Counted from the stretch's first letter, positions 1-64,000 are shown. The stretch: DNA of 64,000 nt from Nitrosopumilus sp. (GCA_965249555.1 OZ252243.1:1-64000); one strand, 5' to 3'. Translations and numbers: made by a program. Notes: generated by a model from the sequence alone, not told the origin.

Positions 1-249
1 TGTAAATCTACACAATCAGTATGTATTTCTTTATCACAACGTAATAAAATATCTACAGATACTAAATTTGTTTTACGGACCATTCAGCAGATCTATTATA
101 CAAGATGTCCTATAAGAAATGATTTATGATTATCAGAATTTGGTAATTGTGGAATAACAGAAAAACTCATGATTTTACAAAACTGTCCACATAGTTAAAG
201 GTGACGATCACTTTTAGTTAATAAAATGAGGTTATAGTATGTATCCATG

Positions 250-446
250 TGAATTGTTTTTAAACATTTCCTACTTTTTTACATCCCAAGGCATAGCTTT
301 CGCTAGGGAATGCTTTCAAACAAAAGATGACGGACATGTATCCATACGAGGCTTCTTCCTCAATGCTATCTTCATCCCTTTGTTAGGATTATTCGCAGTT
401 ATCAACCGAGGCTTGTCCCTCAACATATAAAACGCGACTTGCAGTC
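250..446 (-). ncRNA. Putative IS110 bridge/seek RNA in the 3' non-coding end
   Basis: ~200 bp non-coding end conserved in both copies. It has hairpin potential (GCATAGC-TTTC-GCTA..TGC) and an internal ATGTATCCAT (336-345) identical to the element terminus (239-248). RNA identity is inferred from IS110/IS1111 biology. Confidence 0.4.
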
Positions 447-1423
447 CTAACTGTAATTCTGTACAAATTCTCTCCTCTCTTTTAACATCCAGTAAATCAC
501 TCGCAGAATCTGGGATGATGCGGCCTTTGATGATCCTCTCTTCTTTTTAATGCGATTGTAAAATCTTGTAATGTCACTGTCCTTGGCATGTATTGCATGA
601 GTATGGACGCATTGGATGAGAACCCATCGTAGTGTCATGCTTCCCCTTTTGGTTATGCTGCCATGGTGTAATCTGCAGAGTTTCTGACTGATGGCACGAC
701 TCCTGCATATGCACATAACTTGTGAGAGTCATTGAATCTGCTAATATTTGCAATTTCTGCTGCAATAACTAGTGATTAGTCACCAATTCCAGGTATTGAT
801 TTTATTATCATGGCATCAGGACTGGTCTTTACGGCAGCATACACTCTTGAATTAATCTCTGCAATTTGCAGATTGATATGGCCTATCTGTCGTAGAAATC
901 CGTCTATGCGATAGTCACCTAGTGAGGTGAGTCTTTTGTTGTATGTTACAGTGAACGTGACTCCGGGTATCTTGATTCCCTCCTGTAACAAAATTCCATG
1001 GACAGAATTTTTGAGAGAGGTCCTCCACTGAACGAGTTTTTTTCTGTATCTTACCAGCTGGCGATGTTTTACTATCTTTTTGTTTGGAATATGGCATGTT
1101 GCAATGTATCCTCCACGCAAAAGATCTGCCAGTATCCTGGCATCAATCTTGTCTGTTTTTTTTGATGCAGCTATTGCTTTTGTAAGATAGGGGTTTGAGA
1201 GTGTCACGTTTTTGTATCCCAATTCATCTGTAAGAAATCTATACGTGTTATACCAGACTGACGATGATTCCATGACAATGTTTGCATGAATCGGTATGCC
1301 TGCAAAATGTTTCCTGATTGATTCATGAGTGTTCTCAACTTTTATGTTTTGTAATATCTTTCCGTCATTACTCATTGTTGCCACTTGAAGAAATTCCTTG
1401 TGCAAGTCAATGCCAACATACAT
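447..1423 (-). pseudogene. IS110 DEDD transposase, broken by a stop codon and frameshifts
   Basis: N-terminus MYVGIDLHK, plus VMESS, KTDKIDARILADLLR, SIPGIG and TKRGS..LRWVLIQ motifs. Split over ORFs 776..1543 and 447..716. Confidence 0.9.
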
Positions 1424-1551
1424 GCCCTTGTCTTTTTTTGCCCTAATCTGTTTCTTTGGACTTTTCTTGGAATACGATGGATTACGAATCTTGGAATTAG
1501 ATTCATTTCCTATGCTATCTGAATTCCTTCTTTTTGTATTCACATATAGTT

Positions 1552-2808
1552 ATTATATGATTATATAATTCTCAAATATGTGACGGAACCTAGTCGTTCC
1601 AGCTAAAATCAGAGTCATCATATATCATACAGCCACACAGCATCTCCAGAGCTAGCATCTCTTGTATGGATAGTGGTTCCAGCAATGTGAGATCTGATAC
1701 TCTGTCCAGCCTTAATGGCATATCATATGAGAATGATTCATCCAGAATTCCCTGAATTGCCTTACTATCAAAGATTAAGGTTGCCCTATTCTGCTCATCA
1801 ATTACCAGATTTGCAAAGTTTGAATGAATTCTAGTCATTACACTTGTTGGCGAATCATCTCTTTGTTGCATATCAGGTCTTGTAATCTGCAACCAGGTGC
1901 CATAGTCATTTTGTGACCATATGTATCCATATTGGTCCTCCCAGACCTGGTAACGTCTGTCCTGCTGGGTTAGTGATATGGTCTCAAACGGATTCTGGTT
2001 GCCATGCTTTTGTTTTAACTCATGAGTTGCTGCTGCAAGTAATGCTTCTCCTGTAAACTCTACACCTTCGTTGATATATGTGGTAGTGGAATAACGTTGT
2101 TTGTCAACTGCATTAATTGCCAATACTTCATGGGATAATGGTGCCATTATTACAAATGATATGGTAACATCAAAGCACCTCTCTGCAGTATCTGATGATG
2201 TACATTTGACTTTACTAATTGTGGCACCAGTCATGTTCTGATTTACCAGTCCCTCTTTTTGCTCATGGACTATATCTGCAATGTCATAGCCTGCAGGACT
2301 GGTATAGTTGCTATTTACATTTACTATAATGTGGGACTCTGCATTAGTTTTCAGGCCAACTTCTGGAACTCCAAGGGATAGAGATACCGACTTTAGGCCA
2401 TTTGTTGCATAGCCTTTGATGTGGACTGTATTGTCCTCACCAATAATGCTGCTAGTCATATTAAAGTCAGTGTGCCAGTTGTTTGTAATGGTTAATGGCA
2501 TGCCATTAAAGACAAAGCCGTCATCAACTAGCTGTACTGCTTGATTATTCCAATGTTTGCCAAAGGTTGGCTTTGTTTTCCATTCATTAGAATCTCCACC
2601 TTTTTTCTTTGGTGTTTCAGTTCCAGGAGTTACACCAGCGATGCCACCAACTGCTGTTGTATCAAGTGTAATGACTATAGCTGGTGATGCAGCAGATGTG
2701 TTTGGTCCATCAGATGCTGTTACAGTGAATGAGTTGGCACCCTCAGTCAGTTCAGCTGTAAATGAGAAATTCCCTGAACCATCGACAGTTGTCGTATCAA
2801 CTGATGTT
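1552..2808. repeat. ~1.25 kb segment nearly identical to 27302..28558 (shared 3' end of the two giant genes)
   Basis: Direct comparison at offset 25750 shows only scattered substitutions. The match includes ~40 bp beyond the stop codon. Confidence 0.95.
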
Positions 2809-5800
2809 GCTCCATTGAATAGTTCTATAGTTGCTCCGGCCTCAGCCGTACCTTCAATCGTGATTGATGGTGTATCGACAGTTGCAGGTGGTGTGGTGAT
2901 TATAGGAACTGGTGGTGCTGTAACATCAGGTCCTACTGTTACAGTTTCAGTGATGATAGTAGATAATCCATTGTTGTCAGTTACGGTATAAGTTACAACA
3001 TATTCTCCAGAAGTGTCGAGATTTACTGTTTCACCGCCAACTAAACTGGATGCAATTCCTGAGATATCAAATGCATTGGCAATTACACCTGGGGTGTATG
3101 TTCCGTCAAATGGTACTGCAGTGGAATAGTCAACTGTGTTACCATTAACATCAAAGGTTGGCGATGTGGTATCAACTACGGTAATTGTAATTGATTTTTG
3201 TTCTGGTGTGTTATTTGCCGCATCATCTGGTGCATCATACAATACGGTGTATTCTCCTATACTACTGGTGTCAGGTGTATCACCAGAGACTGTTACTGTT
3301 TCAGAGTAATTTGGGTCATTATCAGTTACATCACCGCCAAGTTCATTGTAAGTGTTGGTTTCAGTTAACTCAATTGTTGTATTAGATCCTGCTGGTGTGA
3401 TTACTGGTTTTTCTGTATCATCAAGAGGTGAGTTTTTAGTTGGTGCTGCAGGTGTAGCTGCAATCAGATTCTCAGATGAAACGCTTGTCCCGGCAGCGTT
3501 AGTTGATACGGCATGATATGTGTAGGATGTTCCGGGAGTTACTGTAGTATCAGTGTAGAATAATTCAGTGGTGGTAGTTGTCACTGAGTTGCCATCTCTA
3601 AACAGCTCGTATCCTGTGGCACCATCCACTGCAGTCCATGTAATCTCAATGCTTGTCGGAGTGATTGTTCCTAGTACAAGTTCAGGAGGTGCTATGGTTG
3701 TAGATATTTCCAGATCCTCAGAGTTGTCACTTGTCTGGGGAATGTCGTTAGTTGATGTGGCATGATAAGTGTAGGATGTTGCAGGAGTCAGACCAGTTTC
3801 AGTGTAGGATGTATTGCCGGTAGTTGTTATGAGGGTATCACCTCTATACAATTTGTATTCATTGGCACCATCCACTGCACCCCATGTAATCTCAATGCTT
3901 GTCGGAGTGATTGTTCCTGCTCCAAGTGTGGGAGGTGTTATGGTTGTAGCTGCAATCAGATTCTCAGATGAAACGCTTGTCTGTGGAATGTCGTTAGTTG
4001 ATACGGCATGATATGTGTAGGATGTTCCGGGAGTTACTGTAGTATCAGTGTAGAATAATTCAGTGGTGGTAGTTGTCACTGAGTTGCCATCTCTAAACAG
4101 CTCGTATCCTGTGGCACCATCCACTGCAGTCCATGTAATCTCAATGCTTGTCGGAGTGATTGTTCCTAGTACAAGTTCAGGAGGTGCTATGGTTGTAGAT
4201 ATTTCCAGATCCTCAGAGTTGTCACTTGTCTGGGGAATGTCGTTAGTTGATGTGGCATGATAAGTGTAGGATGTTGCAGGAGTCAGACCAGTTTCAGTGT
4301 AGGATGTATTGCCGGTAGTTGTTATGAGGGTATCACCTCTATACAATTTGTATTCATTGGCACCATCCACTGCACCCCATGTAATCTCAATGCTTGTCGG
4401 AGTGATTGCTCCTGCTCCAAGTGTGGGAGGTGTTATGGTTGTAGCTGCAATCAGATTCTCAGATGAAACGCTTGTCCCGGCAGCGTTAGTTGATACGGCA
4501 TGATATGTGTAGGATTTTCCGGGAGTTACTGTAGTATCAGTGTAGAATAATTCAGTGGTGGTAGTTGTCACTGAGTTGCCATCTCTAAACAGCTCGTATC
4601 CTGTGGCACCATCCACTGCAGTCCATGTAATCTCAATGCTTGTCGGAGTGATTGTTCCTAGTACAAGTTCAGGAGGTGCTATGGTTGTAGATATTTCCAG
4701 ATCCTCAGAGTTGTCACTTGTCTGGGGAATGTCGTTAGTTGATGTGGCATGATAAGTGTAGGATGTTGCAGGAGTCAGACCAGTTTCAGTGTAGGATGTA
4801 TTGCCGGTAGTTGTTATGAGGGTATCACCTCTATACAATTTGTATTCATTGGCACCATCCACTGCACCCCATGTAATCTCAATGCTTGTCGGAGTGATTG
4901 CTCCTGCTCCAAGTGTGGGAGGTGTTATGGTTGTAGCTGCAATCAGATTCTCAGATGAAACGCTTGTCTGTGAAATGTCGTTAGTTGATACGGCATGATA
5001 TGTGTAGGATGTTCCGGGAGTTACTGTAGTATCAGTGTAGAATAATTCAGTGGTGGTAGTTGTCACTGAGTTGCCATCTCTAAACAGCTCGTATCCTGTG
5101 GCACCATCCACTGCAGTCCATGTAATCTCAATGCTTGTCGGAGTGATTGTTCCTAGTACAAGTTCAGGAGGTGCTATGGTTGTAGATATTTCCAGATCCT
5201 CAGAGTTGTCACTTGTCTGGGGAATGTCGTTAGTTGATGTGGCATGATAAGTGTAGGATGTTGCAGGAGTCAGACCAGTTTCAGTGTAGGATGTATTGCC
5301 GGTAGTTGTTATGAGGGTATCACCTCTATACAATTTGTATTCATTGGCACCATCCACTGCACCCCATGTAATCTCAATGCTTGTCGGAGTGATTGCTCCT
5401 GCTCCAAGTGTGGGAGGTGTTATGGTTGTAGCTGCAATCAGATTCTCAGATGAAACGCTTGTCCCGGCAGCGTTAGTTGATACGGCATGATATGTGTAGG
5501 ATTTTCCGGGAGTTACTGTAGTATCAGTGTAGAATAATTCAGTGGTGGTAGTTGTCACTGAGTTGCCATCTCTAAACAGCTCGTATCCTGTGGCACCATC
5601 CACTGCAGTCCATGTAATCTCAATGCTTGTCGGAGTGATTGTTCCTAGTACAAGTTCAGGAGGTGCTATGGTTGTAGATATTTCCAGATCCTCAGAGTTG
5701 TCACTTGTCTGGGGAATGTCGTTAGTTGATGTGGCATGATAAGTGTAGGATGTTGCAGGAGTCAGACCAGTTTCAGTGTAGGATGTATTGCCGGTAGTTG

Positions 5801-8800
5801 TTATGAGGGTATCACCTCTATACAATTTGTATTCATTGGCACCATCCACTGCACCCCATGTAATCTCAATGCTTGTCGGAGTGATTGCTCCTGCTCCAAG
5901 TGTGGGAGGTGTTATGGTTGTAGCTGCAATCAGATTCTCAGATGAAACGCTTGTCTGTGGAATGTCGTTAGTTGATACGGCATGATATGTGTAGGATGTT
6001 CCGGGAGTTACTGTAGTATCAGTGTAGAATAATTCAGTGACAGGTCCTAGGGAAACATCATCTCTAAACAGCTCGTATCCTGTGGCACCATCCACTGCAG
6101 TCCATGTAATCTCAATGCTTGTCGGAGTGATTGTTCCTAGTACAAGTTCAGGAGGTGCTATGGTTGTAGATATTTCCAGATCCTCAGAGTTGTCACTTGT
6201 CTGGGGAATGTCGTTAGTTGATGTGGCATGATAAGTGTAGGATGTTGCAGGAGTCAGACCAGTTTCAGTGTAGGATGTATTGCCGGTAGTTGTTATGAGG
6301 GTATCACCTCTATACAATTTGTATTCATTGGCACCATCCACTGCACCCCATGTAATCTCAATGCTTGTCGGAGTGATTGCTCCTGCTCCAAGTGTGGGAG
6401 GTGTTATGGTTGTAGCTGCAATCAGATTCTCAGATGAAACGCTTGTCCCGGCAGCGTTAGTTGATACGGCATGATATGTGTAGGATGTTCCGGGAGTTAC
6501 TGTAGTATCAGTGTAGAATAATTCAGTGGTGGTAGTTGTCACTGAGTTGCCATCTCTAAACAGCTCGTATCCTGTGGCACCATCCACTGCAGTCCATGTA
6601 ATCTCAATGCTTGTCGGAGTGATTGCTCCTAGTACAAGTTCAGGAGGTGCTATGGTTGTAGATATTTCCAGATCCTCAGAGTTGTCACTTGTCTGGGGAA
6701 TGTCGTTAGTTGATACGGCATGATATGTGTAGGATGTTGCAGGAGTTAATGTAGTATCAGTGTAGAATAATTCAGTGACAGGTCCCAGGGAAACATTATC
6801 TCTAAACAGCTCGTATCCTGTGGCACCATCCACTGCACCCCATGTAATCTCAATGCTTGTCGGAGTGATTGCTCCTGCTCCAAGTGTGGGAGGTGTTATG
6901 GTTGTAGCTGCAACCAGATCCTCAGATGAAACGCTTGTCTGTGGAATGTCGTTAGTTGATACGGCATGATATGTGTAGGATGTTCCGGGAGTTACTGTAG
7001 TATCAGTGTAGAATAATTCAGTGGTGGTAGTTGTCACTGAGTTGCCATCTCTAAACAGCTCGTATCCTGTGGCACCATCCACTGCAGTCCATGTAATCTC
7101 AATGCTTGTCGGAGTGATTGTTCCTAGTACAAGTTCAGGAGGTGCTATGGTTGTAGATATTTCCAGATCCTCAGAGTTGTCACTTGTCTGGGGAATGTCG
7201 TTAGTTGATGTGGCATGATAAGTGTAGGATGTTGCAGGAGTCAGACCAGTTTCAGTGTAGGATGTATTGCCGGTAGTTGTTATGAGGGTATCACCTCTAT
7301 ACAATTTGTATTCATTGGCACCATCCACTGCACCCCATGTAATCTCAATGCTTGTCGGAGTGATTGCTCCTGCTCCAAGTGTGGGAGGTGTTATGGTTGT
7401 AGCTGCAATCAGATTCTCAGATGAAACGCTTGTCTGTGAAATGTCGTTAGTTGATACGGCATGATATGTGTAGGATGTTCCGGGAGTTACTGTAGTATCA
7501 GTGTAGAATAATTCAGTGGTGGTAGTTGTCACTGAGTTGCCATCTCTAAACAGCTCGTATCCTGTGGCACCATCCACTGCAGTCCATGTAATCTCAATGC
7601 TTGTCGGAGTGATTGTTCCTAGTACAAGTTCAGGAGGTGCTATGGTTGTAGATATTTCCAGATCCTCAGAGTTGTCACTTGTCTGGGGAATGTCGTTAGT
7701 TGATGTGGCATGATAAGTGTAGGATGTTGCAGGAGTCAGACCAGTTTCAGTGTAGGATGTATTGCCGGTAGTTGTTATGAGGGTATCACCTCTATACAAT
7801 TTGTATTCATTGGCACCATCCACTGCACCCCATGTAATCTCAATGCTTGTCGGAGTGATTGCTCCTGCTCCAAGTGTGGGAGGTGTTATGGTTGTAGCTG
7901 CAATCAGATTCTCAGATGAAACGCTTGTCCCGGCAGCGTTAGTTGATACGGCATGATATGTGTAGGATGTTCCGGGAGTTACTGTAGTATCAGTGTAGAA
8001 TAATTCAGTGACAGGTCCCAGGGAAACATCATCTCTAAACAGCTCGTATCCTGTGGCACCATCCACTGCACCCCATGTAATCTCAATGCTTGTCGGAGTG
8101 ATTGTTCCTAGTACAAGTTCAGGAGGTGCTATGGTTGTAGATATTTCCAGATCCTCAGAGTTGTCACTTGTCTGGGGAATGTCGTTAGTTGATGTGGCAT
8201 GATAAGTGTAGGATGTTGCAGGAGTCAGACCAGTTTCAGTGTAGGATGTATTGCCGGTAGTTGTTATGAGGGTATCACCTCTATACAATTTGTATTCATT
8301 GGCACCATCCACTGCACCCCATGTAATCTCAATGCTTGTCGGAGTGATTGCTCCTGCTCCAAGTGTGGGAGGTGTTATGGTTGTAGCTGCAATCAGATTC
8401 TCAGATGAAACGCTTGTCTGTGGAATGTCGTTAGTTGATACGGCATGATATGTGTAGGATGTTCCGGGAGTTACTGTAGTATCAGTGTAGAATAATTCAG
8501 TGGTGGTAGTTGTCACTGAGTTGCCATCTCTAAACAGCTCGTATCCTGTGGCACCATTTACTGCAGTCCATGTAATCTCAATGCTTGTCGGAGTGATTGT
8601 TCCTAGTACAAGTTCAGGAGGTGCTATGGTTGTAGATATTTCCAGATCCTCAGAGTTGTCACTTGTCTGGGGAATGTCGTTAGTTGATGTGGCATGATAA
8701 GTGTAGGATGTTGCAGGAGTCAGACCAGTTTCAGTGTAGGATGTATTGCCGGTAGTTGTTATGAGGGTATCACCTCTATACAATTTGTATTCATTGGCAC

Positions 8801-11800
8801 CATCCACTGCACCCCATGTAATCTCAATGCTTGTCGGAGTGATTGCTCCTGCTCCAAGTGTGGGAGGTGTTATGGTTGTAGCTGCAATCAGATTCTCAGA
8901 TGAAACGCTTGTCCCGGCAGCGTTAGTTGATACGGCATGATATGTGTAGGATTTTCCGGGAGTTACTGTAGTATCAGTGTAGAATAATTCAGTGGTGGTA
9001 GTTGTCACTGAGTTGCCATCTCTAAACAGCTCGTATCCTGTGGCACCATCCACTGCAGTCCATGTAATCTCAATGCTTGTCGGAGTGATTGTTCCTAGTA
9101 CAAGTTCAGGAGGTGCTATGGTTGTAGATATTTCCAGATCCTCAGAGTTGTCACTTGTCTGGGGAATGTCGTTAGTTGATGTGGCATGATAAGTGTAGGA
9201 TGTTGCAGGAGTCAGACCAGTTTCAGTGTAGGATGTATTGCCGGTAGTTGTTATGAGGGTATCACCTCTATACAATTTGTATTCATTGGCACCATCCACT
9301 GCACCCCATGTAATCTCAATGCTTGTCGGAGTGATTGCTCCTGCTCCAAGTGTGGGAGGTGTTATGGTTGTAGCTGCAATCAGATTCTCAGATGAAACGC
9401 TTGTCTGTGAAATGTCGTTAGTTGATACGGCATGATATGTGTAGGATGTTCCGGGAGTTACTGTAGTATCAGTGTAGAATAATTCAGTGGTGGTAGTTGT
9501 CACTGAGTTGCCATCTCTAAACAGCTCGTATCCTGTGGCACCATCCACTGCAGTCCATGTAATCTCAATGCTTGTCGGAGTGATTGTTCCTAGTACAAGT
9601 TCAGGAGGTGCTATGGTTGTAGATATTTCCAGATCCTCAGAGTTGTCACTTGTCTGGGGAATGTCGTTAGTTGATGTGGCATGATAAGTGTAGGATGTTG
9701 CAGGAGTCAGACCAGTTTCAGTGTAGGATGTATTGCCGGTAGTTGTTATGAGGGTATCACCTCTATACAATTTGTATTCATTGGCACCATCCACTGCACC
9801 CCATGTAATCTCAATGCTTGTCGGAGTGATTGCTCCTGCTCCAAGTGTGGGAGGTGTTATGGTTGTAGCTGCAATCAGATTCTCAGATGAAACGCTTGTC
9901 CCGGCAGCGTTAGTTGATACGGCATGATATGTGTAGGATTTTCCGGGAGTTACTGTAGTATCAGTGTAGAATAATTCAGTGGTGGTAGTTGTCACTGAGT
10001 TGCCATCTCTAAACAGCTCGTATCCTGTGGCACCATCCACTGCAGTCCATGTAATCTCAATGCTTGTCGGAGTGATTGTTCCTAGTACAAGTTCAGGAGG
10101 TGCTATGGTTGTAGATATTTCCAGATCCTCAGAGTTGTCACTTGTCTGGGGAATGTCGTTAGTTGATGTGGCATGATAAGTGTAGGATGTTGCAGGAGTC
10201 AGACCAGTTTCAGTGTAGGATGTATTGCCGGTAGTTGTTATGAGGGTATCACCTCTATACAATTTGTATTCATTGGCACCATCCACTGCACCCCATGTAA
10301 TCTCAATGCTTGTCGGAGTGATTGCTCCTGCTCCAAGTGTGGGAGGTGTTATGGTTGTAGCTGCAATCAGATTCTCAGATGAAACGCTTGTCTGTGGAAT
10401 GTCGTTAGTTGATACGGCATGATATGTGTAGGATGTTCCGGGAGTTACTGTAGTATCAGTGTAGAATAATTCAGTGACAGGTCCTAGGGAAACATCATCT
10501 CTAAACAGCTCGTATCCTGTGGCACCATCCACTGCAGTCCATGTAATCTCAATGCTTGTCGGAGTGATTGTTCCTAGTACAAGTTCAGGAGGTGCTATGG
10601 TTGTAGATATTTCCAGATCCTCAGAGTTGTCACTTGTCTGGGGAATGTCGTTAGTTGATGTGGCATGATAAGTGTAGGATGTTGCAGGAGTCAGACCAGT
10701 TTCAGTGTAGGATGTATTGCCGGTAGTTGTTATGAGGGTATCACCTCTATACAATTTGTATTCATTGGCACCATCCACTGCACCCCATGTAATCTCAATG
10801 CTTGTCGGAGTGATTGCTCCTGCTCCAAGTGTGGGAGGTGTTATGGTTGTAGCTGCAATCAGATTCTCAGATGAAACGCTTGTCCCGGCAGCGTTAGTTG
10901 ATACGGCATGATATGTGTAGGATGTTCCGGGAGTTACTGTAGTATCAGTGTAGAATAATTCAGTGGTGGTAGTTGTCACTGAGTTGCCATCTCTAAACAG
11001 CTCGTATCCTGTGGCACCATCCACTGCAGTCCATGTAATCTCAATGCTTGTCGGAGTGATTGCTCCTAGTACAAGTTCAGGAGGTGCTATGGTTGTAGAT
11101 ATTTCCAGATCCTCAGAGTTGTCACTTGTCTGGGGAATGTCGTTAGTTGATACGGCATGATATGTGTAGGATGTTGCAGGAGTTAATGTAGTATCAGTGT
11201 AGAATAATTCAGTGACAGGTCCCAGGGAAACATTATCTCTAAACAGCTCGTATCCTGTGGCACCATCCACTGCACCCCATGTAATCTCAATGCTTGTCGG
11301 AGTGATTGCTCCTGCTCCAAGTGTGGGAGGTGTTATGGTTGTAGCTGCAACCAGATCCTCAGATGAAACGCTTGTCTGTGAAATGTCGTTAGTTGATACG
11401 GCATGATATGTGTAGGATGTTCCGGGAGTTACTGTAGTATCAGTGTAGAATAATTCAGTGGTGGTAGTTGTCACTGAGTTGCCATCTCTAAACAGCTCGT
11501 ATCCTGTGGCACCATCCACTGCACCCCATGTAATCTCAATGCTTGTCGGAGTGATTGTTCCTAGTACAAGTTCAGGAGGTGCTATGGTTGTAGATATTTC
11601 CAGATCCTCAGAGTTGTCACTTGTCTGGGGAATGTCGTTAGTTGATGTGGCATGATAAGTGTAGGATGTTGCAGGAGTCAGACCAGTTTCAGTGTAGGAT
11701 GTATTGCCGGTAGTTGTTATGAGGGTATCACCTCTATACAATTTGTATTCATTGGCACCATCCACTGCACCCCATGTAATCTCAATGCTTGTCGGAGTGA

Positions 11801-14800
11801 TTGCTCCTGCTCCAAGTGTGGGAGGTGTTATGGTTGTAGCTGCAATCAGATTCTCAGATGAAACGCTTGTCTGTGGAATGTCGTTAGTTGATACGGCATG
11901 ATATGTGTAGGATGTTCCGGGAGTTACTGTAGTATCAGTGTAGAATAATTCAGTGACAGGTCCTAGGGAAACATCATCTCTAAACAGCTCGTATCCTGTG
12001 GCACCATCCACTGCAGTCCATGTAATCTCAATGCTTGTCGGAGTGATTGTTCCTAGTACAAGTTCAGGAGGTGCTATGGTTGTAGATATTTCCAGATCCT
12101 CAGAGTTGTCACTTGTCTGGGGAATGTCGTTAGTTGATGTGGCATGATAAGTGTAGGATGTTGCAGGAGTCAGACCAGTTTCAGTGTAGGATGTATTGCC
12201 GGTAGTTGTTATGAGGGTATCACCTCTATACAATTTGTATTCATTGGCACCATCCACTGCACCCCATGTAATCTCAATGCTTGTCGGAGTGATTGCTCCT
12301 GCTCCAAGTGTGGGAGGTGTTATGGTTGTAGCTGCAATCAGATTCTCAGATGAAACGCTTGTCCCGGCAGCGTTAGTTGATACGGCATGATATGTGTAGG
12401 ATTTTCCGGGAGTTACTGTAGTATCAGTGTAGAATAATTCAGTGGTGGTAGTTGTCACTGAGTTGCCATCTCTAAACAGCTCGTATCCTGTGGCACCATC
12501 CACTGCAGTCCATGTAATCTCAATGCTTGTCGGAGTGATTGTTCCTAGTACAAGTTCAGGAGGTGCTATGGTTGTAGATATTTCCAGATCCTCAGAGTTG
12601 TCACTTGTCTGGGGAATGTCGTTAGTTGATGTGGCATGATAAGTGTAGGATGTTGCAGGAGTCAGACCAGTTTCAGTGTAGGATGTATTGCCGGTAGTTG
12701 TTATGAGGGTATCACCTCTATACAATTTGTATTCATTGGCACCATCCACTGCACCCCATGTAATCTCAATGCTTGTCGGAGTGATTGCTCCTGCTCCAAG
12801 TGTGGGAGGTGTTATGGTTGTAGCTGCAATCAGATTCTCAGATGAAACGCTTGTCTGTGGAATGTCGTTAGTTGATACGGCATGATATGTGTAGGATGTT
12901 CCGGGAGTTACTGTAGTATCAGTGTAGAATAATTCAGTGACAGGTCCTAGGGAAACATCATCTCTAAACAGCTCGTATCCTGTGGCACCATCCACTGCAG
13001 TCCATGTAATCTCAATGCTTGTCGGAGTGATTGTTCCTAGTACAAGTTCAGGAGGTGCTATGGTTGTAGATATTTCCAGATCCTCAGAGTTGTCACTTGT
13101 CTGGGGAATGTCGTTAGTTGATGTGGCATGATAAGTGTAGGATGTTGCAGGAGTCAGACCAGTTTCAGTGTAGGATGTATTGCCGGTAGTTGTTATGAGG
13201 GTATCACCTCTATACAATTTGTATTCATTGGCACCATCCACTGCACCCCATGTAATCTCAATGCTTGTCGGAGTGATTGCTCCTGCTCCAAGTGTGGGAG
13301 GTGTTATGGTTGTAGCTGCAATCAGATTCTCAGATGAAACGCTTGTCCCGGCAGCGTTAGTTGATACGGCATGATATGTGTAGAATTTTCCGGGAGTTAC
13401 TGTAGTATCAGTGTAGAATAATTCAGTGGTGGTAGTTGTCACTGAGTTGCCATCTCTAAACAGCTCGTATCCTGTGGCACCATCCACTGCAGTCCATGTA
13501 ATCTCAATGCTTGTCGGAGTGATTGCTCCTAGTACAAGTTCAGGAGGTGCTATGGTTGTAGATATTTCCAGATCCTCAGAGTTGTCACTTGTCTGGGGAA
13601 TGTCGTTAGTTGATACGGCATGATATGTGTAGGATGTTGCAGGAGTTAATGTAGTATCAGTGTAGAATAATTCAGTGACAGGTCCCAGGGAAACATTATC
13701 TCTAAACAGCTCGTATCCTGTGGCACCATCCACTGCACCCCATGTAATCTCAATGCTTGTCGGAGTGATTGCTCCTGCTCCAAGTGTGGGAGGTGTTATG
13801 GTTGTAGCTGCAACCAGATCCTCAGATGAAACGCTTGTCTGTGGAATGTCGTTAGTTGATACGGCATGATATGTGTAGGATTTTCCGGGAGTTACTGTAG
13901 TATCAGTGTAGAATAATTCAGTGGTGGTAGTTGTCACTGAGTTGCCATCTCTAAACAGCTCGTATCCTGTGGCACCCTCCACTGTACTCCATGTAATCTC
14001 AATGCTTGTCGGAGTGATTGTTCCTAGTACAAGTTCAGGAGGTGCTATGGTTGTAGATATTTCCAGATCCTCAGAGTTGTCACTTGTCTGGGGAATGTCG
14101 TTAGTTGATACGGCATGATATGTGTAGGATGTTGCAGGAGTTAATGTAGTATCAGTGTAGAATAATTCAGTGACAGGTCCCAGGGAAACATTATCTCTAA
14201 ACAGCTCGTATCCTGTGGCACCATCCACTGCACCCCATGTAATCTCAATGCTTGTCGGAGTGATTGCTCCTGCTCCAAGTGTGGGAGGTGTTATGGTTGT
14301 AGCTGCAATCAGATTCTCAGATGAAACGCTTGTCTGTGGAATGTCGTTAGTTGATACGGCATGATATGTGTAGGATTTTCCGGGAGTTACTGTAGTATCA
14401 GTGTAGAATAATTCAGTGGTGGTAGTTGTCACTGAGTTGCCATCTCTAAACAGCTCGTATCCTGTGGCACCCTCCACTGTACTCCATGTAATCTCAATGC
14501 TTGTCGGAGTGATTGTTCCTAGTACAAGTTCAGGAGGTGCTATGGTTGTAGATATTTCCAGATCCTCAGAGTTGTCACTTGTCTGGGGAATGTCGTTAGT
14601 TGATACGGCATGATATGTGTAGGATGTTGCAGGAGTTAATGTAGTATCAGTGTAGAATAATTCAGTGACAGGTCCCAGGGAAACATTATCTCTAAACAGC
14701 TCGTATCCTGTGGCACCATCCACTGCACCCCATGTAATCTCAATGCTTGTCGGAGTGATTGTTCCTGCTCCAAGTGTGGGAGGTGTTATGGTTGTAGCTG

Positions 14801-17800
14801 CAACCAGATCCTCAGATGAAACGCTTGTCTGTGGAATGTCGTTAGTTGATACGGCATGATATGTGTAGGATTTTCCGGGAGTTACTGTAGTATCAGTGTA
14901 GAATAATTCAGTGACAGTTACCAGGGAAACATTATCTCTAAACAGAACGTATCCTGTGGCACCCTCCACTGTACTCCATGTAATCTCAATGCTTGTTTCA
15001 GTGATTGTTCCTACGACAAGTGTAGGAGGTGCTATGGTTGTAGATATTTCCAAATTCTCAGAGTTGTCACTTGTCTGGGGAATGTCGTTAGTTGATGTGG
15101 CATGATAAGTGTAGGATGTTGCAGGAGTCAGACCAGTTTCAGTGTAGGATGTATTGCCGGTAGTTGTTATGAGGGTATCACCTCTATACAATTTGTATTC
15201 ATTGGCACCATCCACTGCACCCCATGTAATCTCAATGCTTGTCGGAGTGATTGTTCCTGCTCCAAGTGTGGGAGGTGTTATGGTTGTAGCTGCAATCAGA
15301 TTCTCAGATGAAACGCTTGTCTGTGGAATGTCGTTAGTTGATACGGCATGATATGTGTAGGATGTTCCGGGAGTTACTGTAGTATCAGTGTAGAATAATT
15401 CAGTGGTGGTAGTTGTCACTGAGTTGCCATCTCTAAACAGCTCGTATCCTGTGGCACCATTTACTGCAGTCCATGTAATCTCAATGCTTGTCGGAGTGAT
15501 TGTTCCTAGTACAAGTTCAGGAGGTGCTATGGTTGTAGATATTTCCAGATCCTCAGAGTTGTCACTTGTCTGGGGAATGTCGTTAGTTGATGTGGCATGA
15601 TAAGTGTAGGATGTTGCAGGAGTCAGACCAGTTTCAGTGTAGGATGTATTGCCGGTAGTTGTTATGAGGGTATCACCTCTATACAATTTGTATTCATTGG
15701 CACCATCCACTGCACCCCATGTAATCTCAATGCTTGTCGGAGTGATTGCTCCTGCTCCAAGTGTGGGAGGTGTTATGGTTGTAGCTGCAATCAGATTCTC
15801 AGATGAAACGCTTGTCTGTGGAATGTCGTTAGTTGATACGGCATGATATGTGTAGGATGTTCCGGGAGTTACTGTAGTATCAGTGTAGAATAATTCAGTG
15901 GTGGTAGTTGTCACTGAGTTGCCATCTCTAAACAGCTCGTATCCTGTGGCACCATTTACTGTACTCCATGTAATCTCAATGCTTGTTTCAGTGATTGTTC
16001 CTAGTACAAGTTCAGGAGGTGCTATGGTTGTAGATATTTCCAGATCCTCAGAGTTGTCACTTGTCTGGGGAATGTCGTTAGTTGATACGGCATGATATGT
16101 GTAGGATGTTGCAGGAGTCAAGGTCTCATCAGTGTATGATGTATTGCTGGTAGTTGCTATAGAAATGCCATCTCTAAACAGCTCGTATCCTGTGGCACCA
16201 TCCACTGCACCCCATGTAATCTCAATGCTTGTCGGAGTGATTGTTCCTGCTCCAAGTGTGGGAGGTGTTATGGTTGTAGCTGCAATCAGATTCTCAGATG
16301 AAACGCTTGTCTGTGGAATGTCGTTAGTTGATACGGCATGATATGTGTAGGATGTTCCGGGAGTTACTGTAGTATCAGTGTAGAATAATTCAGTGGTGGT
16401 AGTTGTCACTGAGTTGCCATCTCTAAACAGCTCGTATCCTGTGGCACCCTCCACTGTACTCCATGTAATCTCAATGCTTGTTTCAGTGATTGTTCCTAGT
16501 ACAAGTTCAGGAGGTGCTATGGTTGTAGATATTTCCAGATCAGCAGAGTTGTCACTTGTCTGGGGAATGTCGTTAGTTGATGTCTGATCTATCTGATCAA
16601 ATAATAAGATCAAGAGTTCTAAGTTGTCACTTGTCTGGGGAATGTCGTTAGTTGATGTGGCATGATATGTGTAGGATTTTCCGGGAACCACGTTAGTATC
16701 AGAATATGATGTACCAATGACATATCCCAGGGATTCGTCATCTCTGAACAGCTCGTATACTATGGCACCCTCCACTGCACCCCATGTAATCTCAATGCTT
16801 GTTTCAGTGATTGCTCCTGCGACAAGTGTGGGAGGTGCTATGGTTGTAGATATTTCCAAATTCTCAGAGTCCTCACTTGTCCCGGCAGAATTAGTTGCTG
16901 TGGCATGATATGTGTAGGATGTTGTAGGAGTTAGACCAGTTTCAGTGTATGATGTATCGCCGGTAGTTGCTATAGAAATGCCATCTCTAAACAGCTCGTA
17001 TCCTGTGGCACCATCCACTATATCCCATGTAATCTCAATGCTTGTCGGAGTGATTGCTCCTGCTCCAAGTACAGGAGGTACTATGATTGTAGCTACAATC
17101 AAATTCTCAGATGGAACGCTTGTCTGTGGAATGTCGTTAGTTGATGTGGCATGATATGTGTAGGATGTTGCAGGAGTCAGGCCAGTGTCAGTGTATGATG
17201 TATCGCCGGTAGTTGTTATGAGGGTATCATCTCTATACAATTTGTATCCTGTGGCACCATCCACTATATCCCATGTAATCTCAATGCTTGTCGGAGTGAT
17301 TGCTCCTGCGACAAGTACAGGAGGTGTTATGGTTGTAACTGCAACCAGATCCTCAGATGGAACGCTTGACCGTGAAATGTCGTTAGTTGATGTGGCATGA
17401 TATGTGTAGGATTTTCCGGGAACCACGTTAGTATCAGAATATGATGTACCAATGACATATCCCAGGGATTCGTCATCTCTGAACAGCTCGTATACTATGG
17501 CACCCTCCACTGTACCCCATGTAATCTCAATGCTTGTCGGAGTGATTGCTCCTGCGACAAGTGTAGGAGGTGCTATGGTTGTAGATATTTCCAAATTCTC
17601 AGAGTTGTCACTTGTCTGGGGAATGTCGTTAGTTGATGTGGCATGATAAGTGTAGGATGTTGCAGGAGTCAGACCAGTTTCAGTGTAGGATGTATTGCCG
17701 GTAGTTGTTATGAGGGTATCACCTCTATACAATTTGTATTCATTGGCACCATCCACTGCACCCCATGTAATCTCAATGCTTGTCGGAGTGATTGCTCCTG

Positions 17801-20800
17801 CTCCAAGTGTGGGAGGTGTTATGGTTGTAGCTGCAATCAAATTCTCAGATGGAACGCTTGTCTGTGGAATGTCGTTAGTTGATACGGCATGATATGTGTA
17901 GGATGTTCCGGGAGTTACTGTAGTATCAGTGTAGAATAATTCAGTGACAGGTCCCAGGGAAGCATTATCTCTAAACAGCTCGTATCCTGTGGCACCATTT
18001 ACTGTACTCCATGTAATCTCAATGCTTGTTTCAGTGATTGTTCCTAGTACAAGTTCAGGAGGTGCTATGGTTGTAGATATTTCCAGATCCTCAGAGTTGT
18101 CACTTGTCTGGGGAATGCCGCTATCTGTTACGACACCACCTAAGACATAATAATAATATGCGTAGGATGTGGCATGATATGTGTAGGATGTTCCGGGAGT
18201 TACTGTAGTATCAGTGTAGAATAATTCAGTGACAGGTCCCAGGGAAACATTATCTCTAAACAGCTCGTATCCTGTGGCACCCTCCACTGTACTCCATGTA
18301 ATCTCAATGCTTGTCGGAGTGATTGTTCCTGCTCCAAGTTCAGGAGGTGCTGGGTTTGTAAATACTAAATAAAATGCAGAAGGGTTACTCATCCCGGCAG
18401 CATTTGTTGTTGTAAGGAGATAATTGTACTGTATACCAGAAGTCAGGCCGGTATCAGTGAAAAACAATATATCGCCTGTTGCCACTATTTCATAAGCACC
18501 GTCATCAACAAATCTGTACAAATTGTAACTGTCGGCATTCTCCACTGCAACCCAGAAAAATGTTACAGTTGTGTCAGTGATTTCTGATATTTGGAAGTCT
18601 GGTTCTACAGGTACAGTAATTACGTGTTTGCTGGCAATTACCTCACCATCATATGAGAGGGTTATGACATCGTTATAACCATGCCCGACTGGTAATAGAT
18701 ATAATATTTCACCCAACTCATCATTTGCAATGCTGACAGTTCTCTGTTCAGCACCAAATCCAATCGTAAAATCACCAGCTTTGTATGCGGAAAATGATAC
18801 CTGTGCGGCATAAGTGGGTATTCCAATTTGAATGCCAAAAGAGTGTAATTGTACTGGATCCAGATAACCTAATCTCAAGTCATAAGGGGGCATTCCAATT
18901 TGAATGTCAAAAGAGCCTTCCTTGATTGCAGGTATCTCAGTTTGCGTGTCAGGTGATGCAGTCGAAGTTGTAGTTGCAACCACATTGGTAGATGGTTTAC
19001 TGGTCTGGGAAATGTCGTTAGTTGATGTGGCATGATAAGTGTAAATCGTTTCAGGAGTCAAGCCAGTGTCAATGTAGGATAATTTAGGTGCAAGAAAGAG
19101 AAAAAACCAATGTTCAGTTACATAACTAGGAGTCAAGCCAGTGTCAATGTAGGATAATTCAGGGGTAGTTGTCACAGAAACGCCATCTCTAAACAGCTCG
19201 TATCTTGTGATACCATCCACTGCAGCCCATGTAATCTCAATGCTTGTCGGAGTGATTGCTCTTACTCCAAGTGCGGGAGGTGCTATGAGTGTAGATACTG
19301 CAAACTCTGCAGAAGGAGCACTTGTCACATAAGAATTTTTTGCTATAACGGTATACTTGTACTCTGTATCATGTTCCAAGCGAGGATCAGTGTATGATGT
19401 ACCAGTGATATGGCGGTAGGAGCCAGGAGTGTCGTCGGTAGTTGCTATAGAAATGCCATCTCTAAACAGCTCGTATCCTGTGGCACCCTCCACTATATCC
19501 CATGTAATCCTAATGAGTGCCGGAGTGATTGCTCTTGCTCCAAGTGTGGGAGGTGTTATGGTTGTAGCTGCAACCAGATCCTCAGATGGAACGCTTGTCT
19601 GTGGAATGTCGTTAGTTGATACGGCATGATATGTGTAGGATGTTCCGGGAGTTACTGTAGTATCAGAATATGATGTACCAGTGACAGTTCCCAGGGAAGC
19701 ATCATCTCTGAATAGCTCGTATCCTGTGGCACCCTCCACTGTACTCCATGTAATCTCAATGCTTGTTTCAGTGATTGCTCCTGCTCCAAGTGTGGGAGGT
19801 GCTATGGTTGTAACTGCAACCAGATCCTCAGATGGAACGCTTGTCTCAGCAGCGTTAGTTGATGTGGCATGATATGTGTAGGATGTTGCAGGAGTTACTA
19901 TATTATCAGAATATGATGTACCAGTGACAGTTCCCAGGGAAGCATCATCTCTGAATAGCTCGTATCCTGTGGCACCAGTTGATGCAGTCCATTCAATCAC
20001 TATACTTGTCGGAGTGATTTCTCCAGGTCTAAGTGTAGGAGGTACTATGGTTGTAACTGCAACTAGATCCTCAGAGTTGTCACTTGTCTGCAATGCACGG
20101 TTATCTGATGTGGCATGATATGTGTAGGATGTTCCGGGAACCACGTCATTATCAGTGTGGGATAAACCATGAAGAGTTCTTATGAGAATGTCATCTCTAT
20201 ACAACTTGTAGAGTAAGGCACCTGGTTGTGCATCCCATGAAATCACTATACTTGTCGAAGTGATTTCTCCTGTCCTAAGTGCAGGTGGGGCAGGTAGTGT
20301 ATGTGCCCTAGCTGTAGTTACAGCCCGATTGGCAGAGTCCTCACTTGTCCCGGCAGAATTAGTTGCTGTGGCATGATATGTGTAGGATGATGCCGAAGTC
20401 AGGCCCTCATCAGTGTAGGATAATTCAGTGGTAGTTGCTATGAGGGTATCACCTCTATACAATTTGTATCCTGTGGCACCAGTCACTGCATCCCATGCAA
20501 TCTCAATGCTTGTCGAAGTGATTTCTCCTGATCTAAGTGCAGGTGCGGCAGGCGGAGTTGCTGCATCAGTCCTTGCAGTAACCTCGTTAGATGAACCACT
20601 TGTCCCGGCAGTATTTGTTGCCGTAATGGTATACTTGTAATCTGTATCAGCAGACAGGCCAGTATCTGTGGCAGTCAATATATCGCCTGTTGCCACTATT
20701 ACATTATCATCGCCATCAACAATTCTGGTTAAAGTGTAACTGTCGGCATTATCCACTGCAGTCCACCAAAGTGTTATAGTTGTATCAGTAGCTGTTAATA

Positions 20801-21164
20801 CGTCAAGTGAGGGTGTGGCAAGTAGAAATAAGTATACGGTGGCAATTACCTCACCATCATATGAGAGGGTGACAATGCCTTCATAATTATAGCCCAATTG
20901 CACTAGAGTAGATGAGCGTGCTCGACGTTCTACCATATTATCTGTAATGCTGACAATTGACTCATTATCACCGTATCCAATCGTAAACTCACCTGATACT
21001 AAAGGCCTAAAGGATACAACTGCTGTGACTCTATCAGGAAGTATGCCAATACCAAAGTCTTCATCTATTGCAGTCTGGCCAGGTGTGTAAGTTTGAGCCT
21101 CTGCACTAGCAAATGTAAGTGATATTGCAAATACTGCAATCAATACGAATAACCATATCTTCAT
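1590..21164 (-). CDS. Giant secreted surface protein 1 (~6,524 aa): ~68 Fn3 domains, Ig-like/DUF5011-like domains and a conserved C-terminal domain
   Basis: Likely start MKIWLFVLIAVFAISLTFASAEA (signal peptide). Repeated Fn3 motif PP.L....T.TSI.ITW..V.GA..Y.L.RD...Y.DT.LTP.TSYTY. Confidence 0.92.
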   Translation of the reverse strand: MKIWLFVLIAVFAISLTFASAEAQTYTPGQTAIDEDFGIGILPDRVTAVVSFRPLVSGEFTIGYGDNESIVSITDNMVERRARSSTLVQLGYNYEGIVTLSYDGEVIATVYLFLLATPSLDVLTATDTTITLWWTAVDNADSYTLTRIVDGDDNVIVATGDILTATDTGLSADTDYKYTITATNTAGTSGSSNEVTARTDAATPPAAPALRSGEITSTSIEIAWDAVTGATGYKLYRGDTLIATTTELSYTDEGLTSASSYTYHATATNSAGTSEDSANRAVTTARAHTLPAPPALRTGEITSTSIVISWDAQPGALLYKLYRDDILIRTLHGLSHTDNDVVPGTSYTYHATSDNRALQTSDNSEDLVAVTTIVPPTLRPGEITPTSIVIEWTASTGATGYELFRDDASLGTVTGTSYSDNIVTPATSYTYHATSTNAAETSVPSEDLVAVTTIAPPTLGAGAITETSIEITWSTVEGATGYELFRDDASLGTVTGTSYSDTTVTPGTSYTYHAVSTNDIPQTSVPSEDLVAATTITPPTLGARAITPALIRITWDIVEGATGYELFRDGISIATTDDTPGSYRHITGTSYTDPRLEHDTEYKYTVIAKNSYVTSAPSAEFAVSTLIAPPALGVRAITPTSIEITWAAVDGITRYELFRDGVSVTTTPELSYIDTGLTPSYVTEHWFFLFLAPKLSYIDTGLTPETIYTYHATSTNDISQTSKPSTNVVATTTSTASPDTQTEIPAIKEGSFDIQIGMPPYDLRLGYLDPVQLHSFGIQIGIPTYAAQVSFSAYKAGDFTIGFGAEQRTVSIANDELGEILYLLPVGHGYNDVITLSYDGEVIASKHVITVPVEPDFQISEITDTTVTFFWVAVENADSYNLYRFVDDGAYEIVATGDILFFTDTGLTSGIQYNYLLTTTNAAGMSNPSAFYLVFTNPAPPELGAGTITPTSIEITWSTVEGATGYELFRDNVSLGPVTELFYTDTTVTPGTSYTYHATSYAYYYYVLGGVVTDSGIPQTSDNSEDLEISTTIAPPELVLGTITETSIEITWSTVNGATGYELFRDNASLGPVTELFYTDTTVTPGTSYTYHAVSTNDIPQTSVPSENLIAATTITPPTLGAGAITPTSIEITWGAVDGANEYKLYRGDTLITTTGNTSYTETGLTPATSYTYHATSTNDIPQTSDNSENLEISTTIAPPTLVAGAITPTSIEITWGTVEGAIVYELFRDDESLGYVIGTSYSDTNVVPGKSYTYHATSTNDISRSSVPSEDLVAVTTITPPVLVAGAITPTSIEITWDIVDGATGYKLYRDDTLITTTGDTSYTDTGLTPATSYTYHATSTNDIPQTSVPSENLIVATIIVPPVLGAGAITPTSIEITWDIVDGATGYELFRDGISIATTGDTSYTETGLTPTTSYTYHATATNSAGTSEDSENLEISTTIAPPTLVAGAITETSIEITWGAVEGAIVYELFRDDESLGYVIGTSYSDTNVVPGKSYTYHATSTNDIPQTSDNLELLILLFDQIDQTSTNDIPQTSDNSADLEISTTIAPPELVLGTITETSIEITWSTVEGATGYELFRDGNSVTTTTTELFYTDTTVTPGTSYTYHAVSTNDIPQTSVSSENLIAATTITPPTLGAGTITPTSIEITWGAVDGATGYELFRDGISIATTSNTSYTDETLTPATSYTYHAVSTNDIPQTSDNSEDLEISTTIAPPELVLGTITETSIEITWSTVNGATGYELFRDGNSVTTTTTELFYTDTTVTPGTSYTYHAVSTNDIPQTSVSSENLIAATTITPPTLGAGAITPTSIEITWGAVDGANEYKLYRGDTLITTTGNTSYTETGLTPATSYTYHATSTNDIPQTSDNSEDLEISTTIAPPELVLGTITPTSIEITWTAVNGATGYELFRDGNSVTTTTTELFYTDTTVTPGTSYTYHAVSTNDIPQTSVSSENLIAATTITPPTLGAGTITPTSIEITWGAVDGANEYKLYRGDTLITTTGNTSYTETGLTPATSYTYHATSTNDIPQTSDNSENLEISTTIAPPTLVVGTITETSIEITWSTVEGATGYVLFRDNVSLVTVTELFYTDTTVTPGKSYTYHAVSTNDIPQTSVSSEDLVAATTITPPTLGAGTITPTSIEITWGAVDGATGYELFRDNVSLGPVTELFYTDTTLTPATSYTYHAVSTNDIPQTSDNSEDLEISTTIAPPELVLGTITPTSIEITWSTVEGATGYELFRDGNSVTTTTTELFYTDTTVTPGKSYTYHAVSTNDIPQTSVSSENLIAATTITPPTLGAGAITPTSIEITWGAVDGATGYELFRDNVSLGPVTELFYTDTTLTPATSYTYHAVSTNDIPQTSDNSEDLEISTTIAPPELVLGTITPTSIEITWSTVEGATGYELFRDGNSVTTTTTELFYTDTTVTPGKSYTYHAVSTNDIPQTSVSSEDLVAATTITPPTLGAGAITPTSIEITWGAVDGATGYELFRDNVSLGPVTELFYTDTTLTPATSYTYHAVSTNDIPQTSDNSEDLEISTTIAPPELVLGAITPTSIEITWTAVDGATGYELFRDGNSVTTTTTELFYTDTTVTPGKFYTYHAVSTNAAGTSVSSENLIAATTITPPTLGAGAITPTSIEITWGAVDGANEYKLYRGDTLITTTGNTSYTETGLTPATSYTYHATSTNDIPQTSDNSEDLEISTTIAPPELVLGTITPTSIEITWTAVDGATGYELFRDDVSLGPVTELFYTDTTVTPGTSYTYHAVSTNDIPQTSVSSENLIAATTITPPTLGAGAITPTSIEITWGAVDGANEYKLYRGDTLITTTGNTSYTETGLTPATSYTYHATSTNDIPQTSDNSEDLEISTTIAPPELVLGTITPTSIEITWTAVDGATGYELFRDGNSVTTTTTELFYTDTTVTPGKSYTYHAVSTNAAGTSVSSENLIAATTITPPTLGAGAITPTSIEITWGAVDGANEYKLYRGDTLITTTGNTSYTETGLTPATSYTYHATSTNDIPQTSDNSEDLEISTTIAPPELVLGTITPTSIEITWTAVDGATGYELFRDDVSLGPVTELFYTDTTVTPGTSYTYHAVSTNDIPQTSVSSENLIAATTITPPTLGAGAITPTSIEITWGAVDGANEYKLYRGDTLITTTGNTSYTETGLTPATSYTYHATSTNDIPQTSDNSEDLEISTTIAPPELVLGTITPTSIEITWGAVDGATGYELFRDGNSVTTTTTELFYTDTTVTPGTSYTYHAVSTNDISQTSVSSEDLVAATTITPPTLGAGAITPTSIEITWGAVDGATGYELFRDNVSLGPVTELFYTDTTLTPATSYTYHAVSTNDIPQTSDNSEDLEISTTIAPPELVLGAITPTSIEITWTAVDGATGYELFRDGNSVTTTTTELFYTDTTVTPGTSYTYHAVSTNAAGTSVSSENLIAATTITPPTLGAGAITPTSIEITWGAVDGANEYKLYRGDTLITTTGNTSYTETGLTPATSYTYHATSTNDIPQTSDNSEDLEISTTIAPPELVLGTITPTSIEITWTAVDGATGYELFRDDVSLGPVTELFYTDTTVTPGTSYTYHAVSTNDIPQTSVSSENLIAATTITPPTLGAGAITPTSIEITWGAVDGANEYKLYRGDTLITTTGNTSYTETGLTPATSYTYHATSTNDIPQTSDNSEDLEISTTIAPPELVLGTITPTSIEITWTAVDGATGYELFRDGNSVTTTTTELFYTDTTVTPGKSYTYHAVSTNAAGTSVSSENLIAATTITPPTLGAGAITPTSIEITWGAVDGANEYKLYRGDTLITTTGNTSYTETGLTPATSYTYHATSTNDIPQTSDNSEDLEISTTIAPPELVLGTITPTSIEITWTAVDGATGYELFRDGNSVTTTTTELFYTDTTVTPGTSYTYHAVSTNDISQTSVSSENLIAATTITPPTLGAGAITPTSIEITWGAVDGANEYKLYRGDTLITTTGNTSYTETGLTPATSYTYHATSTNDIPQTSDNSEDLEISTTIAPPELVLGTITPTSIEITWTAVDGATGYELFRDGNSVTTTTTELFYTDTTVTPGKSYTYHAVSTNAAGTSVSSENLIAATTITPPTLGAGAITPTSIEITWGAVDGANEYKLYRGDTLITTTGNTSYTETGLTPATSYTYHATSTNDIPQTSDNSEDLEISTTIAPPELVLGTITPTSIEITWTAVNGATGYELFRDGNSVTTTTTELFYTDTTVTPGTSYTYHAVSTNDIPQTSVSSENLIAATTITPPTLGAGAITPTSIEITWGAVDGANEYKLYRGDTLITTTGNTSYTETGLTPATSYTYHATSTNDIPQTSDNSEDLEISTTIAPPELVLGTITPTSIEITWGAVDGATGYELFRDDVSLGPVTELFYTDTTVTPGTSYTYHAVSTNAAGTSVSSENLIAATTITPPTLGAGAITPTSIEITWGAVDGANEYKLYRGDTLITTTGNTSYTETGLTPATSYTYHATSTNDIPQTSDNSEDLEISTTIAPPELVLGTITPTSIEITWTAVDGATGYELFRDGNSVTTTTTELFYTDTTVTPGTSYTYHAVSTNDISQTSVSSENLIAATTITPPTLGAGAITPTSIEITWGAVDGANEYKLYRGDTLITTTGNTSYTETGLTPATSYTYHATSTNDIPQTSDNSEDLEISTTIAPPELVLGTITPTSIEITWTAVDGATGYELFRDGNSVTTTTTELFYTDTTVTPGTSYTYHAVSTNDIPQTSVSSEDLVAATTITPPTLGAGAITPTSIEITWGAVDGATGYELFRDNVSLGPVTELFYTDTTLTPATSYTYHAVSTNDIPQTSDNSEDLEISTTIAPPELVLGAITPTSIEITWTAVDGATGYELFRDGNSVTTTTTELFYTDTTVTPGTSYTYHAVSTNAAGTSVSSENLIAATTITPPTLGAGAITPTSIEITWGAVDGANEYKLYRGDTLITTTGNTSYTETGLTPATSYTYHATSTNDIPQTSDNSEDLEISTTIAPPELVLGTITPTSIEITWTAVDGATGYELFRDDVSLGPVTELFYTDTTVTPGTSYTYHAVSTNDIPQTSVSSENLIAATTITPPTLGAGAITPTSIEITWGAVDGANEYKLYRGDTLITTTGNTSYTETGLTPATSYTYHATSTNDIPQTSDNSEDLEISTTIAPPELVLGTITPTSIEITWTAVDGATGYELFRDGNSVTTTTTELFYTDTTVTPGKSYTYHAVSTNAAGTSVSSENLIAATTITPPTLGAGAITPTSIEITWGAVDGANEYKLYRGDTLITTTGNTSYTETGLTPATSYTYHATSTNDIPQTSDNSEDLEISTTIAPPELVLGTITPTSIEITWTAVDGATGYELFRDGNSVTTTTTELFYTDTTVTPGTSYTYHAVSTNDISQTSVSSENLIAATTITPPTLGAGAITPTSIEITWGAVDGANEYKLYRGDTLITTTGNTSYTETGLTPATSYTYHATSTNDIPQTSDNSEDLEISTTIAPPELVLGTITPTSIEITWTAVDGATGYELFRDGNSVTTTTTELFYTDTTVTPGKSYTYHAVSTNAAGTSVSSENLIAATTITPPTLGAGAITPTSIEITWGAVDGANEYKLYRGDTLITTTGNTSYTETGLTPATSYTYHATSTNDIPQTSDNSEDLEISTTIAPPELVLGTITPTSIEITWTAVDGATGYELFRDGNSVTTTTTELFYTDTTVTPGTSYTYHAVSTNDIPQTSVSSENLIAATTITPPTLGAGTITPTSIEITWGAVDGANEYKLYRGDTLITTTGNTSYTETGLTPATSYTYHATSTNDIPQTSDNSEDLEISTTIAPPELVLGTITPTSIEITWTAVDGATGYELFRDGNSVTTTTTELFYTDTTVTPGTSYTYHAVSTNAAGTSVSSENLIAATPAAPTKNSPLDDTEKPVITPAGSNTTIELTETNTYNELGGDVTDNDPNYSETVTVSGDTPDTSSIGEYTVLYDAPDDAANNTPEQKSITITVVDTTSPTFDVNGNTVDYSTAVPFDGTYTPGVIANAFDISGIASSLVGGETVNLDTSGEYVVTYTVTDNNGLSTIITETVTVGPDVTAPPVPIITTPPATVDTPSITIEGTAEAGATIELFNGATSVDTTTVDGSGNFSFTAELTEGANSFTVTASDGPNTSAASPAIVITLDTTAVGGIAGVTPGTETPKKKGGDSNEWKTKPTFGKHWNNQAVQLVDDGFVFNGMPLTITNNWHTDFNMTSSIIGEDNTVHIKGYATNGLKSVSLSLGVPEVGLKTNAESHIIVNVNSNYTSPAGYDIADIVHEQKEGLVNQNMTGATISKVKCTSSDTAERCFDVTISFVIMAPLSHEVLAINAVDKQRYSTTTYINEGVEFTGEALLAAATHELKQKHGNQNPFETISLTQQDRRYQVWEDQYGYIWSQNDYGTWLQITRPDMQQRDDSPTSVMTRIHSNFANLVIDEQNRATLIFDSKAIQGILDESFSYDMPLRLDRVSDLTLLEPLSIQEMLALEMLCGCMIYDDSDFSWND
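3455..18350 (-). repeat. Intragenic tandem array of ~60 Fn3 units (~246 bp each; alternating A/B pairs ~492-495 bp) with a 4437-bp higher-order repeat
   Basis: Units are near-identical. Variant patterns recur at +4437 (4555/8992, 5050/9487, 6037/10474, 6526/10963, 6775/11212). Confidence 0.93.
16547..16658. repeat. 37-bp exact duplication flanking a unique 38-bp insert (in frame; adds LELLILLFDQIDQ)
   Basis: AGTTGTCACTTGTCTGGGGAATGTCGTTAGTTGATGT at 16547 and 16622; insert 16584-16621. Confidence 0.9.
18809..18915. repeat. 35-bp duplication (3 mismatches) flanking a unique 37-bp insert (in frame; adds DLRLGYLDPVQLH)
   Basis: CATAAG(T/G)GGG(T/C)ATTCCAATTTGAATG(C/T)CAAAAGAG at 18809 and 18881; insert 18844-18880. 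Confidence 0.88.
19053..19163. repeat. 36-bp duplication (1 mismatch) flanking a unique 39-bp insert (in frame; adds SYVTEHWFFLFLA)
   Basis: AGGAGTCAAGCCAGTGTCAATGTAGGATAATT(T/C)AGG at 19053 and 19128; insert 19089-19127. Confidence 0.9.
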
Positions 21165-21445
21165 ACTATGGTGAAAATAATTTGTGGTTATAATAAATTT
21201 ACAGGTTGATTTTTTAAGCTTGTAATTTGGCAATCGTGAGTAATTTGGGCATATCTCAGATAGGGAGATGTGTAAAGTTTTGTAAAATGAGATTCAGGGG
21301 ATCTCATAATTTTGATCGTATTTTTTACAGTGGAATGCCAATGCCTAAAAATGGTGATTGGGCACCATACCCCCATACACCTGTTCTTGTCATCTGCTTT
21401 AATCAAATCTTGTTCTGCGGGTGCTTTGCCAAAGTCTCGTGTTTC

Positions 21446-21492
21446 TTGGTGAAATTGGTGAAATTGGTGAAATTGGTGAAATTGGTGAAATT
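21446..21492. repeat. 9-bp tandem repeat (TTGGTGAAA)x5
   Basis: Read directly; lies upstream of giant gene 1 and just past the stop of the ATPase pseudogene. Confidence 0.9.
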
Positions 21493-22795
21493 TATGAATC
21501 TGGAGGGTTTCTCGTAAAGCCTAATGGTATTTTTAATCCCTCTAAAAATCCATCATGTTCATAATGTTCAGCAAAAAAGAAGAAATCGGGATCAACTATA
21601 CTTGGCTGTAGTGAATTAGCATCCCAGTCAAAAATTGATGGGGTAATACCGTGATTTTTTTGATATGTGCTTATTCTATTCAGGAAAATAGTTAATGCCC
21701 TATCAAATTGTTGATTATCCTGATTTGGGTGGATTTTTTTTATTGCGGTTCTTAAATCGTATATGGACAGTCCATTCTTAATTTGTTGTACATCAAAATC
21801 TTTGAGAATAACATACACAAAAAAATATGGCATTCCTAACCCTTGACTGCCATCTTGAGATTGTCTTGGTTTAGCATCTGCAAATGTTTCAAGTGCTCTG
21901 TGGAATCTACTGGCATATGAATGAGTGATTTTAGTAATAGCATTTTGTAAATTATCATTTGTCAAGTTTCTTAGATCCCCTGCTTCGGTTACATGTGCAT
22001 CATAACAACATTCCTTACATAATTCTTGCAACATTCCAACATTGCCAGATGATTCTTTAATCAGAGCATCTCTAATGTCTGCCATATCCATATTGAGAGA
22101 TCCCTCACCTAACCTAATTAATTCTTGCAAATGTTCTTCTGTCCAAGGTTCTACAGGTAATTCAATTATCCTGTCTTGCAAATTACCATTATACTGGGTC
22201 AGTCTATTTCTCTCTCTCCAAATTCCCAATATTATAACTCTGACATCAATATCTTGAAATGTCCTTAAATCAAAAGCAAATGATTTTTGTTCTTGTTCTT
22301 CCAAATAGTGAAAATTTTCAAGGACAATGATCTTGTCGGGGAAATATTTTTTCATTATTTCTGCTACATCCTGTGCACTGCTCACATCCATTTGTGATTC
22401 AGAGGCTCTCTCGTTCGCCTGTTGATTTTTCGACTTCCATTCATGCTTCAGCTAACATTGGAATTTTTATTTTAAAATTAAATTTGGTTTTGGTATTATC
22501 TTCACTTTCATTTGAACTACTAGACTGAATCGTAATCTCTAATTTTTTAAGAATGGTTTTGTAAATATCATGTAAATTTATTGTTGGAGAACATTGGACA
22601 ATAATTTTATTTTCCTGTTTTATGTGCGCATTTAGAAGTGTGGTTTTTCCCTGTTTAGATGAGCCATAAACTACAAGTTGCCTTTTTTGTTCAAATGCTT
22701 TATTAAAACAATCATCTATTTCCTGCCTTGACACATATGTTGACAGATCAATCATTAATTACTCCAAAAACTTTTTCTAATCTCACATCTGCCAT
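21492..22795 (-). pseudogene. P-loop ATPase, frameshifted twice
   Basis: Walker A GSSKQGKTT in ORF 22441..22755 and Walker B-like IIVLENFH in ORF 21492..22391. An upstream start MADVRLEKVFGV at 22795 is in another frame. Confidence 0.75.
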
Positions 22796-23199
22796 TCATA
22801 AAAATTATATTTAAATTAATCATTACTAATATTCACAGCTTTGAAGAATTCAATCTAATTTTCAGGTCCTCGATAACCCGACAGAACTCGGGCATAAGAA
22901 AAATTCCATCTAAAATTCGGAGAAAACTCACATTCCTAGCTGATGATAACCTCATACTGATATTTTAAACTAGATGCAGACTGGAGATATAGAAATCCAA
23001 AGGCGATTCCTGAGCTCTCTTGCGAGTCTCCTAGCCAGCATTACACCGACGGAACCGTACAATTATTACTGATTCCTATTTTTTAAAGGTTGGGTATTCT
23101 AGGGATTGGTAACTTAACGGGAGCTGTTTTCTCGTGAAAAGTGTCGGGAGCTGACGTTTTGTATATCTTTAACATTATCTAGAGATAATATGGATCTTC

Positions 23200-23366
23200 T
23201 CTCCCATACGAAATCATCTCCAATTACTGAGGACACCAAGTGTGCTTTGTACAATCAGGACATCTTTGATCTGCTTCTTTTACTTGTGTCAGTTCATGAT
23301 TTTGTGTATAATACACTTTCAGAGTTAGCATGTGCCCGGATTGTTGCAAGCATCCAGTCTTGCAGC
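23200..23366 (-). mobile_element. 3' end fragment of a second IS110-family element (B), replacing the IS5 C-terminus
   Basis: Homologous to 57113..57295 (TCTCCCATACGAAATC...GATTGTTGCAAGCATCC..TCTTGCAGC). Confidence 0.7.
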
Positions 23367-23777
23367 AAGTCCAAGATAGTTCTCGCAGTTCTTTTCGTAT
23401 CTGATTGCAGTTCTTCTAAACCCGCATTTGAGCCATGCAAAGAATCTCTCTACAACAAATCTTGTCTTATTGTAATTGTCTTGAAGATTCTTCGAGATGA
23501 TGAATTTGGAATTATTCCTGTAGGGAATGCAGCAGCCAATTCCATGACGTCTGAGATAATTTCTGATGTATGCAGCATCATAACCCTTGTCTGCATGCGC
23601 TGATACAGTTTCTTTTATGAAACCATCATCAAGAAAATCTGAAATGTTTTCTAGCACATCAATGAATCTGATACTATCATGGACATTTGCAGGACTGCAC
23701 ACAATTGAAATTGGCAATCCTGTTTTATCCACTGCAACATGTACTTTTGTGCCTAAAATCTTTTGCAGATCAATCCT

Positions 23778-23883
23778 TCCTTGTCTGTGTGCAGATTTGA
23801 TTAGTTGGGATAGATCCAATTGTTGTAATTATTACTGATGATAAAATCCTTGTCTGTGTGCAGATTTGATTAGTTGGGATAGA
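23778..23883. repeat. 37-bp exact duplication flanking a unique 32-bp insert inside the IS5 transposase
   Basis: TCCTTGTCTGTGTGCAGATTTGATTAGTTGGGATAGA at 23778 and 23847; the insert at 23815-23846 introduces stop codons. Confidence 0.92.
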
Positions 23884-24332
23884 GTCTCTTTCCAAATGCC
23901 TCTCTGTTGCAATTCCTGGAATCGCAGATGTGCAGTAGATTTTGAGCCGTATTTCTCTGGCATGTCTGCCCACCTGCAACCCGTAGTTAATACAAGCAAT
24001 ATTCCGTTGATTATTGTTCTGTCACTATTCCTTGGTCTTCCAGTTCTGGCAGATGTGATGCAATTGTGCTCCATTGAGCATCTGACATTTCTTTATGAAT
24101 CATGAAAACATGTCTGTGTTGTTAGATCCATATTATCATCAAATATTTACAAAATGATCAGTTTTAGGATGAGTTGAATAATTTATTTGCTTTAACTATG
24201 ATCATTATAACGATGATCGCTAATCTCCCAACCGAGTCTGTATGATCCCAAATGGCTTTAGTCTGGAATAGTACCAACAATAATTAGTTAAATATTATAT
24301 CTAGTGGGTTTGTTCGTTTATTAAATATAATT

Positions 24333-24809
24333 TCAATTAAAAACTTCTAAAAATCGTTTGAAACTAGGACATTCTTGTAATTTACTACAATCTAATTGTT
24401 TAGCATATATATACAATTTATTTTTTTGATAATTGGTTTTATTTTTTAAAATTATAGATGGTTTTTGATTATTATATTTAATATTCAATGCATAACAAAT
24501 CCATTCTTCTATTTCATAATCAAAAAAACAGAACCTAACTCTATCAAGATATTCATTATCAATAAATTTTTTTATATTTTTATGAGCTTGTTCTAATTCT
24601 TTACAATCAGCATCAAATATTAACAAAACAAATTCATCTTTACTAATTAAAAAATTACGGATTAATCTGTTAAGTTTTAAACCTTTAGGTACCGTTCTAA
24701 TTTTACGAGGCATTGATATATTAATATTATTTTCATGGATTTTTTTCTTAAAGAACTCATTCCAAAATTGTTCGCCATATGTATCCTCAACAAGACAAGA
24801 AAAAGTCAT
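24333..24809 (-). CDS. Small TOPRIM-like protein (DUF4276/RloB-like), partner of the adjacent ATPase
   Basis: LVED, IFDAD, EIEEW and C-terminal PSF..F motifs; 4-bp overlap with the ATPase gene. Confidence 0.65.
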   Translation of the reverse strand: MTFSCLVEDTYGEQFWNEFFKKKIHENNINISMPRKIRTVPKGLKLNRLIRNFLISKDEFVLLIFDADCKELEQAHKNIKKFIDNEYLDRVRFCFFDYEIEEWICYALNIKYNNQKPSIILKNKTNYQKNKLYIYAKQLDCSKLQECPSFKRFLEVFN

Positions 24810-26077
24810 AAATCACCATCTAAAATTTTATCGCTAAGAACCATATTATTTTTTAATAATTCATTGTGTAATTCTTCAATATTTTCTAAATATGAAAAAT
24901 TAGTTTGATCAAAAATATACTTTGTTAAAATAATGTTATTGATGTCAACCATATCAATAACCATTGGTGAATGTGTGGTGAGGATAGTAATAGTATCTTG
25001 GTTATTTTTACATTCAGTTAATATATATCTAATTAAATCATAATGAAGTGAATTTTCAATTTCATCAATGAGAAGAATTTTAGGTTTTAGTTCCATTGCA
25101 GATAAAATAAATAATAATTTATAAAATCCTTCAGGGATGGATGGAGGTAAAAATATTATATTATTTTTTTTAACAACTAAAGTTATTGTACCTTCATTAT
25201 TTATGTTGAACTCTAATTGCCAATCTGGAAAAAATTCCCTCATGGCATTTTCTATTCTAGGCGGAAGAGAACCACGTTGTTTATACCATGTATGTAAAAG
25301 ATTCGTTAAGTTTCTACCATCACTAGTTAAATGTGTTCCGTCATAATAACGACTAGAATTTTTTATTCCACACGTATTCTTAATTAATATAGTAAAAAAT
25401 TGCATTTGTTCTAGACAGTGAGATAATAGTGGGACATTACGATGTTTATTTATTTCAAGTGTTGGTGAAATAAGTACAAAATCATTATTCATAAAACCAT
25501 AAAATATATTGTTTATCATGGAATAATGACCATTATGAAGGAAATTTAACACAGATTTCACATTATCAATTTTAATAAGTTGTTTGAAATTATTTTCAAT
25601 TAAAGTATCAACAAATGTATGTTCATTTGTAGATGTAAAATATTTCTTTAAAGACATATTGTTGATTTTGTTAACTAATGCCTTAGGATATTCTATAGTC
25701 ACACTAGAATTAACTCGCACCATATTACAAATATCATCTATAACAAGTGATTCATATATAAAATGTTGAATGCCGTCATTACCAGTAGATTTACAAATAT
25801 AAACATAATTTTTATTTTCGACTATTCCTTTAATTTTAAATTCAATTATTTGATCTTGATTACGATTATATGCAATATTATTAAATCCACCCCAATCACT
25901 AAAAGGATAATTAGGTAATTGTGGTTGAATAATTTTTTGCATATAAATAAAAAATTCTAAAAAATTGGTTTTACCAGAGCCATTAGGACCAATTAAAACA
26001 TTAAGATTTTTAAGTGGGATATTAGACTCAAGAATACTTTTAAACCCATTTATAGATATAGAGTCAATTGTAATCAT
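24806..26077 (-). CDS. ABC-type ATPase (AAA_21/AAA_15 family)
   Basis: SINGFKS, Walker A GPNGSGKTN, Walker B LLIDEIENSLH and the TTHSP motif; strongly AT-rich. Confidence 0.9.
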   Translation of the reverse strand: MITIDSISINGFKSILESNIPLKNLNVLIGPNGSGKTNFLEFFIYMQKIIQPQLPNYPFSDWGGFNNIAYNRNQDQIIEFKIKGIVENKNYVYICKSTGNDGIQHFIYESLVIDDICNMVRVNSSVTIEYPKALVNKINNMSLKKYFTSTNEHTFVDTLIENNFKQLIKIDNVKSVLNFLHNGHYSMINNIFYGFMNNDFVLISPTLEINKHRNVPLLSHCLEQMQFFTILIKNTCGIKNSSRYYDGTHLTSDGRNLTNLLHTWYKQRGSLPPRIENAMREFFPDWQLEFNINNEGTITLVVKKNNIIFLPPSIPEGFYKLLFILSAMELKPKILLIDEIENSLHYDLIRYILTECKNNQDTITILTTHSPMVIDMVDINNIILTKYIFDQTNFSYLENIEELHNELLKNNMVLSDKILDGDL

Positions 26078-26127
26078 AATGATTATTTTAAAAAATATTT
26101 AATCATGTATATGTGTATTTTTTTTGA

Positions 26128-26298
26128 CAATATATTAAAAAAGTAACTATCATTAATGAAGGTGATTCAATCAAAGTTACTCCTACAGGATGGATTGATA
26201 AACACATCTGGAGAGAGATAAATAATATTCTAAGGTTACATGAGTTTAGCTGGCTGTCTAATGGGAAGGATAGTTGTTGGCTTAAGATGATCGCTTGA
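26128..26298 (+). pseudogene. Possible 5'-truncated small gene (KKVTIINEGDSIKVTPTGWIDKHIWREIN...)
   Basis: Protein-like open frame without a start codon, abutting the AT-rich cassette. Confidence 0.3.
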
Positions 26299-26306
26299 TT
26301 TTTTAA

Positions 26307-26498
26307 TTGGTTGAATTAATCATCATGGTTCTGCCTTTCATATTTGCAGCTATAGGAATTGCAGGTGGCGTATATGGTCTTTATCAGTATGTTAAAAGAC
26401 CAAGATGTCCTAAATGTAAAGCCACTTTGATAATAATAAAAAATGTATGCAAATGTAAAAAATGTAAATTTGAAACTAGATTAGATCAAGGAATTTAA
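26307..26498 (+). CDS. Small membrane protein with a zinc ribbon
   Basis: N-terminal hydrophobic helix followed by CPKC...CKKC. Confidence 0.55.
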   Translation: MVELIIMVLPFIFAAIGIAGGVYGLYQYVKRPRCPKCKATLIIIKNVCKCKKCKFETRLDQGI

Positions 26499-26699
26499 AC
26501 AATCGAATTTAACAGCAAAACAACCTAACTTAACACCAAGTTGAAAATTATGAAAACAACCTAAGTTTTAACAGTGTACAAAATACCAATTATGTTAAAA
26601 ATTTTGTTTGGTGGCTAATGTTTTAGTTGGCACCCTGGTAAAGTTGCCCTAGGGGGAGTCTGTGGTTGTTTTGAATGTCAGTTGATAAAAATAAAAGAG

Positions 26700-26918
26700 T
26701 TATTCTTTTTTGAATCCTTCTTTGTGTAGCCAGTAATATGCTACCTTGTCAGCAGGAATCCAAATTTTTTCTGTTCCTGCATCTACAATTATCTCTTTTG
26801 TAGAGTCATCAAAGGTGACATTGTGTTTATGGAGTTCGATTTTATCACCATTATCCAAACGGATCATTAATTCACCGTTTTTTTCAACACTGGATTTTAT
26901 AGAATCATAGTTTGCCAT
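26700..26918 (-). CDS. Small hypothetical protein (72 aa)
   Basis: Clean ATG ORF with globular composition and an upstream AT box. Confidence 0.75.
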   Translation of the reverse strand: MANYDSIKSSVEKNGELMIRLDNGDKIELHKHNVTFDDSTKEIIVDAGTEKIWIPADKVAYYWLHKEGFKKE

Positions 26919-27339
26919 TGTTTTGTAGAATATATAATATCATATGAATCTTACAGGAAGAATGTTAGAACTTTGAATATGTGGACTCTTGTAGCCATAC
27001 CAGAATACAGACTTTACAACGAGTTTATAATAATTTAATGTATTATTTTTCTACTTTAATTAATCCTGCACTAACTGCATCAGTATACTACATGTAACAT
27101 CTCACATGATGGTCAATACAAATTCCAAGGCTTGGTAAGATCTAAACTAGCTTGTATTACTTTATGTATTTTATATAGCATATCAGTAATTTCAGTGGGT
27201 GATTCTTGTTCCAGTCTTTTTTACATTTCTCATGCCATCAATTATTATCCTCCCTGGTTCTGAGGCATCATCATCCAAGTACATGATTATATAATTATAT
27301 GATTATATGATTATATAATTCTCAAATATGTGACGGAAC

Positions 27340-30300
27340 CTAGTCGTTCCAGCTAAGATCAGAGTCCTCATATATCATACAGTCACACAGCATCTCCTGG
27401 GCCAGCATCTCTTGTATGGATAGTGATTCCAGCAATGTGAGATCTGATACTCTGTCCAGCCTTAATGGCATATCATATGAGAATGATTCATCCAAGGTTC
27501 CCTGAATTGCCTTACTATCAAAGATTAGAGTTGCCCTATCCTGCTCATCAATTACCAGGCTTGCAAAGTTTGAATGAATTCTAGTCATTACGCTTGTTGG
27601 CGAATCATCTCTTTGTTGCATATCAGGTCTTGTAATCTGCAACCAGGTGCCATAGTCATTTTGTGACCATATGTATCCATATTGGTCCTCCCAGACCTGG
27701 TAACGTCTGTCCTGCTGGGTTAGTGATATGGTCTCAAACGGATTCTGGTTGCCATGCTTTTGTTTTAACTCATGAGTTGCTGCTGCAAGTAATGCTTCTC
27801 CTGTAAACTCTACACCTTCGTTGATATATGTGGTAGTAGAATAACGTTGTTTGTCAACTGCATTAATTGCCAATACTTCATGGGATAATGGTGCCATTAT
27901 TACAAATGATATGGTAACATCAAAGCACCTCTCTGCAGTATCTGATGATGTACATTTGACTTTACTAATTGTTGCACCAGTCATGTTCTGATTTACCAGT
28001 CCCTCTTTTTGCTCATGGACTATATCTGCAATGTCATAGCCTGCAGGACTGGTATAGTTGCTATTTACATTCACTATAATGTGGGACTCTGCATTAGTCT
28101 TCAGGCCAACTTCTGGAACTCCAAGGGATAGAGATACGGACTTTAGGCCATTTGTTGCATAGCCTTTGATGTGGACTGTATTGTTATCACCAATAATGCT
28201 GCTAGTCATATTAAAGTCAGTGTGCCAGTTGTTTGTAATGGTTAATGGCATGCCATTAAAGACAAAGCCGTCATCAACTAGCTGTACTGCTTGATTATTC
28301 CAATGTTTGCCAAAGGTTGGCTTTGTTTTCCATTCATTAGAATCTCCACCTTTTTTCTTTGGTGTTTCAGTTCCAGGAGTTACACTAGCGATGCCACCAG
28401 CTGGTGTTGTATCAAGTGTAATGACTACAGCTGGTGATGCAGCAGATGTGTTTGGTCCATCAGATGCTGTTACAGTGAATGAGTTGGCACCCTCAGTCAG
28501 TTCAGCTGTAAATGAGAAATTCCCTGAACCATCGACAGTTGTCGTATCAACTGATGTTCCTCCACGGAACAGTTCCACAGTTGACCCAATTTCAGCTGTA
28601 CCATCAATTGTGATTGGTGATGAGGAAACAGTTGCAGGTGGTGTGGTAATTGCAGGAACTGGTGGTGCTATAATGTCAGGTGCTGTATCAGTCCTTGCAG
28701 GAAACTCGTCAGAAGGATCACTTGTCCCGGCAGAATTTGTTGCCGTAATGGTATACTTGTACGGTGTGTCAGCAGTCAGGCCAGTATCAGTGGCAGTCAG
28801 TCCAGTTGTTGGCACATCAACATTGCCGCCTGCAACAATTCTGGTCACGGTGTAACTTTCGGCATTATTTACTGCAACCCATGAGAGCGTTATGCTTGTC
28901 AGAGTGGCATCTGCAAATTCAAGTGTAGGTGTTTCAGGTACAGTTGGTGCAGCAGCTGTAGTTGCAGTAACCAGATCGGCAGATCTGGCGAGGACATGTG
29001 GAACGCCATCAAATGCGACGACAGAATAAGTGTAAACTGTTTCAGGAGTCAGGTCGGTAAAAGTATGGGATGTACCACCGACACCTACTATTTGGGAACT
29101 ATCAGATCTAATCAACGAATAGACGACGGTACCATCCACTACAGTCCATGTAATCTCAATGCTTGTCGGAGTGATTTCTCCTGCGACAAGTTCAATTGGT
29201 GCCAGAGGTGTAGATACAATCAGATCCTCAGAGAAGGCACTTGCCCCACCAACAGCATTAGTTGATATGGCACGATACGTGTAGGATGTTCCGGGAGTTA
29301 CTATATTATCAGTGTAGGATAATTCAGTGGTAGTTGTTAGGGGAACGTCGATATCAGTTCTATACAATTTGTATTCTGTGGCACCAGTTGGTGCAGTCCA
29401 TTCAATCACAATGCTGTTATGAGTGACTGTTCCTTCTCCAAGTACAGGTGGGGCAGGTGTTGTAGCTGCGTCAGGATTCGATCCAGTCGTTGCACGTGTG
29501 GTTGCAACTTGCCTACTATCAAATGAAAGGGTGACTGTATCATCAAAGTTAAAGCCAACTGTTATTGTGGTCTGTTTTTCTACTGCTCCTGATACATCCT
29601 CAGCTGAAACATCAACAGTGTCAGTCAGCGTACCTGCCGTAATCGTAAATGTGCCTGCCTGTAAGGCTGTAAATGTCACAAGTAATGTGTCTGCAGCTGC
29701 CGGATTAGTAATCACGAAAGAGTCTGATACAATTGCCTGCGTTGGAGTAGTTACATCCAACCTAGTAGCTGCACTTCCTTGAACGCCGTCTCCGATACCG
29801 GTTGGATTAACTGATCTGACATAATATGTGTAGGATGTTCCAGGAGTCAATCCAGTAATATCAAATGATAGCTCAGTGATGGCATTAGAATCGATATGTG
29901 CAGCATTAGGATCGGTATAAAGCAAATATCCTATGGCACCATCCACTGGATCCCATTCAATCACAACACTTGTCGGAGTGATTTCTCCTACTCTAAGTAC
30001 AGGGGCGGCAGGCGCAGTCCTTATGGATAAACTGCCAATTTGTACACCACCAAATGAGAGGGATACATCTCCATCATAATTAACCCCGACTGGTACTACA
30101 GTAGATGATGTTTTATTCAACTCACCATCTGCAATGCTGACAGTAATGCTCTGATCAGCATCATATCTAATTATGAAATCACCGGATTTTAATGGTACAA
30201 AGGATATTAGTACATGATCAAGGCTTATTGCGACATCAAAAAATGCTTCAGTAGCTGGTGCTGCAGGTGTAGTTACAGACACGACATTGGAACTTGCACC

Positions 30301-33300
30301 TTCCCCAGCTAGAGCCACTGCCCTTATGGAATAGGTGTAAGCTGTTTCAGGTTCCAAGGTATCAGCATATGAGGTCCCAGTGACTGGTATCTCAATTGAT
30401 CCTGTGCCACCTGTTCTGCTCAGCGTATAACCAGTTGCACTAGTCTGCGCATCCCATGAGAGAACTACACTGTTATGAGTAGGGATTGCTGCAGTAAGTG
30501 CTGGGGTGCCAGGTACAGTCGATATGGATTCCCTTGCATATTCATGTCCACCAAATGAGATGACAACATCACCAATAAAGCCATGACCAGTTAGTAGTGT
30601 AATAACTGGGATGATACCACCTACCTCATCAGTATTAATAGTCCAGTTCGTGCTCGGACCACCTACTGCTTGAATCACAAATGTGCCTGCCCTTAACGGA
30701 ACAAAGGATACCTCTACATCTCCATCAGCATTCGCAGTAGTATCAAAAGAGCCTGCCCTGATTGCCAGTGTCCTTGCAGATTTGCTTGCAACTGTCTCAC
30801 CATCAAGTGAGAGGGTGACTATATCATCAAAGACAAAGCCGACTGTTATTGTTTCCTCTTTTTCTACTGAACCTGATACATCCTCAGCTGAGACAGCAAC
30901 AGTATCACTTGACTCACTAGATGTAATCGTAAATGTGCCTTCCTTTAAGGCTGTAAATTTCACAAGTAATGTGTCTGCATTTGCCGTATTGGTAACCTCA
31001 AAAGAGTTTGCCTCTATTGCCGGAGTATCAGCTTGAGTTGAGGTCCTTGCAGAAAACTCTAGAGAAGTACTTGTCCCGGCAGTATTTGTTGCCGTAATGA
31101 CATACTTGTACTCTGTATCAGCATCCAAGTTCTCATCAATGGCAGTCAATGCATTGCCTGAGAACACTACCACATTGGCACTGCCATCAACAACTCTGGT
31201 CAGAGTGTAACTGTCGACATTATCCACTGCCTCCCATGATAATGTTATGGTGTCATGAGTAGTTGTCCCGAGAACAAGTGTCGCAAAGCCAGGTGCAGGT
31301 TCAGATCCAGTCGTTACAGATTCCCTTGCAACCTCGGCACCGCCTGCAATTAAAATGATAACATTGCCAGTATAATCATACCCGACTGTTTCTATGTGAA
31401 TGTTTGGGATGGATGCATCACCAATTCTAAAGTTAATGGTAGAACCATTCTCAAATTCAATTACAAAATTACCGGTGTGTGAGGATGTGAAGGTTATAGT
31501 TACTTTATCTCCGTCAGTATGAGGGGCACTGGTGAGAGTGTATGTGTGAGAATCAGTACTTGCAGTGACCTCGTTGGAAGGTTCACTTGGTCCAACGGAA
31601 TTTGTAGCTATAAGGGTATACTTGTACTCTGTGTCTGCAGTCAGGTTCTCATCAGTGAAAGTCGTTGCATCGCCGGATAACGCTTCAGTACCAGCAGCAC
31701 TGCCTGCAAGGGTTCTGGTTAAAGTGTAACTGTTGGCATTACCCACTGTACCCCATGAAAGTGATACAGTTGTATCAGTGGTAGAGTCTACAGAAAGCAC
31801 AGGAGTTGCAGGTACAGTTGGTGCATCAGCAGTCCTTGTAGTCAACTCTGCAAATTCACTTCCTTGAATGCCGTCTCCGATACCGGTTGGATTAACTGAT
31901 CTGACATAATATGTGTAGGATGTTTCAGGAGTCAAATCAGGAATATAAAATGATAGCTCAGTGGGGAAATTAAGACGGATATGACCAACAGTAGGATCGT
32001 CATAAATCAAATATCCTATGGCACCATCCACTGCATCCCATTCAATCGTTATACTTGTCGGAGTGACTGCCCCTACTCTAAGTGAAGGAGGTGCAGGCGA
32101 AGTCGTTATGGATAAACTGTCAACTTGTGCACCATCAAATGAGAGGGTTATATCTCCATTATAATTATACCCGACTGGTACTAGAGTAGATGATGTTTCA
32201 CCCAACTCATCATTTGTAATGCTGACAGTAATGCTCTGATCAGTACCATATCCAATTATGAAATCACCGGATTTTAATGGTACAAAGGATATTAGTACAT
32301 CTTCAGCGCGTGTTTCGATAGCAAAAGGTTCTTGAATTGCAGGTATCTCAATTGGCGTACCAGGTGATGCAGTCGAACTTGTAGATACAACCAGATTGGC
32401 AGATGTGTCACTGGTCTGGGAGATATCATTGTGTGATTCGGCGTGATAAATGTAAATCGTTTCGGGTTCCAAGGAATCATCAGTGTATGATACGTCAGGG
32501 GTAGTTGCTATGGGTATATTATTTTTATACAATTTGTATTCTTGAGCACCAGTTGATTCTTCCCATACAATCAGAATGCTTGTAGGAGTTATTGTTGTTG
32601 CCCTAATTGTAGGAGGGGCAGGTTCTGTGTTTATTGGTATACTGTCAATTGCATCACTGCCAAAGAAGAGGGCGACGGTTCTATTGAAATTATAACCGAC
32701 TGATACTATAGTGGTTGATGCTGAACCTTCATCACCAGCTGCAATGGTGACAGGGATGCTCTGATCACCATATTTAATGGTAAACTCACCGGATATTGTT
32801 GGTACAAAGAATACGGATATCTCATCACCATCAGCTGCAACATCAAAAGATTGTGCAGCCGAACTTATGGTTACGGCAAACTCTGCAGAAGGAGCACTTG
32901 TTTTGCCCTCAGGTGTTGTTGATGTAATTATATAATTATATTCTGTATCAGCAATCAGGTTCTCATCAGTGGCAGTCAATATATCGCCTGATGCCACTGT
33001 TACATCATTAATGCTATCAACAACTCTGGTCAGGGTATAAGTTTCGGCATTATTCACTGAATTCCATGAGAGCGTTATGCTTGTTGGAGTGACTGCTCCC
33101 AGTAAAAGTGTCGGAGTTTCAGGTATGGTTGTATCAGTTGGTGCTGCAGTTGTAGATACCGCAAACTCTGCAGAAGGAGTACTTGTCCCGGCAGAATTTG
33201 TTGCCGTAATTATATAATTGTAATCAGTTGCAGGTTCCAAGTTCCCATCAGTGTATGATGTACCAGTAATGTCGGGTATCTCTGTTGTCTCTATGCCAAC

Positions 33301-36300
33301 AGTTCTGGTCAAAGTGTAAGTTTTGGCATAATCCACTGCACCCCATGATAACGTTATAGTTGTATCAGTGGTTGCTCCTGCGACAAGTGTGGGAGTAGCA
33401 GGTGCAGGTGCTGCAGCTGTACTTGCAGTAACCTCGTTAGATGAACCACTTGTACCGGCAGCATTTGTTGCCGTAATGACATACCTGTACGGTGTCTCAG
33501 CAGTCAGGCCAGTATCAGTGGCAGTCAATGCATCAGTTGTTGGCACTAGTACATTAGCACCGCCTGCAACAATTCTGGTCAGGGTGTAACTGTCGGCACC
33601 AACCCTATCCCATGATAGTGTTATGGTATTATGAGCGGTATCTGTAATTCTGAGTGTCGGAGTTGCAGGAGATGTAGTTACAGATAACGGTACTGATGGT
33701 TGGCTTTTCACAGTACGATCACTGTTATATGATTCGACAGTAAAGGAATAAGTTGTTCCAGGAGTTAAATTAATGTATGTATGCGTTGTGCCAATAACTG
33801 TTATTGGTCGTAAGCCCTCTAGGTGCAAGAAATAGTCAGCAGCGCCATGTATAGCAGTCCATGTAATTGTTACACTTGTACCAGTGATTTCTCCTAGTTC
33901 AAGTACTGGTGCGGCCAGTGTTGTAGCCACATCCAGATCATCAGAGTCCTCACTTGACCCGGCAGAATTTGTTGCTGTGGCGTGATATGTGTAGAATTTT
34001 CCCGGAGTTACTGTAGTATCAGTGTGGGATAATTCAGTGGTAGTAGTTGCTATGGAAACATCATCCCTGAACAGCTTGTATCCTGTGGCACCCTCCACTA
34101 TATCCCATGTAATCACTATGCTTGTATCAGTGATTGCCCCGGTACCAAGTGCTGGTGCTGCAGGAACCGTAAGTACAGGTAACGCCGATGATGGTGAGCT
34201 TTTCACAGAATCACTGCTGCGTGACTCTGCAGCGAAAGAATAATCTGTACCGGCAGTCAGGCCAGTAACAGTATGCGTTGTGCCAGTAACTGTTGCTATT
34301 GGTGTTGCAGAATTATCTTGGTACAATAAATAGTCAGCAGCGCCATGTATAGCAGTCCATGTAATTATTACAGTTGTATCAGTGACTGCTCCTTTCACAA
34401 GTACTGGTGGTGCTATGGTTGTAGCTGCGGTCAGATCCTTAGATGCGTCACTTGGCCCGGCAGAATTAGTTGCTGTGGCGTGATATGTGTAGGATTTTCC
34501 CGGAGTCAATTCATCATCAGTGTGGGATAATTCAGTGGTGGTAGTTGCTATGGAAACATCATCCCTGAACAGCTCGTATCCTGTGGCACCATCCACTATA
34601 TCCCATGAAATCACAATGCTTGTATCAGTGACTGCTCCCCTCACAAGTACAGGTGGTTCAGATGCTACGGCATTTTTAGCAGGTATATCTGCCCATACCG
34701 TACCGCCTTCATATAATATAGTAAAACTACTACCAGTACCTTGCGTACCAGTATCGCCAGTTACGCCGATTCTGTCAGCGGCATTTGCCAGTTCAAGATC
34801 TGTACTCAAAGAAATAATATGGGAATCGGTAAACACCTCTGCAAGTGTACTTTGACTGCCGCCTGTATCTAGATGAATAATATATGCGCCTTCTACAGAT
34901 GGTACATTCTCCCAGGACAGTCTGATGAAATTGTTAGCCAGTCTTTCAACTGTTAGAGTTGGTGCTGTGGTGTCAGATACGGTAATTGTAATTGATTTTT
35001 GGTCTGGCGTGTTACCTGCCGCATCAGCTGGTGCATCATACAATACGGTGTATTCTCCTATACTACTGGTGTCAGGTGTATTACCTGTAACTGCTACTGT
35101 TTCAGAGTAGGCGGGGTCATTATCTTCTACAGTAGCGTCAGGTATAGTGTAGGTGTTGGTTTGAGTTAACTCTATTGTTTCACTGGATCCTGTTACTGTG
35201 ATTACCGGTTTTTCGGTATCAAGTGTAATGACTAAAGCTGATGATGGACCAGATGTGTTTGCTCCATCAGATGCCGTTACAGTGAATGAGTTCTCGCCAT
35301 CAGTCAGTGTAACTGTAAATGAGAAATTCCCTGAACCATCGGCAGTTGCCGTACCAGCTGGTGTTGCTCCATTGAATAGTGCTACAGTTGTCCCGGCCTC
35401 AGCCGTACCATCAATCGTGAATGATGGTGTATTGACAGTTGCAGGTGAGGTGGTGATTTCAGGAACTGCTGGTGCTGTTGTATCTGTAACTGTAACTGTT
35501 CTAGTTACTGTGTCTGCATGGTTTCCAGCCGCATCATCCACATCAAAGGTGACATCATAGGTTCCAACCGTACCGATATCAACTGTATCTCCGCCAACAA
35601 CTACACCACTTGTGATATCCCCATCAGTGTTATCAGTTGCAGAATAGGTGAATGCTGTGTATGTTTCTCCAAGTTCAAGGGAGAATGAATCTTCATTAAC
35701 TGTGATAGATGGTGCTGTTGTATCAGGTGCTGTTGTATCAGGTGCTGTTGTATCAGGTGCAGGTGGAGTCGTTATGGATACACTGCCAACTTCCACACCA
35801 CCAAATGAGAGGGTGACAGGGTTGTCATAATTATACCCGACTGGCACTATAGTAGTTGATGTTTCACCCAACTCATCATTTGCAATGCTGACAGTTCTCT
35901 GATCAGTACCATATCCAATTATGAAATTGCCGGATTTTAATGGCACAAAGGATACGGATGCGTCATCAGCGCCAGCTATGACACCAAAAGAGCCTGATTC
36001 TATTGCAGGTATCTCAATTGGCGTACCAGGTGTTGCAGTCGAACGTGTAGATACAACCAGGTCGGCAGATTTGCCACTTTGCTGTGAAGCGGCGTTAGAT
36101 GATGTGGCATGATAAATGTAAATCGTTTCAGGAGTCAAGCCAGTGTCAGTGTATGATGTATCAAAGGCATATTCTATGAATACACCATTTCTAAACAACG
36201 AATATAACACGGCACCAGTCACTTTACTCCATTCAATCTCAATGCTTGATTCGGTGATTTCTACTGCTCTAAGTGTGGGTGCGGCTAGAACTGTATCAGT

Positions 36301-39300
36301 TGATGCTGCAGTTGTAGATGCTGCAAACTTTGCAGAAGGAGCACTTGGCCCGGCAGAATTTGTTGCCGTAATTATATAATTGTAATCTGCATCAACAATC
36401 AGGCCAGTATCTGTGGCAGTCAATATATCGCCGGATATCACTGTTACATCATTAATGCCATCAACAATTCTGGTCAGGGTGTAACTGTCGGCATTATCCA
36501 CTTTAACCCATGATAACGTTATGCTTGTTTCAGTGACTTCTCCCAGTACAAGTACGGGAGTAGCAGGTGGTGCTATGGTTGTAACTGCAACCAGATCCTC
36601 AGATGGAACGCTTGTCCCGGCAGCGTTAGTTGATGTGGCATGATATGTGTAGGATGTTCCGGGAGTTACCATATTATCAGTGTAGGATAATTCAGTGACA
36701 GGTCCCAGGGAAACATCATCTCTGAATAGCTCGTATTCTGTGACACCATCCACTGCACCCCATGAAATCACAACACTTGTCGGAGTGATTTCTCCTTTAA
36801 CAAGTACGGGTGGGGCAGGTCCAGTAGTTACAGATACACTGCCAACTTGTGCACCATCAAATGAGAGGGTGACAGGGTTGTCATAATTATACCCGACTGG
36901 CACTATAGTAGTTGATGTTTCACCCAACTCATCATTTGCAATGCTGACAGTTCTCTGATCAGTACCATATCCAATTATGAAATTGCCGGATTTTAATGGC
37001 ACAAAGGATACGGATGCGTCATCAGCGCCAGCTATGACACCAAAAGAGTCCGATACAATTGGAGGTATCGCAATTGGCGTACCAGGTGTTGCAGTCGAAC
37101 GTGTAGATACAACCAGATTGGCAGATGGTTCACTTGTCTGGGAAATGTCGTTAGTTGATGTGGCATGATAAATGTAAATCGTTTCAGGAGTCAAGCCAGT
37201 GTCAGTGTAGGATAATGCAGTGACAGTTTCCAAGAAAGCATCATCTCTGAATAGCTCGTATCCTGTGGCACCAGTTGGTGCAGTCCATTCAATCACAATG
37301 CTTGTTTCAGTGATTGCTCCTGCGACAAGTTCAGGAGGTGCTATGGTTGTAGATATTTCCAGATCAGCAGAGTTGTCACTTGTCTGGGGAATGTCGTTAG
37401 TTGATATGGCATGATAAGTGTAGGATGTTCCGGGAGTTACTATATTATCAGAATATGATGTACCAGTGACAGGTCCCAGGGAAGCATCATCTCTGAATAG
37501 CTCGTATCCTGTGGCACCCTCCACTATATCCCATGCAATCACTATACTTGTCGGAGTGATTGCTCCCGGTCTAAGTGTAGGTGGTGCTATGGTTGTAACT
37601 GCAACCAGATCCTCAGATGGAACGCTTGTCTCGGCAGCGTTAGTTGATGTGGCATGATATGTGTAGGATGTTCCGGGAGTTACTATATTATCAGAATATG
37701 ATGTACCAGTGACAGTTCCCAAGGAAGCATCATCTCTGAATAGCTCGTATCCTGTGGCACCAGTTGATGCAGTCCATTCAATCACTATACTTGTCGGAGT
37801 GATTGCACCAGGTCTAAGTGTAGGAGGTGCTATGGTTGTAACTGCAATCAAATCCTCAGAGTTGTCACTTGCCTGCAAAGCACGGTTAGTTGATGTGGCA
37901 TGATATGTGTAGGATGTGTAAGGATCCAAGCCAGTGTCAGTGTAGGATAAACCAAAAATAGCTCTTATGAGACTGTCATCTCTATACAACTTGTAGAAGT
38001 GGGCATTTGGTTGTGCATCCCATGAAATCACTATACTTGTCGAATTGATTGCTCCTTTCACAAGTACGGGTGGGGCAGGTAGTGGATGTGCCCTAGCTGT
38101 AGTTGCAGCCCGATTGGCAGAGTCCTCACTTGTCCCAGCAGAATTAGTTGCTGTGGCATGATATGTGTAGGATGTTGCAGGAGTCAAGGTCTCATCAGTG
38201 TAGAATAATTCAGTGGTAGTTGTCACTGAGTTGCCATCTCTAAACAGCTCGTATCCTGTGGCACCAGTCACTATATCCCATGCAATCACTATGCTTGTCG
38301 AAGTGATTTCTCCTGTCCTAAGTGCAGGTGCGGCAGGTGGAGTTGCTGCATCAGTCCTTGCAGCAACCTCGGCAGAACTATCACTTGTCCCGACAGAATT
38401 TGTTGCCGTAATGGTATACTTGTAATCTGTATCAGGTTCCAAGTTCTCATCAGTGGTAGTCAATACGTTGGTTTCTAATAGCACCGTTACAGCAGGATTG
38501 TTTCCAAGGGTTCTGCTCAGGGTGTAGCTGTCGGCATTCTCCACTGCAACCCATGAAAGTGATATAGTTGTATCAGTAGTTGCTCCTGCAGAAAGTATGG
38601 GTGCTGCAGGTGCAGTTGGTTCAGGTCCTACTGTTACAGTTTCAGTGATTGTTGTGGTTTGTCCATTGCTGTCAGTTACAGTATAAGTTACGACATACTC
38701 TCCAGAAGCGTTGACATTTACTGTTTCACCGCCAACTATACTGGATGCAATTCCTGAGATATCAAATGCATTGTTAATTACACCTTGGGTGTATGTTTCG
38801 CCAAATGGTACTGCAGTGGAATAGTCAACTGTGTTGCCATCAACATCAAAGGTTGGCGGTGTGGTATCAGATACGGTAATTACAATTGATTTTTGGTCTG
38901 GTGTGTTATTTGCCGCATCATCTGGTGCATCATACAATACGGTGTATACTCCTACAACACGGGTGTCAGGTGTATTACCAGAGACTGTTACTGTTTCAGA
39001 GTAATTTGGGTCATTATCAGTTACAGTGGCGCCTTGTTCTGTGTAGGTGTTGGTTGCAGTTAATTCAATTCTTTGGGTGGATCCTGTTGGTGTGATAGAT
39101 GGCGGTGTGTTATCTGTAACTGTAACTGTTCTAGTTACTGTAACTGCAGAGTTTCCAGCCGCATCATCTACATCAAAGGTAACAGTGTAAGTATTAGCTA
39201 TACTGGTATCAACTGTATCTCCAACAACTACCTTACCTGTGATATCTCCATCAGTGTCATCAGTTGCAGAATAGGTGAATGGCACGTATGTTTCTCCAAG

Positions 39301-42300
39301 TTCAACGGAGAATGAATCCTTATTGACTGTGATAGATGGTGCTGTATCATCAGGTGCAGGTCCGGTAGTTACAGATTCCCTTGCAACCTCGACACCGCCG
39401 GCAATTGAAATGATAACATTGCCAGTATAATCATACCCGACTGTTTCTGTGTGAATGTTTGGGGTGGCTGCATCATCTATTGGAAAGTTAATGGTAGAAC
39501 CATTCTCAAATTCAATTACAAAATTACCGGTGTGTGAGGATGTGAAGGTTATAGTTACTTTATCTCCGTCAGTATGAGGGGCACTGGTGAGAGTGTATGT
39601 GGAAGAATCAGTACTTGCAGTAACCTCGTTGGAAGGTTCACTTGATCCAACGGAATTTGTAGCTATAAGGGTATACTTGTACTCTGTGTCTGCAGTCAGG
39701 TTCTCATCAGTGAAAGTCGTTGCATCGCCGGATAACGTTTCAGTACCAGCAGCACTGCCTGCAAGGGTTCTGCTCAGGGTGTAACTGTTGGCATTACCCA
39801 CTGTACCCCATGAAAGTGATATGGTTGTATCAGTGGTAGAGTCTACAGAAAGCACAGGTATTTCAGGTACAGTTGGTGCAACAGTTGGTGCTGCAAGTGT
39901 AGTTACAGACACGACATCAGAGGCGGCACTGTCTCCAGCTATAGACACTGCCCTTATGGAATAGGTGTAAGTTGTTTCAGGTTCCAAGGTATCATCATAT
40001 GAGGTTCCAGTGACTGCTATCTCAGTTGGTCCTGTGCCACCTGTTCTGCTCAGCGTATAACCAGTTGCACCAGTCTGCGCATCCCATGAGAACACTACAC
40101 TGTTATGAGTAATATCTCCTTTGACAAGTGTCGGGGTGCCAGGTATAGTTGATACTGATTCCCTTGCATATTCATGTCCACCAAATGAGATGACAATCTC
40201 ACCAATAAAGCCATGACCAGTTGATAGTGTAATATTTTCGGTGGCATTACCTACTTCATCAGTATTAATAGTCCAGAGCGTGCTCGGACCACCTACTGCT
40301 TGAATCAGAAATGTGCCTGCTCTTAATGGTACAAAGGATACAGTTACATCTCCATCATCACGTGCAGTAGCGATAAATGTGCCTGCCTTGATTGCCAGAG
40401 TCCTTGCAGACTGGCTTGCAACATCCTTACTGTCAAATGAGAGGGTTACATCACCATCAAAGTCATACCCAACTGTTATTGTGCTCTCTTTTACTGCTGA
40501 ATCTGATACATCCTCAGCTGAGACAGCAACTGTATCACTTGACTCACTAGATGTAATCGTAAATGTGCCTTCCTTTAAGGCTGTAAATGTCACAAGTAAT
40601 TTGTCTGCATTTGCCGTATGGGTAACCTCAAAAGAGCCTGTCTTTATTGCCGGCGTTTCAACTGGTGCTGCAGTTGTAGATGCTGCAAACTCTGCAGAAG
40701 GATCACTTGTACCGGCAGTATTTGTTGCCACAATGACATACTTGTAATTAGTTGAAGGAGTCAGGTTCCTATCTGTGGCAGACAATATATCGCCTGATTC
40801 CACCACTACATTATCACCGCCATCAACAATTCTGGTCAGAGTGTAAGTTTCGGCATTAGCCACTGCAACCCATGCGAGCTCTATGGTATTATGAGTATTA
40901 GATGCAATACCAAGTGCGGGAGTAGCAGGTGGAGCAGTTGCTGCAATTACTTTGTATATTCTGGTTTTACCAACAGCTGGGTTTGTACCATCAGTTGAGG
41001 AATAAGTGATAGTGTAATCGCCTACTGTGGTAACATCAACAGTTCCGGATGTATTAATTTCAGAGCCATCATCAGTTGAGACTCCTTCAAGAAGTTTTGG
41101 TGCAGGTGAGTTTAGTTCAAGAGTGATTTCCTCTGGAGTTACTGTGATTACTGGTGGAGTAGTATCAATTGATGCTGTTCCAGTTGTAGTTGCAGTAACC
41201 GTATTAGAACGAACACTTTCCCCAAAAGTATTTGTTGCTGTAACGAAATACTTGTACTCTGTACCAGAAAGCAGACTATCATCATCGGTACTGAGTCCGC
41301 TGGTGCCTGACAACACTATTACATCATTACCGCCATCAACAATTCTGGTTAAAGTGTAACTGTCGGCATTACCCACTGCAGTCCATGAAAGGAATATAAT
41401 TGCATCAAGAGTTATGTCTACAGAAAGTACGGGTGCGGCTGGTGGTGTAGTTAATGCTGTTCCAGTTGAAGTTGCAGAAACCACGTTAGAACTGGTAATT
41501 ACCCCAGCACCATCAAATGCTGTGACATGATATCTGTAGGTCGTTCCAGGAAACACAGTATCAATGTGTGTTGTCCCTGCAATATTTCCTCCTTGCGGAC
41601 GGCCATCTCTATACACCTTATAGTATGTGGCATCAGTCACTGAAGTCCATGAAAGTGCTATACTTGTATCAGTAATTGCTCCTACAGAAATTACAAATGG
41701 ATCTTCTACTGTTACAGTTTCAGTGATGATAGCAGATAATCCATTGTTGTCAGTTACGGTATAAGTTACGACATACTCTCCAGAAGCGTTGACATTTACT
41801 GTTTCACCGCCAACTATACTGGATGCAATTCCTGAGATATCAAATGCATTGTTAATTACACCTTGGGTGTATGTTCCGCCAAATGGTACTGTAGTGGAAT
41901 AGTCAACTGTGTTACCATCAACATCAAAGGTTGGCGGTGTGGTATCAACTACAGAAATTACAATTGATTGTTGGTCTGGTGTGTTGCCTGCCGCATCATC
42001 TGGTGCATCATACAATACGGTGTAAACTCCTATACTACTGGTGTCAGGTGTATCACCAGAGACTGCTACTGTTCTAGGGTAGGCCGGGTCATTATCAGTT
42101 ACGGTGCCGCCTTGTTCTGTGTAGGTGTCAGTTGCAGTTAATTCAATTCTTTGGGTGGATCCTGCTGGTGTGATAACTGGTGGTGTAGTATCTGTAACTG
42201 TAACTGTTCTAGTTACTGTTTCTGCAGGGTTTCCAGCTGCATCATTTACATCAAAGGTAACATCATAGGTTCCAGCTGTATCGGTATCAGCTGGATATCC

Positions 42301-45300
42301 AGCAACAGCTACCTCACCGGTGATAATCCCGTCAGTATTATCATTTGCAGTAAAGGTGAATAGCTCGTACGTTCCTCCAAGCTCAACTGAAAATGATTCT
42401 TCATTGACTGTGATAGATGGTGCTGTAACATCAGCAGTTACTGTAACTGTTCTAGTTACTGTTTCTGCAGGGTTTCCAGCCGCATCATCCACATCAAAGG
42501 TGACATCATATGCTCCAACAGTACCGGTATCAACTGTATCTCCGCCAACAGTTACACCACTTGAGATATCTCCGTCAATATTATCAGTTGCAGTAAAGGT
42601 GAATGCTGTGTATGTTTCTCCAAGCTCGATGGAGAATGATTCTTCATTGACTGTGATAGATGGTGCTATATCATCAGGTGCAGTTCCAGTTGTAGTTACA
42701 GACTCAACATTAGAACTGGCACTTGCCGCAAGACCATTGAATGCTATGACATGATATGCGTACTCTGTTCCAGGAGTCAGACCAGTATCCGCGAATGATG
42801 TCACTCCGATATCTCTTCCTTGTGCAATGCCATCCCTATACACATTATAGTGTGTAGCACCAGTCACTGCACCCCATGAAAGTGCTATACTTGTGTCAGT
42901 AATTGCTCCTACAGAAAGTACGGGTGCGGCTAGTGGTGCAACCAAGGTCGTTACATGTATCCTTGCAACTTCTGTACCGCCAAATGAAACGACAACGTCA
43001 TCATCATAACCATAACCTATGGGGATATTGGGTAAGACTTGACTTTTATTTATGTGAGTATCCTCGGCATCGAAAGAATTGGTTCTGCCGTCATATTCAA
43101 ATGTGTAGCTGCCGACTTGTAGCGGTGTAAAGGTAATGTGTATCTTATCTCCTGCAGTATTCAGTTGATAGCTAAGAGAGCCTGCCTCGATTGCAGTCTG
43201 GTCAAGTGTGTAAGTTGGTGCGTTAGGAACTAATACAGATGCTGCAGTTGTAGTTGCAGCAACCTCGGCAGAACTATCACTTGTCTCGACAGAATTTGTT
43301 GCCGTAATGGTATACTTGTAATCTGTATCAGGTTCCAAGTTCTCATCAGTGTATGATATAGTATTGCCCCCAGAGACCGGTATCTCAGCTGGCCCTGCGC
43401 CACCTGTTCTGCTCAGAGTGTAACTGTCGGCATTCTCCACTGCACCCCATGAAAGTGTTACAGTTGTATCAGTGGTAGAGTCTACAGAAAGCACAGGTGT
43501 TTCAGGTGGAACTGGTGTTGCAGCTGTAGTTACATCCAGATCCTCAGATGGAACGCCTGTATACGTATCAGAATGTGATGTAATAGTAAAAGTGTAATCG
43601 GTTTCAGCAGTTAAATTATCAACAGTATGCGTCAAAGCACTGGTGCGTATTACCAATGTATTACCGTTGAACAATGAATATTCAGTTGCACCAGTTGGTG
43701 CAGTCCATGTAATCACTATACTTGTATCAGTAATTTCTCCTGCAGAAAGTACAGATGGTGCTATGGTTGTAACTGCAACCAGATCCACAGATGCGTCACT
43801 TGTCCCGGCAGCGTTAGTTGATGTGGCATGATATGTGTAGGATGTTCCGGGAGTTACTGCAGTATCAGAATATGATGTACCTGTGACAGTTCCCAGGGAA
43901 GCATCATCTCTGAATAGCTCGTATCCTGTGGCACCAGTCACTGCATCCCATGAAATCACAACACTTGTCGGAGTGATTTCTCCCAGTACAAGTACGGGTG
44001 GGGCAGGTAGAGTCGTTACAGATACACTGCCAATCACCTCACCACCAAATGAGAGGGTGACTATACCACTATAATCAGACTCAACTGGTAATGTAGTAGT
44101 TGATTTCACACCTAATACAGTATCTGCAATGTTGACATTAATGCTCTGATCAGTACTATATCCAATCGTGAAATCGCCGGATTTTAATGGTGTAAAGGAT
44201 GCAGATGCTGTTCCATCATCAACAGCTATGACACTAAAAGAGCCTGATGCAATTGGAGGTATTTCAGCTGGCGTATCAGGTGATGCAATCGAACTTGTAG
44301 CTACAATCAGATTGGCAGATCTGGCGAGGAGATTTGGAAAGGCATCAGCTGCGAGGACAGAAAAAATGTAAACTGTTTCAGGAGTCAGGTCGGTAAAAGT
44401 ATGGGATGTATTACCGACAACTACTACTGTGGAACTATCAGATCTAACCAACGCATAGCCGACGGTACCCTCCACTGCAGTCCATGTAAGCTTAATGCTT
44501 GTCGGAGTGATTTCTCCTGCGACAAGTTCAATTGGTGCTGCAGGTGTAGTTACAGTCAAATCCTCAGAATCTTCACTTGTCCCGGCAGAATTTGTCGCCG
44601 TAATTATATAATTGTAATTTGTTCCAGGTTCCAAGGAATCATCAGTGGCAGTAAATACATCATCTGATACCACTACATGATTAGGACCGTCCTCAACAAC
44701 TCTGGTTAAAGTGTAACTTGTGGCACTCTTCACTGAATTCCATGAGAGCGTTATGCTTGTGTCAGTGACTGCTCCTGGTACAAGTGTGGGAGGTACAGGT
44801 AGAGTCGTTACAGATAACGCTGATGATAGTGAGCTTATCACAAAATCATGTGTACGTGATTCACCAGTAAAAGAATAAGTTGTTCCAGGAGATAAACCAG
44901 TAACAGTATGCGTCGTACCAGTAACTGTTTCTATTTGTATTCCATTTCGGTACAATAAATAGTCAAAAACAGAACTGTGTGCAGACCATGTAATCACTAC
45001 ACTTGTATCAGTGATTGTTCCTGCGACAAGTATAGGCGGTCCAGGTTCTGTAGTTCTAGCCAAATCATGAGATGGATCACTTGTCCCAGCAGCACTAGTT
45101 GCTGTGACATGATATGTGTACAGGGTTCCACGAACCAAGTTCTTATCAACGTATGATGTAAAGTCACCAGATCTTATGCGAACGTCATCTCTAAACAGCT
45201 CGTATCCTGTGGCACCAAATACTTCATTCCATCGAAGCTCAATGCTTGTCGGAGTGATATCTCCTTCTGTAAGTGTAGGAGGTGCAGGTAGAGTCGCTAC

Positions 45301-46371
45301 AGGTAACGCTGATGATAATGAGCTTTCCGTGGAATCACTTGCACGTGATTTAGCAGTAAAAGAATAAGATGTTCCAGTAGATAAACCAGTAACAGTATGC
45401 GTCGTACCAGTAACTGTTTCTATTAGTGAACCATCTTGGAACAACAAATACTCAGCAGCACCAGTTTGTGATTCCCATGTAATTATTACACTTGTATCAG
45501 TAACTGTTCCTGCGACAAGTGTAGGCGGTTCAGGTTCTGTAGTTATAGCCAAAACATCAGATGAATCACTTATCCCAGCAGCATTAGTTGCTGTGGCATG
45601 ATACCTGTATATTGTTCCAGGAACCAAGTTCCTATCAACGTATGATGTAAAGTCACCAGATCTTATGGATTCGCCATTTCTAAACAGCTCGTATCCTGTG
45701 GCACTAAATACTTCATTCCATCGAAGCTCAATGCTTGTCTTAGTGATTGTTCTTGACTCAAGTGTAGGAGGTGCAGGCGGTTCAGTTGGCGCACTTGTAG
45801 ATACAGTCAAAACATCAGATGAATCACTTGTCCCAGCAGCACTAGTTGCTGTGGCATGATACCTGTATGTTGTTGCAGGAGTCAGACCAGTTTCAGTGTA
45901 GGATGTATCGCCACCAGTTTTTATGAGATTGCCATCTCTAAACAGCTTGTATTCTGTGGCACCAGTCACTGCATCCCATTCAATCGTTATACTTGTCGGA
46001 GTAATTGTTCCTGACTCAAGTGTAGGAGGTCCATGTGGAGTAGTTATAGTCAATATACGAGGAAGAGACAGACCGTCGTCATATGCGACGATTCTAAACT
46101 CGTAAGCTGTGTTAGGTGTCAGTCCAGTAGCAGTATACGTTGTACCATGTATTTGACCACCAGTGTCAAGTGGTCCTATGTCGACATCGTCTTGGTACAA
46201 AAAATAAAAATTACCAGTTGCAGTCCAAGTAAGCTTAACGGAGTTGTAAGTGGTGTCTGTTGCTGTAAATACAGGAGGGTCAGGTATAGCCTCTGCACTT
46301 GCAAGGAGAAGCGATATGGCAAACAGGGCAACCCCTCCACCCATTAACGCAGAGAATAATACTTTGTTCAT
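27340..46371 (-). CDS. Giant secreted surface protein 2 (6,343 aa): mosaic of Fn3, DUF5011-like and bacterial-Ig-like domains with the same C-terminal domain as protein 1
   Basis: Signal peptide ending FAISLLLASAEA, dozens of diverged Fn3 motifs, D..APSITV..ELG.TY...ATD..DGDI repeats and a shared C-terminus. Confidence 0.93.
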   Translation of the reverse strand: MNKVLFSALMGGGVALFAISLLLASAEAIPDPPVFTATDTTYNSVKLTWTATGNFYFLYQDDVDIGPLDTGGQIHGTTYTATGLTPNTAYEFRIVAYDDGLSLPRILTITTPHGPPTLESGTITPTSITIEWDAVTGATEYKLFRDGNLIKTGGDTSYTETGLTPATTYRYHATATSAAGTSDSSDVLTVSTSAPTEPPAPPTLESRTITKTSIELRWNEVFSATGYELFRNGESIRSGDFTSYVDRNLVPGTIYRYHATATNAAGISDSSDVLAITTEPEPPTLVAGTVTDTSVIITWESQTGAAEYLLFQDGSLIETVTGTTHTVTGLSTGTSYSFTAKSRASDSTESSLSSALPVATLPAPPTLTEGDITPTSIELRWNEVFGATGYELFRDDVRIRSGDFTSYVDKNLVRGTLYTYHVTATSAAGTSDPSHDLARTTEPGPPILVAGTITDTSVVITWSAHSSVFDYLLYRNGIQIETVTGTTHTVTGLSPGTTYSFTGESRTHDFVISSLSSALSVTTLPVPPTLVPGAVTDTSITLSWNSVKSATSYTLTRVVEDGPNHVVVSDDVFTATDDSLEPGTNYNYIITATNSAGTSEDSEDLTVTTPAAPIELVAGEITPTSIKLTWTAVEGTVGYALVRSDSSTVVVVGNTSHTFTDLTPETVYIFSVLAADAFPNLLARSANLIVATSSIASPDTPAEIPPIASGSFSVIAVDDGTASASFTPLKSGDFTIGYSTDQSINVNIADTVLGVKSTTTLPVESDYSGIVTLSFGGEVIGSVSVTTLPAPPVLVLGEITPTSVVISWDAVTGATGYELFRDDASLGTVTGTSYSDTAVTPGTSYTYHATSTNAAGTSDASVDLVAVTTIAPSVLSAGEITDTSIVITWTAPTGATEYSLFNGNTLVIRTSALTHTVDNLTAETDYTFTITSHSDTYTGVPSEDLDVTTAATPVPPETPVLSVDSTTDTTVTLSWGAVENADSYTLSRTGGAGPAEIPVSGGNTISYTDENLEPDTDYKYTITATNSVETSDSSAEVAATTTAASVLVPNAPTYTLDQTAIEAGSLSYQLNTAGDKIHITFTPLQVGSYTFEYDGRTNSFDAEDTHINKSQVLPNIPIGYGYDDDVVVSFGGTEVARIHVTTLVAPLAAPVLSVGAITDTSIALSWGAVTGATHYNVYRDGIAQGRDIGVTSFADTGLTPGTEYAYHVIAFNGLAASASSNVESVTTTGTAPDDIAPSITVNEESFSIELGETYTAFTFTATDNIDGDISSGVTVGGDTVDTGTVGAYDVTFDVDDAAGNPAETVTRTVTVTADVTAPSITVNEESFSVELGGTYELFTFTANDNTDGIITGEVAVAGYPADTDTAGTYDVTFDVNDAAGNPAETVTRTVTVTDTTPPVITPAGSTQRIELTATDTYTEQGGTVTDNDPAYPRTVAVSGDTPDTSSIGVYTVLYDAPDDAAGNTPDQQSIVISVVDTTPPTFDVDGNTVDYSTTVPFGGTYTQGVINNAFDISGIASSIVGGETVNVNASGEYVVTYTVTDNNGLSAIITETVTVEDPFVISVGAITDTSIALSWTSVTDATYYKVYRDGRPQGGNIAGTTHIDTVFPGTTYRYHVTAFDGAGVITSSNVVSATSTGTALTTPPAAPVLSVDITLDAIIFLSWTAVGNADSYTLTRIVDGGNDVIVLSGTSGLSTDDDSLLSGTEYKYFVTATNTFGESVRSNTVTATTTGTASIDTTPPVITVTPEEITLELNSPAPKLLEGVSTDDGSEINTSGTVDVTTVGDYTITYSSTDGTNPAVGKTRIYKVIAATAPPATPALGIASNTHNTIELAWVAVANAETYTLTRIVDGGDNVVVESGDILSATDRNLTPSTNYKYVIVATNTAGTSDPSAEFAASTTAAPVETPAIKTGSFEVTHTANADKLLVTFTALKEGTFTITSSESSDTVAVSAEDVSDSAVKESTITVGYDFDGDVTLSFDSKDVASQSARTLAIKAGTFIATARDDGDVTVSFVPLRAGTFLIQAVGGPSTLWTINTDEVGNATENITLSTGHGFIGEIVISFGGHEYARESVSTIPGTPTLVKGDITHNSVVFSWDAQTGATGYTLSRTGGTGPTEIAVTGTSYDDTLEPETTYTYSIRAVSIAGDSAASDVVSVTTLAAPTVAPTVPEIPVLSVDSTTDTTISLSWGTVGNANSYTLSRTLAGSAAGTETLSGDATTFTDENLTADTEYKYTLIATNSVGSSEPSNEVTASTDSSTYTLTSAPHTDGDKVTITFTSSHTGNFVIEFENGSTINFPIDDAATPNIHTETVGYDYTGNVIISIAGGVEVARESVTTGPAPDDTAPSITVNKDSFSVELGETYVPFTYSATDDTDGDITGKVVVGDTVDTSIANTYTVTFDVDDAAGNSAVTVTRTVTVTDNTPPSITPTGSTQRIELTATNTYTEQGATVTDNDPNYSETVTVSGNTPDTRVVGVYTVLYDAPDDAANNTPDQKSIVITVSDTTPPTFDVDGNTVDYSTAVPFGETYTQGVINNAFDISGIASSIVGGETVNVNASGEYVVTYTVTDSNGQTTTITETVTVGPEPTAPAAPILSAGATTDTTISLSWVAVENADSYTLSRTLGNNPAVTVLLETNVLTTTDENLEPDTDYKYTITATNSVGTSDSSAEVAARTDAATPPAAPALRTGEITSTSIVIAWDIVTGATGYELFRDGNSVTTTTELFYTDETLTPATSYTYHATATNSAGTSEDSANRAATTARAHPLPAPPVLVKGAINSTSIVISWDAQPNAHFYKLYRDDSLIRAIFGLSYTDTGLDPYTSYTYHATSTNRALQASDNSEDLIAVTTIAPPTLRPGAITPTSIVIEWTASTGATGYELFRDDASLGTVTGTSYSDNIVTPGTSYTYHATSTNAAETSVPSEDLVAVTTIAPPTLRPGAITPTSIVIAWDIVEGATGYELFRDDASLGPVTGTSYSDNIVTPGTSYTYHAISTNDIPQTSDNSADLEISTTIAPPELVAGAITETSIVIEWTAPTGATGYELFRDDAFLETVTALSYTDTGLTPETIYIYHATSTNDISQTSEPSANLVVSTRSTATPGTPIAIPPIVSDSFGVIAGADDASVSFVPLKSGNFIIGYGTDQRTVSIANDELGETSTTIVPVGYNYDNPVTLSFDGAQVGSVSVTTGPAPPVLVKGEITPTSVVISWGAVDGVTEYELFRDDVSLGPVTELSYTDNMVTPGTSYTYHATSTNAAGTSVPSEDLVAVTTIAPPATPVLVLGEVTETSITLSWVKVDNADSYTLTRIVDGINDVTVISGDILTATDTGLIVDADYNYIITATNSAGPSAPSAKFAASTTAASTDTVLAAPTLRAVEITESSIEIEWSKVTGAVLYSLFRNGVFIEYAFDTSYTDTGLTPETIYIYHATSSNAASQQSGKSADLVVSTRSTATPGTPIEIPAIESGSFGVIAGADDASVSFVPLKSGNFIIGYGTDQRTVSIANDELGETSTTIVPVGYNYDNPVTLSFGGVEVGSVSITTPPAPDTTAPDTTAPDTTAPSITVNEDSFSLELGETYTAFTYSATDNTDGDITSGVVVGGDTVDIGTVGTYDVTFDVDDAAGNHADTVTRTVTVTDTTAPAVPEITTSPATVNTPSFTIDGTAEAGTTVALFNGATPAGTATADGSGNFSFTVTLTDGENSFTVTASDGANTSGPSSALVITLDTEKPVITVTGSSETIELTQTNTYTIPDATVEDNDPAYSETVAVTGNTPDTSSIGEYTVLYDAPADAAGNTPDQKSITITVSDTTAPTLTVERLANNFIRLSWENVPSVEGAYIIHLDTGGSQSTLAEVFTDSHIISLSTDLELANAADRIGVTGDTGTQGTGSSFTILYEGGTVWADIPAKNAVASEPPVLVRGAVTDTSIVISWDIVDGATGYELFRDDVSIATTTTELSHTDDELTPGKSYTYHATATNSAGPSDASKDLTAATTIAPPVLVKGAVTDTTVIITWTAIHGAADYLLYQDNSATPIATVTGTTHTVTGLTAGTDYSFAAESRSSDSVKSSPSSALPVLTVPAAPALGTGAITDTSIVITWDIVEGATGYKLFRDDVSIATTTTELSHTDTTVTPGKFYTYHATATNSAGSSEDSDDLDVATTLAAPVLELGEITGTSVTITWTAIHGAADYFLHLEGLRPITVIGTTHTYINLTPGTTYSFTVESYNSDRTVKSQPSVPLSVTTSPATPTLRITDTAHNTITLSWDRVGADSYTLTRIVAGGANVLVPTTDALTATDTGLTAETPYRYVITATNAAGTSGSSNEVTASTAAAPAPATPTLVAGATTDTTITLSWGAVDYAKTYTLTRTVGIETTEIPDITGTSYTDGNLEPATDYNYIITATNSAGTSTPSAEFAVSTTAAPTDTTIPETPTLLLGAVTPTSITLSWNSVNNAETYTLTRVVDSINDVTVASGDILTATDENLIADTEYNYIITSTTPEGKTSAPSAEFAVTISSAAQSFDVAADGDEISVFFVPTISGEFTIKYGDQSIPVTIAAGDEGSASTTIVSVGYNFNRTVALFFGSDAIDSIPINTEPAPPTIRATTITPTSILIVWEESTGAQEYKLYKNNIPIATTPDVSYTDDSLEPETIYIYHAESHNDISQTSDTSANLVVSTSSTASPGTPIEIPAIQEPFAIETRAEDVLISFVPLKSGDFIIGYGTDQSITVSITNDELGETSSTLVPVGYNYNGDITLSFDGAQVDSLSITTSPAPPSLRVGAVTPTSITIEWDAVDGAIGYLIYDDPTVGHIRLNFPTELSFYIPDLTPETSYTYYVRSVNPTGIGDGIQGSEFAELTTRTADAPTVPATPVLSVDSTTDTTVSLSWGTVGNANSYTLTRTLAGSAAGTEALSGDATTFTDENLTADTEYKYTLIATNSVGPSEPSNEVTASTDSHTYTLTSAPHTDGDKVTITFTSSHTGNFVIEFENGSTINFRIGDASIPNIHIETVGYDYTGNVIILIAGGAEVARESVTTGSEPAPGFATLVLGTTTHDTITLSWEAVDNVDSYTLTRVVDGSANVVVFSGNALTAIDENLDADTEYKYVITATNTAGTSTSLEFSARTSTQADTPAIEANSFEVTNTANADTLLVKFTALKEGTFTITSSESSDTVAVSAEDVSGSVEKEETITVGFVFDDIVTLSLDGETVASKSARTLAIRAGSFDTTANADGDVEVSFVPLRAGTFVIQAVGGPSTNWTINTDEVGGIIPVITLLTGHGFIGDVVISFGGHEYARESISTVPGTPALTAAIPTHNSVVLSWDAQTSATGYTLSRTGGTGSIEIPVTGTSYADTLEPETAYTYSIRAVALAGEGASSNVVSVTTPAAPATEAFFDVAISLDHVLISFVPLKSGDFIIRYDADQSITVSIADGELNKTSSTVVPVGVNYDGDVSLSFGGVQIGSLSIRTAPAAPVLRVGEITPTSVVIEWDPVDGAIGYLLYTDPNAAHIDSNAITELSFDITGLTPGTSYTYYVRSVNPTGIGDGVQGSAATRLDVTTPTQAIVSDSFVITNPAAADTLLVTFTALQAGTFTITAGTLTDTVDVSAEDVSGAVEKQTTITVGFNFDDTVTLSFDSRQVATTRATTGSNPDAATTPAPPVLGEGTVTHNSIVIEWTAPTGATEYKLYRTDIDVPLTTTTELSYTDNIVTPGTSYTYRAISTNAVGGASAFSEDLIVSTPLAPIELVAGEITPTSIEITWTVVDGTVVYSLIRSDSSQIVGVGGTSHTFTDLTPETVYTYSVVAFDGVPHVLARSADLVTATTAAAPTVPETPTLEFADATLTSITLSWVAVNNAESYTVTRIVAGGNVDVPTTGLTATDTGLTADTPYKYTITATNSAGTSDPSDEFPARTDTAPDIIAPPVPAITTPPATVSSSPITIDGTAEIGSTVELFRGGTSVDTTTVDGSGNFSFTAELTEGANSFTVTASDGPNTSAASPAVVITLDTTPAGGIASVTPGTETPKKKGGDSNEWKTKPTFGKHWNNQAVQLVDDGFVFNGMPLTITNNWHTDFNMTSSIIGDNNTVHIKGYATNGLKSVSLSLGVPEVGLKTNAESHIIVNVNSNYTSPAGYDIADIVHEQKEGLVNQNMTGATISKVKCTSSDTAERCFDVTISFVIMAPLSHEVLAINAVDKQRYSTTTYINEGVEFTGEALLAAATHELKQKHGNQNPFETISLTQQDRRYQVWEDQYGYIWSQNDYGTWLQITRPDMQQRDDSPTSVMTRIHSNFASLVIDEQDRATLIFDSKAIQGTLDESFSYDMPLRLDRVSDLTLLESLSIQEMLAQEMLCDCMIYEDSDLSWND
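35711..35760. repeat. 15-bp in-frame tandem repeat (PDTTA x3)
   Basis: GGTGCTGTTGTATCA x3.3. Confidence 0.9.
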
Positions 46372-46470
46372 ATTGCAACACTTCCATTAGATGACATTAA
46401 TGATGAGGTAGAACCTTCCCCCCCCCCCGCCATTAACGCAGAAAATAATACTTTGTTCAATACTGCAACA
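46341..46470. repeat. ~40-bp duplication of the start region of giant gene 2, flanking a unique 37 bp plus a C11 tract
   Basis: CCATTAACGCAGA(G/A)AATAATACTTTGTTCA(A)TA(T/C)TGCAACA at 46341 and 46430; unique sequence 46381-46417; poly-C 46418-46428. Confidence 0.88.
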
Positions 46471-47302
46471 GAATTATTCATGATTTATAAAAGCTTTGAA
46501 AGTTGTATTGTGATATGGAGGTATGGATCTATGAGTTTCATGCATGAACTTTTCTGCATACAGATCACCAAAACTATACAATTTGTGTCTGTTCAGAATC
46601 TTTACTTTGAGGCATTCTGAATTAGGTATTGGGCATTCTGCCCCTAACACATACTTTGACAGATCAAACAAATTACGATCCCTTTTGTATCTCCATTCTA
46701 TGATGTATGGTGTAGAACATTAAAGCAAACATTGTTCCAGTAAAAAGTATCATCACGCTGTTTCATGATTACTGATAGTGGCTCCACATGTATGATATGT
46801 CAAAATCATTAATAACACAGACCTGAAAATATCTCAATTGCATACAACAGTTGAATGGAATTTTAAATAAATTCAAAGACCGTTTAGAATTACATATTCA
46901 CCAATAGTATAATTGCAGCACACACACCCATTAAAGCATACATGTACTTTCTGTATTTGGGATTACTTGTTCGCATAACATAATGTAAGACTAAAAAGCA
47001 TTTAAGAATTAATAGGGTATTGGAGGTATTTCGGACCTTTTTGTTTTGTGTATATGTAAAAACAAAAGAGCATCCTGATCAATAAACTCAAAGAATTTTA
47101 ATAAAAAAAAGCCAGGATGGCAAATGAGGCATGGCAAACATTCCAGCAGGGAAGGAACCGCCAATTAATAACAAAAGGATTTTTTGAGAAACTACAAACT
47201 CATTTTTTGAAATAAAATTCTGAAACAAAATTATCATATGAATCAGCATTTCAATTTAAAGTAATAATTACTGCAATTAAAAAATGATTTTTTAAAAACA
47301 AA

Positions 47303-47372
47303 CGCAGAGCGGAATTTGAACCCAGAAAGACCCTTTGCTCACAAGGCAAGCTCCATGCCAGGAGACCTCTGC
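47303..47372 (-). pseudogene. Degenerate tRNA-like sequence (Ser-like body, anticodon loop CT-TGT-GA)
   Basis: GCAGAG/CTCTGC acceptor stem with G discriminator, CTCC/GGAG D stem, TTGC/GCAA anticodon stem and GGTTCAAAT T loop; stems are shortened. Confidence 0.4.
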
Positions 47373-47765
47373 AAATGTAAAATAATTTCAAAAGTAACAA
47401 AGATGCTCTGGGGGGTCTTTCTGGAACCTTATGACCTAGAGCGTTTACTGTCTTAATTGTGGTCTGCAAATTCACAACCAAACAAGACAGAGATTGCACT
47501 AACCAGGGCAATTATGATGTGTCAAACTCTGTGTTAGATATGTTGGGCAAGTAAATCATGTATTGCAGCATCATGACGTCTGAGACATGTCTTCAGATTT
47601 TCATGTATAGTTTTTTTAAAAATCAGCAAGCCAACTGTTCATCCTTTGCATAATGTCACTTGTATGTGACACCAGCAACACGACGGGAGTGGGCATGACA
47701 GTGGGATATTGTGTTGATCTGAATATTAGGGCATTCCAGAACAAGACATTGATCCCCTTACACTC

Positions 47766-50429
47766 TTATGACATTCCAACTGTAACCACACCACCGCCAA
47801 ACTCTGTTGTTGCACTGACATATGATGAATAACTGCCATCATTACTTGTTGGCACTGGCGCTCCTGCTACATCCAAGTTGACCCTTATCACATACTCTAT
47901 CATATCTCCAACATCAACTTGTGTGGTGATGTACTCAGAAACTGAAGTTAACGGATATACAATGTGAACTTGGTTTGATGCGCCATATCTTGCATTACTT
48001 AGTGTAGATGAAACAGTGGCTGTAGTAGGGTTAGACGAGTATATGGTGACAGTTTTCACATATTCCATGTTTTTTATGATATCCACATCAACTGTAATTT
48101 GTGATAGCTGTCCATTATCCAATGCAGCAACAATTTGATCTCGGTGTGCTGATGTAAGTGACTGGATGTCTGTTATGTCGGAGGGATTGACAGGATTTGA
48201 GTGTGCACTGCATGAATATGCTCTGTGAGGACTGCTAGCACCGCTCCACTTGCAGCTTCTGGATTCCACAAACTCTCCCGTATATGATGATGACATGCTA
48301 AAGTCTGCACTTCCGCCAACCTTGATGCTTATATTTGCAATTGCAGTTCCTGCATGTGTTGCAGTAAGAAACGTTGATGTGCTAATGTTTGATGATGTGG
48401 AAACTGCTCCAGTGGTACTGTGATCAGATGATGTTGATGATTTTTTTAAAACCTGCTTTATCTGCGTATACACTGAGACGTCTCGCATCAACACCTCAGT
48501 GTCTGTTCCGTTAATGGTAGCGTATATCGTATCAGCATTAGGAATTACGGGAATTACCAACGCATCATTTTTTGCATAGTCGCCATTCAGATAATCCAAG
48601 GATATCTCATCGACTCTTACATCTGCAACCTCTACTGGAACTGGGAATATCCACCGGACAAAGTTTTGCGGAATGTACACCAAATCCTCCCCTGTATTTA
48701 ATGGAATTGATTCTTTGTGGTACATGTCAATTAGTGCTGCACCAAGGTTGCCGAGATACTTTGTAGAGTCAGGATATATCCTTAGGATTCCTCCAGGTGA
48801 TGTCGGTATTCCAAAGCTTACATCATCGTATAACAGAGTGATTACGCCATTACTTTCAGTCTTTCCTACAACCCCTGTTATCCCGTTTTTGGATACATCA
48901 AATGCCGTATCTGCAGGGAGTCCGTCTACTTTGAAGAACACATCAGAGTCTGTATAAAATGATTCGCCTTTGATTGTAGCACCTCCATCATTTAGAGTCA
49001 CTACCAAGTATGAGTTTGTGGATAATGGTGTTACAAGTTCAAAGTCTGCCGTAAGATGACTCTGCAGGTTCCAAGGAGATTCTGAATAAATTGTATGTGT
49101 TTGGCTGACTCCACTGAAATATCTGATTCCTGTCGTCGTTTGTTTTGTAATTTTTTTTCCTTCATAAACTGTGGACACATCTAATGTGGAGGGGTTGTTC
49201 CGATCAATATGATGATTCTGATACTTGCTGTGATATGTGTGATGACCATCTATTACTCCTCGATCATGACATGTTGCATGTTTGCCGCGGCATATCCAGT
49301 GTCCATCATAAATGCCACTCAGATCACTGTCTTGTGCCACTATAACATTTGGTGATGAAGACACACCAAACAGATCATGCCAGTGGGTTAATCTATAATG
49401 ATTATGAGCATATGCATCAGCTTGAGTAGTGTATCTGGATGGATTTGTCTCTTCATAAATTACAAACCTATCCCCGCTCATGTCTAATGTAGTCAAGTCA
49501 AGTGGCGAGGTAACAATTTTTACATCAGCATTACTCAGAGTTCCTCGAATCAGAATATCATCATATGAGTATAGTTTGATCACTCTGGTTCCAGTCCCAG
49601 ATATGGTGATTCCATCATGAGTAATGCCAATAACGTTTGAGCCTGACATGCTCTGAGATTCCACATACCCAAGGATGTTTGATGCATCTGCTGTGACATC
49701 AGCTAGAGAGTCGCCATCATATCTGTACTCCTTTGCAAACTCTGGAACTGACAGTATTGTTGTAAGATCATCATCTGCAATTGCAACTGCCCAATCATCA
49801 TTTGGGCCAACCCCGACATATGGCCTGGTGTCAGTGTGGAATCCTGTAATGCCATTGCCAAAGTATACCATACCATTAGTGATGATATTGTGGATGGCCA
49901 AGGATACTCCCAACGCATCCAAGACTGCTGTTCCATCCCCTGTCCCGTCCTCTCCTGGTTTTTCTGAGTATGAATTGCTCAAAGATATTGGAAATGTCCT
50001 TCCGCGCTTTGTAACTATCTCACCTGCAATACCATCAAGTGCGCCAATTCCAACCTCATCAAGTGGAAATGATTGAAGTGTATGGCTTGGTAGATGCGCA
50101 TCATCAGATGTTAATGCGCTATCGCTTACTACAGGTGAGTTTGCACCAAATATTCGTCCGTTCTCATCTGGAATCACCACACGGTGAACCTCAGTACCTG
50201 ATTCATCATAAAATCTAAACATTGCAATCTCTGAATCATATTTGCCTGTATTTTTCACATGAATATTTGTACCATCAAAGTATGCATTCATACTTTCAGA
50301 TTTTTTTTCAATGTCAATTTGATTAGATAAAGTTGAAGCATGGGAAACATCACTGATTGATGTCACAGCGTATGCAGAAGTAGCCATGATACCTGCAACT
50401 ACAAGTATTCCCAACAACATGTTATTCAT
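47766..50429 (-). CDS. Large exported protein with an N-terminal archaeal pilin-like domain and a His-rich patch (possible pilus adhesin)
   Basis: Hydrophobic N-terminus, E...I.VKNTG..SEI motif similar to 51416..51907, beta-rich body. Confidence 0.6.
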   Translation of the reverse strand: MNNMLLGILVVAGIMATSAYAVTSISDVSHASTLSNQIDIEKKSESMNAYFDGTNIHVKNTGKYDSEIAMFRFYDESGTEVHRVVIPDENGRIFGANSPVVSDSALTSDDAHLPSHTLQSFPLDEVGIGALDGIAGEIVTKRGRTFPISLSNSYSEKPGEDGTGDGTAVLDALGVSLAIHNIITNGMVYFGNGITGFHTDTRPYVGVGPNDDWAVAIADDDLTTILSVPEFAKEYRYDGDSLADVTADASNILGYVESQSMSGSNVIGITHDGITISGTGTRVIKLYSYDDILIRGTLSNADVKIVTSPLDLTTLDMSGDRFVIYEETNPSRYTTQADAYAHNHYRLTHWHDLFGVSSSPNVIVAQDSDLSGIYDGHWICRGKHATCHDRGVIDGHHTYHSKYQNHHIDRNNPSTLDVSTVYEGKKITKQTTTGIRYFSGVSQTHTIYSESPWNLQSHLTADFELVTPLSTNSYLVVTLNDGGATIKGESFYTDSDVFFKVDGLPADTAFDVSKNGITGVVGKTESNGVITLLYDDVSFGIPTSPGGILRIYPDSTKYLGNLGAALIDMYHKESIPLNTGEDLVYIPQNFVRWIFPVPVEVADVRVDEISLDYLNGDYAKNDALVIPVIPNADTIYATINGTDTEVLMRDVSVYTQIKQVLKKSSTSSDHSTTGAVSTSSNISTSTFLTATHAGTAIANISIKVGGSADFSMSSSYTGEFVESRSCKWSGASSPHRAYSCSAHSNPVNPSDITDIQSLTSAHRDQIVAALDNGQLSQITVDVDIIKNMEYVKTVTIYSSNPTTATVSSTLSNARYGASNQVHIVYPLTSVSEYITTQVDVGDMIEYVIRVNLDVAGAPVPTSNDGSYSSYVSATTEFGGGVVTVGMS

Positions 50430-50453
50430 TATACAATAATGAAAAAATCGTAT

Positions 50454-51419
50454 TCAGTTACTAATCAAAGATTCAAAAAATGAAAAGACATCATATAGCC
50501 ATCCAAACATATTCTCAGAGTCATCTATAGAAACAACATCAGTTTCAGAGAGCATCGGAGAAACGACTGAATCACCATTTGATGAATCATCTGTGTCTGT
50601 AGGAACCGTAATGATCTCATCTGAATTCAGATCATCAAATTCAACAGTATCCAAATTAGACATATCTGAATCAATCAAATCATCAATTGCATCATTAGGA
50701 ATAATTACATTATTCTCATATTCATCAGTTTGGGAAATAAAACCAGTTTTATTGTATACATCAACTGGAGCAGTTATGTTATAATCAGAATACACATCAT
50801 CAGTCAAAACAGAACCAAATTCCAATTCATTATACATTGAATTCAATTCAATATCAAATGAGGTCATGCTAGTATCAATCCTGACAGACATTGGCAAATA
50901 CACATCATCTCGTAGAATAATAAAATCTCCTGAATCAGAAGATAAGGTATATTGTATGGATGAATATTCCCTTGAAAAATCAGTTACAACCACATCTTCA
51001 AACTTTCCATAGGTTACACTACCAAGCTCAAGTGTTATATCATTCATACCTGCATGTGCTGGCATCCAAAAAATGGTGTTCTTGATGGAATCACCAATGT
51101 ATTTGTGATAGATGGAATTGATGTTAAATGACTCATCAACTAGTATTATATCTCGCATCACATCCCCGTTCTGTGTTTCATTAATCATCTCAACATAGAG
51201 CAGCCATACAGTCCCAAAATCCATCTCAAATGAATCAACTACATGTAATATCACACCATAGCATTTACTTTTCAGTGCAGTATTTGCATCCAATGTGTAA
51301 TCATCACAAATGTCATACTCAAATACATCACCTCGCACAAACCCTCCAAACTCCCAAGAATAACTAAACGGAACAAGTGGAATCATTCCAAGAAACAAAA
51401 GAAGAGGAATTATTTTCAT
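50454..51419 (-). CDS. Acidic exported hypothetical protein
   Basis: Signal peptide, Asp-rich linker and amphipathic C-terminal FGWLYDVFSFF. Confidence 0.75.
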   Translation of the reverse strand: MKIIPLLLFLGMIPLVPFSYSWEFGGFVRGDVFEYDICDDYTLDANTALKSKCYGVILHVVDSFEMDFGTVWLLYVEMINETQNGDVMRDIILVDESFNINSIYHKYIGDSIKNTIFWMPAHAGMNDITLELGSVTYGKFEDVVVTDFSREYSSIQYTLSSDSGDFIILRDDVYLPMSVRIDTSMTSFDIELNSMYNELEFGSVLTDDVYSDYNITAPVDVYNKTGFISQTDEYENNVIIPNDAIDDLIDSDMSNLDTVEFDDLNSDEIITVPTDTDDSSNGDSVVSPMLSETDVVSIDDSENMFGWLYDVFSFFESLISN

Positions 51420-51907
51420 GGCTCTATTGTAATTACCTGACGGGTTTCAGTTACAACATAATGTATTGCGGTATCATTATATGGTAAATCAAGTGCACAT
51501 GTGAATTCTAAAAGGTCTTCAGGACTAATTACAAAATCTTGTGGATCAGCATTGTTAGTAACACATGTTAATTCAGTGCCGGCACCATCAAGAATCCCAG
51601 GTATCTCGACAGAATATTTGCCAAAATTTGTAAGAATAATTACCGTATGAGTAGCAGTCAGATCAACTGATATGACATCAATTTTCTCATTGAGATATTT
51701 TCGCTCCATTTCATTAATTGATGCAATGCTTTGAGACATTGATGCAATATCTCCAGTGTATGCAATTACAAATATTCCGCCAAGCACGCCAAGTGCTGCC
51801 ATTACAAGTAGAACGTTATTTGTATATGATAAAGCGTCCAGAGGAGTACTCATACCCCTCTGGAACCAACTTGGTTGTTTGAAAGACTTCATAATATTGT
51901 AAAACAT
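51416..51907 (-). CDS. Archaeal type IV pilin-like protein
   Basis: Class III signal-like QRG|MSTPL followed by a hydrophobic helix; NEKIDV...ILTNFG..SVEI motif. Confidence 0.6.
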   Translation of the reverse strand: MFYNIMKSFKQPSWFQRGMSTPLDALSYTNNVLLVMAALGVLGGIFVIAYTGDIASMSQSIASINEMERKYLNEKIDVISVDLTATHTVIILTNFGKYSVEIPGILDGAGTELTCVTNNADPQDFVISPEDLLEFTCALDLPYNDTAIHYVVTETRQVITIEP

Positions 51908-51913
51908 TTTCTA

Positions 51914-52861
51914 TTAACCTTGATTTTCTCCAAGAATAATTACAAATTTTTTCCCCTTTAGATAAGACAAGATTTCCTGGTAATCAATGTCAGTTGATGA
52001 GATTATTTTTGGCGGTCTTTTTGCAGTGACTCCCAAATGCTCAACTAACTCAGAGGGAATCAAGATTCTTGGTGTGCTGTCATTTTTGTGCTGAATTACT
52101 AGTCCCTCTTGAGATTCATCTCTTTTGTGTACTGTTCCATCACTTACAACATATTGTGTATCGCATGTTTGGCAACAAAATTCAATTTCAGGCATTTGTA
52201 ACTTTTTTTCAGGTGTTTTTTTTGGAGTGATATCATCGCCCATCTCAAGTTTGCGCAGATATGTGTTGTGCGGCCACCTGAAATGGCGATCTGATTTTTT
52301 CACCATATTGTAAAGTGAGCTGATAAATATTGGTCGCTGTTTTTTATCTATTTTGGATGTAAAGATAAACAGAGTTAATGGTACTGATGTTCTTACGCCC
52401 ATAGCACACAGACTAGATATCATGCCGTTTAGCGAATCCAGTATTTTTTGGTCCAATCCCAATTGATACATTTGTGCAAAATCGGAGTGAAGATGCAGTT
52501 TCTTTACTGTATAATCCAACCCAAATTCTTCAACATATGGTCGCATGGAATTAATTATTTTGACAGGATTCAGTACTGATTTCATGGTAATCTGAAAATG
52601 AGATTGCATGCAATCATGTTTTGATGATATAATTAATGCCGGAATCTCTTTTATTTTGGATTGTATGGCCGCAAGATACACATCATACCTGTCAACTAGA
52701 TTGTATTTTTTATCCTGTAGTATAACTGTCACAAAGAACAATTCAGATTTTTTGCTGAGTGATTCTGAAATGAATGATAGTTCATTTTTTGCAGTCTCTG
52801 TTATTACAGTAGATGGAATCACAACATCAGATAGTTGTATGTTTACTAGTTTGCGTATCAT
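51914..52861 (-). CDS. Protein with a degenerate ParB/Srx-like N-terminus and a C-terminal CxxC
   Basis: IQLSDVVIP...ISESL...KYNLVDRYDVYLAA..SKIKEIPALI pattern; CQTC. Confidence 0.5.
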   Translation of the reverse strand: MIRKLVNIQLSDVVIPSTVITETAKNELSFISESLSKKSELFFVTVILQDKKYNLVDRYDVYLAAIQSKIKEIPALIISSKHDCMQSHFQITMKSVLNPVKIINSMRPYVEEFGLDYTVKKLHLHSDFAQMYQLGLDQKILDSLNGMISSLCAMGVRTSVPLTLFIFTSKIDKKQRPIFISSLYNMVKKSDRHFRWPHNTYLRKLEMGDDITPKKTPEKKLQMPEIEFCCQTCDTQYVVSDGTVHKRDESQEGLVIQHKNDSTPRILIPSELVEHLGVTAKRPPKIISSTDIDYQEILSYLKGKKFVIILGENQG

Positions 52862-53577
52862 TTTTTCTTTGTCCTTTTTGTAGATATTACTGGAGAGGAA
52901 GTATAAGCCTCAAGAAATTCTTGTGTAGATTTTGTTTGCAATGTGTGATCTCCTGAAAATGAATCCATAATTTTTATGGCTTTGTGATAGTTATCAGGTT
53001 CAATATTTTTCTTAAAAATTAATAATTTTGAATCAGGAGAGCTGCTGATTAGTTTCATCTCAATTGCAGTTGGTTTGATTCTGTATAGTGCTTGGGATAT
53101 TGTGATTTTACGTTTTAACTTGAATCGGTTTTGTATGGTTCTAATTATAGAATCTCCATCATATATCACATCAGATATGGTATATGCATGCGCAATGCAA
53201 AATACCGCAGTTCTGCCAAGACCTAATTTGGCATGACGTAACTTTTGAAATAGATAAAATGCGTTTCTTGCAATGTTTCTTGGCATGTTCAAGTCATCAC
53301 AGGATTGTGAGAAATACTCCAAATAGACATCAGTGCTGTTTAGCATCTTTGATGTGAATTTTTTATTTAGATGTGTAAGGTGTAGCGAGGGGTCCATTAT
53401 ATTTGCAGAACCCAGTCTGGATTCAGCAGTTAATGATACAGTGTACTTTGGACTAATGGCATCCCGGATTTCAACTGATCCTGCAACAGTGCCGCATTGC
53501 TTACACACGACATCATTATCTGATTCTATAAAAGAAGTACCAAAACATAGTTTACAAGTATCTTTCAAATTAACCAC
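52858..53577 (-). CDS. Divergent TFB (TFIIB)-like protein
   Basis: Zn ribbon CKLC..VCKQCGTV, RLGS and cyclin-like SCDDLNMPRNIARNAFYLFQK. Confidence 0.75.
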   Translation of the reverse strand: MVNLKDTCKLCFGTSFIESDNDVVCKQCGTVAGSVEIRDAISPKYTVSLTAESRLGSANIMDPSLHLTHLNKKFTSKMLNSTDVYLEYFSQSCDDLNMPRNIARNAFYLFQKLRHAKLGLGRTAVFCIAHAYTISDVIYDGDSIIRTIQNRFKLKRKITISQALYRIKPTAIEMKLISSSPDSKLLIFKKNIEPDNYHKAIKIMDSFSGDHTLQTKSTQEFLEAYTSSPVISTKRTKKK

Positions 53578-53595
53578 AGATTTGTGAAAACTTTC

Positions 53596-53603
53596 TATTT
53601 AAA
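53596..53603 (-). promoter_or_regulatory. TATA box (TTTAAATA) of the TFB-like operon
   Basis: Lies 19-26 bp upstream of the start at 53577. Confidence 0.5.
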
Positions 53604-53694
53604 GCAACTTTTTATGGTTTTTTGGTATAATGTTCATACTTTTTATGCCCAAGTAATCATGGAAAGTGTTTGTACGAACATGTTCCATGATGAG

Positions 53695-55035
53695 TTACTC
53701 TAACCATACAGTATTAGGAAAAGATGTGTTTTGTGACGATTGATTCTTTTTGTGATACCATAAAATCAAACATATCAATAGTACAATGAACACCGCAACT
53801 ATATAAATAATCCCAGAATTATCTTTCGAGATATTTTCAATTGGAATTGTATAATTTGCAACAATTGTACTGTTTGGGGTAACAACTACGACATCAGGAA
53901 TTACATGTTCAATAATTGTTTTGGGTTTATCACAGTTATGTGTGGCCCATGCCTCATACATGAATTCGGATTCAGTACAAAAAGAATCATACATTCTTGC
54001 AAGACCTTTCTTCATCAAAGATTCATTAACATTTACATTGCCACATGTAATTTTTGCAAAATTTACCCCGAGTTCATCAGTGGATAATATATCATCTACA
54101 TCAACTAGTATTTGAGATCCTATAGGACATGACCCTAGTACAAAACTTGTTGCATCATCGTATCCTGTCTGTCTTTTCTCAGGTGTATTTACAAGAGCTA
54201 GTCTTACTGGTTTTTTATCAACATAGATAGTATCACCATCAACTATTTTTGTAACTACTCCAACATAACACATGCCACAATCATTAACATTGTATTGAAA
54301 TTGCAAAGTATTGCTTTGAATTGTATCTTGTGTGTTATCAAAAATTGGAATGGATGTATGAGTTGTTTCATAAATGTATTTGATTGATGATACATCAGTT
54401 ACATGCAATTTCCCGTCAATCCAAGGATGAATCACACAGTTATACTCTATTGTTCCAGTCTTTTGAGGATATATTATGGAATCCCCTCCAGGCAAAATCA
54501 AATCTCCAGTAACTGAACCAATTTTCATCTGATGGTTATCATAATCGTCATTGAAAAATCTCACAGCAAATGATTTTGGGATATGAGTTATGTTTGGTTC
54601 CACACAATACTGAGATATTCCATTGCATGCTATCACAGAATTTCTTTTAATATGAATATCAACCAATCCGTCATAGTCTGATAGAAAAAAAGACGTACGC
54701 AATAGAGGAGACACAGCAGTATCATTATATGGATGAATCACAACCATATACAACCCTGCAGGATCAGCAGGTTCTAACATGACAAATGTCTGAAAATACC
54801 CCCTATCAGTTACAGAGACTGATGATTTCATCACTGATTCATCAGGGTAAGTTACAGTCATGTCTGCAAAATTATCAGATATTTGCCCTGAGACTCTAAA
54901 CAGTTTTGCAATACTGTCTTTTTGTCTCATATCATCAAGCATCTTCACATAGTCATCTGCTGCAACATATGGAACCCCAAATGACATTACTGATATAATA
55001 TACAATACAAGAAACAAAAACTTGCAAGCAACCAT
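53695..55035 (-). CDS. Membrane-anchored cupredoxin-like + thermonuclease (SNase) fusion
   Basis: Signal peptide from MVACKF, YNCVIHPW cupredoxin motif, VTKIVDGDT..VRLALVNTPE and VNESLMKKGLA SNase motifs, C-terminal TM helix. Confidence 0.8.
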   Translation of the reverse strand: MVACKFLFLVLYIISVMSFGVPYVAADDYVKMLDDMRQKDSIAKLFRVSGQISDNFADMTVTYPDESVMKSSVSVTDRGYFQTFVMLEPADPAGLYMVVIHPYNDTAVSPLLRTSFFLSDYDGLVDIHIKRNSVIACNGISQYCVEPNITHIPKSFAVRFFNDDYDNHQMKIGSVTGDLILPGGDSIIYPQKTGTIEYNCVIHPWIDGKLHVTDVSSIKYIYETTHTSIPIFDNTQDTIQSNTLQFQYNVNDCGMCYVGVVTKIVDGDTIYVDKKPVRLALVNTPEKRQTGYDDATSFVLGSCPIGSQILVDVDDILSTDELGVNFAKITCGNVNVNESLMKKGLARMYDSFCTESEFMYEAWATHNCDKPKTIIEHVIPDVVVVTPNSTIVANYTIPIENISKDNSGIIYIVAVFIVLLICLILWYHKKNQSSQNTSFPNTVWLE

Positions 55036-55036
55036 G

Positions 55037-55930
55037 CTATAGAAACTCCGCATCAAGATTATCAAAGTCAGCCTCAGGTGTATGCACATTAGATGTTGTA
55101 GGTGTTTGAGCCGAGTCATGTCCTATGGAATGAGGATTCTCAGAGAATCGTACAAATGGCAGTAAGTCAAGATCAGATAGAATCATACTGGTTTTGTTAC
55201 ATTTGGTATGGATGAGTTTCTCATAGAAATCACTTGCCTTACTTCGATGTTTATCTGAGAATGTTATTCGTTTGTTATTGACTAGACTGTTTGGTTGGCG
55301 TGTTTTAGAAAAGTATGGAATAAATTTTTCATATTCTACATCATCATGAATATTTTTTACACCATAAAACATTTCAGTGTAAAAAAACGATGTGCATTCT
55401 GATTTTGCTTTTGCATATTTTTCATACGGATCAATCTTTGAGATGTTTTTCTCCTCATGTAGTTTATTTTTTTTACGAACAGAATCGTATTGTTTTGATA
55501 TGTGACGTGATTCTGCATGTAATAGTTTGAGTCCAAATACACCAAAAGGAATATCTTTGAATGTTGAAAATATGTGTCTGTCAATATTGTTTTTATCATG
55601 TACTAACGGATATACTGATTTTTTTGCAAGTTTCAGTGTAGAGAGAACATATATTTTTGTTCCAACTGCATACTCTCCCGGAGTTGCCCAAGATGAAACA
55701 GCAAGAGTGGAACCAAATGACTCCACACCCTCTACAGTACTGCCATAACTTTTTGGAACCCGTAGGGTTAGAGTGGTGCCTTCTTTTGGAGTCTTTAATA
55801 TTTGAAACAAGACATCGGGAATATTTTTGCACAGCATTAGCAAGTCTTGGTCTTTTTTCTCATCATATTTTTCACCAGCAGATACGGCAAATGGTTTTAG
55901 CACATACCAGAGATAGTCCTCAGTCTTCAT
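55037..55930 (-). CDS. Hypothetical protein (297 aa)
   Basis: Long ORF adjacent to the nuclease gene; TTTAAAAA box ~25 bp upstream. Confidence 0.75.
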   Translation of the reverse strand: MKTEDYLWYVLKPFAVSAGEKYDEKKDQDLLMLCKNIPDVLFQILKTPKEGTTLTLRVPKSYGSTVEGVESFGSTLAVSSWATPGEYAVGTKIYVLSTLKLAKKSVYPLVHDKNNIDRHIFSTFKDIPFGVFGLKLLHAESRHISKQYDSVRKKNKLHEEKNISKIDPYEKYAKAKSECTSFFYTEMFYGVKNIHDDVEYEKFIPYFSKTRQPNSLVNNKRITFSDKHRSKASDFYEKLIHTKCNKTSMILSDLDLLPFVRFSENPHSIGHDSAQTPTTSNVHTPEADFDNLDAEFL

Positions 55931-55974
55931 TGTATGATAGAATGTAGTTTGTTTTTAAAGAGAGGAATTAGAGA

Positions 55975-56538
55975 TCATATTTCATGGTAAATGTTGCTTT
56001 GAAAAATTTCATTAAAATAGTCATGCAACTCTCTTAGTTCAGAATTGTATCGTTTTTCAAGCGAGTCCATCATATGAGGCACCCCCCTCAGAGAGCGCCA
56101 TATTCCAAGTGTACAGTATCCCAATCTCTTCAGAGTAGTAATCATATTTACTATACCTTGAGGCTCAAAATTCCAACCCATGGGGCCATACAGTTGCTCT
56201 CGAAGCACATCAGATGTCTCATATGGATTATCAGAGTAACGAGTGTCAATGTATCTGTAGTAAATTCTCGATAAAATCAACAGGGTCATAAATGGCATCT
56301 TCAACTCTGATGCAATTAGTAGCCATCTTGCATATCTTGTGAGAGTGCCATTAGTGATTAGATATGAGTAATCTCCATCAGGTAATGGACCATATTTTAG
56401 CATCACATACACTTTGGAGTCTTTTTTTAGTGAAGGTTTGCTGAATGGATCAAACTCTTCAACAGATCTTCTGCAAAGGGATTTTGTGTTTTTTATAAAA
56501 TCAGTATCAGTTGTTTTGGAATTTTTAGCAGGAAGCAT
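55975..56538 (-). CDS. Hypothetical protein (187 aa)
   Basis: ATG ORF co-oriented with the island. Confidence 0.65.
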   Translation of the reverse strand: MLPAKNSKTTDTDFIKNTKSLCRRSVEEFDPFSKPSLKKDSKVYVMLKYGPLPDGDYSYLITNGTLTRYARWLLIASELKMPFMTLLILSRIYYRYIDTRYSDNPYETSDVLREQLYGPMGWNFEPQGIVNMITTLKRLGYCTLGIWRSLRGVPHMMDSLEKRYNSELRELHDYFNEIFQSNIYHEI

Positions 56539-56605
56539 TATCTATGTGATGAGATTCTTTTGATTTTATGATTTTTTTATTTTTTATAAAATTTTAAGAT
56601 TTTTT

Positions 56606-57112
56606 GTATGTATCCATGTGAATTGTTTTTATACATTTCCCACTTTTTTGCATCACGAGGCATAGCCTTCGCTAGGGAATGCTTTCAATCAAAAGATGAC
56701 GGACATGTATCCATACGCGGCTTGTTCCTCAATGCTATCTTCATCCCTTTATTAGGACCTATCCGCAGTTATCAACCGAGGCCTGTCCCTCAACATATAA
56801 AACGCGACTTGCACAGTCCTAACTGTAATTCTGTACAAATTCTCTCTTTTAGCATCCAGTAAATCACTCGCAGGATCTGGGATGAGGTAGTAACTATATC
56901 TTTTGATGAGCCTCTCTTTTTCTTGATGCGATTGTAAAATTTTGTAATGTCACTGTTCTTGGCATGTATTGTATGGGCATGGACGCATTGGATGAGAACC
57001 CATCGTAGTGTCATGCTTCCCCTTTTGGTTATACGGCCATGGTGTAATCTGCAGAGTTTCTGACTGATGGCACGACTCGTGCATATGCGCATAACTTGTG
57101 AGAGTCATTGAA
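56606..57112 (-). mobile_element. Second, truncated copy of IS110 element A (3' part)
   Basis: High similarity to 237..740. Confidence 0.88.
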
Positions 57113-57564
57113 TCTCCCATACGAAATCGTCTCCAACCCTACTGAGGACACTTACTAGCGTGCTTTGCTGAATCAGGACATCTCAGATATGCCTTGCATC
57201 TTATACTTTCGTTGTGTCAGTTCATGATTTTGTGTACGATACACTTTCAGAGTTAGTATGTACCCGGATTGTTGCAAGCATCCGGTCTTGCAGCTGCCAC
57301 CTTTGTTTTCCCCTCTTTGCAATTCTGAAATAGAATGATCCCATTCTTTCATCAAATCGTACTATAGTATTTGCAGCCTCTACCATTGCGTTACGTAACC
57401 ATGCAGAACCCCTCTTTGTTATTCCGCCTCCTCGGTGCACATCTGCATCCCTGTGCGATGGTGCAAGTCCTGCATATGAGACTAGTTTTTCTGCTGATGC
57501 AAATCTGCTGATGCAAATCTGCTGATGCAAATCTGCTGATGCAAATCTGCTGATGTCAACTATC
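57113..57564 (-). mobile_element. IS110 element B, 3' fragment
   Basis: DISRFASAEKLVSYAGLAP and ITKRGSAWLRNAMVEAA motifs; truncated by the next IS. Confidence 0.85.
57491..57555. repeat. 14-bp tandem repeat (CTGCTGATGCAAAT) x4.6
   Basis: Read directly; slippage expansion inside the dead IS110-B transposase. Confidence 0.9.
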
Positions 57565-58348
57565 TGAGACTTGGGCATAATGATTTACAAAAAAACCAAG
57601 ACTTTTCTCTAACAACAAAGCATTCTTTTCACAATCCTTGGATTCCCACTTCCAATTACACAATTATAATACACTGCCAACTGATACACCAGCACGCAAA
57701 TCAACACGAATGATTGTACGTTCTCAAATCCTTTCACCGGAACTGTTCTAATGTTAAACGTATCCTTGATTATCTCAAAGAGTGGTTCAATTGATATTTT
57801 TCTCTGAGAATATAATTTCCGACCAACTGCTGAATTGTAAAACCCTATCAACTTTATTCTGGCTGGCGGCGTAGACGGGTATTTTTTGACTGGACAGATC
57901 AATCTCATGGCATTATTCTTAGTTGACTTGTATGGTTTGGAATCATCATATGCCGGATCACACAGTATGTTATTCATCAATCCAGAAAGTGACCCAATCA
58001 ATTTCTCATATGGCTTGCTATCATGGACATTTGCAGTAGTTACACATGCAGATAATGGAACAACTAGTCTTCCCGTACTATACCTCATGTGTAGTTTGTA
58101 TCCATACACCCAACCCTTTGATTTGGAGAATCCCCACCTGGCATTTGTGTCAATTCCTGCAATTGGTAGGTGATTCTTTTTGATGTCTGATTTGTGCCAT
58201 ACTGGACCTGAAGCTTTTAGCATTGAACTATCAACTGATGCTGATTCACCATTCCAATGAACAAAACATGATTGAGATCCTTGGCTTTTTCTATTTGAAT
58301 AATTTGAGAAATCGGTTAAAAATGAGAATTGATTATGCCCATGTCTCA
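57565..58348 (-). mobile_element. IS982/IS5-like DDE element, internally deleted, left copy (784 bp)
   Basis: 17-bp TIRs TGAGAC(T/A)TGGGCATAAT; SVDSS, WGFSKSKGWVYGYKLH, ANVHD, CDPAYD and RKISIEPLF motifs; N-terminal domain appears absent. Confidence 0.88.
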
Positions 58349-58358
58349 TTTATCTATT

Positions 58359-58736
58359 ATGTATGTGGTTGAAGTAGAATTTTCACCAATAAAAAAAGTA
58401 ATTATACATGAAATCATAAAAGATGATTATAAAGAATTTATTGATTTGTTTAATCAACCAGGGAATAGAACAGATATAAGATGGGTTGAGGGAGTATTAT
58501 TTCATTTTGAATCTACACCAAAAACTCCGGATATCGTCAGAGACCAAATAAATGGAATAATTCATTGGGACGTTTTAAATTTTACAAAAATGGAAAAATT
58601 TCAAAATGAGATAAAACATCCTAAACATGGTGCAATTCTTCAAATTCTAAATAATTCAACAAATACTGTAACTGTAGAAATAATCAAATGGTTAAAAAAA
58701 CAACCATTATGGACCCATAAAGTAATTTTTAAATAA
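58359..58736 (+). CDS. Hypothetical protein (~125 aa) between the inverted IS copies
   Basis: ORF VEVEFSPIKKVIIHE...WVEGVLF; start moved outside the IS terminal repeat. Confidence 0.75.
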   Translation: MYVVEVEFSPIKKVIIHEIIKDDYKEFIDLFNQPGNRTDIRWVEGVLFHFESTPKTPDIVRDQINGIIHWDVLNFTKMEKFQNEIKHPKHGAILQILNNSTNTVTVEIIKWLKKQPLWTHKVIFK

Positions 58737-58882
58737 TACCATATAGTTTTTAATTATGATTTCCACCTATCCTGGTTGAAATTAGTGTATGGCTCTTTTG
58801 TCGAATAGATTATCATGTCGACCAGTTCTAAACTGGGTCATACACAATAATTTTTATTTTAGATTTATTACTATAATTTGTA

Positions 58883-58953
58883 GGGCCTGTCGTCTAGTGG
58901 TAAGACAAGGGAGTTAGAACCCCTAAACAAGGGTTCAATTTCCTTCAGGTCCA
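58883..58953 (+). tRNA. Atypical tRNA: anticodon UAG (Leu) on a class I body with Ala-type acceptor stem (G3.U70, A73)
   Basis: GGGCCTG TC GTCT AGTGGTA AGAC A AGGGA GT-TAG-AA CCCCT AAAC AAGGG TTCAATT TCCTT CAGGTCC A; AT box upstream and T-rich tract downstream. Confidence 0.8.
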
Positions 58954-58975
58954 TTTAATTTTATTAAAAAATACC

Positions 58976-59756
58976 TAAGACATGGGCATAATCAATTCTC
59001 ATTTTTAACCGATTTCTCAAATTATTCAAATAGAAAAAGCCAAGGATCTCAATCATGTTTTGTTCATTGGAATAGTGAATCAGCATCAGTTGATAGTTCA
59101 ATGCTAAAAGCTTCAGGTCCAGTATGGCACAAATCAGACATCAAAAAGAATCACTTGCCAATTGCAGGAATTGACACAAATACCAAGTGGGGATTCTCCA
59201 AATCAAAGGGTTGGGTGTATGGATACAAACTACACATGAGGTATAGTACGGGAAGACTAGTTGTTCCATTATCTGCATGTGTAACTGCTGCAAATGTCCA
59301 TGATAGCAAGCCATATGAGAAATTGATCGGGTCACTTTCTGGATTGATGAATAACATATGGTGTGATCCGGCATATGATGATTCCAAACCATACAAGTCA
59401 ACTAAGAATAATGCCATGAGATTAATCTGTCCAGTCAAAAAATACCCGTCTACGCCGCCAGCCAGAATAAAGTTGATAGGGTTTTACAATTCAGCAGTTG
59501 GTCGGAAATTATATTCTCAGAGAAAATCAATTGAACCACTCTTTGAAATAATCAAGGATACGTTTAGCATTAGAACAGTTCCGGTGAAAGGATTTGAGAA
59601 TATATAATCATTCGTGCTGATTTGCGTGCTGGCGTATCAGTTGGCAGTGTATTGTAATTGTGTAATTGGAAGTGGGAATCCAAGGATTGTGAAAAGAATG
59701 CTTTGTTGTTAGAGAAAAGTCTTGGTTTTTTTGTAAATCATTATGCCCAAGTCTCA
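58976..59756 (+). mobile_element. IS982/IS5-like DDE element, right copy (781 bp), inverted relative to 57565..58348
   Basis: Near-identical reverse complement with the same TIRs; premature stop near 59607. Confidence 0.88.
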
Positions 59757-59886
59757 TTGATATGCCTATTTTGTTATCATATGTGAGTGCGTCCTCAAAA
59801 TTTTCTCTTGTGTCTATTTTTTTTTTAAGTATTATCTGTTCCAAGCAATCCTGAAAATTTGGCATAATTTGACATTTATTTTCGAT

Positions 59887-60186
59887 CTAGTGTTTTATTT
59901 CATAATATTCAACTGAATGAGTAAACTGCCTGTTATGATCCACTTCTCTCCAGAATTTCTCTTCATCAATTTCTTTCCCTTCATTAATCCACACATTTAG
60001 AATTTTTTGCATGAATAGCTGAGTGCTTTCATCAATTTGTGGTCTGACTCCAGTCTCCCTCTCTATTCTATCTCTCTCTTCTTTGAATTTTTTCAGCAAT
60101 TCCTTAAGATTTTTACCGTTAATCTGGGCAGCTTTACCTGCCTTTGCAGCTTGTACTTCTTTTCGAAAATTGGATAGAAACCCCAT
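59887..60186 (-). CDS. Hypothetical protein (99 aa)
   Basis: Clean ATG ORF, divergent from gap. Confidence 0.8.
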   Translation of the reverse strand: MGFLSNFRKEVQAAKAGKAAQINGKNLKELLKKFKEERDRIERETGVRPQIDESTQLFMQKILNVWINEGKEIDEEKFWREVDHNRQFTHSVEYYEIKH

Positions 60187-60278
60187 AATGTTATCATTTT
60201 AGAAACTGTGGAGTATAAAATTCAAATGAAAAATAAAGAGTTTAGAATCTAAATAAATGGGCTCGTTATACAGAATTT

Positions 60279-61331
60279 ATGAAGAAAATTTTTGTGAATG
60301 GTTATGGATCTATTGGTAGCAGAATTACTTCTTTTCTTAAAGATGATCCTGAGATCACAGTTATTGGAGTTGCTAAATATTCCCCCGATGATAAAGTAGA
60401 GATTGCCAACTCTAGAGGGTTGAATGTATATGTGCCTGAAAGAAAATTAGATGATTTCTCAAATTGTAAAATTGCAGGGACTGTTGAATCTGCACTTGAT
60501 GGTTGTGATTTGGTAATTGATGCATCTCCAGGCGGATATGGATACAAAAACAAAAAAAATCTCTATGAGCCAAAAAATATTTCTGCTATTTATCAAGGAG
60601 GGGAATCAATCATTGGGTCTGAAGCAGTTTCTGATTTACTGTTTAATTCTAGGGTAAATTATGATCATGTTATAGGTAAACAACATGTGATGCAAGGTAG
60701 TTGCAATGTAACTGGAATGGGAAAAATTCTAGAACCATTACGTGACAAGTTTGGGGATCAACTGATTCGCTTTGATGTGACCCTTATTAGGAGGTGGGCA
60801 GATATTGAACAAATTGATGAATCCATTTCAGACACTATAGCGATGACAGAAAAACCTCATCATGGTGATGATGTTAAGATGTATTTTGGAAAGGATGCAC
60901 CACTTTTTGTTAGAGCAATAAAAGTTCCAACAAGACAAATGCATTTGCACATAATGGATATCCGATTCAAGAATTTAGCCCCAAAACCCTCTGAAATTCA
61001 TGAAATTTTTACAAATGAATTCGGTGTTGCTACCTTGTGGACTGCAAAGGGTACCAAAGATGTGAGAGACTATGCTCAAAATATGAGTTTTAATTTTACA
61101 GATACAAACATGATTCACATTCATGCTAACATGACAACTTCGATAGGGGATACAGTTCAAATGATGTATTCTGATGATCAAACAGGTATTGTGATTCCTG
61201 AAAACCATATGTTGATGCAAGCAATGCTATTTGAAAAATCATATGAAGACGCATTTGAGCATACAGAATCAATTTTTCACATAAAAGAAAAAAAGCAAAA
61301 ACTACAAGAACATTTTGCAAAAAAAGACTAG
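60279..61331 (+). CDS. gap: Type II (archaeal) glyceraldehyde-3-phosphate dehydrogenase
   Basis: VNGYGSIG Rossmann motif, YQGGE, catalytic SCN, RRWAD, HHGDDV and PEN. Confidence 0.93.
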   Translation: MKKIFVNGYGSIGSRITSFLKDDPEITVIGVAKYSPDDKVEIANSRGLNVYVPERKLDDFSNCKIAGTVESALDGCDLVIDASPGGYGYKNKKNLYEPKNISAIYQGGESIIGSEAVSDLLFNSRVNYDHVIGKQHVMQGSCNVTGMGKILEPLRDKFGDQLIRFDVTLIRRWADIEQIDESISDTIAMTEKPHHGDDVKMYFGKDAPLFVRAIKVPTRQMHLHIMDIRFKNLAPKPSEIHEIFTNEFGVATLWTAKGTKDVRDYAQNMSFNFTDTNMIHIHANMTTSIGDTVQMMYSDDQTGIVIPENHMLMQAMLFEKSYEDAFEHTESIFHIKEKKQKLQEHFAKKD

Positions 61332-62581
61332 TGTCTAATTCTTTCAATTCTAATTTTTTGAGGAATATTTTTTGAAACTTTTTCAACAATTATTCTAAGT
61401 TCTTTTAATTCTATCTTATCTCCTTCTTGTGGAATATCTTTGAGTCTTTCATGAAGTAGTCCATTAAGTGATGCATAATCATCTCCTTCTGGAATGTTGG
61501 TCTTGAAAATTTCATTAATAAGATCAATTTCAATATCACCATTAGTGATTATTGTATCTTGATCAATTTTTTCATATTCTGCTGGTCTAGGCAAGTCTGT
61601 TTCATCTTCAATTTCACCTACAATTTCTTCAACCAAGTCTTCTAAGGTAACCAAACCCTCTACACCATTATGTTCATCAACAACAATTGCCATGTGCGTT
61701 CTTCTTCCTTGCATCTCCTTTAACAAAGAACTGACCATCTTTTCTTGAGATGCAAAAACAGGTTTTCTTGCAATCTGTTCTAGACTTGTCATCTTGTTGT
61801 CTTTTTCCAATTCTTTAAGAATATCTCTTGCATGAATGAATCCCACAATGTCATCCTTTGTATTCCCATAAATTGGAATTCTTGAATGTCCACTTTGATT
61901 AATTTGTGGTAATGCTTCAAAAAGTAACATTTTTGAATTAAGTGTAAACATCTTTGTTCTAGGAGTCATTACAGAACGAATTACAGTATCATCAAATTTT
62001 AAAGCACCATGAACTAACTGCATCTCTTCTTTCTCAATTGCTTTTTCTGCTAATCCTTGATCAATAACTCCTTTGATATCTTCTTCAGTAATTGGTGGAG
62101 GGGCATAGCTACTCCCAGTTAACTTTACTACTCCTCGTGTAATAATCTCAAAAAATTTTACAACTGGGTAAAACACATAACTAAATGCTAATAACACCGG
62201 AGCATATCTTAGTGCAATTTTAGTGGAATTTGCATTACAATATGTCTTTGGAGTAATTTCACCAAATACAAGAATCAAAAATGTCATCACACCAATTGCA
62301 ATTCCCAATCCGTCATTTCCAAATAATCTGATTGCCAAACTTGTTGCAAGTGCAGAAGCTCCTACATTTACAAGGTTATTACCAAGATTTACACTTGACA
62401 TCATCCAACTTGGATTTGTTTTTAATTTGTGTAATGCTTTTGAGCCTTTTTTTCCTTCTTGAAAAAGTTGGATTACTTTCGATTTGCTAATTCCCACCAG
62501 TGCGACTTCTAAACCGCTAAAAAATCCAGATAGTCCGATGAGAGCAGATAATGTTACAATTTCAACCCATAAATCTACCAT
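61328..62581 (-). CDS. Hemolysin-family CNNM/CBS/CorC protein
   Basis: SGFFSGLEVAL, GEITPK, VMTPR, HSRIPIY, VVDEH.G..GLVTLEDLVEEIVGEI.DE. Confidence 0.93.
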   Translation of the reverse strand: MVDLWVEIVTLSALIGLSGFFSGLEVALVGISKSKVIQLFQEGKKGSKALHKLKTNPSWMMSSVNLGNNLVNVGASALATSLAIRLFGNDGLGIAIGVMTFLILVFGEITPKTYCNANSTKIALRYAPVLLAFSYVFYPVVKFFEIITRGVVKLTGSSYAPPPITEEDIKGVIDQGLAEKAIEKEEMQLVHGALKFDDTVIRSVMTPRTKMFTLNSKMLLFEALPQINQSGHSRIPIYGNTKDDIVGFIHARDILKELEKDNKMTSLEQIARKPVFASQEKMVSSLLKEMQGRRTHMAIVVDEHNGVEGLVTLEDLVEEIVGEIEDETDLPRPAEYEKIDQDTIITNGDIEIDLINEIFKTNIPEGDDYASLNGLLHERLKDIPQEGDKIELKELRIIVEKVSKNIPQKIRIERIRH

Positions 62582-62733
62582 GATATCCTCCGAAAAAATT
62601 TCTTAGAACAACTACACAAATTATTCATTTAGTTTTTTAACACCATCTTTTGGGTATAATATTTTTGTAAAACTTGGATTTAACTCTTGAGATATTATGA
62701 CTGTTCAAAATTAATTAGAACCAGAAGACGAGC

Positions 62734-64000
62734 CTAATTTTTTGGCGGTTTTGCAAATTTATTTTCAGGATTGTTATGATATTCTACAGGAAGCATTGCA
62801 TCTTTTTGTCGGCCTGTGAGAATTCCAACTACTACGTCATCTTTTTTGATTATGCCTTCATTGATTAATTTCTTAATTCCTACAACTGTTGCCCCTGATG
62901 CCATCTCACAATCAAAACCATTTAGACCTACCACAGACATGCCATCAAGCATCTCGGAGTCTGAAACTGTTGTTACTATCCCATTTGTAAATTCCAATGC
63001 ACGTAAACCTTTCAAAATATTTGTAGGTCTACCAATTTGTATTGCAGTAGCTTTGGTTTTGGGGCGTATTCCTTCTTTATCTAAATGATCATAGTATCTT
63101 GATATTAATTCAGTATCGGGCTTACCTTTATTCCATCTAAGTTCTTCACCTTCAAACTTTCCATTATACAAATCAGATAATGTATTTGCACCTTCAGAAT
63201 TTATGACTGCAATTCGTGGGATTTTTTTAATCCAACCCCATTCATACAATTCAATTAATGCCTTTCCACAACTTGAAGTATTTCCTAAAGCCCCTCCTGG
63301 ATAGACAATCCAATCTGGAGCTTCCCAATTAAGATATTCCAATGCTCTAAATGGAATTGTTTTTTGTCCCTCAATTCTAAATGGATTAATAGAGTTTACA
63401 GTATATCCGTCATGATTTTGTACATTTTCTAATGATTGTTTTAATGCATCATCAAAATTTCCATCAACTTCTACAATTTGAGCTCCAAATTGATATGCTT
63501 GACTAAGTTTTCCTGGAGCAATTTGACCTGCAGGAATATAGACATCACAGTTCATACCCTCATTTGCAGCAAACATTCCTGCAGAAGCTGATGTATTACC
63601 AGTTGATGCACAAACAATTCTTTTTGCACCAATCATTTTTGCATGAGTAACAGCAGTAGCCATACCGTTATCTTTGAAAGAACCACTTGGATTGTATCCT
63701 TCAGGCTGTAACCATAAATTTTCATTTGAGGTTCCTGCAAATTTTGCAGCTTTTGACATTTGATATGGCTTTGATTGTCTTCCTTCTGCCCCGTCAAGTG
63801 ATACTAGATATTTTGAACACTCTTCAATATTTTCAGTATCTATCTGACAAAAATTTATTAATTCTCTAAATCTCCAAACCCCACTTTCATTGAAAATATT
63901 TCCTTGTGAATTTCGTCTTTTGTAAAATACTTCCTTTAAGGTATCTGATGGCTTGTTTTTGTATTTTACATCTAACATGTGACCTTGTTCACATTGTACA
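62734..64000 (-). CDS. thrC: Threonine synthase (5' end outside the window)
   Basis: NPSGSFKD PLP lysine, CASTGNTSAS, NSINPFRIEGQKT and ATAIQIG. Confidence 0.93.
   Translation of the reverse strand, partial: VQCEQGHMLDVKYKNKPSDTLKEVFYKRRNSQGNIFNESGVWRFRELINFCQIDTENIEECSKYLVSLDGAEGRQSKPYQMSKAAKFAGTSNENLWLQPEGYNPSGSFKDNGMATAVTHAKMIGAKRIVCASTGNTSASAGMFAANEGMNCDVYIPAGQIAPGKLSQAYQFGAQIVEVDGNFDDALKQSLENVQNHDGYTVNSINPFRIEGQKTIPFRALEYLNWEAPDWIVYPGGALGNTSSCGKALIELYEWGWIKKIPRIAVINSEGANTLSDLYNGKFEGEELRWNKGKPDTELISRYYDHLDKEGIRPKTKATAIQIGRPTNILKGLRALEFTNGIVTTVSDSEMLDGMSVVGLNGFDCEMASGATVVGIKKLINEGIIKKDDVVVGILTGRQKDAMLPVEYHNNPENKFAKPPKN

Follow-up and report, generated by a model that had tools for sequence, protein, structure and literature searches.

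When a CRISPR array acquires a spacer, the Cas1-Cas2 complex takes up a prespacer of about 36–38 bp, whose two 3′ ends become linked to opposite strands, one at each border of the first 36-bp repeat; the gap repair that follows integration duplicates the repeat. Casposons produce target-site duplications of about 14–15 bp and carry a multi-kb cargo with terminal inverted repeats. In canonical type I-G systems, adaptation relies on a Cas4/Cas1 fusion together with Cas2, as in Geobacter sulfurreducens (see Almendros et al. 2019). Integration away from the array has been reported for E. coli in vivo (Nivala, Shipman & Church 2018, Nat Microbiol 3:310). P. furiosus shows it in vitro, with paired integration sites 30 bp apart, its own repeat length (PMC6698737); the experiments reportedly used over-produced or purified proteins and deep sequencing. 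A preprint that cites this work terms the evidence for natural off-target integration circumstantial, with two species involved.

Here we analyse a 64,000-nt stretch (the window) of the chromosome of a Nitrosopumilus, an ammonia-oxidising marine archaeon, and the 2.23 Mb genome to which it belongs (G000). Both contain sites, which we call scars, where two copies of a local target flank a unique insert. We conclude that the scars very probably arose by off-target (non-CRISPR) spacer integration, performed by the organism's own type I-G adaptation module, Cas4g/Cas1g with Cas2.

Scars and Host Genes in the Window

The original prediction named five loci in the window that share one geometry. All five exist and four of them fit the lengths given there, while the fifth, at 46341, is atypical. 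Scar 1 (16547..16658) comprises two identical 37-nt copies (16547-16583 and 16622-16658; 100% identity, spacing 75 nt) around a 38-nt insert (16584-16621). Scar 2 (18809..18915) has 35-nt copies at 18809 and 18881 (91% identity, 3 differences, spacing 72 nt) and a 37-nt insert (18844-18880), and scar 3 (19053..19163) has 36-nt copies at 19053 and 19128 (97%, 1 difference, spacing 75 nt) and a 39-nt insert (19089-19127). In scar 4 (23778..23883), 37-nt copies at 23778 and 23847 (100%, spacing 69 nt) enclose an insert of 32 nt (23815-23846). The edges are sharp, with unrelated flanks outside the copies. Sequence between the copies is unique in the window, as had been noted; the sources that we found lie outside it.

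Scars 1–3 are located in a giant ORF on the minus strand (1590..21233) encoding a 6547-aa FN3/Ig-like repeat protein with fn3, Bact_surface_Ig-like and Big_13 domains, whose product, from its sequence, is probably located on the cell surface. All three are in frame and stop-free, in agreement with what had been claimed for this adhesin. Scar 1 duplicates TSTNDIPQTSDN and adds LELLILLFDQIDQ within a linker between FN3 domains, and an adjacent repeat unit of the ORF is without this insertion. At scar 2, SF(D/G)IQIG(M/I)P(P/T)Y is duplicated and approximately 13 residues, DLRLGYLDPVQLH, are added; scar 3 duplicates LSYIDTGLTP and adds SYVTEHWFFLFLAPK within an FN3-type unit.

The sequence duplicated at scar 4 belongs to a DDE-transposase (IS) gene, now broken up, a fragment of which is recognised on the minus strand at 23325..23819 (PF01609, E 1.3e-17). 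Scar 5 (46332..46470) appears as a repeat pair at 46332 and 46421 (39 nt, 90%, spacing 89 nt). Alignment to two single-copy paralogues resolved it into an imperfect duplication of ~49–52 nt, with a poly-C change and an indel, and an insert of ~37 nt. It sits at the start codon of a second giant ORF on the minus strand (27340..46371; 6343 aa, FN3-rich) and duplicates the 5′ end of that ORF; the first copy contains the ATG at 46371, which has been lost from the upstream copy.

Genome-Wide Census

A genome-wide repeat scan disclosed 68 isolated, sharp-edged direct-repeat pairs. Twenty of the 68 are spaced 60–79 nt, and the spacing of the remaining pairs corresponds mostly to protein-domain periods of ~240–290 and 490 nt. 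The 20 pairs resolve into 17 clean two-copy scars, one orphan two-repeat CRISPR mini-array and two pairs in tandem-repeat regions. Lengths thus form a narrow peak and not a continuum, as the integrase hypothesis had anticipated. Among the 17 core scars, the direct duplication length (D) is 28–39 nt with a mode of 35–37, the insert 32–42 nt and the period 64–75 nt. Three genomes taken together give 31 scars, with a period of 71.8 ± 2.2 nt and a mean insert length of 36.5 nt.

Every one of the 17 sites carries two copies, the duplicated sequence is different at each, and the inserts are unrelated to one another. Since no exact repeats of 35–37 nt are expected at random in 2.2 Mb, the scars are not the product of chance. 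A shared border motif was not detected at the targets (7.1 bits, compared with 6.14 ± 0.52 and a maximum of 7.31 in 40 random controls).

Two familiar structures were considered and rejected. A bona fide CRISPR array repeats the same sequence at least three times next to a leader, which does not describe pairs whose sequence changes from site to site. An IS or transposon footprint consists of a target duplication below 15 bp and a conserved element; here D is 28–39 nt, the inserts all differ, and seven of them copy single-copy chromosomal loci.

Resident CRISPR-Cas Systems

The search for cas1, cas2 and cas4, and for native repeat and spacer lengths to set beside those of the scars, was successful. 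G000 encodes a complete type I-G CRISPR-Cas system, in which Cas4g/Cas1g, Cas3g, Cas8g1/Csx17, Csb1/Cas7g and Csb2 (5/5) score above their NCBIfam cut-offs and the array is adjacent. The Cas4g/Cas1g fusion is 561 aa long, stop-free and a full-length match (731 bits against a cut-off of 560), and a Cas2 of 115 aa is also encoded. Array A, the type I-G array, contains 48 copies of a 36-nt repeat with spacers of 35–44 nt (mean 38.1), the same repeat/spacer geometry as that of the scars (insert 32–42 nt). Array-like repeat runs were present at 32 of 45 related Cas4/Cas1 loci of other genomes, and their commonest unit is 36 nt in all but two. Among the scars, one is located in the leader region of array A, at ~150 nt from its first repeat, and another two are within 22 kb of the array; the true orphan mini-array, two copies of the array-A repeat, is at 1884690. 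The genome has two Cas1-family matches, both CRISPR-associated, and the casposase that the original prediction had offered as an alternative integrase is thereby discounted.

A type I-B locus is also present, with array B composed of 61 repeats of 30 nt and spacers of 35–41 nt. D is 35–39 nt in 13 of the 17 scars of G000, and 28–31 nt with sharp edges in the other four (95142, 664919, 1840225, 2053378). The duplication length is therefore not fixed, a variation compatible also with the 30-nt repeat of the type I-B system or with a ruler that is loose. One relative, G009, has both the I-G and a 30-nt-repeat system, and one of its scars, with a 30-nt duplication, lies 16 kb from the 30-nt array. 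Even so, we find it very unlikely that the type I-B Cas1b module made most of the scars in place of I-G: the prevailing D in G000 is not 30 nt, the relative G051 has scars yet only an I-G Cas1, and the I-B adaptation genes of G000 are disrupted, cas4 being separated from cas1 by an IS1595 copy, with no I-B cas2 identified among the ORFs scanned. A minority I-B contribution to the short-D scars is possible, if doubtful, beside the type I-G module as the main source.

Relatives With and Without Cas1

For related genomes, we counted isolated pairs with a period of 64–75 nt in 400 kb sampled per genome. The carriers G009 and G051, the latter with the I-G fusion as its sole Cas1, had 11 and 3 pairs, respectively. 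No pair appeared in the Cas1-free genomes G007 and G072, and G002, in which no Cas1 was found, had one. The two genus carriers thus hold 14 scars in 0.8 Mb and the three Cas1-free genomes 1 in 1.2 Mb, in a small, related and non-random sample. This contrast, obtained from 400-kb segments of kindred genomes that were picked around the cas loci in the carriers, is no more than indicative that scars accompany the integrase.

Origin of the Inserts

At least seven of the 17 core inserts were copied from elsewhere in the same chromosome, with housekeeping genes among the sources. The insert at 23778 matches 991557-991588 in a Na+/H+ exchanger gene at 32/32 positions, and that at 16547 matches 984192-984227 in the gene of an HTH protein at 31/36. 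The insert at 2050963 has its match (36/36) inside tRNA-His and that at 1268457 (31/33) in an ammonium transporter gene; self matches were also obtained for 305871 (32/32), 1219275 (35/35) and 1948572 (32/33). An eighth insert, at 1840225, matches a repeat element of ~22 copies at 31/32 positions, and in the atypical scar 5 a 28-nt core is identical (28/28) to hemB (1544687-1544714). The predicted foreign nature of the inserts fails as a general statement: in the window, the inserts at 23778 and 16547 and the core of that at 46341 are self copies.

For scar 2, no source was found in its own genome, in 100 other genus genomes (≤3 mismatches) or in IMG/VR (exact match), and none was found for scar 3, its own genome included. 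None of the 107 array spacers (0/47 in array A, 0/60 in array B) has a full-length self match outside the arrays, and none of the 17 inserts of G000 is an array spacer. In G009, the 36-nt insert of one scar exactly reproduces 35 nt from a spacer in that genome's own I-G array, together with one adjacent base. The common PAM that was to be looked for was not apparent, as no motif is consistent at the self sources and TTN lies upstream in three of the seven.

Break repair is known to produce insertions templated by distant loci, and a Cas-independent process such as template switching could copy ~35 nt from elsewhere and duplicate the local sequence. Such repair gives broad lengths, whereas the period of the scars is narrow and equals the I-G repeat plus spacer; few scars or none occur in the Cas1-free relatives that were sampled; and the G009 insert corresponds to an array spacer. 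The scar-like pair in the Cas1-free G002 and the lack of any target motif or PAM found are compatible with repair, an explanation that we nevertheless judge highly improbable beside integration by the type I-G module.

Reading Frame and Protein Effects

Where the frame is open for 30 codons or more on both sides, the added length is divisible by three in 8 of 10 scars, compared with 6 of 21 others. In-frame scars also occur in unrelated ORFs (95142, 202366, 1268457), and other scars are found in IS copies, broken genes, gene ends and intergenic DNA. Purifying selection would by itself produce such an in-frame pattern.

An adaptive role, in which in-frame insertions diversify a surface adhesin with new peptides, could be proposed from the three in-frame events within one 6547-aa FN3/Ig surface-type protein and from the fourth event that remodels the 5′ end of a second giant protein. 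We consider this role unlikely. The giant ORF is the largest target in the genome, and its product is a repeat protein that tolerates linker insertions; the in-frame scars of unrelated ORFs point the same way, as do the out-of-frame scars, which, as expected from passive filtering, are found in DNA that is broken or non-coding. Moreover, one of the added peptides is an out-of-context copy from the gene of a cytoplasmic protein.

Empty Sites and Read Support

Empty alleles, which the original prediction had expected, were found both in relatives and among paralogues. The target at 202366 is single-copy in G007, with an alignment gap of 69 nt, that at 1268457 in four of five relatives, and that at 1219275 in G007 and G009. 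Within the genome, paralogous single-copy sites exist for 16547, 19053, 23778, 46341, 1219275 and 1268457, including 34 for scar 1 and 11 for scar 3. The target of scar 4 is carried once by two paralogous IS copies, and that of scar 5 once by paralogues at 526889 and 1564779. These single-copy targets indicate that the insertion is the derived state. For 18809 and several other scars, no empty site was obtained from relatives or paralogues.

Together with the type I-G genes, their matching array and the narrow length peak, these empty sites lend strong support to the proposal that a Cas1-type integrase pastes spacer-sized DNA at non-CRISPR sites. Support from reads, which had also been sought, was obtained for scar 2 (18809), bridged with 0 differences by Logan contigs from two runs; it is the only scar with contig-level read evidence, and both runs come from one study, possibly the source of the assembly.

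The assembly is a single contig, and this read evidence may derive from the assembly's own data, as would suit the view that the scars are assembly or polishing artefacts absent from the organism's DNA. We regard that view as extremely unlikely. An artefact would not reproduce the repeat length of the resident CRISPR system, copy distant housekeeping genes exactly or respect the reading frame. Scars also occur in the independently assembled carriers G009 and G051 against 0, 0 and 1 pair in the three Cas1-free genomes, and the contigs bridging 18809 are independent k-mer contigs.

Proposed Mechanism

From the sequences, we infer catalysis by Cas4g/Cas1g-Cas2 and the timing of the events. The reaction that normally takes place at the first repeat, if carried out at ordinary DNA, would create a target duplication of ~36 bp around a spacer-sized insert. 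The organism's own chromosome was the source of many of the prespacers. Self spacers placed in a real array would presumably lead to self-targeting and be lost; off-target self inserts could persist because they are not made into crRNA. Selection would then filter the scars, so that deep in functional genes only in-frame, stop-free insertions survive, for example in the linkers of the giant FN3 protein.

A broader reading, which we hold with evenly divided confidence, is that in Nitrosopumilus lineages with this type I-G system off-target Cas4/Cas1-Cas2 integration acts as a recurrent natural mutagen, writing insertions of ~72 bp that include in-frame ones of 23–25 residues. The scars would then be a fossil record of self-spacer capture that the arrays cannot keep, and this record could point to a capture hot spot beside the replication origin (orc1/cdc6) and to a ruler that fixes the sum of D and insert at ~72 nt, not each length.

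Comparison With Known Systems

Canonical type I-G systems have the same gene set as G000 and the same combination of a 36-nt repeat and a ~36–38-nt spacer. They integrate PAM-flanked foreign DNA, and do so at the leader-repeat junction alone, whereas the scars lie elsewhere in the chromosome and show no consistent PAM at the seven self sources. Orphan or mini CRISPR arrays resemble the scars in having two copies arranged as repeat-spacer-repeat; in the scars, however, the duplicated sequence is the local target, different at each site and without relation to the CRISPR repeat. The one such comparison was of a relative's scar (L049), which matched the CRISPR repeat of that locus at no more than 17 of 37 positions.

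Casposons share with the scars a Cas1-family integrase and target-site duplications. Casposon integration was rejected here, as there is no third Cas1-family gene, the duplications are ~36 nt and the inserts, of 32–42 nt, are mutually unrelated.

The off-target integration described in E. coli and P. furiosus is similar to the scars in its spacer-sized insert, repeat-length duplication, position outside the array and resident integrase. In the P. furiosus study (PMC6698737), the off-target sites resembled the repeat, whereas no repeat-like target motif was detected in the scars. In contrast to those experimental cases, the events described here are fixed in wild genomes, 17 of them in a single genome and others in two of its relatives; many carry self DNA, and several are in-frame coding insertions. 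Off-target Cas1-Cas2 integration is thus known from experiments, but its occurrence on this scale, with self-derived inserts and insertions into coding sequence, appears to be new.

Repeat-insert-repeat scars along the contig

A direct-repeat search of the window recovered all five of the repeat-insert-repeat sites that had been claimed for it. In four of these scars, a target duplication is present in two direct copies around a unique insert: 37 nt and identical at 16547/16622 (copies 75 nt apart), 35 nt with three differences at 18809/18881 (72 nt apart), 36 nt with one difference at 19053/19128 (75 nt apart), and 37 nt and identical at 23778/23847 (69 nt apart). The scar edges are sharp, with the 14 bases flanking each copy unrelated between copies. 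The fifth pair, at 46332/46421 (39 nt, 90% identical, copies 89 nt apart), belongs to scar 46341, which is atypical; compared with two single-copy paralogues, it consists of a since-diverged duplication of ~49–52 nt around an insert of ~37 nt.

The genome forms one contig of 2,230,439 bp (34.4% G+C), and the window covers its initial 64 kb. We scanned the whole contig for direct repeats at most 600 nt apart and retained a pair only if it was isolated and its sequence was unrelated on the outer as well as the inner sides. This search returned 68 pairs, 20 of them with a spacing of 60–79 nt; most of the remainder had the spacing of repeated protein domains (~240–290 and 490 nt). The spacing therefore forms a narrow peak rather than the broad continuum that would have refuted the original prediction. 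The 20 pairs comprise an orphan mini-array, two pairs in tandem-repeat regions, and 17 clean scars, at 16547, 18809, 19053, 23778, 95142, 202366, 305871, 643692, 649261, 664919, 1219275, 1268457, 1840225, 1882077, 1948572, 2050963, and 2053378. Candidates 2148068 and 2154815 were dropped as lying inside tandem-repeat regions, and 1134625 as a three-copy tandem with a period of 136–137. A 28+45 pair at 1941796 was detected by a second finder only and was set aside from the core scars.

Four core scars and the atypical fifth lie in the window, which also holds the GC-skew minimum (~5 kb), opposite the presumed origin. Just past the window end are scar 95142 and a further structure at 82220–82340, a 34-nt duplication around a 53-nt insert. 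At 53 nt, this insert exceeds the length of one spacer. Target and insert both belong to multi-copy elements, the former with ~30 single-copy paralogues and the latter matching 23239 and 2166947, and the structure was set aside, unclassified. Scar targets may be clustered near the contig start (positions 1–100000) as well as near the type I-G array described below.

CRISPR-Cas systems of the genome

The Pfam Cas1 profile had two matches in the genome. The first is a 561-aa Cas4-Cas1 fusion adjoining Cas2 and array A (~640.0–643.5 kb), in which a 36-nt repeat occurs 48 times and the 47 spacers measure 35–44 nt (mean 38.1). Genes for Csb1/Cas7g, Csb2, Cas3g, and Cas8g1/Csx17 occupy the opposite side of the array; all the I-G genes scored above the NCBIfam cut-offs, indicating a complete type I-G system. 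Array A is transcribed on the minus strand; its leader separates the first repeat from cas2, and its last repeat is degenerate. The second match lies in a type I-B locus adjoining array B (~1609.8–1613.8 kb; 61 copies of a 30-nt repeat, spacers of 35–41 nt), where an IS1595 copy splits cas4 from cas1. The cas1, cas2, and cas4 genes that the original prediction proposed to look for lie elsewhere on the chromosome, and a casposase was rejected because the same search disclosed no third Cas1-family gene.

The I-G repeat (36 nt) plus spacer (~38 nt) equals the scar period. One scar is positioned ~150 nt from the first repeat of array A, in the leader region and overlapping the end of cas2, and two more are 5.7 and 21 kb from the array. 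Among 45 loci of other genomes that encode relatives of the fusion, 32 have array-like repeat runs; the commonest unit is 36 nt in all but two of these, with a period of 71–74 nt. Relatives of Cas4g/Cas1g with 47–59% identity occur in Caldilineaceae and Dehalococcoidia MAGs (loci L046, L051–L063, and others), most of them with 36-nt-repeat arrays, which suggests that the type I-G system has been exchanged across domains.

Several other features of the two systems were observed. Array A spacers have a 3' bias (A at −2 in 31 of 47 and at −1 in 26 of 47), and the array includes three duplicated spacers in one block at 640206–640689. Since an array A spacer (641684–641718) and an array B spacer (1611836–1611873) have 22 identical bases in common, both systems appear to have sampled one shared element. 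An orphan unit of two array A repeats and one 37-nt spacer (1884690–1884800) is located 1.24 Mb from array A and 2.6 kb from scar 1882077, and a remnant with three copies of a distinct 37-nt repeat (1607942–1608120) lies 1.7 kb from array B. IS copies abound at the type I-B locus (1606000–1618000), where an IS1595 transposase separates cas4 from cas1b and IS66 transposases lie to either side.

Scars in genomes with and without the fusion

The fusion protein was found in four of 60 other sampled genomes of the genus. We applied the same finder to five relatives, taking 400 kb of each; this is a small sample of related genomes, and in the carriers the segment was chosen with the cas loci at its centre. 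Carrier G009 had 11 isolated pairs with a period of 64–75 nt (all 11 of its isolated pairs, at 68–74) and carrier G051 had three of five, compared with none in G007 or G072 and one of eight in G002, where other pairs had periods of 54 and 102. The Pfam Cas1 search detected two genes in G009, the I-G fusion only in G051, and no match in G002, G007, or G072. Scars in G051, with the fusion as its only Cas1, imply that the I-G module alone suffices. Two further loci, one from a Nitrosopumilus MAG and one from a Dehalococcoidia MAG, each carry a scar (37+35 and 38+34, respectively) less than 1 kb from the fusion gene. In the former, the duplicated sequence is unrelated to the CRISPR repeat of the locus (no more than 17 of 37 positions match); the latter locus has no array.

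Empty sites and integrity of the assembly

For scar 202366, relative G007 (75–82% identity) aligned on both sides with the target present once and a 69-nt gap. Scar 1268457 is empty in four of the five relatives searched (G007, G017, G009, and G006): the two halves of the query overlapped by 31–39 nt on the subject, which corresponds to one target copy and no insert. The target of 1219275 is an IS-like element that occurs as a single copy in G007 and in many G009 copies. Within the genome itself, single-copy paralogous targets were present for 16547 (34, in other units of the same gene), 19053 (11), 23778 (2), 46341 (2), 1219275 (~18), and 1268457 (2). The search for empty sites thus bore out that these scars are derived insertions. 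The adhesin segment holding scars 16547, 18809, and 19053 had no orthologue in five relatives at E ≤ 1e-8, and consequently these three have no cross-species empty site.

An assembly artefact was weighed against contigs of sequencing runs; no RNA run was listed among those that contain the sequence. Scar 18809 is bridged with 0 differences by Logan contigs of two runs (18717–19028 and 18718–18957); the runs come from one study, possibly the source of the assembly, so the only artefact excluded by the bridging is an assembler-specific one. Because Logan contigs are short unitigs, ending at the duplications in 19053 and 23778, those two scars are neither bridged nor contradicted, and the X4 loose ends at 23814/23847 match the flanks of the insert-source locus, not an empty site. 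The frame bias described below and the recurrence of scars in other assemblies are stronger arguments against an artefact than contig bridging.

No common sequence was evident at the target sites: an orientation-aware EM search of the two junctions of 17 sites gave a motif of 7.1 bits against 6.14 ± 0.52 in random controls, which is not significant.

Origin of the inserts

The original prediction had found no match to the inserts in the window, and for the window this held; elsewhere on the chromosome, 7 of the 17 core inserts proved to be copies of single loci. The insert of 23778 matches 991557–991588 in a Na+/H+ exchanger gene (32/32), that of 305871 matches 384575–384606 (32/32), that of 1219275 matches 965252–965286 (35/35), and that of 2050963 matches 601745–601780 inside tRNA-His (36/36). 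Less exact are the inserts of 1268457 (1099184–1099216, an ammonium transporter gene, 31/33), 1948572 (2199943–2199975, 32/33), and 16547 (984192–984227, an HTH-protein gene, 31/36). An eighth, at 1840225, matches a repeat element of ~22 copies, with window copies at 343–374 and 56712–56743; in the atypical scar 46341, the insert core is identical to hemB (28/28). Nine core inserts had no match anywhere in the genome. For 18809 and 19053, no source was found in the same genome, among 100 further congeneric genomes (at most three mismatches), or among IMG/VR viral contigs (exact match), and these inserts may be foreign or old. The seven self sources shared no consistent PAM, with an upstream TTN in three only.

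Array spacers had no full-length match outside the arrays in their own genome (0 of 47 in array A and 0 of 60 in array B). Self inserts in scars and none in arrays are expected if self spacers are lethal in an expressed array and harmless at a silent site. In G009, the 36-nt insert of scar 1872101 is identical to 1995547–1995582 in the I-G array of that genome, a stretch made up of 35 nt of a 40-nt spacer and the base that begins the following repeat. This match ties scar inserts either to the CRISPR prespacer pool, with one protospacer captured twice, or to the array itself as donor.

A disproportionate share of the self-derived inserts originates close to the only Orc1/Cdc6 gene (orc1/cdc6, 1008955–1009215): three of eight insert sources lie 17–44 kb from it, and a fourth is 90 kb away. 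This gene sits at the cumulative GC-skew maximum (~1.015 Mb). Only three scar inserts of G009 and G051 matched the genome studied here, at 953.4, 1009.0 (inside orc1/cdc6), and 1016.4 kb. The interval 953000–1100000 may represent an origin-proximal hot spot of prespacer capture.

Consequences for genes

The giant adhesin ORF, 1590..21233(-), has no interruption despite its three scars and encodes 6547 aa of FN3 and Ig-like repeats, which bears out the in-frame events claimed for it. At 16547, TSTNDIPQTSDN is duplicated and LELLILLFDQIDQ added in an inter-domain linker that reads straight through in the neighbouring unit; scars 19053 and 18809 add 25 and 24 residues, respectively. Scar 23778 lies inside a fragmented DDE transposase gene, and in scar 46341 the first codons and upstream region of a second giant ORF, 27340..46371(-), are duplicated.

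Over three genomes, ten scars are flanked on each side by 30 or more open codons. The total length is divisible by three in eight of them (6/7 in this genome and 2/3 in G009), the exceptions being 649261, which has a frameshift signature, and G009 scar 2070473, near a gene start. Six of the other 21 scars are divisible by three, near the expected one-third; by our own arithmetic, the binomial chance of at least 8 of 10 at one third is ~0.003. The frame bias is the pattern of purifying selection on real insertions and is not by itself evidence of benefit. The proposed surface diversification of the adhesin was not supported, and neither was the display of foreign peptides.

Other features near these genes include perfect short tandem repeats, with a 9-nt unit in five copies at 21437–21499, directly upstream of the adhesin start, and a 14-nt unit in four copies at 57490–57559. 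A possible defence gene at 24806–26077 (-), encoding an AAA ATPase (AbiEii/AAA_21 type, 423 aa), separates the IS fragment from the second giant ORF.

Proposed mechanism and comparison with known systems

The resident I-G module, the narrow length peak, the empty sites, and the near absence of scars from Cas1-free relatives together make it very probable that the scars arose by off-target integration, with a Cas1-type integrase peppering non-CRISPR sites as originally predicted. In the proposed mechanism, Cas4g/Cas1g-Cas2 would perform full-site integration off target through two staggered strand transfers ~36 bp apart, and gap filling would then duplicate the target around the prespacer.

In the 31 scars of three genomes (G000, the genome studied here, with G009 and G051), inserts become shorter as duplications become longer, a strong anticorrelation (r = −0.78). 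Duplications measure 35.4 ± 3.3 nt (range 28–41) and inserts 36.5 ± 3.3 nt, while the sum of the two is tight at 71.8 ± 2.2 nt. Where bases at the borders happen to be identical, one or two of them may be assigned to either part, which explains the anticorrelation only partly; sharp-edged scars of 28+42 and 29+45 are beyond the reach of such ambiguity. This suggests, as a lead only, an integrase that measures the sum of duplication and insert rather than each part. Alternatively, the four scars of G000 with short duplications could be products of the I-B module. Under the I-G integrase reading, the scars offer a natural substrate set for how this enzyme measures its target, and a readout of the naive self-acquisition preferences that autoimmunity wipes from real arrays. 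They also give a concrete cost of an adaptation module, in broken genes and remodelled gene starts, and a previously unlisted source of protein insertions of ~24 residues. For annotation, they warn that an isolated repeat-spacer-repeat unit is not necessarily a CRISPR array.

Off-target spacer integration is established for over-produced or purified Cas1-Cas2. Our literature search, which was thin on subscription journals and is not proof of absence, returned no wild genome peppered with such scars, no self-derived inserts so preserved, and no in-frame protein insertions from off-target integration. The P. furiosus study (PMC6698737) describes off-target integrations by Cas1-Cas2 in vitro that are spaced by the repeat length. 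Nivala et al. (2018) reportedly observed off-target integration in vivo in E. coli over-producing Cas1-Cas2; according to passages that cite this work, genomic off-target events were detected and could seed new arrays, with circumstantial evidence in two other species. Compared with these systems, the genome studied here and its relatives hold a fixed, datable set of events from a native system. They document in nature a reaction previously observed mostly under engineered conditions, and they show testable mechanistic oddities and a clear fitness cost of CRISPR adaptation.
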